Shown one piece after another: positions 1-64,000 of a DNA stretch of 64,000 nucleotides (its first letter is position 1; each line of letters begins with the position of its first letter). The notes beneath the pieces are model-generated. The model did no database searches and was not told the origin of the DNA. It saw nothing but the letters and a program-made list of their open reading frames with translations. Origin of the DNA: Antedon mediterranea (Eukaryota > Animalia > Echinodermata); the NCBI RefSeq assembly GCF_964355755.1, contig NC_092676.1, forward strand, positions 27,298,871 through 27,362,870. Reading direction: 5' to 3'. A program made the translations under genes and the position numbers.

Positions 1-3000
1 TTGATAGAGAAACTAGCTCAACACACAGCAGCAAGGCCTGAAAGGTCACAGGTTAGGTCACAGACCACTTTCCTTTTTAATTTGCTGAATTAAATCATAG
101 TTGGATAATTAAAATGCTAAATCAAATTGTATTTAAATTAAACTGTTATTTCCAGGAAGCCTCAAGAAAAAAACTATAATTAATAATATTATATAATAAT
201 AGTTTTCCCAGAATACAGAAGACAACCTGGTTATTTTGTGAACTGCACTATTTTTCGGTATATGTTGAGTGTAAACATAAAAATGGTCTTTTCTTGTAAA
301 GAACTTTTAAACAATAGCAGCATGTAATTTGTCATCAAAGTGTCTTAATAATATCCTGGACCTTAGTTTGAGTAAAATATGTAATTTAAATACAGTATGA
401 CGTTAATTATAATGTTCTTTTTTTCAGTTTAATGATCTAATACAAGAGATAAACCATTACAAGTCCAGTATTGGTTCAGAGCAGACTATAGAGGGCTTGC
501 ATTCTGATCTTTGTACAGCTTTCCACAACAATTCAACCAACATTCATTCTTTGTTAAGACGAGGCAGAGCCTGGCTTCACTCACAGCATCAGTTTATTGC
601 CAAGTTAGAAGACTCCTACCCCCTTTACAGAGACCTAATTCAACCGTTTTTAGCAGGTGTGGTGCATTTGGTATACGGGATGCAACTGATGGTTGAGACG
701 GTGGAACGGCTGTACAGAAGACTATCACTAACAATGAATAATTATCTGGTAAATGAATTTGACCTCTGTTTGACTTCCTTTTTTTTTTTTCATTTCATTT
801 ATTTCAATATCATTATCGCAGCCTTAGCTGAATTACAAAGATATTTACATTTTCTCAATATTAAAATTTGTATAAAAGTATAAAACCAATGATAATTATA
901 TATAAAAAAGGAGGCAATTTACACAAGACGTCATTGTCAAAAAGCACAGCCCTAAGATGAGCCTGTCATGTGATATCAATTATTTTACGAGATTCTTGCA
1001 CTTCTCTAGTCACATCTATGGAAATCTAGGGAGATCACATGATCTAAAGATTGATCAAGACATTTTTATGTTCAAAGATCTGCTTGTAGCATCACTTGCA
1101 ATTTAGGAAATTGTCATATGCATTAATAAAATGATATATTATTTATTAGGACACCAACTGTTTGGAAACCTTACTGCAAAACCTAGCTTGTTTTCCTATG
1201 CCTACCAATATCTATCTAACCAGTTGTAGCAGGGCCGAATTCCTGTGTAAAGAAGCAACGATGCAGACATTACTGAGCCTAACCAGAGAAAGTAATGCAA
1301 AACACCTGATTGATACTCAGAGTGGCTATAAGAACAGGTATATTGTATGATGAGTCATTACCATCATGGATTGGGTAGTATGTAGTCCAAAGCCTAAATA
1401 ACATCCAGATTATTTCAACCTAAAAGATAAATCAAAAGATAATAGATGTTTTAGTTTGTCATTTTTTATTCTGCCTAATTTAAATATTTACAACTACCAT
1501 TATAAGTTCTTTTTCATAACCTTTCCTTACGTGCACTTAAATCTGTACTGTGGAACCAATGTCAATTGGGTATATATTATACATAACTGTACAAGTTAAA
1601 TCATTATTTATTCTATAGGTTATTGAAGATTATTCTGCTGCATCTTAAGAACCATACGCTTTCATCTGGTTATTTGTCGCCCTCTGTTATGGAGCTTCTT
1701 TCAGCCATTTTATCAAGGTTTGTCAATTCCTGGCAAGAAGCTGAGGAAGCAGCTAAGAAAGAAGCAGAAGATGAAGCCAGTTTGTTCCGGTTCAAACCCA
1801 GAGTTCATTGTGAAGACATCACAGACGAAGAGCAGGAAGAATTGGAGATAAGACAGTCGTTTCCATTGTTTGATCAGGTTAGAATCTTTCTTATTTCGGC
1901 ACACTTCCAACAGTGAACACCAATAACACAAGAAGTAACAAACTTCAGCTTAGATATAGTAGCAGTGCTTTTGGCATTAACATTTGGAGAAAGTTAAACA
2001 TTATGTTAAAAGGCCAATACTGGTGTATTACATGCTTGACAGGATGGGGAAAAAGCACATGCTTGGTCATAGCTACAACTATAATGGTAGTCACAACTAG
2101 AACTATACTGTAATAGTACAGTAGCCTGAGGAAGAACCATTATGGTACACTGAGGTAGAACCATAATGGTAGTCTGAGGTAGAACCATAATGGTACCCTG
2201 AGGTAGAGCCATTATGGTACCCTGAGGTAGAACCATAATGGTAGCCTGAGGTAGAACCATAATGGTACCCTGAGGTAGAACCATAATGGTACCCTGAGGT
2301 AGAACCATAATGGTACCCTGAGGTAGAACCATAATGGTACCCTGAGGTAGAACCATAATGGTACCCTGAGGTAGAGCCATAATGGTATACTGACGTAGAA
2401 CCATAATGGTAGCCTGAGGTAGAACCATAATGGTAGCCTGAGGTAGACCCATAATGGTAGCTTGAGATAAAACCATAATGGTAGCCTGAGATAAAACCAT
2501 AATGGTACCCTGAGGTAGAACTATTATGGTAGCCTGAGGTAGAGCCATTATGGTAGCCTGAGGTATTTCCATTATGGTAGCCTGAGGTAGATCCATAATG
2601 GTAGCCTGAGGTAGATCCATAATGGTAATGCAATGGCAGTCTTTATTTGTTTTTACATTCACAGGATTTCGCAGATCTTACAGAACAACCAACACTAGAA
2701 TCTAAACCAAAGACCACAGACATTAAAGACCCCAAATCAACAAATGACAACAGCAGCAACCTGACACAATCTGAGATGTATCAATTAACACAGATCCATC
2801 AAAGTTTGTTCTGCAAATCAACTGACACTCATTGGCTAAAGGCATCGTGCAGCGTAATCAATGGGTCAGACTATTTGGAAGTGTTTCGTCATAGTTACCA
2901 ACTCTCTACTTGTCTGTTTGATGGCCAGATTGATCTACTAGGTAGGCTAAGTTTAGCGGTCATTTTGAAGGTTTTGTGCTTGTTGCCATCTTGATTGATG

Positions 3001-6000
3001 CGATTTCATTTAGTTGTTACATATATATTTATAGATCCAACTATAGATGCAAAACTCTTTGGGTCTCACCTATTTCAAAATGGACTAGTCCTAGCAGAAA
3101 TCAACTCAGAAGCACCAGTTGAGAAGATGACAAAGACTGGTACAAAACCATTTGATATATACCATGATGCTTATGTGTCCGAAGTCGTCCAGTGTAGACC
3201 AATCCTGGACAAGTTAACAGTGCGTATCAAAGAGCTGTTGGATGAATGGCCGGATCATCCCATTCTTAAACAGGTATTTTCTAAGAGCTAGTATCAACTA
3301 AATGTGTTACTTATTATGATACCAAAATCCATTTTAAGTATGTTTTTACAAATATATACTACATTTACTTGCATATCACTTACATAAATATTCCCAATGT
3401 TATAATAATAATAATATCGTGGATTTATATAGTGCCTAATGTTGTGAAACATCTAAGCGCTAAACATTATTACCCCAGTCATTTTTTGGGATCAAACACG
3501 TATGGAAACATACTCCCATAATGCAGCTAGTAATCAGCGCAAAGTTTTGTCTTGATCAAATCGGGTTCCCATTTATACACCTGAAATTTAGTTAAATGAA
3601 GATACTTTAATCAAAATTAAATATTTCTTGTAGTTGATATTGGTTATAAGACGAATTCTGTCATTTCCTGTAACGTCACCGTTAATGAAATTTGCATCTG
3701 GACTGGAACTTTTATTAGAAAAAGCTCAGGTAAGAATGGAAAGATTGTACCAGGAACTTTTGTTTGACTTATATAAATAATATTAACTATAAAACAAATA
3801 CAATCAACTCTCCCAATACCAGACTCTCTACAACTGAAATCTCTCCCAATACAAGACTTTACTTGAGTCCAAAAGGTCACAAATTCTTTCTTTCCATTAA
3901 AAATACATTCTTTTACCAGACTTTCCAGAAACCAGGTAAGGAACCATATAGATTTGTTTTGAAGTTTTCAGATTTTTCATTTTTATTTTAGGAATGGGAA
4001 AGAAATGCAAGTAAATCTGTATCGTTACAAGATCACCTGGAGAGCATCACACACATGATCATACAATGGCGAAAACTAGAATTAAAGTATGGGCACAAAT
4101 GATAGTATTATATTGAAAGTTTTGGGGTAGCAACAGTGTGTTTTTCTTCCTTACTGATATAACCTTTCTCTCAATGTTTTTGCTTATTTTAATCATTTTA
4201 CCATTCTTAAATATAGGTCGTGGGAGTCCTGTCTAGAAACTGTAACTTACACCGCATCAGAGATGTCTTCCAAGTGGTGGTTCCATCTTTACCAACTCAT
4301 TCAGTCATTCTTGTCACTTGACTTGGATGACCTTTCAACTGATCAGGATGTTCCAAAGCCTTCTGGGATACAAGATGTTGTAAGAACTCTTCAGCAGTTC
4401 ATGGAAGGAGCAACAATTGGAGATTTTGAGTCTAGGTTGAACATGTTGCTGGCGTTTCATTGTCAAGTTGTTCATCATTCCAATACGGATAAAAGAGGTT
4501 AGTAATATATTGATAATTAATTACCTAATATCATTGACAAGGAACAAATTTAAGTTTACAATATTGTACTTGGTATACTTCGGTTATGTATGTTGTCATG
4601 ATCCGATGAGGAATTAATATGAATTGGGCACACTTTTCTTTATTTGATTTGTTTCAATTTCAGTTGAAATGATAAATGCCCTTTGGAATGTCTACAAGTT
4701 CTATCAGCAGTTCTTAGTAGCTGTACAAACTGAAGTAGAGAAACAAAAGAAATCAATTGAGAAGGAATTAAAGGTAAAGTATATGAATTTGGAAAGTAAA
4801 ATTAATTGTACATATTCGACTTGGAGAAATATATATTATTTATTTAATTAGACTGTAAACAAACCCACCTCTTACATCTGAGTGAGCAAAATGTGTGTTA
4901 TTTTTTTCTCAGGATTTTGTAAAGATTGCAAAATGGAATGACATCAACTTCTGGGCAATGAAGGAGGCTGTAGCCAAAACACACAAAACATTGCACAAAT
5001 TTAGCAAAAAATTCCAGGTGAATATGCAAATGAATTAATCTTTTGTTGAGGATTGAATTGATCAGTTAGCTCAGTCGCCTGAGCGTCGTGTTGACAACAC
5101 GTATGTCGTGGGTTCGATTCCCACGCTGGTCGGTGAAATAGAGTTAAAGGCATGCGACCACTGTGTTTGGGGTTCACAGAATTATACGTCCCCCTTTCCA
5201 CTACACATCATGAGGCGACAACATCAATGCATCTGGTGAGGTGCTGGAAACGACCCCAAAAGGCTGTGGCAGGGCCTTAGTGCTGAGGCAGGGAGAGCAC
5301 ATTTAACATCTTTGGGCCCTACATTGTTTGCATTATATATAAATGACCTACCAAAGTATGTGTCTAGTCATATAAAGCTATTTGCTGATGATACAAAGAT
5401 CTACTCAATAGTTAACAGAAATGATGGACAATTATTACAAGAATCTTTAAACAATGCACTGCAGTGGAGTAAAGAATGGATGTTAGCTTTTAATAAAAGC
5501 AAATGTAGGGTGATGCACTTCGGACATTCAAATGTTCATTTTAAATACCTAATAAATGAAGTTGAACTGGAAACAGTTGAGAAAATAAAGGACCTAGGAG
5601 TACTAATTACTAATGACTGTAAACCAAGCCAACACTGCGCCAAAGTATCTCAGCGGGCCATGAACTGTTTAAGAAGCATCAGAAGGACTTTCGTATATAT
5701 GGATAAGGATTGTTTTAACGTCATCTACAAGCATTATGTACGCCCTCATCTCGAATTTTGTGTTCAAGTATGGAATCCGTATCTTCAAAAGGACATAAAT
5801 GTAATTGAAAGAGTACAACGTTGTGCGACTAAATTAGTTCCATGTATCCGTTCATATTCATATGAAGATCGACTAAAGCTTCTTGGCCTAACAACCTTGT
5901 ACGACAGAAGAATTCGAGGTGACCTGATTGAAGCATATAAAATTGTTAAAGATTTCGAGGGTGTAGCCAAGGATGACTTTTTCCAAATGAGAAGTAACAT

Positions 6001-9000
6001 TAGCCGAATTACTCGAGGACATCACCTGAGATTTTTCAAGCCTATTTTCCATAAAGGATTGCACTGTAGAAGACATACCTTCTCGCAACGAGTAATAAAC
6101 CATTGGAACAGTTTATCAGCTGACGTTGTTAATTCTGAGACCACTAACACCTTCAAGAATCGCATCGACACAATGTAGTTGATATGGGGTTAAAAAGGCA
6201 TTCGCCTAAACTTTCCCATTATAACTAAACTAAACTAAACTGAGATACATTTTTTTGCATTATTTTAAATTGCATATAGTTAGCTTTCTCTTATGTTTAA
6301 AGATTTAATTTGTTGACCTTGTTTTACAGACGTCCCTAAACAGTCTTGCTAGATCAGCATTTTCTGATGAAAATATTCCAAAAGAAATGGAGACAACTAT
6401 GACAACCAAAGCAAATTACATCTCACCCGAAAATCTGAAGGTACTTTGAATTAAAGAATATTGACCAATAGCAGGGCATGGTTTTAACTATTAACCAATC
6501 AGTGTGAATTAATTTAACTGTACTATAATATACTAAAATAAAACTGTATTTACTTCTGAATTTAACACATTAATTTTGATTCTCTTTCACCAGGTATACT
6601 TCAATCTGCCGTATCAAGATCATTTACATACAGGTGACCAGCCTAGTTTACAGAGTAGGCTCCCGTTCCTATTTACACGCATGAGTAAGCTGTGTAAACG
6701 CATCTTCCGTGAGTCTCCATACAAACGCCTGACAGCATCATTGGAAGAGTTCACCACTTCTGTTGTAACCACAATACATGATCTCCAGGCCCTAGATGTT
6801 ACCAAGGTTAGTTTTTAGCCATTACAGTTTTATGGGTGAGAGGTCCGACATTAACATTCTTCTTATTGAGAACGCTGTCAACAAAATAGTAATATGAATT
6901 CTCTAATTGTATTGGATTCAAGATGAACCTTTTATGTGGACGTGATCTCGCATATATTTTATTTTGGTCCGGTATATTAAAATGCTGTTATTCACTTCTT
7001 ATTTTTAGCATGAAGATAAAGAAAAACAAAAGTCTGAAGCTAAGCACATCAACTTAAGGAAGAGAAAGGCTTTAGCCACTCTTTTTAAGGAGTTTACCAG
7101 AGCAGGTAATTATTTATTTATTCATTGTCTGCTATTGTCAAGATTTCGGTTTCGTTTTCATGGCAAAATGAATGTTAGAAATATTAGATAAATTTCTAGA
7201 CTTTAGTAATAAACCTGAAGATGTTCTTATTGGCTTTTCTTACGCTGTTATTAAGGTTTTGTGCTAGGGAGTTTGATTAGGCTTCTTTTCTAAATGTATA
7301 TACCAAGACTTCTAAAACAATTTAACTTTATTCTATTTTAAAAGGCTTGTCCTACCGTAAAGGTCTGACCCTTTGTGAGAAGCTCAAGACAGATGCTACC
7401 ATGGAAACATCTGCAATTGACCTGGCTGTTGCCCTCAAAGAAGACAAGTAAAAATTGAAATTTATTAATTGAATTATATTGTTTATTCTTAAATGTTCTG
7501 TTACAATGTTTATTAATTTATTAATTTGTGTGCTCCAATGCTTGTGCCATCTATAATGAGTGAGTTACTCTGCCTGTACTTGAATATGTTTTCATTTTGT
7601 AGTGAATCGGATTGCACTGTTAGCCTGTGGCAAGGATGCGACTATTACTTCTACAGATGCATTGCAAGAAAGGCAACTTTATTCACTGCGATGGACACGC
7701 CGTCAAAAGTAAGACCAACATCAATCTAGGTTTAATTTTAATAAGTTTAACTCTCTACATAAACAGAGCAGAATGGGTATTAGTATCATTTTCTTAAACA
7801 TTGTTTTTGACTCTTGCATAAAATAAATTTAAATTAAATTTTATAGGAGCTTGGCATAGGTAACATTGATAGGTGTCGTGGTTTCTCGGAGCACATATTC
7901 TCAATTGTCACAAAACAACGTCAACAGATAGCGGAAGTGACTGCAGACTTTGATCATATTAGGCAAGTTATGCTCCGAATCACTCTGTTATTATTTGTGT
8001 AGTTGATATTTTTTTTTTCTTAGAGCTTGGAACTTCTGTTTTACTTTATCATATTGATTTATTTTTATCTCCATTGTGAAGTCCAGCCACTGATACCCAC
8101 AGCATACCCATAGTAATTATATATAATAATTTGCCTTTGTATTCAATTATATTCAGGTATTTATGTCAGCAACTGCAAAGGATTGGTACTCCAACTGATT
8201 CTGGTTTTAATCCAAGTCTACCAGACCAGACAGTTGCATCACATCGTATATTTTCCCTCCAAAATCTACTCTGCCAAGCTGATGAAACCTTCATCCAGAT
8301 TGAAATGTTACTTGACTGCTGCCCTCTTATGAATGCTGTTGATGTAGAATCTGTCCGCATTCCATTCCCACGTAACAAACTGTCAGCAATGAGTAGAGCA
8401 AGGAAAGGCGATTACACCTGGGCAAGGATTATGAGTTCTATAAAGGTAAATATGAACAGAAAATAACAAACCAAACAAAAAAAAAGTCTTGGCAAACCTT
8501 TATTTTCAATAATGTCCGTTAGATACAAACAACCAATATTTAAAAGGAAGGAAGAAAAAGTTGTTTTCATAAGTATTAACAAAACACCAATATTTCTCTT
8601 GTCATAATCTTTTGACCTTTGACCAATAAATTGTTTTCAGGAAATGAGGGAACGTGTTGATTCAATGAAGAAGGTGATCAATCCAATTTCTAAGACGTTG
8701 CACCAAGAAGATGGACACCATATTATAACGTGGTAAGTATGTTGTCTGTATAATACAAACAACTAGTGTAGTGCATTACAACGTTAAATATATTAATAAT
8801 AATTAAACCATTTGTCAGTGACTTCTCAATGACTGTCGATTCTTTTTTGATACTTAGGCATGATGTCCAAATATTACAAAGCACAGTCATTATGCTGAAG
8901 GCCCTATCACCTGAGTTGTCTGATGTACTAGCTGCTTTCACCCTTCCTGACACCCAAGAAGAGTCCCCTCTGATGTTTTCCTTATCCTGCCTAAAGAATG

Positions 9001-12000
9001 CTATTGATAACATTGAGGAAGTATTGGAAACAGAGGACATGAACAAATCAAGTGAATATTACATATTATATTATTGATTATTATTGATCTTATTAATATA
9101 CTGTGGTTTATTGATATGTGGTTCCTTGACAACTGAAGAAGTCAAGCTGACAGCTGACAGACAAAACTGTCTTGCAAACCTAAGTTTACACGTGACTATG
9201 TGGCGTAGGTTTTTTTTTATATGATACTCGCCCTGTAAGCGAGAGGTTGCAGGTTCGAATCCCGCCAGAGACATTTTTTCATACAACTAAAAAATACGGA
9301 ACTTTCGCCAATGAGCTATGCTCGACGCGATTATGAGATCATGTTCCGAATATGAGCACTGTTTCTATAATTTACAGTATGATTTATATATATATATATA
9401 TACAAATTTGTTATATTTATAATAATGTACACTGATTTGTTACTGAGCTATGGAGAATTTTTTTTTTTCCGAAATAAAAGATGAATGAATGAATTACTGG
9501 TTTACTATCAAGGAACTACATATCAATATACTATCGAAACCAGAAGAAATGTTTTCACTATTGTGGTTTTGTAATATCTTTTGGTAGTCTAATCGATTGT
9601 ATTTAAAGGGAAATCAGAGTTTAAAGCTAATATTAAGAAAGCTTGAGCATCCAGTAAGCAGACATCCTTGAAACAGGCGTTTGGATGAATCTCCGTTTAT
9701 GAGATGTTTCCACAAATTGAAGTTTAACTGTAATACAATTATTTGTATCCAAATGAATTATAACACCACTCGTTTTTTGGTAGTGGTGAAAGTGGCATTG
9801 TTAAATAAGCTATTATTCTTAAGAACATTTGTGATTGTATGGTAATTCTTTTGGTCACGAATGCGATTACACTTTGTACTATAGGTCATAATAATGAAGA
9901 GAGTGAGAATATGAATGATGCATTTCAACACTCAGTAGAAGGTCTTCTCAGTCAAGTCCTGCTGACTGTCCAAAATCTCCAGAAGATGTCTACTGCAAAT
10001 ATAAATTCTGAACAAAAACAGGAAGATGAAGAATCAAAAGAAGGTACAATACACAATTTTCCAATATGTATTTTTAGGCCTGTATTAATGAAATTATTGC
10101 CCATATTTGTAAAATTTAGTTAAGTATAATTTATGTTAAAGGGGCTGGACTTGATTAGTGTTTACACTATTTTCTAGCTCATTCCTTATGTTTTAAAATG
10201 TAATATTATTTATCATTGTAAAACAAAATATTATTTGGAAAATAAGTTGAAGTTGAACTAGTTATTACTGTGGTTCAAAATTAAATTTCTTTTCTGAAGT
10301 AAATAATTTAATTTATCAGATTTGAATGAAGAGAATGCACCTGAGCTGGTTGAAAAACATGTGAAACTATTGACCAATGGGCTTGCAGATAGCAAACAGT
10401 GTATGGACAGTGAAAACATTAAAAAGGCTTTGAAAACAGTCGTAACAGATTTGGTTCAGATGCATACAAACAACATTGACAGTGAAGTAAATAGAATGGT
10501 ATTCAATTCAATATTTATATTGGAAAAAGTCCATTTTCACAATAAAATTAATACAAATTACTATTGCTATATTTGTAGTTTAGATAAATTATGATATTAC
10601 AATTTACGAAATGTTATTGCTCATTTTACAGGATACCAGCAACTGTGTAGCTGTTTTACTAAGACTGGTACCCATAATGCATCAGTATTTGCAACTCGTT
10701 AAGTACTACCTGCACCAAATGGTGTCTGCACACCGTACCACCAGTAAGCTGCTTTCCATACTGCTTGGTGTATTTACAGAGTTGGCAACTAAGGTTGGTA
10801 TTCTTACAGAACATATTTCCCATTGAAAATAAGTCGCCAACTTATTGGGTTATCCTGATATTCGTTTAAACTATTTGTTTTTTACTTGTAGTGGAAATAA
10901 AATCAATCAATCTATGGCATTTAATTCTTGAAGAGATTTAGAAAACAAAATAAATTTATCTTTGCAGGGATTTTGCATACCACCTGAGTTTAGTGATGAA
11001 ATCGGTGAGGGTGGAGCTACAGAGTTTGATGACATAGAAGGAGGGGGCATCGGAGCTGGTGAAGGTGTAAAAGATGTCAGTGACCAAATTGAAAATGAGG
11101 ACCAAGTCCAAGACACGAAAAAGGCAGGTGATAAGGATGAAGAAGATGATATTCAAAACCAACCCGACTTGGAAGATGAAGAGCATGGCATCGAGATGTC
11201 AGAGGATTTTGAAGGAAAATTACATGATGTAGATAAACAAGGTATACATTTTTTTTTTGTCTATGAAAAAAAAAATTCTACTCTTACGTAGGAAGATGGT
11301 TTGAACAAGTACGTACGTCTTCAGATCACTTGTTAATACCACTGTGTAACTATCGTTCACACCTCTAGACCACAAGCACGTACGTCTTCAGATCACTTGT
11401 TAATACCACTGTGTAACTATCGTTCATACCTCTAGACCACAAGCAAGTACTGCAATGATGTCTTATTGTAATAACTGATATTTAACTGATACATCTGTCT
11501 CAAGTTAATTTGTCAACCTTTTTCTAATTGTTAATGGATAAGAGTTGAATTGTATTTATTTTTACTGTAATATTATTTATATAATTATTTTTTACAGAAG
11601 TTGATGAGTCTGGTAACGAAAGTGAAGGTGACGACGAGAATAAACTTGATAAGCAGATGGGAGATCTCGGCAATGAAGAGACTGATAAGCTTGATGAACG
11701 TATATGGGGTGATGACGAGGATGAGGAAGATGAAGAGAAGGATAAAGAAAAGAAGGATGAGTATGGAGATGGTGCTGGAGAGGAACAGCAATCGGAACTG
11801 GTGGCTAAAGATGATAATCAAGGTACTTTATAAAGCCCATGTAAAACTTGATAACATTTCTCTTTGCTTTTTCAAAAGATAATATTTGTACTAGTTACTT
11901 TACTGTGATTTATTTCTAGGTGATGATTCAGAAGATAAACAACAAAATAAGGAAACTAAGGAAGAAACTAAGGATGGAGAAGATGAAAAAGAAAACCCAA

Positions 12001-15000
12001 ATCCTAACAATCTAGAACCAATGGATGAGGTAAGCAAAAAAAAAATTAATTGTTAATATATTATGCTACAGTTTAACCTCTAATTAACCCATAATTTGAC
12101 ACACCTTGAGTGTGGAATTTATCCATTATTTTTATTGATTATTTGTTTTTGACTTTATTTTAGGAAGAATACAATGATGATGTAGATCCAAAGCAAGCCA
12201 ATGACCCTCCACCAGAGGTCACACCAGATGATCTTAACCTTCCAGATGATCTGGATCTTGACCAAATGAAAGATGGAGATGGGAGTGATGAAGAGAAGGA
12301 AGGTGAAGACAACGGTAAGTGGATTTCCAGTCAAGTATCTCCTGCCTTTAGTCATTTTAAATTACAGTTCTTATAAAAGAAAATGATAATTTAATAATAA
12401 TTTTAATAAATAATTGTTTTGTGTTTAAAATGTTTCAGAGGCAAATCCATTAGATATTGAACCAGAAATTCCTGATATTGAAAACAACAATCTGGAAGAT
12501 GATGATGAAGAGAATATGGATGAAGGTGAAAACAAAGGAGATGACAACAATGATCAAAAAGATGATGAAGAGATGAAAGATCTTGAAGATCAAGAGGAAG
12601 GACCAAATGATGGCGGAAAAGGTGTAGAGGCTCAGGTGAAATATTTTTTATTGGAATTGTAATTCAGTTTCTTCCAAAAGTTTGTATCGGCTTATTGGGA
12701 TTCAAAATAAACACAGTGATTGATTGTTTAGTGTATTGATTATTTTTTATTTATCAGGAAAATGAAGAAGAACCATCTGCTGAAGATGACCCAACATCAG
12801 AGTCTGTTCCAGATCAGTCCCACAATACTGAGCAAATGCCAGAAGCTGCCGAACAACTTGGAAAATCACATGAGGAAACGGATCAAGTGAACAAGGATAC
12901 TGGTGGAGAAGATGAGGCGGGTAAATCAGAGGAGAAAGAAAAAGAAGAGGTAATGTTGGATTGATGAATATGTGATTTAATCTGTCCAGGCCAATACAAT
13001 ATGAATTTTCTAATACACTGTATTTATATACGCAAATGGCTATATACACTAATGGTTTGTTATATAAACTAATGGTTTGTTATAATACACTAATGGCTAT
13101 ATACACTTATGGTTTGTCATAATATACACTATAATAGCTATATACACTGATGGCTATATAAACTAAAGGCTATATACACTAATAGCTATTTACACAAACA
13201 GGAGCATGGAACTGGATCATCACAAGCTGAACAATCTGAAGGGCACGAAGGGGATAAATTATCGCAGGTTACAAAGCAAGATAAACAAGAAAAGGACCGT
13301 CATCGTAAGCGACCAAGCCAATCGGATTCAGATCGTACGTTGGGTTCAACAGAAGAGAAAACACACAAACGTCTAAAAACAATTGATGAGACAAAAGATG
13401 ACAAGAACAGAATTGATGAAAAGGTATTTTTAATTCTTAAGTCTTTACACAAATGTCGTGCAAAGCCCCGAGAAGAGACGCAAGCTACAATCACTTTGTA
13501 CTTCATGTTTGATTACACAATGGCTCATGAATTATTGGGAGATAGGATGCAGTTGCAATTTCAGCCTGGGCCATAAAATCCACTGTTCCTTCCTCTCCAT
13601 TATAGGGCCACTAAAGGCAGTGTTTTCGCAGCCAAAACAAAATTATTGGTTAATTTGTTAACCACTCATGATCAGTCATTACCAAACAACCAGGTGCCCA
13701 ATCATGACTTAACAATTTGTCCTTCAGGTCAAAGGTTAACAATTATCGCATTTTAACAACAAATATGAGAATATGAGAAAATAATAAAATGTTTTAAAAT
13801 CTATAGCAATCTGAAGAAGCAGACATCTTTGAACATGTGAAAGAAGCAACCAATCAGGATGTCCAAACCTTGGATGCTGCAACCAATGAACAGCAAGCTG
13901 AACAGCCCTTCCTTAATGCAGATAATGATGATAGTGATATTGACGACATGGAGACTGATGATAATGTGTTACCACATCAGGACGAAGAAGATGAGAAGGT
14001 AATGATAATCTAAATCAAAATATTGATCCATCTAAGCGTGGTTCCCACTAGCGATGCAATGCAACACAAACTACGCAACAAAAGAAAATTCCCTCCAAAA
14101 ATTGTGTTGCCCCATCTACACGTGAAATAAACCTGCTTAGTTGCCGTAGTCTTTGACCTGGTTCATCCCGACTATTTGACTTCGCGCTATAATATGTTTC
14201 TCCTGTGTTCTTGCATTGTTTTGTCTGAAATCAAGCTGATTTGATTTCTCAATGTTTGCAGAACTGTTGCATTGTCGGTTCCCACTAGTGATTATACAAT
14301 TGTAATAATAATCATTGTTGCGTTGTGTTCTAATGGGAACCATGCTTAACTAATGTGAAAACTAAAGTGTCATAATGTAGTGGTGCTTTAATTATAAAGC
14401 AAATCTCAATAGAGTCGAGAATTGATCCACAATTCTGGAATTGCTAAGCTGACTACTAAGCAGCAGTTTCAAGTAGTTTATATTTTTTGTATGTTTTTGA
14501 AATTTGAAAAAATTTTATAACACAGGTGCGAAATAACTTTAATATTTTAGTTTTTTTTTGTTGTGATAGGAAATAGAAAAGATGGATACAGTTCCACCAT
14601 CAAAGCTAAAAAATCAACAGAACAATAAAGAAGTAGCGAAATTAGATGATGTATTACCCGATGATGAAGAAGTAAAAGAAGATTTAAGAGAAGGTAAAGA
14701 TAAGTTTGAGAACATTTAGAGGAAAGATGTAATGAGTATTTCAGTTCTTTAAAAAAGCGTAATCAAATTTCAGTATATTTAGGGAATGTGAATTGAACGT
14801 AATTTCTTAAGCGCTGTCTACATTATCAAACTTTATGTGACAACAAAATGTGATGTGTCGATATATAGACATGATGACTACCATATTTACGCATATCACT
14901 ACCATATTTGGGCACATCTTTTTTGTTTGTTTTTGATACAGATCTTTAGCTGAAAATAACATCGCCTCTATTCCTACCATCACTTGATCTCTTTAAATGG

Positions 15001-17170
15001 TGGTTGTATGTTAGACTTGCCCCAAGTCTGTAGTTGTTTTTGTCTTTTTTGAGATAAGTGTAAATAACGCCATATGTGCCAAAATATTTATCTTTTTACT
15101 AATATTAATTTGAAACTTTATCTAGAACCTAGACTAGTTGTATATTTGTGTGAGCGTGATAAAGAGGACTTTATTTTGTTTTGAAATCTTTAGAAATCAG
15201 TGAAAATAATGCACTGACTCAGTCAACATTTCATACGACCTTTGACCTACTGGATTCCATGCACATACAACCTTTGAACCCAGAAGATGTTGAAAGGCTT
15301 CGAAAAGAGTTAGAGGAACAACTGGTGGTGATGCAGCACAAAGGAACTATGGAAGAGGTTTGTATGGATTTTTGATTATCTACAATTTTTAGCTATTTTA
15401 ATTTTTGAGTATTTGATATTTTATATGTGGGTATTTGTATGTTTTATCGAGGGCCTTTAATGATCAATTCCTATACATGAACTGGATAGGCCACCCTCAT
15501 TAAAGATGGTTGTAAATAAATAAATAAAACATAGCATAAATGCTCTTTAAAAATTTATATTTTGTAGGAGAGACAGGCCCAAGAAGCATGGCATAAGTAT
15601 GTGTCCCTCACGTCCAGCCTAGCCCGCGACTTATGTGAACAACTTAGACTTGTGCTTGAACCAACCCAAGCTTCCAAACTCAGAGGAGATTTCCGAAGCG
15701 GCAAGCGTTTAAACATGCGTAAAGTGATACCGTATATTGCTAGCCATTTCCGTAAGGATAAAATCTGGTTACGACGGAGCAAGCCCAGTAAACGTCAGTA
15801 TCAGATCATGTTGGCTGTGGATGACTCATCAAGTATGGATGATAACCACTCCAAACAGGTACAGATTGATTGAAATATATATTTATACTGGGTAACCTCT
15901 TCAGTCAACGACTGGTCTCCCAGAGGGCCCAGTTGGTGATCAGTGGCTGTGATGTACTAATACACCGGGGTAACCCCCTACTCGTCTCGAAAGATGTACT
16001 AGGTTCTTTAAAGTGCACACGAGCTAGATGTGTACACTGGACCTACGGTTTATAGTCCTTATCCGAGAAGACTCGTTCTACCACCAGAACCATGGAGTGA
16101 GTGATCCTCGAACCCATGCCGATGTTATGGCTACGTAATTACGGTTCCACTGTCTTAACCGCTCGGCCACTCACTCACAAAAAGAAGACTTTTATTGATT
16201 GATAGATAATTACCACAATGCTTCAATGATTTATTCTTTTTTAGCTTGCCTTTGAATCTTTAGCTGTCATCAGTAACGCCCTCACATGGTTAGAAGTTGG
16301 AGAATTCTCAGTTTGCAGGTGAGTAAACAAACAAATTCAACTTTACCATATATTTAGAACAAGTGTATATATAGGTGGGGTGGTGCTATTACTCTAGTTT
16401 TAATGGTGTTTTTTTTTCAGTTTTGGTGAAAGTGTTCAGTTGCTCCATCCATTTCATGAACAGTTCACCGACCAATCAGGCGCTAGGATTCTACAACAAT
16501 TTACATTCTCACAGAAGAAGACCAAGATTGGGCAGGTAAGTCATACACCAAAAATAGGAATATATAATACATAATTTAAAGACTATTAATACTACTAACT
16601 TAATGATTACATCCACAAGTTTCTAGCACAAATGTTGGCATTTATTTCATGTTTGCAACCCCTGACATCATAATTGTAACTTATTTTCCCAGCTACTAGC
16701 GTATATATCATCATTAATGACGTCCGCCCAATACAGATTGCGAGGATCATCATCCGGCACGTCGCAGCTCTTATTGGTCGTCAGTGACGGCCGTGGGCTT
16801 TTCTTAGAAGGGATGGAAGCGGTCAGATCTGCAGTTCGTCAAGCAAGAGATTCGAATATTTTTCTTGTCTTTGTAATCTTAGACAATCCAAAGAATAAAG
16901 TGAGTTTTTTTCTCTAATTTACATACTTTTTAAGAGCATTTTATTATATTTTGTGTAAAAAATAATAATTTTGTTTCTTTTTTGTAGGATTCCATCTTAG
17001 ACATCCGTGTGCCATTATTCAAAGGTCCAGGAGAAATGCCAGAGATTCGTTCGTACATGGAACACTTTCCTTTTCCGTTTTATATTGTATTGCGCGACAT
17101 AAGTGCGCTTCCAGAAACGCTAAGCGATGCTCTGCGGCAATGGTTTGAACTTGTTACTGCTGGGGAATAA
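1..17170 (+). CDS. MDN1: Midasin (MDN1/Rea1 AAA-ATPase), 3' part of a multi-exon gene; the 5' part lies upstream of the window
   Basis: Exons read from splice sites, approximate: <1-51, 428-748, 1150-1337, 1619-1877, 2665-2941, 3035-3273, 3634-3729, 3992-4086, 4217-4497, 4664-4773, 4913-5017, 6330-6440, 6594-6806, 7009-7105, 7345-7447, 7603-7708, 7847-7962, 8157-8445, 8641-8732, 8858-9051, 9885-10043, 10320-10486, 10632-10793, 10968-11241, 11598-11822, 11920-12029, 12164-12314, 12439-12635, 12758-12949, 13202-13423, 13807-13998, 14570-14693, 15194-15357, 15568-15858, 16245-16318, 16421-16534, 16693-16899, 16988-17170. Midasin hallmarks: ELLDEWPDHPIL, GFCIPPE...GGGIGAGEGVKDVSDQIENEDQV, a D/E-rich region, LCEQLRLVLEPTQASKLRGDFRSGKRLNMRKVIPYIAS, MIDAS DDSSSM, and C-terminus LPETLSDALRQWFELVTAGE* (TAA 17168-17170). 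Confidence 0.96.
2101..2627. repeat. 24-bp minisatellite (about 21 copies) in an MDN1 intron
   Basis: Unit approximately GAGGTAGAACCATAATGGTA(C/G)CCT. It lies between the exons ending at 1877 and starting at 2665. Confidence 0.95.
3402..3583 (-). mobile_element. 3' part of a SINE (core plus L2-like tail)
   Basis: The minus strand reads CAGGTGTATAAATGGG...GCGCTTAGATG...GCACTATATAAATCCACGAT(ATT)n, a typical SINE core with an L2-type 3' end. Confidence 0.55.
5060..5311 (+). mobile_element. tRNA-derived SINE (tRNA-like head 5060-5132)
   Basis: A-box TAGCTCAGTCG, B-box GGTTCGATTCC and acceptor-stem pairing GATCAGT/GCTGGTC, followed by about 180 bp of GC-richer body. Intronic. Confidence 0.65.
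5312..6242 (+). mobile_element. 5'-truncated CR1/L2-clade LINE (RT C-terminus, open 288-aa ORF) in an MDN1 intron
   Basis: LGPTLFALYINDLP, LFADDTK, KDLGVLI, YKHYVRPHLEF and FSQRVINHWNSL motifs. (AAACT)n tail at about 6222-6242. Confidence 0.92.
9225..9275 (+). mobile_element. tRNA-derived fragment within a short interspersed repeat
   Basis: CTCGCCCTGTAAGCGAG anticodon-like arm plus a GCAGGTTCGAATCCCGC T-arm/B-box. The 5' half is degenerate. Confidence 0.45.
11309..11447. repeat. 68-bp tandem duplication (2 copies), intronic
   Basis: CGTACGTCTTCAGATCACTTGTTAATACC...CTCTAGACCACAAGCA occurs twice in tandem. Confidence 0.9.
13035..13192. repeat. Degenerate 16-21-bp tandem repeat (ATATACACTAATGG-like)
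   Basis: Repeated ATATACACTAATGG(C/T) units lie just before the exon at 13202. Confidence 0.7.
14033..14349. mobile_element. MITE with terminal inverted repeats (PIF/Harbinger-like)
   Basis: Left TAAGCGTGGTTCCCACTAG pairs with right CTAATGGGAACCATGCTTA. It has internal TTGCG/CGCAA-type repeats. Confidence 0.65.
14808..14925. mobile_element. Fragment of a short MITE family (GCTCTGTCTACACTATCAAA ends); related copies at about 49590-49712 and 49788-49890
   Basis: GTCTACA(C/T)TATCAAACTTTATGTGACA...CATATCACTACCATATT is shared at three loci. The 49590 copy ends TAGTGTAGACAGAG, the inverted end. Confidence 0.6.
15568..15858 (+). CDS. MDN1: MDN1 exon encoding the start of the MIDAS/VWA domain
   Basis: ORF 15601-15873 reads KDKIWLRRSKPSKRQYQIMLAVDDSSSM. 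It is flanked by a ttgtag acceptor and a cag|gtacag donor. Confidence 0.93.
15864..16158 (-). mobile_element. tRNA-derived SINE (Meta-domain-like core) with (ATCA)n tail
   Basis: Minus strand: A-box GTGGCCGAGCGGTTAAG, B-box GGTTCGAGGATC, core CGGATAAGGACTATAAACCGTAGGTCC...GCACTTTAAAGAACC. Confidence 0.7.
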
Positions 17171-17510
17171 CAAATGAATGATACTGCAGTACATCACTCA
17201 TTACTGCAGTGTGTCTTATTAGAAACGCTAAGCGATGCTCTGCAGCAATGGTTTAAACTTGTTACTGCTGGGTAATAACAAATAATACTACTGCAGTACA
17301 CCACTCATTACTGCAATGTGTCTTATTAGAAACGCTAAGCGATGCTCTGCAGCAATGGTTTAAACTTGTTAATGCTGGGTAATAACAAATAATACTACTG
17401 CAGTACACCACTCATTACTGCAGTATGTCTTATTAGAAACGTTAAGTGACGCTCATCGGCAATGGTTTGAACTTGTTACTGCTGGCGAATAACAAATTAC
17501 ATTACTGCAA
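17113..17510 (+). repeat. 107-108-bp tandem repeat (about 3.7 copies) of the MDN1 last codons, stop codon and proximal 3'UTR
   Basis: AGAAACG(C/T)TAAG(C/T)GA recurs at 17113, 17221, 17328 and 17435. Confidence 0.92.
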
Positions 17511-17876
17511 TATGGCTTATCAGATTTTAAGTAAATTTAAGGAGGATTTTACATTCCAGAATGATGAAACAAAGAGAAGATTAAAAGTGGAAATATTTAT
17601 TATCCAAGTTGGGAGTAATTTTAAAAGGCAAAATGTCAAATTGTTTGACTATATGGTTTTGTAATGCATTGACTGAATTGATATTTGATTAACTTTTGAA
17701 GAGAATATTTGAAATAATGATGAACTGGAAGAAAAAACTGTCCTGCAGTACAATTGCATTTGTCAACTTGCACAACAGCTTCATCTTGTATTTTTACTTC
17801 AACATACTTAAACATGACAACAAAAAATTATCTACAAATGATAATTTATTATATAATAAATTGTGATGTTGGTGCT

Positions 17877-17882
17877 AATAAA
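17877..17882 (+). terminator. Candidate MDN1 polyadenylation signal AATAAA
   Basis: AATAAA about 700 bp after the stop, followed by a T-rich tract. It is conserved in the duplicated copies of this 3'UTR block. Confidence 0.4.
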
Positions 17883-18319
17883 AACTAAGTTGTAAATTGA
17901 GTTTTTAGCCTTTATTTTATTACACTGAAACCAAAGCATTATTTGCACACTCCAGGAATATACAAATAAATGAATGTAATCATCGTAATTTTGACCACTG
18001 TTTTTTTTTTTCTATTTTCATTAACATAACATTACTGCAACATTATTTGATGCTGTAGATGCATCCAACACAATGTGGCAATTTTCCTTTTCATTTGCAC
18101 TTGAGATTGTTATACAGTGTATATATATATATATATTTTTTTACATGATTTTTTTTCTTTACATTTTACAGTATACAGTAGGTAACAGAGGCCTGCATTG
18201 TGTTTTCTCATAAGATATTCTCACTTGTCACCTAGCAACGTTAACAGATAGAAGGCACTGTTCATATTAGGTAAGGTGTTTTCTGTTTTAGTTGTATTTT
18301 ACATTACTTATTACTTATA

Positions 18320-18385
18320 GATTCATATTTTGTTGGTGCTGTCACTGTAATTTGTTACAGCAACCATACATGGGTTATATGAAAA
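18320..18385 (-). pseudogene. Relic of a TRIM-NHL 3' end
   Basis: The minus strand encodes SYNPCMVAVTNYSDSTNKI*, matching the paralog C-terminus SHNPCMVAVAN...TIKI. Confidence 0.7.
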
Positions 18386-18621
18386 AATATGTATAGGAAT
18401 AATATAAAAATACACATTGAATGATTAGATTAAGAATTAAAATACTAAAGATATTATTTATATTTTTTCATTAATTATGAATTAGGTAAAAATGGATCAC
18501 ATTTAGATATGTACAAAATTTACAATTTGATTTAATTACTTGAATATATATATATAGGAAATACTTTATATTAATTTATATACATGGTGAAGAGTAGTCT
18601 TAAATTGCTTTTAATAATTAA

Positions 18622-20327
18622 TCATTTAATAATCATTTTGATTGTTTCGCCACCCCCATTTGCTACAGCAACCATACATGGATTATGAGAAATGATACAT
18701 AACTGAAGTGGTACACTAATTCCACCTTCTTGTTTATCAATTCTTTTGATAAAATGTCCATCACTACTGAATAGTTGTAGTTTGTTGTTACTTGCTATGA
18801 TGATGTTATCATCCTCATCAACTACAACATCCCATGGCATCATCACTTTACCATCTTCATCTCCTTTATTGATGAGTACTTTCAGTGACTTGTCCTTGTC
18901 ATCATACAATAATACTTGATGCTGTGCTGCATGTGCTACTAGTACTTTGCCAGTTTTTGTAAGTGCAACATCAGAGTATCCATTGTAACATCCTTCCTTT
19001 TGTGTTCCTATCTTCTTCAACAGCTGACCATTAATTATGTCAAACACGTACACACATGTAATGTGCCAATCTGCTACATATATAACATTAGTTGCCTCAT
19101 CTATGTGAATACCACATGGATCCATCAATACACCCTTACCAATGGATCTGATCACATGATCATTCATATCACATACTTGAATGCATTTATTACCAACATC
19201 ACTGAATGCTATACTGTATTGCCATTCTTCATTTTGTACATTCTGGTAACCATCACACCTTCTGGTAGTGTAATCTTGCTTATACATTCTCCTGATAGTG
19301 TGTACTTGTGAATTTCATTTGTGAGAAATGAAACCAGCAAGCAATCATCATCATACTTTACTACTCCAAAAGGCTGACCCTCTACTTTGATAGTAAGGGG
19401 TTTGATCGTGACTTTTCCAATGTCATTTTCTTTCAATAAATCAATTGAATGTTTGTTTCTGATAAAGTTAATCTGTCTACTTGTGCTGACTTGCTGGATT
19501 TCTTCAGATTTATTAATTTCATCCATCATTTTATTTAATACAATCTCACTTGATTTCATAGCAGTTGCTGTCTCACTCTTTAGTAACTGATTTAGGGAAC
19601 TCACATTTGTGTTTAATTCAGCGTTGATTTTTGTTAATTTTGTAATTTGTAAGTCATTAACTTTCTTTTCATTTTCATAATTTTCTTCAACTTTTTTCTT
19701 CATTTCATCTGCTTTTTTCTGGATTATTAAAAACATTTCTTGAACTTGGTTATCAATATCTGTGAGACTTGCATCTTTACTTTCTTCTAGTTCTTTAGCA
19801 TTCTTTGTGACTATTTTGAGTACATTTTCTATTTTTTTTATGGATTCATTGGCAGCTTTCTTTAAGTCTTCTGATGTTTCCTTAAACGTATTAAATGCTG
19901 TTACAATGTTAATTAGTTCATGTTTTCCATCTCCTGCAGCATGTTCCATTGCAGTGCATTCTATGCATATTGGTACTTTACATTTTGTGCAATACATTTC
20001 TAATGGTTTAGCATGAGAGGCACATAGAGAGGCAGTGCCTTTAACGTCTTCTTTTTTTTCATGTTGTTTGATGGTTTCCAAGAGGTTGTTAAGAATTGTA
20101 TTTGGGGCAAGTTTTTCAAGCCCTCCTACTGGAATAGGATACTCTTTGCGACAAATAGGGCATGTTAGCTTGCCATGATTGGTTTGAACCCAATTCTCCA
20201 AACACTTCAGACAGAAACTATGAAGACAGCTAAGTGATTTTGGATCTTCTAGCCTTCCATTACAGATAGAACATTCTAGTACTTTATCATCTATATCTCC
20301 AAGTAAACTAATGTCGTTGCTAGCCAT
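18622..20327 (-). pseudogene. TRIM-NHL copy 1 (RING, B-box2, coiled-coil, NHL), frameshifted by a 5-bp insertion
   Basis: ATG at 20327 follows a ttgcag acceptor. RING is CSIC..CLHSFCLKC..CPIC. ORFs 19209-20354 and 18622-19287 join once CTGTA at 19214-19218 is removed, restoring NGNIAFSD. Confidence 0.9.
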
Positions 20328-20411
20328 CCTGCAATATTGATTTGTAATCAACATAAATTATTCAATCTAATATAGTAATAAGGATAGTAATGGTTTTAGC
20401 TATACAAACAA

Positions 20412-21154
20412 CAGGGTCAGACGCAGGGGGGGTTGCCCTAGTTACCCGGGCAACACACTTAATTTCATGCTAAATGTTTTTTTTCTGTCACTAAATTAAA
20501 ATTTAAATCCCATTTATCATATATAATAACCATTAACGTTATAGAGTCCAGTTTTGAAAGAGCCTATATGTAAATTGACAGACTGCAGCGTAAAATTATA
20601 ACCAGCATTACAATACCGCGCACTATTTTTCTGTGTGAATAAATTTCTGACTGTTTGGATTGCTTGTGTGCATCATGAGAAGGTACGAAATAAAACTTCA
20701 CTACACACTGTGTTCGTGGAAAACCCCGTCATATGGGGTGGTTGATTTGTCCATAATTATTGCATTTTGCCGGAGATTCCCCATCATATTGTCTAACTTT
20801 TTAAAATTTTTAATTGATAATAATAATAATTAATTTGTATTGATTGATTATAATTGTTAGAATTTATTAGCTTCTTACCGGAAGTACATTCGTCGTGACT
20901 TCCTTTGACGTTAAAAATGTCGCGTGTGTTTTACCAGCGGAAAAAATAGGTGGGATACGATGGTATTGCTCTTTGGTAGGCGAACTATAGGTGCCATTTA
21001 TCGTGAATTTTACGTTCGAGAGTACCATTTCCGGCCATCTAGGGGTGTCATTTAACCAAATTTGCTTCACCACAGGCCCCGCCTGCAAAAACTCGTTATC
21101 TACGGTTTTGGACTTGTGGGCAACCCCCTTAAAATAGTTCTGCGACCGCCCCTG
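20412..21154. mobile_element. Non-autonomous hAT-like DNA transposon (about 740 bp)
   Basis: Ends CAGGGTCAGACGCAG...CTGCGACCGCCCCTG with ACAAACAA-like direct repeats on both sides, one base off register. Absent from the paralogous 5' flanks at about 29810 and 61450. Confidence 0.75.
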
Positions 21155-21604
21155 AACAAACAATATTTGCTAAGAATAACTAAAGTCTATTCTTTATTAT
21201 TGATATTCATTTATTTAGGTAAAAATTTTCAATATCAAATTCATCTACATTCTTATAGATTATTTCTTTTAATGGAGTTATATGGATTGGATTTGAACCC
21301 TTTGAAATAGTCAAACACAAAGTTGCTTAATTATTGTAAATAATAAATATTAAAAAGTCACCTCTTGATAAATGGTTGTACTTAAGCTTCTTTACGTGCT
21401 GACGTGGTTGTTGAAAAGTCAGAAAGATTCCCAAAAGGTGCTGACGTGGTCGTTGAAAAGTAAGAAAGATTGGTCGGTCCAAGGTTACTATAGTAAGGGA
21501 GTTTTGCAATCATGGGACCTGATATTTAGTAAGTGCTATCGGTAAAATGTTTTTGTATTTTAAAAAATTACAATGTATCAATAACATGCTGTAAAATTGT
21601 TATT

Positions 21605-21805
21605 TAGGTAAGCAACTTCAAAGAATCTACAAAACATTTTCTTGACCAAACACATCAGATTGAAATGTTACTTGACTGCTGCCCTCTTATGACTGCTGTA
21701 GAATCTGTCCGTATTATATTTCCATGTGAGAAACTGTCCGCAATGAGTAGAGCAAGGAAAGGCGATTACACCTGGCCAAGGATTATGAGTTCTATAAAGG
21801 TAAAT
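21605..21805 (+). pseudogene. Duplicated, internally deleted MDN1 exon (copy of 8157-8445); a second copy lies at 31210-31412
   Basis: CAGATTGAAATGTTACTTGACTGCTGCCCTCTTATG...GAGTTCTATAAAGGTAAATA is nearly identical to 8296-8452 and keeps the GT donor. Confidence 0.9.
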
Positions 21806-22808
21806 AATTTAAAGATGTATTGTCACCCAAAATCATGAAAAATAAAAATGTATAAAATCAGACTTTGAATAGGCCATTTTGCAGTTATAATGAAAACGAT
21901 TAAAATAATGATTTCACTTATAAAAAGACAAAATAAACAGCCAAATTAAAAAAAAAAAATATTGTTTGCTTTAAATTACAGTTTTTTCCGGTAAATTCAG
22001 GAGGACAATATATCTTTAAATTACATTTTTGCACTTCAATAACATACAAACTTTATTTATAGAGTTGAGATAATTTTACTAAAGATCGTAAAATTAAAAC
22101 GTGGAGTTCTATTCCTTGTTATTTCACAATATACCGCTGCCACCATTTAATGATTGCCGGACACGTTTTAATGATTATTTTAACTTTTAATGTATAACTA
22201 TTAATCGGTATTATTATTCAACATGGCGTTGTATTAGAACTGCCGTTAGTGCGCAGTAGCGTTGCTATGGTTATATAGTTGGGGGCAGCATACATATATT
22301 ATGATATTACTACAGGGTTCACAATTGAGAAATTTCAAGCCAACAGCAACCTCAAACTTGACATGTATGCTACAGTTTGGTTTTGGAACGTGGATCAGTT
22401 GACATTGCGTTGCATTTCATATGACCCGCGAAAAATGTTTAAATAGGGTTAAAAGCCATGTGGCTTTTGCTCCATAGTCCACATATGTATTGATGCCATC
22501 CGCGACACTATACTCTATATCTGGCCCTCTAGATTATTTGTAAATTACAATCTGGCCCACAGTATAACTACTGGTATACATAACATAAATAGCTTAGCAG
22601 GCCCATACAACTTAATTAATATCATTGTTATTTAAGTTTAATTTAATTACGTATGTTAAGCTATACAATATATTTAAGATGATATTTCAATTATAAACTT
22701 TTTATAAAATGTATAACATACTTAGACTATATTTTTTTAATTAGTATGCACAAATTAAAATTGTAGGCCTATGTATTGAAATTTCTAAATGTATATTACT
22801 CATAAATT

Positions 22809-24234
22809 ACAAATAATAGACTTATAATGTACAAACATATGTAGAATAAACAATAAATATACAAATAATAGACTTATTATATACAAACATATGTAGAATA
22901 AACAATAAATATACAAATAATAGACTTATTATATATAAACATATGTAGAATAAACAATAAATATACAAATAATAGACTTATTATATACAAACATATGTAG
23001 AATAAACAATAAATATACAAATAATAGACTTATCATATACAAACATATGTAAAATCAACAATAAATATACAAATAATAGACTTATTATATACAAACATAT
23101 GTAAAATAAACAATGAATATACAAATAATAGACTTATTATATACAAACATATGTAGAATAAACAATAAATATACAAATAATAGACTTATCATATACAAAC
23201 ATATGTAAAATAAACAATAAATATACAAATAATAGACTTATTATATACAAACATATGTAGAATAAACAATAAATATACAAATAATAGACTTATTATATAC
23301 AAACATATGTAAAATAAACAATAAATATACAAATAATAGAATAAACAATAAATATACAAATAATAGACTTATTATATACAAACATATGTAGAATAAACAA
23401 TAAATATACAAATAATAGACTTATTATATACAAACATATGTAGAATAAACAATAAATATACAAATAATAGACTTATCATATACAAACATATGTAGAATAA
23501 ACAATAAATATACAAATAATAGACTTATTATATACAAACATATGTAGAATAAACAATAAATATACAAATAATAGACTTATTATATACAAACATATGTAGA
23601 ATAAACAATAAATATACAAATAATAGACTTATCATATACAAACATATGTAAAATCAACAATAAATATACAAATAATAGACTTATTATATACAAACATATG
23701 TAAAATAAACAATGAATATACAAATAATAGACTTATTATATACAAACATATGTAGAATAAACAATAAATATACAAATAATAGACTTATCATATACAAACA
23801 TATGTAAAATAAACAATAAATATACAAATAATAGACTTATTATATACAAACATATGTAAAATAAACAATAAATATACAAATAATAGACTTATCATATACA
23901 AACATATGTAAAATAAACAATGAATATACAAATAATAGACTTATTATATACAAACATATGTAGAATAAACAATAAATATACAAATAATAGACTTATCATA
24001 TACAAACATATGTAGAATAAACAATAAATATACAAATAATAGACTTATTATATACAAACATATGTAGAATAAACAATAAATATACAAATAATAGACTTAT
24101 TATATATAAACATATGTAGAATAAACAATAAATATACAAATAATAGACTTATTATATACAAACATATGTAGAATAAACAATAAATATACAAATAATAGAC
24201 TTATTATATACAAACATATGTAGAATAAACAATA
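22809..24234. repeat. 52-bp AT-rich minisatellite, about 27 copies
   Basis: Unit ACAAATAATAGACTTATTATATACAAACATATGTAGAATAAACAATAAATAT. Confidence 0.97.
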
Positions 24235-24617
24235 GTTTAATTTATTTGATTTATAAAGTATGTAATTTATAAACAAAAATGACCCACAAAAAATCGAAAT
24301 AAAATATTGCAGAGTTAGTAATTAAGGATTCAGAATTGAATTGAATTGAGTATATCAAACAACAGCCACCAGTACAGTTGCTTTTCCACGTGGTCCTTTG
24401 ATAAGCCAGTGGCTTGAACAGAGATTGTTGCCTTTCTTGCAACAACCGCATAACTTTATTTCTTGTGTCTACATCACAAAACCATCATTTAATGAGTACC
24501 TTTCCCACAAAATGGAAAAGGTGTGGAGACTTAGGTTAAATTGTATAGGCCTTATGGAAAACTATACCTGGTGCAAATTACCCAACATCTCAATCTCTTC
24601 CAGATCAATTTTACAGT

Positions 24618-25695
24618 GCTGAGCAGATGTGGAAAGCAGCTGAACAACTTGAAAAATACAAGAAAAGAGTAGAAAAAAATGTTGGATTAAAGAATAAGCA
24701 CAGGCTAAATTGACATGGATTGCAGAAGATGAGAGCGTCATTTGTATATGATGAAATTATACCCACTAATAGCTATTTACTCAGATACCTATACACTATA
24801 TTAATTTACACTCTCCTTATTTACATTTACACTAATGTCTAACTAATTAATAGCTATCAATGGCTCAACAATCTGAAGGACTAATGATGGGGTGGATTAT
24901 TGCAGGTTACAAAGCAAGATAAACAAAGATAAAAAGGATTGCAACCAATCAGCAGCAAGCTGAACAGCCCGCCCTCAATGTGGAGTGATAGTAAATCAAA
25001 TATCTTTTTGTTTATTCCAATACGAATACATAGAAAATCTTCTTTCCTGGACAGAAAATATCAAATTGTATAAAATGGTATTAAAATCTATATTACAAAA
25101 TATTGCACTATTTAAAATTATGATTACCACCATTAAAACATGAAAAAAAAAACTTGTTAAAATGTAGAAGAATCAAACAGTTCAATTGCATTTGTCCTAA
25201 CCTCATCTTGGATTTTTATTTAAACAAAAATATATTTACAAATGATAATGCATTATAATATGAATTGTGATGTTGGTGCTAATAAAGTTGTAAATTGAGT
25301 TTTAATTTAAAGCCTTTATTTTAAAATTAAACTGTAACCAAAGCATTATGACCAGATCACCAGACCAGATAATGCAAATAAGATGGATGGAATAAGATTT
25401 GTCAAATCATCATAATTGTGTGCACTTTTTTTTCTCTATTTTCAGTACTGTAACATTATTTGATGCTCACACCAGATTTTAAATTTTCTGTTTCTGGGTA
25501 AAATGTGACAATTTTTTTCTTGTGCACTTGACTTGAGATTGAGATATACATTATTATATTATACAATATATATTTTTTAAACATTTTACAGTATACAGTA
25601 GGTAACAAATGCCTGCATTGTGTTTTCTCATAAGATATTCTCACTTGTCACCTAGCAACAGATGAAAGACGTTACTGTTCACATTAGGTAAGCTA
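24618..25695 (+). pseudogene. Collapsed relic of MDN1 D/E-region exons and 3'UTR
   Basis: Pieces match, in order, 12828-12970, 13178-13296, 13879-13918 and 17730-18275, for example GCAGGTTACAAAGCAAGATAAACAA and CAGCAAGCTGAACAGCCC. Related copies lie at about 37380-38595 and 55790-56365. Confidence 0.8.
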
Positions 25696-25873
25696 TGTTC
25701 TGGCTATTAAATACTATTTTTAAATAAATGTTTTTGTCAATGTAGTTAACATATTTTATTCTAAATTTTAGATGTGCTTCAACAGACAATGGTTTTTGAC
25801 CTCAGCCTACCAGATAATGAGTAGAGGAAAGGCCTTACACTTTTACAAGAATTCTAAAGGTAACTTTGATGTA

Positions 25874-26057
25874 CAGGGGTGGATCCAGGATTTTATATAT
25901 TGATATAAAAAAAAGTACATTTTCAAAAAGTAAGATTTCATTTTAGCTGTCAAATGGTGTAGCATTTGTGCTCCCCCATTTGATAGTTAAAATGAAATTT
26001 TACTTGTCAAATGGGGGCAGCACACGCCCAAAGCGTAACCCCCTGGATCTGCCGCTG
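25874..26057. mobile_element. Short hAT-like MITE, co-duplicated at about 38772-38949 and 56543-56705
   Basis: Inverted ends CAGGGGTGGATCCAGG...CCTGGATCTGCCGCTG. Confidence 0.65.
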
Positions 26058-26395
26058 ATATAAATGACAATTTATGTGTTTTTCAATTCAGTTTGTTTGC
26101 ATCCATGAATAGTTACAGTTGGTTTTTACTCGGGGTACCCGAGTCTAGGACTTACTCATTTTCTCCTCTTCTTCCTCCATCTGGACACTATTGAGTAAAA
26201 AGTGCGATTTTTAAAGTACTACTCCTCCCTTATTCGTTGTAGTATTGAGCTGGGATTTGGCATGAACATACTACAGGGACATGTCCTCAAAGCTATAGAG
26301 CCGGATTTTTAATTTTTTGTTAATTAATTTGTTTAATTAAGAAGCCACAATGTGTGACACACACCACAGCGTTATGTAGTTATATGGTTATATGC

Positions 26396-26467
26396 GGATT
26401 CTTGGCGTAGTGCTTATCACGTTTGCTTAACACGCAGAAGGTACCTGGTTCGAGCCCGGACGAAACC
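26396..26467 (+). tRNA. tRNA-Val(AAC)-like degenerate copy
   Basis: GGATTCTTGGCGTAGTGCTTATCACGTTTGCTTAACACGCAGAAGGTACCTGGTTCGAGCCCGGACGAAACC followed by a T-run. Confidence 0.6.
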
Positions 26468-26681
26468 TTTTTTTTAAACTTTATGGTGAAAAGTACTGTA
26501 TACGCAATATGATAATTATACACAGTATATCTTATTTTTAATTTTTTTTTAAATACTTATTTTGTGTAATCGGTAATTATCACTTTTAAACATGTTTATT
26601 TTTCTTTGTGCTTATTACCATATTTATTTGTAATTTAAATGGATTAAAAAACTTTCTGTAACCCACATTTTAAGTGTAAGT

Positions 26682-26753
26682 GGTTTTCGTAGTGTAGTGG
26701 TTGTCAAGTCTGCGTAACACGCAGAAGGTCCCGGTTCGAGCCCTGGCGAAACC
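26682..26753 (+). tRNA. tRNA-Val(AAC)-like copy, probably a pseudogene
   Basis: GGTTTTCGTAGTGTAGTGGTTGTCAAGTCTGCGTAACACGCAGAAGGTCCCGGTTCGAGCCCTGGCGAAACC. It has A and B boxes, acceptor-stem pairing and a downstream T-run. Confidence 0.65.
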
Positions 26754-28056
26754 TATTTTTCTTTAACTTTCTAACTGTATACGTCTGTATACAGCTTCTT
26801 TCGTCTGTACCCCGAGTATTGCACATTTGTGCTTGTTCTACTTGTATCATGTGACCATAACTAGACTAGTTATGATACTAATTCAACACAAGCGTACTTC
26901 TTGATATGAAGGCACAACAGCTATTGCTGTTTTGGGTAGACATTTGGGATCCATCATGTGGTGTACGGTATCAAATGTTTACGATATAAAATATACTGTA
27001 CAACTATTCTCGCATCAGCCTTATTTTTGTAAAGTGTATGGGTGATATAGATAATTCATACTCATTTTGTTGTCTTTCATAATAATCTCAAAAAGATGTC
27101 AGACTTGTCCATAATCATTCCAGTGATCTGATTGGTTAATAGTCATTTCTGTCTGTAATGATGCTTTAATGATAATAGTCACGTGTAACATTTCTGTTGT
27201 CAAATCAGGAACTATCACAACTGTAAGATAACATACTGAATAGATTTCTTTACAAATCATTTTATTTATTAAGCTCAGATGTACAAACAAATCATTTCAT
27301 AAAAAATAAATTTACATAAAAACCCCTCTAATTAGATACGACTATTTATAATTGTTAATTTAAATTTATTTATTCAGGTATAATAACACAATTTACAAAA
27401 AGCATACAAAGTCTGAAAATATTGTAGTACAAAGATTGAAACATTAAAAATGATGGATCAAAAGTAGACAAATTCACAGTAAAACTACACATAAAATTTA
27501 AACATACAAAAACAGAATATTAAAAAAACAATTAAATATAACAGTATTACAAGGTTATTTAGATTAGTTTATAAAATGACCCAATAAAGTACAGAGCCCC
27601 CTCTATTTAAATACCGTGGCAATTGCTATTTATCATAAAATAAACACAGATTATTCAAGACCAGGTCATTACAATATGTTATGCTTTACCTTTTATCCTA
27701 ATATAACATTTTATCAAAGTTACATGTGTATATAAAATAAAAAACAGATTATTGATTATTTGTATTATTTAACACATTCATTACTTACAATCTTAAAGAT
27801 TATTTTTTTAATTGTAAGCTTTGTATACGAACCTAATTTGTGTGTAATTTTAAAAAATAAAATAAAACTAAATGTTGTGTTTGATGAAAATACACATTGA
27901 ATGAATAGATTAAGCATTAAAATACATAATTTTTTCAGTAATTATGAATTAGGCAAAAATGGGTTAGATATGTACACAATTTATAATTTGATTTAATAAT
28001 TTGAAAATTTCAGTTTATATAGGAAATACTTTATATAATTAATTAATTTCTTGCTT

Positions 28057-29751
28057 TTAATAATAAAATATTTTGATTGTGTTGTAACCCCAATTTACTA
28101 CAGCAACCATACATGGGTTATGAGAAATGATACATAACTGACTTGGCCAACTAATTCCATCTTTTTGTTGATCAATTCTTTTGATAAAATATCCATCACT
28201 ACTGAATAGTTGTAGTATGTATTCACTTGCTACAATGATGTTATCATGCTCATCAACTACAGCTCCATCTGGGTACATCACCTTACCATCTTCATCTCCT
28301 CCATTGATGAGTACTTTCAGTGACTTGTCCTTGTCATCATACAATAATACTTGATGCTGTCCTTTATCTACTACAAGTACTTTACCAGTTTTTGTAAGTG
28401 CAACATCAGAGTATCGACTATAACGTCCTTCCTTTTGTGTTCCTATCTTCTTCAACAGCTTACCACTATTAATGTCAAACACGTACACACGTACCCAATC
28501 TGCTACATATATAACATTAGTTGCCTCATCTATGTGAATACCCCATGGATTCATCAATACACCCTTACCAATGGATTTAATCACATGACCATTCATATCA
28601 CATATTTGAATGCATTCATTACCAACATCACTGAATGCTATGTTGCCATTCTTCATTCTGTACATTCTGTTAACCATCACACCTTCTGGTAGTGTAATCC
28701 TGCTTATACATTCTCCTGCTTGGTTGTACTTGGGAATTTCATTTGTGTTAAATGAAACCAGCAAGCAATCATCATCACACTTTACTACTCCTGTAGGATT
28801 ACCCTTTACTTCGATAGGAGGTGATTTGAATACAACATTACCAATTTCATTTTCTTTCAATAAATCAATTGGATGTTGGTATCTGATAAAGTTAATTTGT
28901 CTAGTTGTACTGACTTGTTTGATTTCTTCAGATTTATTCATTTCATCCATCATTTTGTTTAATACAATCTCACTTGATTTCATAGCAGTTGCTGTCTCAC
29001 TCTTTAGTAACTGATTTAAGGAGCTCATATTTGTGTTTAATTCAGCGTTGATTTTTGTTAATTTTGTAATTTGTAAGTCATTAACTTTCTTTTCATTTTC
29101 ATAATTTGCTTCAACTTTTTTCTTCATTTCATCTGCTTTTTTCTGGATTATTAAAAACATTTCTTGAACTTGGTTATCAATATCTGTGAGGCTTGCATCT
29201 TTACTTTCTTCTAGTTCTTTAGCATTCTTTGTGACTATTTTGAGTACATTTTCTATTTTTCGTATCGATTCATTGGCAGCTTTCTTTAAGTCTTCTGAGG
29301 TTTCCTTAAACGTATTAAATGCTGTAACAATGTTAATTAGTTCATGTTTTCCATCTCCTGCAGCATGTTCCATTTCAGTGCATTCTATGCATATTGGTAC
29401 TTTACATTTTGTACAATACATTTTCAATGGTTGAGCATGAGAGGGGCACAGAAAGGCAGTGCCTTTAGCATCATCCTTCTTTTCATGTTGTTTGATGGTT
29501 TCCAAGAGGTTGTTAAGAATTGTATTTGGGGCAAGTTTTTCAAGCCCTCCTACTGGAATAGGATACTCTTTGCGACAAATAGGGCATGTTAGCTGTCCAC
29601 AATTGGTTTGAACCCAATTTTCCAAACACTTCAGACAGAAACTATGAAGGCAGCTAAGTGATTTTGGGTCTTCTAATCGTCCATTACAGATAGAACATTC
29701 TAGTACTTTCTCATCTATATCCCCAATTATACTTGTATTCTTACTAGCCAT
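28057..29751 (-). CDS. TRIM-NHL E3 ubiquitin ligase copy 2 (TRIM2/3/56/71-like architecture), intact, 564 aa
   Basis: Uninterrupted ORF from the ATG after a ttgcag acceptor. It has a C3HC4 RING, B-box2 (CPSH..YCTKCKVPICIEC..H..H), a coiled-coil and NHL repeats (PWGIHID, IYVAD, VLVVD). Confidence 0.93.
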   Translation of the reverse strand: MASKNTSIIGDIDEKVLECSICNGRLEDPKSLSCLHSFCLKCLENWVQTNCGQLTCPICRKEYPIPVGGLEKLAPNTILNNLLETIKQHEKKDDAKGTAFLCPSHAQPLKMYCTKCKVPICIECTEMEHAAGDGKHELINIVTAFNTFKETSEDLKKAANESIRKIENVLKIVTKNAKELEESKDASLTDIDNQVQEMFLIIQKKADEMKKKVEANYENEKKVNDLQITKLTKINAELNTNMSSLNQLLKSETATAMKSSEIVLNKMMDEMNKSEEIKQVSTTRQINFIRYQHPIDLLKENEIGNVVFKSPPIEVKGNPTGVVKCDDDCLLVSFNTNEIPKYNQAGECISRITLPEGVMVNRMYRMKNGNIAFSDVGNECIQICDMNGHVIKSIGKGVLMNPWGIHIDEATNVIYVADWVRVYVFDINSGKLLKKIGTQKEGRYSRYSDVALTKTGKVLVVDKGQHQVLLYDDKDKSLKVLINGGDEDGKVMYPDGAVVDEHDNIIVASEYILQLFSSDGYFIKRIDQQKDGISWPSQLCIISHNPCMVAVVNWGYNTIKIFYY

Positions 29752-31209
29752 CCTGCAATAGCATAAATTATTCAAACTAATAGGGAAGATAATAATGGTT
29801 TTAGCTATACTAGAAAACTATATTTGCTAAGAATAGTTGCAGTCTATCTTTATTGTTGATATTCATTTATTTAGGTAAAATTTCCAACATCAAATTCATC
29901 TACATTCTTATAAATTATTTCTTTTAATGGAGTTAGATTGGTTTTGAACCCTTTGAAATAGTCCAACACAAAGTTGCTTAACATATAAATAAATTATAAT
30001 TTAAAACTGCCAAAGACCTATATTATTGTAAATAATAAATATAAAGTCACCTTTTGATAAATGGTTGTACTTAAGATTTTTACATGCTGACGTGGTTGTT
30101 GAAAAGTAAGAAAGATTCCAATAGGTGCTGACGTGGTCGTTGAAAAGTAAGAAATATTCCAATAGGTGCTGACGTGGTCGTTCCAAAATTACTAGTAAGG
30201 GAGTTTTGCAATCACGGGACCTGATATTTAGTAAGTGCTATCGGTAAAAGTTAAAATTTAACAACCTGAACAAATATTACACATTGAAATTGTATTTGCT
30301 ATATAAAACAAATCACTGATTTATCTATTCATTGTTTACCAATGTACAGACCTAGTAAGGGAGTTTTGCAATCATGGGACCTGATATTTAGTAAGTTCAA
30401 GTTCAAAAGTCAAGTAAAATCTATCGGTAAAAGTTAAAATTTAACAACCTCAACAAATATTATGCATTGAAATTGTATTTGCTATCAAACAACATAATCA
30501 CTGATTTATCTATTCAATGTTTACCAATGTACAGACCTAGTATAGACTCACCAAAAAGGCAGCAGGGTTTTTCCAACCATTCTGATTTTCGTTATTACAT
30601 AATTATTCCTTATCAAATTGCGTAGGTTTACATGTCATTTATTGACACAAAGTTCAATGTTAAGGTGAAATTATCCTGTAAAGTAGTATCCTGTCATCTC
30701 TTATAAATATGTTGATATTTATATATTAATAATGTATGTGTATATGTATAGCAAAATATAGAGTATTCTACATGAAATGATAACCTTTTAAAATTAATAT
30801 TTACAGTATTTTCACACTTTGCATCATTTTTGTTAATACGTTTAAAATTATTAATTATTGTGTCACAGTTCAAGTTGTGTGATCGTTGTATCTTAATGTA
30901 TGATACATGTGTCATATCAATATCATGTTACATCCAGGGACCAAACATTCATATTTATTTTTCAGGTGAAAATCAGCAATTCATTTGCAACTTTTAGAAA
31001 TTTACCGAATGTACCGAAACAAAAAAGGGAGCACTGAGGAGAGACAAGAGGTGTCAAAGACAACTATCGCCATCTAGAGTGGAAACATATAGCAGAAATT
31101 ACTGATCAGGTGGGTGTCTAGAAATTTCTAGCTAATACTACTTATTTTAAACAATTTTTGTATTTTATAAAATTACAATGTATCAATAACATGCCGTAAA
31201 ATTGTTATT

Positions 31210-31412
31210 TTGGTGTGAGCAACTTCAAAGAATCTACAAAACATTCTCTTGACCAAACACATCAGATTGAAATGTTACTTGACTGCTGCCCTCTTATGAC
31301 TGCTGTAGAATCTGTCCGTATTATATTTCCACGTGAGAAACTGTCCGCAATGAGTAGAGCAAGGAAAGGCGATTACACCTGGGCAAGGATTATGAGTTCT
31401 ATAAAGGTAAAT
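31210..31412 (+). pseudogene. Second duplicated MDN1 exon relic
   Basis: ORF 31215-31445 contains QIEMLLDCCPLM..VESVRI.FPR.KLSAMSRARKGDYTWARIMSSIK, matching ORF 8131-8466. Confidence 0.9.
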
Positions 31413-31889
31413 AATTTAAAGATGTATTGTCACCCAAAATCATGAAAAATAAAAATGTATAAAATCAGACTTTGAATAGGCCATTTTGCAGTTATAATGA
31501 AAACAATTAAAATAATGATTTCACTTATAAAAAAACAAAATAAACAGTCAAATTTAACAAAAAAAATATTGTTTGCTTTAAATTACAGTTTTTTCAGGTA
31601 AATTTTATTCAATTTTTGGTCAAAGTGAATAACTATTATGTGACATTAAAATGACATATTCAACAACAAAAAATATTTTTTTCAGGAGGACAATATATCT
31701 TTAAATGACATTTTTGCACTTCAATAACATACAAACTTTATTTATAGAGTTGAGATAATTTTACTAATGATCGTAAAATTAAAACGTGAAGTTCTATTCC
31801 TTGTTATTTCACAATATACCGCTGCCACCATTTAATGATTGCCGGACACGTTTTAATGATTATTTTAACTTTAAATGTATAACTATTAA

Positions 31890-32741
31890 CAAAGAATATA
31901 TATCACAAGAATGAGTAATCCGCGATTTTCCCTGTAACAGTAATATTGTCCATGTGGTAGGGCGCCGCCATAAGTGTGGATGTATCTGGGATGTATACAA
32001 CTTTTTGTGACGGTTTCACTAATCAAAGGCTGGACCACCGGTAGTAGTTTCATGATAAAAAATGTTATCAACTACATGCCAACATCATGTTAAATACTAT
32101 TTGGATATTTAATTGTTCGTTTTATGCAATTTATTTAGTAAAAACTGCCGTATAAACAGTTTGCTTTATCAACCGGGCGCTACGATAGCGTGACCGGGCG
32201 TGTTGCTGTTTACTCGTTTTCACGAAGGATAGTTTAATAATATTCCTATATTTAACTTGTTTCTGGTAAAACAAATAAATGTTAATGACATTTAACATTT
32301 TGTCCTATTAATAACATGTATTTTATACTAATTTATATCATAAAAACAATACTTAATTTACCGGGCGTAGAGTAGTACACGGCAATGGTAAAGAATAGGC
32401 CGTGCTGAGTAACGATTCGTTGATTTTGGTGTTGCTGTGTTAGGCCTTTTTTGTGAACTAACTTTTAGCATGTTAGTAAATAATTGTCTGTAAAGTGAAT
32501 GTACACTAGTTTGTTAATAAATATGTATTATATATGCATTATAAAATAGTTTACAATTGCAAAATATATTATTATAATTCTATTTAATGTGACATGTATA
32601 ATATCTATTAAATCAAGTCTTATTTAGTATGTATACATACATCCGCCCTTATGAGGGCGGGCATCACTCACTGGAGCTCTCTGTTACAAATTTCTCATGC
32701 AAAAATCGCGGAATACTCATTCTTGTGATATATATTCTTTG
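31890..32741. mobile_element. Non-autonomous P-element-superfamily transposon, 852 bp
   Basis: About 40-bp TIRs CAAAGAATATATATCACAAGAATGAGTA.TCCGCGATTTT and a 7-bp TSD CTATTAA (31883-31889 and 32742-32748). The empty site is visible in the paralog at about 22198. Confidence 0.88.
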
Positions 32742-33676
32742 CTATTAATCGGTATTATTATTCAACATGGCGTTGTATTAGAACTGCCGTTAATGCGCAG
32801 TAGCGTTCCTATGGTTATATAGTTGGGGGCAGCATACACATATTATGATATTACTACAGGGTTCACAATTGAGAAATTTCAAGCCAACAGCAACCTTGAA
32901 CCTTGACATGTATGCTACAGTTTGGTTTTGGAACGTGGATCAGTTGACATTGCGTTGCATTTCATATGAACCGCAAAAAATGTTTAAAAAATAGGGTTAA
33001 AAGCCATGTGGATTTTGCTCCATAGTCCACATATGTATTGATGCCATCCGCGACACTATACTCTATATCTGGCCCTCTAGATTATTTGTAAATTACAATC
33101 TGGCCCACAGTATAACCACTGGTATACATATAAACATAAATGGCTTAGCAGGCCCATACAACTTAAAGAAACAAAAAACAAAATTACTATCATTGTTATT
33201 TAAGTTTAATTTAATATGCATTTTAGCTATACAATATATTTAAAGATGATGTTTCAATCAATTATAAAATGTATAACATACTTAGACTATATTTTTTTAA
33301 TTAGTATGCACAAATTAAAATTGTAGGCCAATGTATTGAAATTTCTAAATGTATATTACTCATAAATTACAAATAATAGACTTATCATATACAAACATAT
33401 GTAGAATAAACAATAAATTTAATTTATTTGATTTATAAAATATGTAATTTATAAACAAAAATGACCCACGAAAAATCGAAATCAAATATTGTTTTAAATT
33501 ACTAGATAAAATGTAGGCCTAATTGTTAGAATTACTAAATATACAGTACTCATCAATTGCCTACAGCAGATCACACTCCAAAATTCGTAGAACAAACGAT
33601 AATTTAATTGATGGGATTAAATAATCCTAAATATTAAAAAAAATTATTATTTTATACAAAGTAAGAGCCTTTAACT

Positions 33677-34462
33677 TTAATAAGTAAAAGTTGTTAGTGT
33701 GTTGTCAAAGTAATTACCTACAACAAGGATACATGGGTTATTTGAAGTAATACATAATTGAGTTGGATAAATTATCCTGTCCCGTCCAATCCTAATCCCA
33801 GCTTCAGTAATTTTTTAAATAAAACGTCCATCATTACTGAATAGTTGTACCTTGTCTTTACTTGCTACGATGATGTTGTCATCCTCATCAACTACAACAC
33901 CCCATGGCTGTATCACTTTACCATCTTCATCTCCTTCATTGATGAATACTTTCAGTGACTGGTCCTTGTCATCATACAATAATACTTGGTGGTTTCCTTC
34001 ATCTGCTATAAGTACTTTACCAGTTTTTGTAAGTGTAACATCAATATATCCAAGTTCTTTAGTAGTTGGTTCTATCTTCTTCAACTGCTTACCACTATTA
34101 ATGTCAAACAACACACATCCATTTCTCCAATCTGCTACATATATAACATTAGTCGACTCATCTGTGTGAATACCACATGGATCCATCAATACACCCTTAC
34201 CAATGGATTTGATCACATGACCATTCGTATCACATACTTGAATGCATTTATTAAGCTTATCACTGAATGCTATGTTGCCATTCTTCATTCTGTACATTCT
34301 GTAAACAATCACATCTTCTGGTAGTGTAATCTTGCTTATACATTCTCCTGATTGTTTGTACTTGTAAATTTCATGTGTGGAAAAGGAAACCAGCAAGCAA
34401 TCATCCTCACATTTTACTATTCCTCTTGCTTTACCCACTACATTGAAATTGTTGCTAGCCAT
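33677..34462 (-). pseudogene. TRIM-NHL copy 3: NHL-only derivative (RING, B-box and coiled-coil deleted in frame) with an in-frame TAA at 33815-33817
   Basis: MASNNFNV is fused directly to VGKARGIVKCEDDCLLVSF. After the TAA the same frame continues KITEAG...YPTQLCITSNNPCILVVGNYFDNTLTTFTY* to 33677. Confidence 0.82.
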
Positions 34463-35108
34463 CCTGCAAGAGTAAATTACAAAAATATATTTATGTTTGT
34501 AAAGAATACACAAAAAAATGTTAGGAAAGTATTTAAATTTTGTACAAAAATTAAACAGAAATACAAAATTGTCATAAGTATAGTACTGATTATGGTAATG
34601 GTTTTAAAATATAAACAGTACTTGGTATGATTAACTAGTGATCCTGCTCTCTGCAGTACATCCATTCATCATAGAAGTACTGACTAGTGGTGACTATAAA
34701 ATGACTACAACATTAAACAATGTTTTTATAGTGAATTAATATTATTATTATTTGTGATGTACTTTTAGAAAATTTGAAAAAGATTTTAGTAAAGCAAAAT
34801 ATTTATAAATTGTTTAGTTCTAATTTGTTTTAAAGCAGAATTAAAAAAGATATATTATAATTAATAAGTTACCTTGATAATATTGTATTCAGAATCTTTC
34901 CTAATAGTACGTGTTGACGAGGTCGTTGCAAAATGAAAAGTAACTGCAAGTTCTCCAATCGACTTTATATTTAGTATGGGTAATTGATCAATTTTTACAA
35001 TCTCAACATAATTTACCAAATTATATTTGCTGTAAACAATTTAATCAGTTGATTATGTTTACCAGTGTACCGACAAAGTAAAGTATTTCCCCCTATTCTA
35101 ATTTTGGT

Positions 35109-35442
35109 CTCCCTCCAATTAAAGACCACTTTACTGCGACCCTGAATAATTGCCTATCATATCCATTTGCCGCTCCCTCCAATTAAAGACCACTTTAGTG
35201 CGGCCCTAGATAATTACCTATCATCCATTTGCTGCTCCCTCCAATTAAAGACCACTTTACTGCGGCCCTGGATAATTACCTATCATATCCATTTGCCACT
35301 CCCTCCAATTAAAGACCACTTTACTGCGGCCCTGGACAATTACCTATCATATCCATTTGCTGCTCCCTCTAATTAAAGACCACTTTACTGCGGCCCTGGA
35401 TAATTACCTATCATATCCATTTGCCGCTCCCTCCAATTTAAG
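35109..35442. repeat. 64-bp tandem repeat, about 5 copies
   Basis: CCCTCCAATTAAAGACCACTTTACTGCGGCCCTGGATAATTACCTATCATATCCATTTGCCGCT starts at 35111, 35175, 35237, 35301, 35365 and 35429. Confidence 0.93.
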
Positions 35443-37645
35443 ATTCTCTCTAATTAATTCAAGTTTGCTTGGACTCAACTAAACATTTTCTCTCCAAAGA
35501 CCACTTTAAAATAAACTTTTAAAATGGATGCATATTTTGAATAATGTTTTTTGTGTATAATGAGCTGTGTATGACTACGGGTTATTCAACAATTAGCAGA
35601 TGTATATTATTTTCTATGGTATTCTTAAATAAAAGAAAACATTTTAATTCAATTTTCTTCTTATAACATCCATTTATTTTATAGATTGTCTCTGGTTTCA
35701 CATCTGGAACCAAGGGTACAGTAAAACCACCATTTGTCTGGACATTCTTATTATAGGTGGTTCAATTCTAAAAAAAGTGGCAAAAATCCGCTAGTTAGGC
35801 CTATTAATTACCATTGTTTCCACTGTCTCTAGTTTGAAAAGTGAACATCAGGAAAAAGGAGGTTTGTTCAAACCTTTGAATCCACCCCTGGCTACAGGCT
35901 TTTGTGTCACAGTTCAAATGATGGGTGGTCTTTCATGTATCATTGATGTATACTGTCTATGGCAATCTCAGGAGACCTAAAGCAGTAAAATCTTATTGGT
36001 TATAAAATTTAATCACTGATTTGATCTTCTGAAGTGTCCATTTACTGACCAAACTAATTCCAGACCACAAAAATAGCCATTAGGCCAATTTTGGTTTACG
36101 ATGTACCTTATCATTTGGCCGACACAGCATTTTATGGATTGATAATCACAATGTCAATGTTTAGATGAATTTGCTCTAAACTCTGAAAACATCACCTGAT
36201 GCTGCTTTGGTCAAGTGAACTGGACACGCCTTTATTTGTTAGATTTGAACCGGACACGCCTTTATTTGTTAGATTTCCTTGAGGGGGAGAACGTATAGAT
36301 CTGCTGTAAATTTCTTTCTTTGAAAAACTTATGCATACTGTAGTTTATGTCAAGTGTACAGGGTTGATCCAAGATTTTTAATATAATTCAATATATTCCA
36401 AGTGCTTTGACCATTTTAACATTTTATAATATTTGAATCAGAAATAGTATAATAGTACAATTTTAGCTGTCAACAAGAGGAGTGTGTGCATCAGCGCTAC
36501 CCTCTGGATTCACGCCTTGTGTAATATACTATAAACAAAAGGACAATTAATGCTTTATGTACAGCTATAAGACTAGATCATATTCTTGTCTACTCAATAT
36601 AGTAAAATTTAGTAGACCAGTATTTGTGAATAAAATCTACTAGATCGCTTTAGGTATTACGCATTACATATCAAGATTCTTGCAAATATAGAACTACATT
36701 TACACTTCTCAAGAAATGGAAGACCACACCATTAATACATTTTTTTTTAAATTTTACAAAGTGGTGCCCTTCTTTGAAAATGAAAACTAATGTGAATGCT
36801 TGTAGTACAGGTAATTTTATATATCATGATTAAAATGCATAGGTATAAACTTATGTTTCTCAAGAAACTCAACAGTTCTTTTCAGAACTAATACACGTGG
36901 TGTACCGCAAACTCAACATTTGATTTCGCCATGCAAACCTTCAAACAATAAACACTTATGTTATTACCTATCAAAAAATTTGTTACCAAGACAAGTATAC
37001 CCATAGTGTATCTGTCTTTAGTACACCAAAAACACACTTCTTATACTGCTTGGGGTAATTACAGATGTAGTAATTAAGTTCAGAATTGAATTGAATTGAG
37101 TATATGTAACAACAGCTACCAGTACAGTTGCTTTTTCACATGGTCCTTTGATAACCCAGTTGCTTGAACAGAGATAGTTGCCTTTCTTGCAACAACCACA
37201 CCACTTTATTTCTTATGGCTACATCACTAAACAATCTTTAGAAAATGTCATTTAATTAGTACCTTTCTCACAAAATGGAAAAGGTGGAGACTCGGGTTAA
37301 ATTGTATAGGCCTATAGTAAACTATACCTGCTGCTGCAAATTACCCAACATCTCAATCTCTTCCAGATCAATTTTACGGTGCTGAGCAGATGTGGAAAGC
37401 AGCTGAACAACTTGAAAAATACAAGAAAAGAGTAGAAAAAAAGGAAGAGGTAAGATTGGATTAAAGAATAAGCACAGGCTAAATTGACATGGATTGAAGA
37501 AGATGAGGGCGTCATTTGTATATGATGAAATTATACCCACTAATAGCTATTTACTCAGATACCTATACACTATATTAATTTACACTCTCCTTATTTACAT
37601 TTACACTAATATCTATTTAAACTATAGCTGGAATGTTTGCACTTA

Positions 37646-37731
37646 GCTATGTTGCCATTCTTCATTCTGTACATTCTATAAACCATAACACTTTCTGGTA
37701 GTGTAATCTTGCTTATACTTTCTCCTGATTC
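37646..37731 (-). pseudogene. About 85-bp isolated TRIM-NHL fragment
   Basis: Encodes SGESISKITLPESVMVYRMYRMKNGNIA, matching blade 1-2 of the paralogs. Confidence 0.75.
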
Positions 37732-38254
37732 ATTTTACTGAATATCAAATTGTATAAAATGGTATTAAAATCTATATTAAAATATATTGCACTATTTAAA
37801 ATTATGATTACCACCATTAAACCTAAAAAAAAAACTTGTTGAAAAGTAGATCACTTTCAAGCAGTTGCATTTGTCCTAACCTCATCTTGGATTTTTATTT
37901 GAACAAAAATATATTTACAAATGATAATTTATTATATTATGAATTGTGATGTTGGTGCTAATAAAGCTGTAAATTGAGTTTTAATTTAAAGCCTTTATTT
38001 TAAAATTAAACTGTAACCAAAGCATTATGACCAGATCACCAGACCAGATAATGCAAATAAGATGGATGGAATAAGATTTGTCAAATCATCATAATTTTGT
38101 GCACTTTTTTTTTCTCTATTTTCAGTACTGTAACATTATTTGATGCTCACACCAGATTTTAAATTTTCTGTTTCTGGGTAAAATGTGACAATTTTTTTCT
38201 TGTGTAAAAAAAACTGACTTGAAATTGAGATATACATTATTATATTATACAATA

Positions 38255-38306
38255 TATTGCACCTGAAGATTGAGTTCATACTCATGAAACAGCCTGTAGT
38301 GCAATA
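38255..38306 (+). ncRNA. Minimal type I hammerhead ribozyme (Penelope-like/retrozyme terminus)
   Basis: Stem I TATTGCAC/GTGCAATA, core CTGAAGA, stem II TGAG/CTCA, GAAA, short stem III ACAG/CTGT and a GTA cleavage triplet. Confidence 0.78.
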
Positions 38307-40309
38307 AAATGTTCAGTTGGTAATTTACTACCGTATTTATCATTTATTTATATTTGGCTCTACATTTTGTATCGAGCACTTTCGCTTTCATGATCTGCGT
38401 TAAATTTACCACAATTTTTTTCTTGTGCACTGACTTGAAATTGAGATATACATTATTATATTATACAATATATATTTGTTTACATTTTACAGTATACAAT
38501 AGGTAACAGAGGCCTGCATTGTGTTTTCTCATAAGATATTCTCACTTGTCACCTAGCAACAGATGAAAGACGTTACTAATCACATTAGGTAAGATATGTT
38601 CTGGCTTTTAAATACTATTTTTAAAGAAATGTTATTGTCCATGTAGTTAACATATTTTATTCTAAATTTTAGATGTGCTTCAACAGACAATGGTTTTTGA
38701 CCGCAGCCTACCAGATGAGTAGAGAAAAGGCCTTACACTTTGACAAGAATTCTAAAGGTAACTTTGATGTACAGGGGTGGATCCAGGATTTTTATATATT
38801 GATATAAAAAAGTAAATTTCCAAAATAAGATTTTATTTTAGATGTCAAATGGGGTAGCATTTGTGCTCCCCAATTTTATAGTTAAAATGAAATGTTACTT
38901 GTCGAATGGGGCAGCACTCGCCCAAAGCGTACCCCTGGATCTGCCGCTGATATAAATGACAATTTATGTGTTTTTCAATTCATATGCCGCAGTTTGTTTG
39001 CATCCATGAATAGTTACAGTTGGTTTTTCTACTCATATCATGTGACCATAAGTAGACTAGTTATGATGTTAATTTAACACAATAGTGTACTTCTTGAAGG
39101 CACAACAGCTATTGCTGTTTTGGGTAGACATTTGGGATCCATCATGTGTTGTACGTTATCAAATGTTTACGATATAAAATATACTGTACAACTATTCTTG
39201 CATTAGCCTATGATGGTAAGATTTTGTTTAGTCTTTAACTTTAAACTTCTAACTCGACATTCATTTATTTTGTGAAGTGTATGGGTAATATAGATAATTC
39301 ATACTCATTTTGTTGTCTTTCATAACAATGATAATCTCAAAAAGATGTCAGACTTGTCCATAATCATTCCAGTGATCTGATTGGTTTAGTCATATTTCTG
39401 TTGTCAAATCAGGAACTATCACAAGATATGTAAGATAACAAACTGAATTGATTTCTTTTACAAATCATTTTATTTATTAAGCTCAGATGTGTACAAACAA
39501 ATCATTTCATAAAAAATAAATTTATTTCATAAATCTACATAAAAACCCTCTAATTAGATACGACTATTCATTGTTTAAATTTATTTATTTTTGGTATAAT
39601 AACACAATTTACAAAAAGCATACAAAGTCTGAAAATATTGTAGTACAAAGATTGAAACATTAAAAATGATTCACAGTAGAACTACACATCAAATTTAAAC
39701 ATACAAAATGGCATATAAAAAAACCATTAAAATATAACAGTATTACAAGGTTATTTAGATTAGTTTTATAAAATGACCCAACAAAGTACAAAGCGCCCTC
39801 TATTTAAATACATTGCCAATTACTATTACAGGTATTATAAAATAAACGCAGATTATTCAAGACCAGGTCATTACAATATGTTATGCTTTACATTTTCTCC
39901 TAATATAACATTTTATCAAATCACATGTATATAAAATATTGAATATTGATTATTTGTATCATTTAAAACATTCATTACTTACGAACACAAATTATTTTTA
40001 AATTGTAAGCTTTTTATACAAACATAATGTTTTTTTTTGTAATTTTATGAAATAGAGTAACCTCAAAATAGCCCAAAAACTAAATAGCATAAATGTTTGT
40101 TATTTCATAAAATTATACATTGAATGATTAGATTAAGCATTAAAATACCAAAGATATTATTTATATTTTTTCATTAATTATGAATTAGACAAAAATGGAT
40201 CACATTTAGATATGTACAAAATTTATAATTTGATTTAATAACTTAAATATTTCAATTTATATACGAAATACTTTATATAATTAATTTATATACATGTGGA
40301 AGAGTAGTC

Positions 40310-42043
40310 TTAATAATTAAACATATTGATTGTGTTGCCTCGGTAATTTGCTACAGCAACCATACATGGGTTATGAGAAATGATACATAACTGACGTGGT
40401 GAACTAATTCCACCTTCTTGTTGATCAATTCTTTTGATAAAATGTCCATCACTTCTGAATAGTTGTAGATGTTTGTAACTTGCTATGATGATGTTATCAT
40501 CCTCATCAACTACAACTCCACATGGCAACATCACCTTACCATCTTTATCTCCTTTATTGATGAGTACTTTCAGTGACTTGTCCTTGTCATCATACAATAA
40601 TACTTGATTCTGTCCTACATCTGTTACAAGTACTTTACCAGTTTTTGTAAGTGCAACATCAGAGTATCCATTGTAACATGATTCCTTTTGTGTTCCTATC
40701 TTCTTCAACAGCTGACCATTAATTATGTTAAACACGTACACACATGTAATCTTCAAATCTGCTACATATATAACATTAGTTGCCTCGTCTATGTGCATAC
40801 CACATGGATATTTCAATACATCCTTACCAATTGATGTGATCACATGACCATTCATATCACATACTTGAATGCATTTATTACCAACATCACTGAATGCTAT
40901 GTTGCCATTCTTCATTCTGTACATTCTGTAAACTTTCACACCTTCTGGTAGTGTAATCTTGCTTGTACATTCTCCTGATTTATTGTACTTGTGAATTTCA
41001 TTAGAGAGAAATGAAACCAGCAAATCATCGTCACACTTTGCTACTCCCCAAGGATTAGCCTCTACTTTGATAGGAAGTGGTTTGAATACAATATTTCTAG
41101 GCATATCTTCAATAGTAAGTGATTTGAGTACAACATTACCAATGTCATTTTCTTTCAATAAATCAATTGGATGTTGGTTTCTTATAAAGTTAATTTGTCT
41201 AGTAGTACTGACTTGTTTGATTTCTTCAGATTTATTAATTTCATCCATCATTTTATTTAATACAATCTCACTTGATTTCATAGCAGTTGCTGTCTCACTC
41301 TTTAGTAACTGATTTATGGAACTCATATTTGTGTTTAATTCAGCGTTGATTTTTGTTAATTTTGTAATTTGTACGTCATTAATTTTCTTTTCATTTTCAT
41401 AATTTGCTTCAACTTTTTTCTTCATTTCATCTGCTTTTTTCTGGATTACTTGTACTATTTCTTGAACTTGTTTATCAATATCTGTGAGACTTGTCTCTTT
41501 ACTTTCTTCTAGTTCTTTAGCATTCTTTGTGACTATTTTGAGTACATTTTCTATTTTTTGTATCGATTCATTGGCAGCTTTCTTCAAGTCTTCTGATGCT
41601 TTCTTAAACGTATTAAATGCTGTAACAATGTTAATTAGTTCATGTTTTCCATCTCCTGCGGCATGTTCCATTTCAGTGCATTCTATGCATATTGGTACTT
41701 TACATTTTGTACAATACATTTTCAATGGTTGATCATGAGAGGCACACAGAAAGGCAGTGCCTTTAGCCTCATCTTTCTTTTCATGTTGTTTGATGGTTTC
41801 CAAGAGGTTGTTAAAAATTGTATTTGGGGCAAATTTTTCAAGCCCTCCTACTGGAATAGGATACTCTTTGCGACAAATGGGGCATGTTAGCTTGCCATGA
41901 TTGGTTTGAACCCAATTCTCCAAACATTTCAGACAGAAACTATGATGACAGCTAAGTGATTTTGGATTTTCTATTCTTTCATTACAAATTGAACATTCTA
42001 GTTCTTTCTCATCTATAGACACATTTATGTTGTTGCTGGCCAT
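40310..42043 (-). CDS. TRIM-NHL E3 ubiquitin ligase copy 4, intact, 577 aa
   Basis: Uninterrupted ORF with RING, B-box2, coiled-coil and NHL. The ATG follows ttgcag. A short linker is duplicated (NVVLKSLTIE / NIVFKPLPIK). Confidence 0.93.
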   Translation of the reverse strand: MASNNINVSIDEKELECSICNERIENPKSLSCHHSFCLKCLENWVQTNHGKLTCPICRKEYPIPVGGLEKFAPNTIFNNLLETIKQHEKKDEAKGTAFLCASHDQPLKMYCTKCKVPICIECTEMEHAAGDGKHELINIVTAFNTFKKASEDLKKAANESIQKIENVLKIVTKNAKELEESKETSLTDIDKQVQEIVQVIQKKADEMKKKVEANYENEKKINDVQITKLTKINAELNTNMSSINQLLKSETATAMKSSEIVLNKMMDEINKSEEIKQVSTTRQINFIRNQHPIDLLKENDIGNVVLKSLTIEDMPRNIVFKPLPIKVEANPWGVAKCDDDLLVSFLSNEIHKYNKSGECTSKITLPEGVKVYRMYRMKNGNIAFSDVGNKCIQVCDMNGHVITSIGKDVLKYPCGMHIDEATNVIYVADLKITCVYVFNIINGQLLKKIGTQKESCYNGYSDVALTKTGKVLVTDVGQNQVLLYDDKDKSLKVLINKGDKDGKVMLPCGVVVDEDDNIIIASYKHLQLFRSDGHFIKRIDQQEGGISSPRQLCIISHNPCMVAVANYRGNTINMFNY

Positions 42044-42250
42044 CCTGCAAGAGCAATTGTCAAAAAGTGATTTTGTTTATTCAGCTATTATACTGTATAT
42101 TGTTCAAAGCAATACATTTTAAAATTACACTTTTATATTTTATTGAAACAAATTACTTATGACTATTCTACTTTAAAGTAAAAGCTTACTACAATTTACG
42201 CTACTACTGTGTATAGCTAGAAATTGCAAAGTTCAAGTAAGTGCTGCGAG

Positions 42251-42688
42251 CAGATCTATGAAGTATAATTATGCCTAGCATAATGTAGTTTTGATGACGC
42301 AGGACCTCCTCCCAAAGACAGTACAAAGAGATCTATGACCTATAATTCCTAGCATAATGTAGTTTTGATGACGCAGGACCCTCTCCTAAAGACACAAACA
42401 GATCTATGACTTATAATGCCTAGCATAATGTAGTTTTGATGACGCAGGACCCTCTCCTAAAGACACAAACAGATCTATGACTTATAATGCCTAGCATAAT
42501 GTAGTTTTGATGACGCAGGACCCTCTCCTAAAGACACAAACAGATCTATGACCTATAATGCCTAGCATAATGTAGTTTTGATGATACAGGACCTCCTCCT
42601 AAAGACACAAACAGATCTATGACCTACAGTATAATGCCTAGCATAATGTAGTTTTGATGATACAGGACCTCCTCCTAAAGACACAAAC
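42251..42688. repeat. 71-bp tandem repeat, about 6 copies
   Basis: CAGATCTATGAC.TATAATGCCTAGCATAATGTAGTTTTGATGA..CAGGACC... at 42399, 42470, 42541 and 42612, plus two more divergent copies upstream. Confidence 0.93.
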
Positions 42689-43899
42689 CGAATGTCTATA
42701 TTGAAACGCTGCTCATTGGATAGCACATAGTCTGCGTTCCATACGGATTTTTTACTTAATATTAGTAAAACAATAAATAATTTTCACATATGGCGTTTCA
42801 TACGTGTACTACTTTAGCTTGTAAGCTCTGTCTGGGAAAACACGTACAAGTCATGTGCATATGATTATCCGGTTGACTAGTTCCAGCCGCATGTGATTGG
42901 CTACTCACTATAAAATATATTAATATATTCAGCAACTAAAATGCATGCACTATGTTACGTTTAGACGATGTAGAGACACACGTGAGTACTTTTGGTATTC
43001 GAACTCGAAGCGAAGTGATAATGTGATGATGAAAGTCTTTAAAGGCTAGAAATTATTTTATATGGCTAGTAGTCTGGTAAACATTTGATGGGATTTTTCC
43101 CAGAAACATGAAAACTCGTCTTGATATGATAGGCTAGCTTCTCCGCAAATCAACCATTGAATGGATCATTATTATGCGGAGATAAAATTTGATTCATTCC
43201 CACCCAACCAGACCCTGCCCTGTGTGGTAGCTATGTGCCGGTGGTATGTACCTATTTATTAGTGTTTATTTGGCAGGTCATACGAGTATAGACTTGATAA
43301 TGTAATTAAAAAAAAACTTGCACTCACACAAGCAAAACACACAGGCCTATAATAATACCTGTCACAATATATTTCAACAGTTGTTATTTCAGTCTCAATC
43401 GTACTTAAATACAGTACATACTCTTTTTTTAAAACCAAATGACGTCTGTTTGATCATTGGTTGATATGAAATCTATATTTACATAGTACCACCTGCCCCA
43501 TTTAGCCAAATATGGTATGATAACCTACGTCATTCTTATCTGAAGTTTGCGGTCTGCAAATTGATTTGTATACGTGTATCACAAGTCTGTATTTCCAGAC
43601 AAAAATCTAAACGTCGACTGGTGGACCATAGAGATAATATCTCTATGGGTGGACTAACATAAAAAAAGACAATAAATACAGACTTGGAGCAAGTATAGAT
43701 AGCACAGAGACTATGCTGCCAGTATACAATCGTCGCCTGCAATAATGTTTTCACACCAAGAGAGGAAAGTCGTAGACTTAGTCTAGGTCTTCTTAGGCCA
43801 ATCCTTTGTAGACAAACAATGAACTTTCGGATCTGACAGACAATGAATTTTGACAGGATCAGGTCCAGAATATAAATGCTGTTTATTTAGCAATTATTA

Positions 43900-46800
43900 G
43901 CTTTATTTTTGTTCTTTTCACTTTTTGTATCCGCCAGCATTTACTCATATATTTTTTTCGTTGTTGTCGTCCATCTTGATTTGTCGAGGGCCGTATCAAG
44001 ATTATTTTACCAGTTATTTTCCAATTTTTGATGTTGACGATTTTTATGATAATAACTGTTTTTTAAATACTTTAACTGTGCTGTGATGTCCTGTAAAAGT
44101 CGATTGTGATCATTTGCCTGTCAATGCTTGGACTCATCATCATTGTACACAGGATTCTTATTTCGCTTGGATTTCTTTGCATTCAAGATGGTGAGCATAA
44201 CTATTATTTATATTTCTCATGTCCTTTTATCGCTCTTTTGGAGTCATAGTGTTGAGCAGCATGCCTACTTATCGCACAATTACTGTTCAAACAATCCGAG
44301 TATTATCAAGCGCAAATTTCAAGGCCCTCCTCAGGTCCTTTATTCTAACTCAACTGCAACACGACACTATTGTAGTTTATCATGTGATGGTGACATACAC
44401 CCTAACCCAGGCCCTGTAAATCAGCATCAGGCACAGGAGCAGCAGCTGCGTTCATCGAGTTCATCTATCAGTACTGCGTCAACTTTGAATTGTCTTAACA
44501 TGAATGCCCGCAGTCTTCGGAACAAGACCATTCAATTACAAGCGTTTCTCTCTATTCAGAACATTGATATTTTAGCAATAACTGAATCCTGGCTTACATC
44601 AGAAGATTTGACATCTTCACTGGGCATTCCTCAAGATTATATGGTGATCAGAAAGGACAGACCCAACAAGAAAGGAGGCGGTGTATTTGCAGCAATAAAG
44701 AACGAACTGAATCCAATTCATTGTCATTTGCTGGACTCTGGTCCTCATGAAGTTATATGTTTTTCTATTTCGATTGACAATTATAAGATGCTTTTCGCTG
44801 TTTGTTACTGCCCACCGAACTCTCCAGTGTCCTTCTGGAATGACTTTAGTAACAATTTTCTTCTGCCTTTATTACCTCACTTACCAAAGTATGATGATAT
44901 TTATATTGTTGGGGATTTTAATTTAAATTGGAATCTTAAACATACGATACCTACCATTTTTCTTGACACTATGAATGCTTTAAATTGTACTCAGCTTGTT
45001 GAGGAAATCACTAGGCCTAATCATTTGGTCCCATCATCTGGTACAATAATTGATCTTGTTTTTTCAAACAGACCGTTTAATTTCACTTGATGTCATTGAT
45101 AACCCAGTGATCAGTGATCACCATGCAGTTTCCTTTAACGTATTACTTTCCAAACCGTATTCTAAATTGTTGGTACGTAATTTTCTTGCTTACCACAAAA
45201 CTGATATTGACCATCTAAAAAAACTTGTCCACCTTGCCCCATGGAATGTCTTCATGGATGAAAACTCAGTTGACAACTCATGGGATGGATTTCTGGATAT
45301 TTTTACAGCTATTGTCCGTGACTCAGTTCCGTTGAAATCACGCAAGCAGCGGAAACATTCCCCATGGGTTACCAATGACATCAAGCAATTTATCAATATA
45401 AAGCATAGACTGTTTAGAAAAGCCAAACGTATTGGTTCTGTATCTGCATGGGATGACTATAAGTCTATTCGTAATAAGGTTAAGCGTCTATGCAATAAGT
45501 CGTATTATTCATATGTCAACAAATTATTTACAAGTGACTCTACTCGTAAAGCTTTCTGGCGTTTTGTTAGAGAACGTAGAAGATCACCAGCACCGTTATC
45601 TTTTAATATTAATGGTGTGAATGTTTCGTCACACCATGTAATTGCTAGTTCATTTAATGATTTTTTTGTTTCTGTTTTTAACTCACCCATAATTCCCAGC
45701 TGTGAACCTCCGGTTTGTAATGTCCCAATCCCTGAACTTTCTCAACTTAACTTTAACGTCTACAATGTTGAGAAGGTGATTAATGGACTTTCATCTAATA
45801 AATCTCCAGGTCCTGATTCCGTGCATCCATACATATTGAAATCTGCTTCCGAATTTATTGCTCCACCATTATTTAATTTGTTTAACTTGTCCCTGCGTAT
45901 GGGGGAAATCCCCGCTAAGTGGAAAATGTCCCATATCACTCCTATATTTAAATCTGGTGATAAAAATGCAATTTGTAATTACAGACCAATATCCCTTACC
46001 CCTATTTGTTCGAAACTGCTTGAAAAAATACTGTTTTCAAGTATATCTGATCACGTTGCTTATAATTGTCCAATTACTGATGTCCAGCACGGTTTTTTCC
46101 CCTCACGTTCCTGTGTTACCCAACTTACCAACCTAACTCATTCCTGGGCATCTTCGCTAGATAAAACTAAAGCCCCCAGAATTGATGTTATCTTTCTCGA
46201 CTATGCCAAAGCGTTTGATAAACTGCCTCACCATATTATTTTAAATAAGCTGGCTAGCCACTTTAATATCAGAGGCAATGTCTGGAAATGGATCAAGTCA
46301 TTTCTATTGGGACGTTCCCAAAGAGTCTTGTATCAAGGATCCATTAGCCCGTCATCCCCAGTTACCTCTGGCATACCACAGGGCAGCGTACTTGGACCCC
46401 TTATTTTTAACTTATTTATAAATGACCTTCCCTCATCTATTATTTCTCCATGTGCATTGTTTGCCGATGACACGATAATTTATAGAAATATATTTACGAT
46501 GAAGTTGTTCTTCAGTGCGATCTGATCAGGCTTTCCTCTTGGTGTGATCTAAATGAAATGGAGCTTAACTTAAATAAAACCAAGGTTCTCCACATTACAA
46601 GATCAAGGAAAGAGTATAGACCTGTTTATCGTATAAATGACTTGCCTATTAAATCCGTATCTAGTCATTGTCATCTGGGGGTCACGATTAATAGTGAACT
46701 TACTTGGGATGACCATGTAAACTTAATTATTTCTCGTTCAAATCGAATGTTGGGTTTTATTACTAGTATTGCAGGAGGATCATCCCCTTCAGCTATTTTC

Positions 46801-47513
46801 TCACTCTATAAAGCTCTCATTGTCCCCATCCTTGAATCTGGTGTCCCAGCGTGGTTGCCTCGAACCAAAAAACTTACAGAACGTATCGAGGCAGTCCAGC
46901 GAAGGGCTACTAGGCTTGTCCTTAAACAAACAAGAGGTGAAATGGAATACGAGGAACGTCTCACTAAGCTAAATTGGCCTACACTATCTAATCGAAGAAA
47001 TTATCTTCTGTTATCCTTTGTTTGTAAATCACTTATTGGAACGGTTGATTGTAGTAGTGTTCGTCAATCTTTAGTTGTTAATGGCCGTCACCTTGATACA
47101 CTTAAGTTCATTCATCACTATGCTCGAACCAATTGTCTTCATCATTCCGCTATTAATATATTCCCTAGGTTGTGGGAAGAATTACCGGAAATGATTAAAA
47201 ATTCTTTAATTTTAGACAGTTTTCAAATATTTTTAAATTCACTTAAATCACATGTTTTATATTGACTTTGTTGAATCGACTATTATGTATTTTATCCGTT
47301 TATTTTATATTGACACTGTTGATTCGTCTATTTGTTTTTTAAATATTTTTATATAGTTTATTTTATATCATTGTTGTTACTTTGGGAGTACGGAACCTGA
47401 ACTCTTGTTATAGTGATTAGGTTCACTTTTAGGTTCCTGCCTACTCCCTTAGTTTCTGTGTTTTGTTTGTTTGTAACTGGTTTTTGGCAATAAATAATAA
47501 TAATAATAATAAT
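43900..47513 (+). mobile_element. CR1/L2-group LINE with near-complete ORF2 (2A-like motif, APE endonuclease, RT) and two frameshifts
   Basis: GDIHPNPGP; APE motifs NARSL, ITESWL, RKDR..GGGV, GDFN, IDLVF and SDH; RT motifs NYRPISL, QHGF, LDYAKAFD, GIPQGSVLGPLIF and FADDT. Frameshifts at about 45075 and 46497. (AAT)n tail at 47489-47513. The 5' boundary is approximate. Confidence 0.93.
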
Positions 47514-47555
47514 CATAAATATCATAAGCAAGCGTAGGGTAACCAATATCACCTT

Positions 47556-48649
47556 TCAGTTCAGTTCAATAATACATTTATTTAAGATGGTCACAATATA
47601 TAACAAACAATATTACAATAAACAATAATAAACAATTAATATAAGACCATCTTAGGGATCAAAATTAGAAGTAGAACTTGTCTCACATTGACCCCTAAAA
47701 TAATAATAATAATTCAAACAAAAATAAGAACGGTACCGTATAAATATACAAATACAACGCATACAATTAAATAAATTATACAATGCGCAACATATTTAGT
47801 AGGTTTGGTAACAAGATAAATAAAGGGTTTTTATATGCTTTCTAAATGAATTTACAGTATATAAATGATTTATGGCAGTTGAATCTAGATTATTCCAATA
47901 CGTTGGTCCTAAATAAGTAATAAAAAACTGGCTTTTTCTAAGTTTAACAAATGGAACATACAATTTATGTGGATTTCTTATGTTATAGGTATGATCTAAT
48001 AAACGATTTGAAAATAACATTGAAACAGACTTTGGTAGTAAACCAGTAACATATTCAAACATAAAAGAAGTAACTTGAAGTTTATGAAGGTCATATATTT
48101 TTAAAATTTTAAGTTTTTTAAACAAAGGTTCTGATGCAGATGTAGATTGTTCAAAGTTTAATAATCGAACAATACGTTTTTGTAAAATGAAAATTCTATG
48201 TAAATTTGAAGGATAATCAGCTGCCCATATAATATTGCAATAAAGTAAATGTGGTAATATCAGCGAATTATACAAAGAAAGTAAAATGTGTTGAGGAAAA
48301 AAATATTTTATCTGGTTTATAACACCAATGCATTTAGACATTTTGATAGAAATATTTTTCTGATGACCGGTCCAATTTAAGTTTTCATTAATTAAAATTC
48401 CAAGAAATAAAGTTTCGCTTTTTCGGTCCAGATTTTTACCATTTAGAACAACTTGAATGTTTTTGTTACTTAATTTATGCCTGTTTCGATGGGAGTGAAA
48501 TATAATGAAATTTGTTTTTGAAGTATTAATCAATAATTTATTAGAAGAAAACCAAATTTCAATCTTATTTAATTCTAAATTAAAGGTATTTACTAATAAA
48601 TCAATATTTTTGTTTGAATAAAATAAAGTTGTATCATCGGCAAAGGAAA
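47556..48649 (-). mobile_element. 5'-truncated LINE (RT C-terminus, CR1/L2/Crack-like)
   Basis: FADDTTL, WFSSNKLLINTSKT, FLGILINENLNW and LYNSLILPHLLYCNIIW motifs, with a (GAACT)n tail. Flanked by a 12-bp direct repeat CAATATCACCTT (47544-47555 and 48650-48661). Confidence 0.88.
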
Positions 48650-50076
48650 CAATATCACCTTAATGGGTAGCTTTTCCAAGGCAAGTTAAGCACTTGGCTG
48701 TCTAATTCTAAATTTATTCTAGTGTGTATTCAATTAAATTTAATCATTTTAATCGTAATCATAATTAATACTTTAAACATCTTAAGTAGTACAAGTTCAA
48801 CATAGACCTGGCTAACAGGCTGAGTGTGAGAATACTGCTAGAAAAATAATTCACTATTTTTTGTTGTATTTGAAAATACCAAGTGTTACAATTTATGCTA
48901 CATACCTACTTCCTTTACTCTTTGCCATTGTGTTTATCTACAATATTAAATGAATGTCTTTATAGGAAAAATAAGCAGTGCTCATTCTTTTGACATACAG
49001 TACGCTCTTTAAACTAAATTAAGTAATTAAAGCATTTTAGTAAATTATTAATGTTAAATACCTTCTATTTTCAGCTAAACGTTTGAGGAAGTATAAACCA
49101 AAAGTTTCCAGCAATTGAATAAAGTTAGTTAGTCACACTCTGTATGGTGAATTTTATAACAAAATCAATGATGCAGAACAGGCATTGAAAGTATATAAAG
49201 CCATTTATTCCGACTGATTTATTTATTTGTACTCAGTATAGTGACGTTGTCCTATAGACCTCATATAAATAGTAGCAGGGTTTTCCAACCATTCATTTTT
49301 GGTTTATGCCATTATTATTTGTATGTTGGTTTTATGACATTTATTAGAAGTGGTTTATATGAGGAAGGTATACTGTAATATACATAAAAGAAGATTACAT
49401 TTAAAAATCAAACCAAAACACTAATCTAATAATGGAAGTACAGAAAACATGAAATTACAATAAATGTGTCTGGAAATGTACGTGTTTACAAACCATTAGA
49501 AAAAAACTAATCTCAGTATGATTAATATTTTTTGATAGTTTTTTTTCATAGTTCAAACAAATTGTGATTTTTGTACCATTGTTGCCTTGGTCTACACTAT
49601 CAAACTTTATGTGACAAAAAAATGTTCCCATATATGGACATGATGATGTTATATCACTACCATATTAGGGCATATCACTACCATATATTTTAATAGTGTA
49701 GACAGAGTTTTAAATCAAATTTTATTTATAATAACTAATTTAAATACTGTCGTACAAGTACTACACTAAAGTACACTATTAATTCTTAAGCTCTGTCCAC
49801 ACTATCAAATATGTGACAAAAAAAATGTGATGTGCCCATATATGGATATGATGTCATATCACTACCATATTTTGGCACATCACACTTTTAAGTTTTAAAT
49901 AAAATTTATAAAATAATAGATTAATAATAATATTATGTATTTATGAATTTCATACAAATAGATTCCACTTGATTTAATTAATAACTTAATTGATTGAAAG
50001 ACAATGTTTGTCTTTACTAAATGTCAATACATCAATATAGTTGTATTTACTATGGAAGATTCTTGCTTGTGTAATT

Positions 50077-51927
50077 TTAATAATATATTATTTTGATTGT
50101 GCTGTCACCATAACATGATACAGCAACCATACGTGGGTTATGAGAGATGATACATAACTGGTCTGCCACAGTAATTCCATCTTCTTGTTGATCAATTCTT
50201 TTGATAAAATGTCCATCGCTCCTGAATAGTTGTATTTTGTCTCTAGTTGCTATGATGATGTTGTCATCCTCATCAACTACAATTCCACCTGGCATTATCA
50301 CCATATTATAATCTCTCTCATTGATAAATACTTTCAGTGACTTGTCTTTATCATATAGTAGTACTTGACGCCTTCCTGCATCTGCTACAAGTACTTTCTT
50401 AGTTTTTGTAAGTGTAACATCCAAGTATTCAGTATATGATTTGTCTTCTGGTTCTATCTCCTCCAACTTCTTACCACTATTGATGTCAAACATTAACACA
50501 CATCCAATGTCCGGATCTGCTACATATATAACATTAGTTGCCTCATCTATGTGAATACCACATGGAGTTATAAATACACCCTTACCAATGGATTTGAGCA
50601 CAAGACGATTCGTATCACATACTTGAATGGATTTATTACCTTGATCACTGAATGCTATGTTGCCATTCTTCATTCTGTACATACATTTAACCATCACCCG
50701 TTTTGGTAGCGTAATCTTGCCTATACGTTCTCCTGATTGTTTGTACTTGTAAATTTCATTTGTGCAAAATGAAACCAGCAAGCAATCACCATCACCCTTT
50801 GCTACTCCTGTAGGCTTACCATCTACTTTGATAGTAAGTGGTTTGATTGTGACTTTTCCAAAGTCATTTTTTTTCAGTGAATCAATTGAATGTTTGTTTC
50901 TGATGAAGTTAATTTGTCTACAGCCATTCTGTTTGATCTCTTCAGAATTATTAATTGTATCCATCATTTTATTTAATACAATTTCGCTTGATTTCATAGC
51001 AGTTGCTGGCTCACTCGTTAATAACTTCTTTAGGAAACTCAAGTTTATATTTAATTCAGAATTTATTGTTTCTAAATTTTTCATTTGTACGTCATTAACT
51101 TTCTTTGCATTCTTATAAATCATTTCAACTTTTTTTTTCATTTCATCTGCTTTTTTCTGGATTACTTGTACCATTTCTTGAACTTTGTTATCAATATCTC
51201 TAAGGCTTGCATCTTTACTTTCTTCTAATTTTATTGCATTTTTTTCAACTACTTTAAGTAAATTTTCTGTTTTTTTAATGGATTCACTGGCAGCTTTCTT
51301 TAAGTCTTCTGATGTTTCCTTAAATGTATTAAATGCTGTTATAATGTCAATCAGTTTATGTTTTCCATCAGCTGTGTGTTGGATTACTGCACATTGTATG
51401 CATATTGGTACTTTACATTTTGTACAATACATCTCTAATGGTTTAGCATGAGAGGGGCACAGCGGTGGATTTAACAATGAAAACTGTTGTTGTGTCATAG
51501 ATTGAACTTCCTCTACAGCAAGTAATTTATGAGTAGATGTTATTGGCAACATTTTGTGATGATTACTACATGTCAAACACATGTAATGTCTGCACTCTTT
51601 ACAGTAATTTGTTACCTGTTCTGTTGATTCACAAATGCATTGAACCTCATCTTTCTTTTTTTCAAGTTTTATGGTTTCCAAGAGGTTGTTAAGAAATGTA
51701 TTTGGTGCAAGTTGTTGAAGCCCTCCTTCTGGAATGGGATGTGGTTTGCGACAAATAGGGCATGTTAGCTTGCCACGATTGGTACAAACCCAATTCTCCA
51801 AACACTTGAGGCAGAAACTATGAAGGCAGCCAAGTGATTTTGGGTCTTCTAGCCTTCCATTACAGATAGAACATTCTAGTACTTTATCATCTATATATCC
51901 AAGTGAACTTAAATCATTGCTAGCCAT
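50077..51927 (-). CDS. TRIM-NHL E3 ubiquitin ligase copy 5, intact, 616 aa, the only copy with two B-boxes
   Basis: RING; B-box1 CICE...YCKECRHYMCLTCSNHH...THKL; B-box2 CPSH..YCTKC..C..C..H..H; coiled-coil; NHL. Confidence 0.94.
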   Translation of the reverse strand: MASNDLSSLGYIDDKVLECSICNGRLEDPKSLGCLHSFCLKCLENWVCTNRGKLTCPICRKPHPIPEGGLQQLAPNTFLNNLLETIKLEKKKDEVQCICESTEQVTNYCKECRHYMCLTCSNHHKMLPITSTHKLLAVEEVQSMTQQQFSLLNPPLCPSHAKPLEMYCTKCKVPICIQCAVIQHTADGKHKLIDIITAFNTFKETSEDLKKAASESIKKTENLLKVVEKNAIKLEESKDASLRDIDNKVQEMVQVIQKKADEMKKKVEMIYKNAKKVNDVQMKNLETINSELNINLSFLKKLLTSEPATAMKSSEIVLNKMMDTINNSEEIKQNGCRQINFIRNKHSIDSLKKNDFGKVTIKPLTIKVDGKPTGVAKGDGDCLLVSFCTNEIYKYKQSGERIGKITLPKRVMVKCMYRMKNGNIAFSDQGNKSIQVCDTNRLVLKSIGKGVFITPCGIHIDEATNVIYVADPDIGCVLMFDINSGKKLEEIEPEDKSYTEYLDVTLTKTKKVLVADAGRRQVLLYDKDKSLKVFINERDYNMVIMPGGIVVDEDDNIIIATRDKIQLFRSDGHFIKRIDQQEDGITVADQLCIISHNPRMVAVSCYGDSTIKIIYY

Positions 51928-52811
51928 CTTGCAATAGTAATTTGATCAATAACCTTATTCTTTGCAGCAGTTAAAATTTTGTCCAGGTTTCAGATAATAA
52001 TGATACTTTTTACCAATAAATATGGGTGTGATCTTCAACTGTATAGTGACGGACAATTTAAAAATAAGTATTAAATATCTAAATGTAAGCACTAAAGTAC
52101 AGTTGGTTTTTCCACTTGTATCATGTGACCATAACTAGACTAGTTGAGATGTGTTCAAAATCAGTGATGCACACTACACTGAACAAAAGCATGTCTATGT
52201 AATTCTCACATTTTAAGAGATTGTATTTTGTATGTATTGTCAAATATTAATAATTCAACACAATAGTGTACTTCTTGAAGGCACAACATCTATTTCTGTT
52301 TTGGGTAGACATTTGGGATCCATCATGTGTTGTACTACGTTATCAAATGTTTACCATATAAAATGTACTGTACAACTATTTTAGCATTGGTCAGTCTATA
52401 GCCTATGATTGTAAGACTTTTAAATATGAACTGACTTTTAGTCTTTAACTTTAAACTTTCAACTCAACATTCATTTATTTTGTTAAGTGTATGTGTGATA
52501 TATTAGATAATTCATACTCATTTTGTTGTCTTTCATAACAATGATAATCTCAAAAAGATGTCAGACTTGTCCATAATTATTACAGTGATCTGAGTGGTTA
52601 ACAGTCATTTCTGTCGTCAAATCAAAATTGTTTTAATGATAATAGTCACATGTAACATTTATGTTGTCAAATCAGGAACTATTACAACTGTAAGATAACA
52701 AACTGAATGGATTTCTTTTACAAATCATTTTATTTATTAAGCTCAGATGTGTACAAACAAATCACTTTTCATAAAAGATAAATGAATTCAAAATCCCTCC
52801 AATTAGATACC

Positions 52812-53020
52812 AATAGGTTCATTTTCTTCGGCATCCGTTTCTCTATGGAACGCGTTGCCTATTGAAATCCGTCAGGCTACTTCCACCAGTGTCTTCAAAT
52901 CTCTCCTCAAAACCCACCTTTTTAATTTGTAATTTTTCTAAATTTTCTGTCTTTGTAAAGCGCATTGAGGCTTTCAGCATAATGCGCTATATCAAGTACC
53001 AGTTATTATATTATTATTAG
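52812..53020 (+). mobile_element. L2-type LINE 3' terminal fragment
   Basis: Encodes ..SLWNALPIEIRQATSTSVFKSLLKTHLF, then GTAAAGCGCATTGAG...GCGCTATATCAAGT and an (ATT)n tail. Confidence 0.75.
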
Positions 53021-53829
53021 ATGACCAAATAAAGTACAGAGCGCCCTCTATTTAAATACTATGCCAATTACTCAAGACTAGGCCATTACAACAGTGCTTT
53101 ACATTTTATCAAATCACCTGTATATAAAATAAAAAACAGATTATTGATTTGTATTATTTAACACATTCATTACTTATGAACTTAGAGATTATTTTTTAAT
53201 TGTAAGCTTTGTATAAGAACCTAATGGTTTTGTGTGTAATTTTATGAAAAACATTAAAGATGTATTGTCCCCCAAAAACATGAAAAATGAAAATCAGACT
53301 TTGAATAGGTTATTTTTGTAGTTTTAATAAAGTTAATCACTTCCGAAGAAAAAAATAATGTTTTCACTTATAAAGTAACATAATAAATGGTTAAATTCAA
53401 CCAAAAATCCATTGGCTGGCAGCCAATTTGACCATTTTTTGCTTTAAATTCCAATTTTTTCAGGTAAATAATTTTTTTTCCATCCAATTTTTGTTCGAAG
53501 TAAATAACTATTATGTGACATTAAAATGGCATATTCAACAACAAAAAAAATAAAATAATTTTTCAGGGCGACAGTACATCTTTAAATAAAACTAAATAAC
53601 TCAAATGTTGTGTTTCATAAAAATACACATTGAATGATTAGATTAAGCATTAAAGATACATAAGATATTATTTATAATTTTTATAGTAATTATGAATTCG
53701 TTAAAAATGGATTCCATTCAGGCGTGTACAAAATTTGATTTATTATTTGAATATTTCAATTTATATACGAAATACTTTATATATTTAATTTGTATATCTT
53801 TAATTTGTATACACAGAAGAGTCTTGCCT

Positions 53830-55489
53830 TTAATAATTAAACATTTTGATTGTTCTGCCATCCCAATTTGCTACAGCAACCATATGTGGGTTATATGAAA
53901 AGATACATACTGATGTGGTTCACGAATTCCATCTTCCTGTTGATCAATTCTTTTGATAAATTGTCCATCACTACTGAATAGTTGTAGTTTGTCTATACTT
54001 GCTATGATGATGTTATCATCATCATCAACTACAATACTACGTGGCCATATCACCTTACCATCTTTATCTCCTTCATCGATGAGCATTTTCAGTGACTTGA
54101 CCTTGTCATCATACAATAATACTTGGTTGTCTTCTGCATCTGTTACAAGTAGTTTACCAGTTTTTGTAAGTGTAACATCAAAGTGGTAAAAATCTGTTAC
54201 TATCTTCTTCAACAGCTTACCATTAATTATGTCAAACATAAACACACATTCCATGTCCCAATCTGCTACATATATAACATTAGTTGGTTCATCTATGTGA
54301 AAACCCCATGGATCCTTTATTGTTCGCCTAAATACACCCTTACCAATGGATCTGATCACATGACCATTCATATCACATTCTTTAATGCATTTATTACCGT
54401 CATCACTGAATGCTATGTTGCCATTCTTCATTTTGTACATTCTGTAAACTCTCACACCTTCTGGTAGCGTAATCTTACTTATACATTCTCCTGATTGTTT
54501 GTACTTGTAAATTTCATTTGTGTCAAATGAAACCAGCAAGCAATCATCATCACACTTTGCTACTCCTGTAGGTGTACCCTCTACGTTGATAGTAAGTGGT
54601 GTGAATACAACATTACTAATGTCATTTTCTTTCGATAAATCAATTGAATGTTTGTTTCTGATAAAGTTAATCTGTCTAGTAGTATTGACTTGCTTGATTT
54701 CATCAGATTTATTAATTTCATCCATTAGTGTATTTAATACAATTTTTGTTAAATTTGTAATTTGTACGTCATTACCTTCCTTTTCCTCCATATAATTTGC
54801 TTCAACTTTTTTTCTCATTTCTTCTCCTTTTTTCTGGATTACTTGTATCATTTCTTGAACTTGGTTATCAATATCTGTAAGGCTTGCCTCTTTACTTTTT
54901 TCTAGTTCTTCAGCATTCTTTGTGACTACTTTAAGTATATTTTCTGCTTTTTTTATGGATTCATTGGATTTGTTCTGACTGCTTTAAGTACATTTTCTGT
55001 TTTTTTTATGGATTCATTGGCAGCTTTCTTTAAGTCTTCTGAGGTTTCCTTAAATGTATTAAATGCTGTAATAATGTTAATTAGTTCATGTTTTCCATCT
55101 CCTGCGGCATGTTGCATTTCAGTGCATTCTATGCATATTGGTACTTTACATTTTGTACAATACATTTCTAATGGTTGAGCATGAGAGGCGCACAGAGAGG
55201 CAGTGCCTTTAACCTCACCTTTCTTTTCATGTTGTTTGATGGTTTCCAAGAGGTTGTTAAGAATTGTATTTGGTGCAAGTTTTTGAAGCCCTCCTACTGG
55301 TATGGGATATTTTTTGCGACAATTCGGACATGTAAGTTGTCCATTATTGCTTTGAACCCAATTTTCCAAACATTTCAGACAGAAACTATGAAGGCAGCTA
55401 AAGGATTTTGGATTTTCTATTCTTTCATTACGGATAGAACATTCTAGTTCTTTCTCATCTATAGACACGTTTACGTTGTTGCTAGCCAT
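53830..55489 (-). pseudogene. TRIM-NHL copy 6, pseudogene
   Basis: RING Cys is lost (ECSIRNE). An internal duplication of about 53 bp at 54910-55020 breaks the frame, the coiled-coil has an in-frame deletion, and there is a frameshift near 53908. The ancestral stop is at 53830. Confidence 0.88.
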
Positions 55490-56910
55490 CCTGCAAGAAT
55501 AATGTGTAATTTCTTTATGTGGAATAAATTTGGTATAGCAATAGTTTTTTTGTTACTAAAATAAATAAGAAAACCCATGTTTAAGAGCTGCTACAGAGGC
55601 CAAGAAGAAGAAATGCCTATTTATACATTTGAGGAATATGTTTTTATACTATAGTTTTAACTAAACTAATTTCTAATATCGTATATCGCACTGAAGCCCT
55701 TCTTTGGCAGAAAATGTGTTTACAAATTCCGGTACATATTAAAATATATTGCACTATTTAAAATTATGATTACCACCATTAAAACCTAAAAAAAAACAAC
55801 TTAAAAAGTAGAAGATCACTTTCAACCAGTTCAATTGCATTTGTCCTAACCTCATCTTGGATTTTTATTTAAACAAAAATATATTTACAAATGATAATTT
55901 ATTATATTATGAATTGTGATGTTGGTGCTAATAAAGTTGTAAATTGAGTTTTAATTTAAAGCCTTTATTTTAAAATTAAACTGTAACCAAAGCATTATGA
56001 CCAGATCACCAGACCAGATAATGCAAATAAGATGGATGGAATAAGATTTGTCAAATCATCATAATTTTGTGCACTTATTTTTCTCTATTTTCAGTACTGT
56101 AACATTATTTGATGCTGTAGATGCATCCAACACCAGATAACATTTTAAAATTTTTGTTTCTGGGTAAAATGTGACAACTTTTTTCTTCTCCTGTGCACTG
56201 ACTTGAAATTGAGATATATATTATTATATTATACAATATATATTTTGTAAACATTTTACAGTATACAATAGGTAACAAAGGCCTGCATTGTGTTTTCTCA
56301 TAAGATATTCTCACTTGTCACCTAGCAGCGTTAACAGATAGAAGTTACTGTTCACATTAGGTAAGATATGTTCTGGTTATTAAATACTAGTTTTAAATAA
56401 ATTTATTGTCCATGTAGTTAACATATTTTATTTAACATTTTAGATGTGTTTCAACAGACAATGGTTTTTGACTGCAGCCTACCAGATAAGTAGAGAAAAG
56501 GCCTTACACTTTTACAAGAATTCTAAAGGTAACTTTGATGTACAGGGGTGGATCCAGGATTTTTATATATTGATATAAAAAAGTAAATTTCCAAAATAAG
56601 ATTTCATTTTAGATGTCAAATGGGGTAGCATTTGTGCTCCCAATGAAATGTTACTTGTCAAATGGGGCAGCACTCGCCCAAAGCGTACCCCTGGATCTGC
56701 CGCTGATATAAATGAAAATTTATGTGTTTTTCAATTCATATGCCGCAGTTTGTTTGCATCCATGAATAGTTACAGTTGGTTTTTCTACTCGTATCATGTG
56801 ACCATAAGTAGACTAGTTATGATGTTAATTCAACACAATAGTGTACTTCTTGAAGGCACAACAGCTATTGCTGTTTTGGGTAGACATTTGGGATCCATCA
56901 TGTGTTGTAC

Positions 56911-57820
56911 AGATACAGATACAGATACAGATACAGATAACTTTTATTGTCCAAATAAACTGGAAATTGCATTTGCTCACTTATCACATACAAAAATCGT
57001 ATAAAAATATCGAATAAAAATAAAGTATAAAATGTAGAATAACAATATAAAAATACACAATGATTAAAATAGTACATCATAAAATTACAGCTCAAAAATA
57101 TTTAAGTTAAAAATACAGATCATTACAAACGGTTTAAAAAGTGTCTTATATTTCATTATTAATTATATATTATATTATTTATTATTGTTATCAAAATTAT
57201 TGTAGTTACCTCTTAAAGTCATCGTTAAATTTTTTAATCCCAGCAGGTAGAAACGAATTTGAGTATCGACCCGTCCGCGCCAACACCGACCTCAGTCTAC
57301 CACTTCTACCAATGTGGCAGCGAAGAAGATCCGAATGAAGGGGGTGGCTTTCCTCCTCCATGACCGCCTGTAAACCATTTTTCAATCGTTCTCCGTAGTG
57401 ACAATCGTAGACTGAGTCCGCTGTCAGCGCCGACGAGCCAATCACTCTTAATGCCCTTTCTAACACTTTACATATGCGGCCCTTATCTCCTTTGTTTATG
57501 TTCCCACCCCAGCCTAATAGGCAATAATCCCAGATTGAAAAAATAACAGATGAATAAAACATTGTAAGTATCTCTTCCCTTACCCTAAAAACGTTCATTT
57601 TCCTCAAACAGTACAGTCTAGTATTTAATTTTTTAATTAGTTGATCTACATGCTCTCCCCATGATAAATTATTGTCATACGTTACCCCAAGATACTTATA
57701 TGTTTTAACGATTTCTACCTCATGTCCTTTAATCTGGACAGGCTCAATTTCCCTTCTTTTTTTACGGCGGAAATCTATTCGCATTTCTTTGGTTTTTGCT
57801 ACATTAAGTTCAAGGAAATT
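56911..57820 (-). mobile_element. 5'-truncated LINE (Rex-Babar-like RT C-terminus)
   Basis: LNVAKTKEMRIDFRRK, YKYLGVTYDNNLSW and RYSNSFLP motifs, with a (TATCTG)n tail. The empty site is visible in the paralog at about 39150. Confidence 0.85.
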
Positions 57821-58863
57821 AAATGTTTACGATATAAAATATACTGTACAACTATTCTTGCATTAGCCTATGATTGTAAGATTTTGTTTAGTCTTTAACT
57901 TTAAACTTCCAACTCAACATTCATTTATTTTGTAAAGTGTATGGGTGATGTAGATAATTCTTACTCATTTTGTTGTCTTTCATAACAATGATAATCTCAA
58001 AAAGATGTCAGACTTGTCCATAATCATTCCAGTGATCTGATTGGTTAAGTCATATTTCTGTCGTCAAATTAAAATTGCTTTAATGATAATAGTCACGTGT
58101 ATCATTTCTGTTGTCAAATCAGGAACTATCACAACTGTAAGATAACAAACTGAATGGGTTTCTTTTAATCATTTTATTTATTAAGCTCAGATGTACAAAC
58201 AAATCATTTCATAAAAAATAAATTTACATAAAAACCTCTCTAATTAGATACAACTATTTATAATTGTTAATTTAAATTTATTTATTCAGGTATAATGACA
58301 CAATTTACAAAAAAGCAAACAAAGTCTGAAAATATTGTAGTACAAAGATTGAAACATTAAAAATCACGGATCAAAAAAAAAATAAAATGATTCATTCATG
58401 TACAGAGCGCCCTCTATTTAAATACCGTGGCAATTGCTATTTATCATAAAATAAACACAGATTATTCAAGACCAGGTCATTACAATATGTTATGCTTTAC
58501 CTTTTATCCTAATATAACATTTTATCAAAGTTACATGTGTATATAAAATAAACAACAGATTATTGATTATTTGTATTATTTAACTCATTCATTACTTACA
58601 ATCTTAAAGATTATTTTTTAAATTGTAAGCTTTGTATACGAACCTAATTTGTGTGTAATTTTAAAAAATAAAATAAAACTAAATGTTGTGTTGGATGAAA
58701 ATACACATTAAATGAATAGATTAAGCATTAAAATACATAATTTTTTCAGTAATTATGAATTAGGCAAAAATGGGTTAGATATGTACACAATTTATAATTT
58801 GATTTAATAATTTGAATATTTCAGTTTATATAGGAAATACTTTATATAATTAATTTCTTGCTT

Positions 58864-61369
58864 TTAATAATAAAATATTTTGATTGTGTTGTTACCCAAA
58901 TTTGCTACAGCAACCATACATGGGTTATGAGAAATGATACATAACTTATGGAACGCCGTTTACGCAACATTTCGATGATATGAATTTTATGACGCGATAT
59001 GTGAATGAAATGCATCGATATGAATTAAATGGTGCGATATATGAATGAAATGTTTTGAATTGAATGCTTTGAATTGAATATTTTGAATGAAATGTTTTGA
59101 ATGAAATGTTTTGAATGAAATGTTTTGAATGAAATGTTTTGAATGAAATGTTTTGAATGAAATGTTTTGAATGAAATGTTTTGAATGAAATGTTTGAATT
59201 GAATTGAAAAGTCAAACTATTGGTGGCGTATGTCATTCTCGCTCGCGATTATTTTCTCAACCTCTTAGGCCTAAGCCTGGGTACCCTCATCTCTTTTCTT
59301 CCACGCTGCCTTTACAGAGAATCCTAACAGACCTGGGTTCGGAAATATGTATTCCAATGTTTCAGGTCTGTTAGGGAGTCTCTGTAAAGGATTCATATTG
59401 ATGACAGCGTTGAAAGGAGATGAGGGTACCCATGCTTAGGCCTATTAAGAGGTTGAAAAAAAATCGCGAGCGGGAATGACATACGCCGCCAATAGTTTGA
59501 CTTTTTAATTCAATTCAAACATTTCATTCAAAACATTTCATTCAAAACATTTCATTCAAAACATTTCATTCAAAACATTCAATTCAAAACATTTCATTCA
59601 AAACATTTCATTCAAAACATTCAATTCAAAGCATTCAATTCAAAACATTTCATTCATATATCACACCATTCAATTCATATCGATGCATTTTATTCACATA
59701 TCGCGTCAAAAAATTCATATCATCGAAATGTTGCGTAAACGGCGTTCCATAATAACTGCTTTGGTACACTAATTTCACCTTTTTGTTTATCAATTCTTTT
59801 GATAAAATGTCCATCACTACTGAATAGTTGTAGTTTGTCTATACTTGCTATGATGATGTTATCATCTTCATCAACTACAACTCCTTTTGGCCACCTCACT
59901 TTACCATCTTCATCTCCTTTATTGATGAGTACTTTCATTGACTTGTTCTTGTCATCATACAATAATACTTGATGGTTTCTTGCATCTGATACAAGTACTT
60001 TACCAGTTTTTGTAAGTGCAATATCAGAGTATCTATGTTCTTTATTTTGTGTTCCTATCTTCTTCAACACACCATTAAGTATGTCAAACATAAACACACA
60101 GTTAATGTGCAAATCTGCTACATACATAACATTAGTTGCCTCATCTATGTGAATACCCCATGGATTCATCAATACACCCTTACCAATGGATTTGATGACA
60201 TGACCATTCATATCACATACTTGAATGCATTTATTACCAAAATCACTGAATGCTATGTTGCCATTCTTCATTCTGTACATTCTGTTAATCATCACACCTT
60301 CTGGTAGTGTAATCTTGTTTGTACATTCTCCTGATTGTTTGTACTTGTGAATTTCATTTGTGCGAAATGAAACCTGCAAGCAATCATCATCACACTTTGC
60401 TACTCCTGTAGGTATACTCTCTACTTTGATAGTAAGTGGTTTGAATACAACATTTCCAATGTCAATTTCTTTCAATAAATCAAATGGCTGTTTGTTTCTG
60501 ATAAAGTTAATTTGTCTAGTAGTATTGACTTGCTTGATTTCTTCAGATTTATTAATTTCATCCATCATTTTGTTTAATACAATCTCACTTGATTTCATAG
60601 CAGTTGCTGTCTCACTCTTTAGTAAATGATTTAGGGAACTCATATTTGTGTTTAATTCAGCATTGATTTTTGTTAATTTTGTAATTTGTAAGTCATTAAC
60701 TTTCTTTTCATTTTTATAATTTGCTTCAACTTTTTTCTTCATTTCATCTGCTTTTTTCTGGATTATTAAAAACATTTCTTGAACTTGGTTATCAATATCT
60801 GTGAGACTTGCCTCTTTACTTTCTTCTAGTTCTTTAGCATTCTTTGTGACTATTTTGAGTAAATTTTCTATATTTTGTATCGATTCATTGGCAGCTTTCT
60901 TTAAGTCTTCTGATGTTTCCTTAAACGCATTAAATGCCGTTACAATGTTAATTAGTTCATGTTTTCCATCTCCTGCAGCATGTTCCATTTCAGTGCATTC
61001 TATGCATATTGGTACTTTATATTTTGTACAATACATTTTCAATTGTTGAGCATGAGAGACGCACAGAGAGGCAGTGCCTTTAACCTTCCTTTTCTGTTCA
61101 TGTTGTTTCACAGTTTCCAGGAGGTTGTGAAGAAAAGTATTTGGGGCAAGTTTTTGAAGCCCTCCTACTGGAATAGGATACTCTTTGCGACAAATAGGGC
61201 ATGTTAGCTTGCCATGATTGGTACGAACCCATTTCTTCAAACACTTCAGACAGAAACTATGAAGGCATGAGCTAAGTGATTTTGGGTCTTCTAGCCTTCC
61301 ATTACAGACAGAATATTCTAGTACTTTCTCATCGATATCTCCAAGTAGACTAATGTCGTTGCTAGCCAT
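58864..61369 (-). pseudogene. TRIM-NHL copy 7, interrupted in the last NHL blade by a foldback element
   Basis: ORF 59720-61369 runs into the insertion after VPKQL. The remainder (CIISHNPCMVAVANLGNNTIKIFYY*) lies at 58864-58946. The first RING Cys and a B-box Cys are both changed to Tyr. Confidence 0.88.
58947..59751. mobile_element. 805-bp foldback (almost wholly palindromic) DNA transposon with 14-bp internal tandem repeats
   Basis: Ends TATGGAACGCCGTTTACGCAACATTTCGATGATATG and its reverse complement. Arms contain (GAATGAAATGTTTT)n. 6-bp TSD ATAACT (58941-58946 and 59752-59757). Confidence 0.92.
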
Positions 61370-62355
61370 CCTGCAATATTAATTTGTCACTAATCAACAT
61401 AAATTATTCAATCTAACATATTAATAAGGATAGTGGTTTTAGTTATACAAAAAAAAAAAAAAAACAAAAACAAACAATATTTTCTAAGAATAACTACAGT
61501 CTATTGTAGATATTCATTTATTTTGGTCAAATTTCCAATATCAAATTCATCTACATTCTTATAAATTATTTATTTTAATGGAGTTAGATTGGATTTGAAC
61601 CCTTTGAAATTGTCCAACATTAAGGTTAATGCTTAACATATAAATTATAATTTGAAACAGTTTGTAATTTGTAAATAATAAATATTAAAAAGTCACCTTT
61701 TCATAATGGTTGTACTTAAGCTTCTTATTAGGTGCTGACGTGGTTATTGAAAAGTAAGAAAGATTCCAATAGGTGCTGACGCTGTTAATCATGGAACCTG
61801 TTACTGTATTTAGTGTTCGGTTAAAAAAAATTAAAATTTTATCTCTACATTGAAATTTTATTTGCTATTTAGTATTAGACAATTTGTCTTAAAATCACTG
61901 ATTTATCTATTCAATGTTTACCAGACCTAGTATAGACTCCCCCAAAAAGGCAGCAGGGTTTTTCCAACCATTTATTCTTTTTTGACCCTTTACGATGTCC
62001 CTTTCTAGCCACACCCATCACATTAACGCGCCAGAGTGACTATCATTTCCATACATTAATATGTACGTAGATAATTGCAACAGGCATAAAATTGGTTAAC
62101 TTCCAGCTATGCTGACCCCTCTGGGCTCCTGACAATGAAATTTATCGCATGACAGTCCAATTGATATACATTAAAAGATCATTATCCAACTACTCATCTT
62201 CCTATCTATCTATAATATGCAGAACATCATCTACACTAATATAATCAAACATCGTATACTCTATCCGTATACTCTCTAACCAATATTTCAATCTTTCTTT
62301 CGACTGAAGCCGAAGTACAGTATAAGTCTAGTCGTATCTCGGGACCATTCTATAG

Positions 62356-62677
62356 CAAAGAACTTATAACACAAGAATCTCCTGTTCTTCAATTTGCATT
62401 CAAAACACAGTATCGGAAGTACAGGGTTAAAAGGTCAAACTGGGCGACGCCATTTCACAGCATGGAGCAGCGCCCCCTCCAAACTAGGAAGTCAATTACT
62501 CTACCCCCTAGAGTATTAGCAGATCCCCTCTATGATTTTGACTTTCTAATTTGATGCGGGCGCCCTACTCCATGGCTCACAATGGCGCCACCCATAGCTC
62601 TATTCTATCCCACAATGCCTTTCGAAATTGTTACGCGCTTCGGACGAACAGGAGATTCTTGTGTTATAAGTTCTTTG
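62356..62677. mobile_element. P-element-superfamily MITE, 322 bp
   Basis: Perfect 32-bp TIR CAAAGAACTTATAACACAAGAATCTCCTGTTC and a 7-bp TSD TCTATAG. Confidence 0.88.
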
Positions 62678-63034
62678 TCTATAGTCACCACTAGGTAGGC
62701 TTACTTCATCATATCAAGGCTTCTATGAATGGATGACTAGTTGGGAGCAGGAACGCTAGGTAGACCAAACCATGAATAACCAAACCCACCGTTTTACGAT
62801 CATTCGGGAAATTCCCTCACGATATATTCAAACGTTGAGAGCGCTCTACTCCATGGAGAGATTTTTTTTTTTTTTTTTGCATCTCCGTATTTTGATTTCA
62901 CACTTGTTTTTTAAGATGTTATACGTGTGAATACAACTTACAGAGATCTTTTTTTTTGCATTTAAATATGTTGCTGTATGTTTATTATCTACGGAAGCCC
63001 GTTTGGGCCACAAGTTAACTATATTTAAAAAGCT

Positions 63035-63264
63035 GCCACTTAATTATCTGGCGGCCGCCACTTAATTATCTGGCGGCCGCCACTTAATTATCTGGCGGCC
63101 GCCACTTAATTATCTGGCGGCCGCCACTTAATTATCTGGCGGCCGCCACTTAATTATCTGGCGGCCGCCACTTAATTATCTGGCGGCCGCCACTTAATTA
63201 TCTGGCGGCCGCCACTTAATTATCTGGCGGCCGCCACTTAATTATCTGGCGGCCGCCACTTAAT
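63035..63264. repeat. Perfect 22-bp tandem repeat, about 10.4 copies, each containing GCGGCCGC
   Basis: Unit GCCACTTAATTATCTGGCGGCC. Confidence 0.96.
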
Positions 63265-64000
63265 AATTAGTACATGTCCCGTCACGTGACATGTACGTGC
63301 ATTGGATCAGAGGTGATGTTGCATATGGAACGCCATCGCTGCCTCCAGCAGTATCCGTATATTTAGTGTGGTTGTTGAATCAACAGTACTATGTAAAGAA
63401 AAATATAACAAGTAAAATAAATATTTCATTTAACCAATTATGAACCACTAAACAAAAAAATCATGCCGCAACGTATCGTAGACGCAACATAAGAAAATAC
63501 TCTTCTATCTATTTTGCATCCCCTCTTACGATCGATAATCAATGACGAACGTAAAACAGAAACGGTTTTGAACACGTCGGTTCCTTATTGTGATGGCACG
63601 TTCTTACGGCGCACTTTGCGTCAATCTGAAAACCAATTTCAGCTCTTAAAATATTTCCCGGGCCAAATTTGACAGTTCGTCCCAATAGCTTATCATGAAC
63701 TAACGGAACTTTACGTTTTATCTTTTTATTGTCAAAATAAAAAATAATGGGTCTACTGTATTCAAATTATGATTTGACAAAAGGCTAAATATAAAGATTA
63801 GCATCTGCGTATTCTGCAAATGTTGCTCGATCGTTAACAACCCGTTAATAGTATATAATTTCGTTAGATTTGTTTGTGCAGTGTCAATTCTCTATTTAAA
63901 TGGTCATTACACAACCGGTAACCTGTTTCTTCCAAAGCTGCCCGTCCTTCAATGTTTAAAGATTTTTATTTTCTTTAGGTACTCATGGCAGGGATAATGC

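Follow-up and report, generated by a model that had tools for sequence, protein, structure and literature searches.

A tandem TRIM-NHL array in the crinoid Antedon mediterranea has a hypervariable propeller face and is a candidate intracellular immune receptor family

The TRIM-NHL proteins known so far form a small set of conserved regulators of development and RNA, and diversified antiviral TRIMs are known from vertebrates, where they carry a B30.2 domain. A gene cluster in Antedon mediterranea raises the question of whether an NHL propeller can serve as a diversified recognition surface. The window, a stretch of 64,000 nucleotides of contig NC_092676.1 (positions 27,298,871 to 27,362,870), contained seven co-oriented copies of a RING-B-box-coiled-coil-NHL family (A, B, C, E, F, G and H) and one fragment (D), all on the minus strand. 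This agreed with the seven copies recognized in the initial annotation and added a fragment of 30 codons.

18643..20327, minus strand: copy A, a RING-Bbox2-CC-NHL pseudogene, frameshifted near 19215 by a 5-nt insertion and with a further insertion of 11 nt at the C-terminus
28057..29751, minus strand: copy B, RING-Bbox2-CC-NHL without filamin, an intact single-frame ORF of 564 aa
28060..28815, minus strand: six-bladed NHL propeller of copy B, residues 313-564
33680..34462, minus strand: copy C, a propeller-only gene with a MASNN start and the family acceptor fused in frame to blade 1
37645..37734, minus strand: fragment D, ~30 codons of blades 1-2
40310..42043, minus strand: copy E, an intact ORF of 577 aa with a 14-aa duplication ahead of the propeller
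50077..51927, minus strand: copy F, an intact ORF of 616 aa
53833..55489, minus strand: copy G, a pseudogene with a 53-nt duplication, an 84-nt deletion, a 1-nt deletion and a RING Cys to Arg change
58867..61369, minus strand: copy H, a pseudogene with blade 6 split by an inserted element and RING and B-box Cys to Tyr changes
58947..59751, no strand assigned: foldback/MITE-like element of 805 bp with long inverted arms and a 6-bp target-site duplication, inside copy H

Intact reading frames were retained by three of the seven copies (B, E and F). The other four are dead, which indicates repeated gene death and upholds the birth-and-death turnover proposed earlier. Copy C lacks the scaffold carried by the other six and is interrupted by a single TAA, in blade 5. 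Copy F retains a 55-aa Cys/His-rich segment, read as a putative B-box1 by its likeness to two-B-box relatives, and it matched database protein P0004 exactly; copies B and E had no exact match in the protein collection. Four sequencing runs yielded 522, 536, 159 and 72 short contigs at 90% likeness to copy B, which are mostly paralogues and whose summed depth gives no copy number.

Domain searches with Pfam identified RING (PF00097) and B-box (PF00643) matches above cut-off in copies B, E and F, while copies G and H had each lost one RING Cys ligand. NHL repeats (PF01436) were found in B, E and H. The TRIM_CC match was weak and confined to E (E 0.004), and the coiled coil was otherwise read from position and sequence. 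E3 ubiquitin ligase activity is predicted from the intact RING ligands. No SPRY (B30.2/PRY-SPRY) match was found in the window copies, which have NHL in its place. Filamin had no Pfam match in B, E and F or in P0002, P0003 and P0007 and was present in all five long relatives scanned, mostly below cut-off; this domain is apparently lost in the window's subclade. The predicted model of the propeller had six blades (pLDDT 95.2) and its best Foldseek matches were the NHL domains of TRIM2 and TRIM71; the best sequence and fold matches taken together were TRIM2, TRIM71, TRIM3 and Thin (TM-score 0.83-0.87).

Variation among the copies was concentrated in a ring of positions. In copy B numbering, these lie before the Pro of the xPxG motif (318, 359, 401, 446, 493, 535), after this Pro (320, 361, 403, 448, 495, 537) and after strand b (335, 376, 419, 463, 510, 554). 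Position 335 has the codon form NNC in all seven copies. The variable motifs listed in the initial annotation were present in the sequence as quoted: QPF/NPT/KAR/NPW/KPT/TPT/IPT in blade 1, DPC/NPW/DPC/YPC/TPC/DPW/NPW in blade 3, MPWD/YPDG/QPWG/LPCG/MPGG/WPRS/WPKG in blade 5, VPL/WPS/YPT/SPR/VAD/EPH/VPK in blade 6, WHIT/WVR/WRNG/LKIT/PDIG/WDME/LHIN after YVAD (YMYVAD in copy H), and LTN/NTN/STH/LSN/CTN/DTN/RTN after LLVSF, except that copy H has LQVSF here. The accompanying statement that the scaffold is near-identical in seven copies was too strong; six copies have one, at about 80% identity. Specifically, mean pairwise amino-acid identity was 0.80 both in the RING-B-box region and in the coiled coil, with 0.72 for pairs that include F, compared to 0.77 for the propeller once the 18 motif positions are set aside and 0.20 at these positions themselves. 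The contrast is thus between a top-face ring and everything else, and not between propeller and scaffold. Within the scaffold, copy G lacks the KSETATAMKSSE segment through its 84-nt deletion, copy F reads TSEPATAM and IQC, and copy H reads YCTKYK. Variation at the motif positions exceeded both chance and neutrality. The 18 positions fall in the d-a and b-c loops of the predicted model, and these loops form the top surface of NHL propellers (PMC4015489), so the variable sites cluster on one face of a confidently modeled six-bladed fold.

Codon models were fitted to the seven window copies, four of them broken, using custom code with naive empirical Bayes posteriors rather than PAML; other paralogues were compared as proteins. 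The NHL domain had an M0 omega of 1.34, with 9% of sites at omega ~11 (M2a vs. M1a, 2dlnL 122), and the scaffold an M0 omega of 0.36 (2dlnL 4.5, p 0.11), with a residual signal in M8 vs. M8a (4.8, p 0.028) and M8 vs. M7 (10.5). For NHL, M8 vs. M8a gave 2dlnL 121, 84.5 without gap-adjacent columns, 45.0 with the three intact copies alone, and 33, 39 and 71 for the propeller thirds, each on its own tree. Simulated recombination without selection produced values of 0-5.6 in eight of eight simulations. Rate variation alone, without positive selection, produced 36-120 in eight of eight, which shows that plain site-model tests are inflated. Consequently, the plain M1a/M2a statistic was dropped as sole proof in favor of models that let the rate vary and allow multi-base changes. 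These lowered the NHL statistic from 122 to 32-49 (49 with codon-wide rate variation and 32, p 1e-7, with multi-base mutations added); the whole gene gave 33 and 18 (p 1e-4), respectively. Sites with a posterior >0.9 fell on the 18 motif positions in 12 of 17 cases and on none of 47 bottom-loop positions, the 18-position set having been written down after the site posteriors had been seen. When sites were picked only from entropy in Anneissia, a second crinoid genus, their nonsynonymous rate in the window was 6.3 (5.0-7.4) vs. a scaffold synonymous rate of 1.9. Simple counting at the 18 sites gave a pN/pS of only 1.75. Omega was neither uniform nor at or below 1, and a minority of propeller codons had values far above 1; top-face codons are under diversifying selection and the scaffold is under purifying selection.

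The window copies belong to a multi-copy, crinoid-specific clade with pseudogenes, in a family tree built from the quick rather than the careful version of the search. Among the 25 most variable positions, 16 were members of the 18-position set in 17 other Antedon paralogues and 14 were members in 49 Anneissia paralogues, so the same positions are hypervariable in both genera. Silent divergence of the propeller was two to four times below that of the scaffold, and recombination among copies was detected. The propeller-wide omega above 1 partly reflects this low denominator, for which gene conversion is the likely explanation.

The family shares the RING, B-box, coiled coil and six-bladed NHL propeller of the TRIM-NHL class C-VII (Marin subfamily C: TRIM2, TRIM3, TRIM32/Thin, TRIM71/LIN-41, Brat and Mei-P26). 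It differs in being multi-copy and crinoid-specific with pseudogenes, in its coding sequence lying in one reading frame, in the missing filamin of the window subclade, and in a hypervariable top face without a consistently basic character. Of 67 primate TRIMs, 17 are under selection, and the sole C-VII gene among them is TRIM2, with two sites outside its known domains. With teleost finTRIM, btr and trim35/hltr and primate TRIM5alpha, the crinoid genes share a clustered lineage-specific expansion in which N-termini stay similar, copies recombine and the loops of the C-terminal binding domain are positively selected; clustered expansion with selection on a ligand-binding domain is the finTRIM pattern. 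The crinoid C-terminal domain is, however, NHL and not B30.2/PRY-SPRY, and it varies at single residues in a ring where theirs has long variable loops. The finTRIMs were first found as virus-induced transcripts, whereas the crinoid genes are known here from sequence alone. TRIM56 also combines RBCC with an NHL-like propeller, although it is single-copy and its domain is divergent; according to review passages it is antiviral, and this domain is required both to restrict flaviviruses and to bind viral RNA and TRIF. Sea urchin and oyster sets named "TRIM2/3/45/71-like" share their automatic names with the crinoid family and are likened to it by annotation name only. The passages on them give counts and expression, not domain-level selection: 140 annotated TRIM genes in S. 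purpuratus, and 79 TRIM transcripts in an oyster tolerance module; in oysters, tolerance to parasites is tracked by TRIM2/3-like transcripts. UVB damage likewise induces TRIM-like genes in sea urchin, so induction is not specific to infection. We found no paper on such a selection pattern in the literature searched, and the main texts of PMC10210618 and PMC12373286 mention neither TRIM genes nor NHL.

Several other explanations were weighed against these data. Without any adaptation, the surface codons could be mutational hot spots or unconstrained, with gene conversion cutting silent divergence until omega looks high. Rate variation can indeed imitate the plain test, propeller silent sites are unusually uniform, and the rest of the propeller, with the variable sites left out, has an omega close to 1 when scaled to the propeller's own synonymous rate. 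Nevertheless, selection persisted under rate variation and multi-base changes, and the nonsynonymous rate at the 18 sites, 12 (9-16), exceeded the gene's highest synonymous rate of 2.5 (2.0-3.0). Adjoining Pro, Gly and Asp codons hardly change, purifying selection acts on the bottom loops (omega 0.36), and the same positions vary in six blades of differing DNA context and in another genus. This explanation is largely refuted already and is highly improbable. Recognition of self and non-self unrelated to pathogens (allorecognition, or gamete or symbiont recognition) is very unlikely. Positive selection on binding faces is also seen in such systems, but the diversity observed here is among paralogues, the ORFs open straight at the RING region with only cytosolic TRIM domains in Pfam, and no signal peptide or membrane segment was evident in them by eye.

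Two further explanations turn on the ligand. The paralogues could be diversified RNA-binding regulators or sensors, each reading a different host or viral RNA sequence or shape in the manner of Brat and LIN41. Consistent with this, nine of the 14 residues through which LIN41 contacts RNA fall, judged by spacing, into the three hypervariable position classes, the NHL-like domain of TRIM56 binds viral RNA, and Trp, Arg and Tyr are enriched at the 18 positions, with a median net charge of +1 in 66 paralogues. That charge nevertheless spans -8 to +5, with neutral or acidic values in several window copies, and host-RNA regulators are conserved rather than turned over, whereas four of seven copies here are dead; we regard this explanation as distinctly unlikely. 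An internal arms race, probably fought in the germ line, in which the propellers recognize proteins or RNAs of transposons and other selfish elements and mark these by ubiquitin or silence them, is unlikely but predicts an identical selection pattern. The variable positions are those that LIN41 uses for RNA, and canonical TRIM-NHL proteins function in the germ line. In RNA-binding NHL domains the top surface is positively charged (PMC4015489), but the window copies carry 0-4 Lys/Arg and 0-4 Asp/Glu at the 18 positions. Judged from these residue charges and the 0.20 identity rather than from an electrostatic surface, a conserved basic top surface like that of RNA-binding TRIM-NHL proteins was absent.

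The best reading is that of a finTRIM/TRIM5-like sensor that would use NHL in place of B30.2. We give slightly better than even credence to tandem TRIM-NHL genes with a strongly diversifying top face serving as a germline repertoire of cytosolic sensors for foreign ligands, probably pathogen proteins, which they would tag by ubiquitin. For the diversified NHL recognition surface claimed in the initial annotation, selection, top-face clustering and turnover all speak in favor; its candidate immune receptor role is drawn by analogy to finTRIM, TRIM5 and TRIM56. In TRIM5 and TRIM21, multivalent binding clusters RINGs and triggers ubiquitination, degradation or signaling. By the same biology, a coiled-coil dimer would display two propellers here, and multivalent ligand binding may cluster RINGs with the same outcomes. 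An echinoderm would then have realized the evolutionary design of antiviral TRIMs with an NHL propeller, and its variable residues are pinpointed codon by codon. This makes testable how antibody-less invertebrates recognize intracellular pathogens and suggests a possible identity for many "TRIM2/3/71-like" genes of invertebrate infection transcriptomes. Joined to an E3 ligase, a fixed propeller whose face varies naturally could also serve as a scaffold for targeted protein degradation.

As for the route of diversification, gene conversion may homogenize propeller silent sites and shuffle the variable codons. A bolder and rather doubtful extension is that crinoids, and perhaps many marine invertebrates, have an antibody-like intracellular TRIM-NHL repertoire: frequent gene conversion would keep the framework near-identical in DNA, so that a ring of ~18 top-face codons could pass between dozens of paralogues and broken copies and create new surfaces for binding pathogens, linked directly to ubiquitination. 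Adenine-specific diversification of the retroelement type was rejected despite the NNC form of codon 335, as the self-comparison of the window revealed no template repeat and changes occur at every codon base of positions 318, 495, 510, 535 and 537.

Translation and self-comparison resolved a single gene repeated seven times on the minus strand, plus a fragment of 30 codons, at 18643–61369:

Copy A, minus strand: broken by a 5-nt insertion
Copy B, minus strand: uninterrupted frame, 564 aa; RING, B-box and NHL matches
Copy C, 33680–34462, minus strand: propeller-only gene with one stop
Fragment D, minus strand: 30 codons
Copy E, minus strand: uninterrupted frame, 577 aa; RING, B-box and NHL matches
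Copy F, minus strand: uninterrupted frame, 616 aa; RING and B-box matches, weak NHL match
Copy G, minus strand: two frameshifts and an 84-nt deletion; zinc-binding cysteine lost
Copy H, minus strand: interrupted by an 805-bp foldback element; zinc-binding cysteines lost

The initial annotation had counted three intact genes among seven, which held (B, E and F), and turnover was seen in the broken copies A, C, G and H. Its lists of variable motifs were correct, but the scaffold (the RING, the B-box and the coiled coil) that it called near-identical in seven copies was present in only six, at a mean identity of 0.80. Copy C is a stand-alone propeller in which blade 1 is fused in frame with the family splice acceptor and start codon, and the reading frame continues open beyond its single stop; this copy may once have been a working decoy. 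Further domain-loss forms were the database proteins P0069, without RING and B-box, and P0001, with two scaffolds.

Homologues at E 1e-10 or better numbered 85: 19 from Antedon mediterranea, 54 from Anneissia japonica (a count that may contain isoforms and haplotypes), copy F itself and 11 distant hits. The Antedon paralogues were scattered over at least six different contigs. In a quick tree of 81 propellers, the 73 crinoid rows formed a single group (SH-aLRT 99), which a long outgroup branch joins; Antedon and Anneissia rows were unmixed, and the seven window copies clustered with six other short Antedon proteins (support 97). A filamin match and two B-boxes were found in all five long relatives scanned. 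The domain scan detected no filamin in the window copies, and every one except F has lost the first B-box.

Selection was tested using a purpose-written GY94 codon model (F3x4, naive empirical Bayes). The scaffold showed an omega of 0.36 and an M2a vs. M1a statistic of 4.5 (p 0.11; 312 codons, six copies), whereas the propeller, the C-terminal six-bladed NHL domain, showed an omega of 1.34 and a 2dlnL of 122 (253 codons, seven copies), with an omega of 11 at 9% of sites under M2a. M8 vs. M8a gave 121 for the propeller and 4.8 (p 0.028) for the scaffold. The propeller signal persisted in every subset, this test giving 84.5 on 161 gap-distant columns, 45.0 and 63.3 for intact and broken copies alone, and 33, 39 and 71 for the blade pairs, each on its own tree.

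The array copies recombine: scaffold and propeller each reject the tree of the other (AU p 0.013 and 0.030). Informative sites that lie close together are also more compatible with one another than after shuffling (0.41 vs. 0.56, p 0.0002, 94 sites). Simulations with recombination only yielded a selection statistic of 0–5.6 in 8 of 8, while strong codon-wide rate variation alone yielded 36–120 in 8 of 8, so the plain site-model test is insufficient. When the null model allowed for rate variation, using branch lengths that were rescaled instead of refitted, the propeller statistic was 49, and 32 (p 1e-7) when double and triple changes were added; the whole gene in six copies gave 33 and 18 (p 1e-4), respectively. 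As these statistics stay significant, the diversifying selection initially proposed survives, at an omega of about 8–10, and a neutral artefact is very improbable.

An AlphaFold2 model of the copy B propeller (51-row alignment) had six blades and a pLDDT of 95.2, and its best structural matches were TRIM2, TRIM71, TRIM3 and Thin. Three positions per blade (the residues on either side of the xPxG Pro, and the one immediately past strand b), 18 in all, fall in this predicted model in the loops d-a and b-c, by which the NHL top surface is defined (PMC4015489). The suggestion that variable sites occupy one propeller face agrees with the model: 12 of the 17 sites with posteriors above 0.9 belong to the 18, and 0 of 47 bottom-loop positions exceed 0.5. 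Because the 18 were defined once posteriors had been seen, an independent paralogue check matters. It used the 66 of 72 other crinoid proteins with 200 or more aligned propeller residues; copy F, a protein lacking the propeller and the 11 distant hits had been set aside before these 72 were taken. The 18 supplied 16 of the 25 most variable positions in 17 Antedon proteins and 14 of 25 in 49 Anneissia proteins, and their mean entropy was 2.8–3.0 bits vs. 0.8–0.9 in bottom loops. The 25 sites picked from Anneissia alone had a nonsynonymous rate in the window of 6.3 (5.0–7.4), three times the scaffold synonymous rate of 1.9.

The initial annotation overlooked that, at the protein level, propeller framework and scaffold are conserved to about the same degree (nonsynonymous rates of 0.79 and 0.71, respectively), and that silent sites are far more uniform in the propeller, with 5 of 47 vs. 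21 of 51 fourfold sites variable (p 0.0006), fourfold pairwise divergence of 0.035 vs. 0.15, and all-synonymous-site divergence of 0.10 vs. 0.18–0.23. This low divergence extends to F, the most distant copy; one 40-codon coiled-coil stretch is equally uniform, and the B and H 3' flanks are 97% identical. Such a patchwork suggests gene conversion, and silent-site constraint could also account for the propeller's uniformity. Since silent sites are little diverged, the propeller-wide omega above 1 partly reflects a low denominator; the nonsynonymous rate at the 18 sites, 12 (9–16), is higher than any of the gene's synonymous rates.

Given the observed architecture, selection, recombination and turnover of the array, we lean towards a repertoire of cytosolic sensors, in which the propeller top face would bind foreign, changing ligands, with putative coupling to RING-dependent ubiquitination. 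TRIM5 and TRIM21 dimerize and are activated by clustering; by analogy, the crinoid proteins might do likewise. Diversified RNA readers appear unlikely. Of the RNA-contact residues of zebrafish LIN41 (contact list in PMC5908797), 9 of 14 are inferred to map onto the three variable position classes, as placed by residue spacing against a TRIM71 alignment. Across the family, Asn, Arg, Tyr and Trp are abundant at the 18 positions and the net charge there runs from −8 to +5, a pattern more in keeping with varied ligands than with a single conserved RNA. An arms race against selfish elements is also unlikely, if slightly less so, and non-pathogen recognition is improbable.

The diversifying TRIM-NHL family is real and well supported. 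In architecture the window proteins are TRIM-NHL proteins, but they do not share the basic surface conserved in LIN41 and Brat; they also lack the B30.2 of finTRIMs, to which the family is similar in evolutionary terms (PMC2657112 and PMC3137616). Published work indicates that an NHL-like domain can serve an antiviral role in TRIM56 (PMC13236048), that expression studies found large TRIM sets in sea urchin (PMC13043383) and oyster (PMC9892467), and that tandem TRIM expansions are possibly tied to defense (Marin 2012, PMC3503706); the available sections of PMC3845644 report no selected sites inside the NHL domain in primates. Within full-text literature holding few subscription papers and no supplements, we found no paper on this crinoid family or on diversifying selection on invertebrate NHL propellers. 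The crinoid case contributes a RING that is intact, the loss of filamin, confirmation from a second genus and frozen silent sites.

The array lies downstream of a midasin (MDN1) gene, among the following features:

About 400–16000, plus strand: midasin exons
2121–2627: 24-bp minisatellite, 21 copies, between midasin exons
5240–6178 (plus), 47796–48659 (minus) and 57206–57826 (minus): LINE-type retrotransposon remains, judged by eye
17113–17509: tandem repeat, 107-bp unit
21550–27500, 31155–33500, 37000–39700 and 52250–58950: intergenic blocks common to repeat units, 88–98% identity
22802–24234: tandem repeat, 52-bp unit
35109–35443: tandem repeat, 64-bp unit
42271–42688: tandem repeat, 71-bp unit
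44110–47265, plus strand: LINE-type retrotransposon remains, with endonuclease and reverse transcriptase matches at 44110–46525
58947–59751: foldback element, 805 bp, inside copy H, with long inverted arms and a 6-bp target-site duplication
63035–63264: tandem repeat, nearly palindromic 22-bp unit, 10 copies 100% identical

The shared intergenic blocks resemble each other more than some adjoining coding regions do and preserve the trace of unequal crossing-over or conversion in the recent past. The midasin exon at 15568–15870 matched solved midasin structures (E 1e-35), and the remaining exons were assigned from position and sequence alone. The 24-bp minisatellite is open in three minus-strand frames, one being (YHYGSTSG)n; none had a Pfam match, and it is probably non-coding. 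The foldback element contains internal 14-bp minisatellites.
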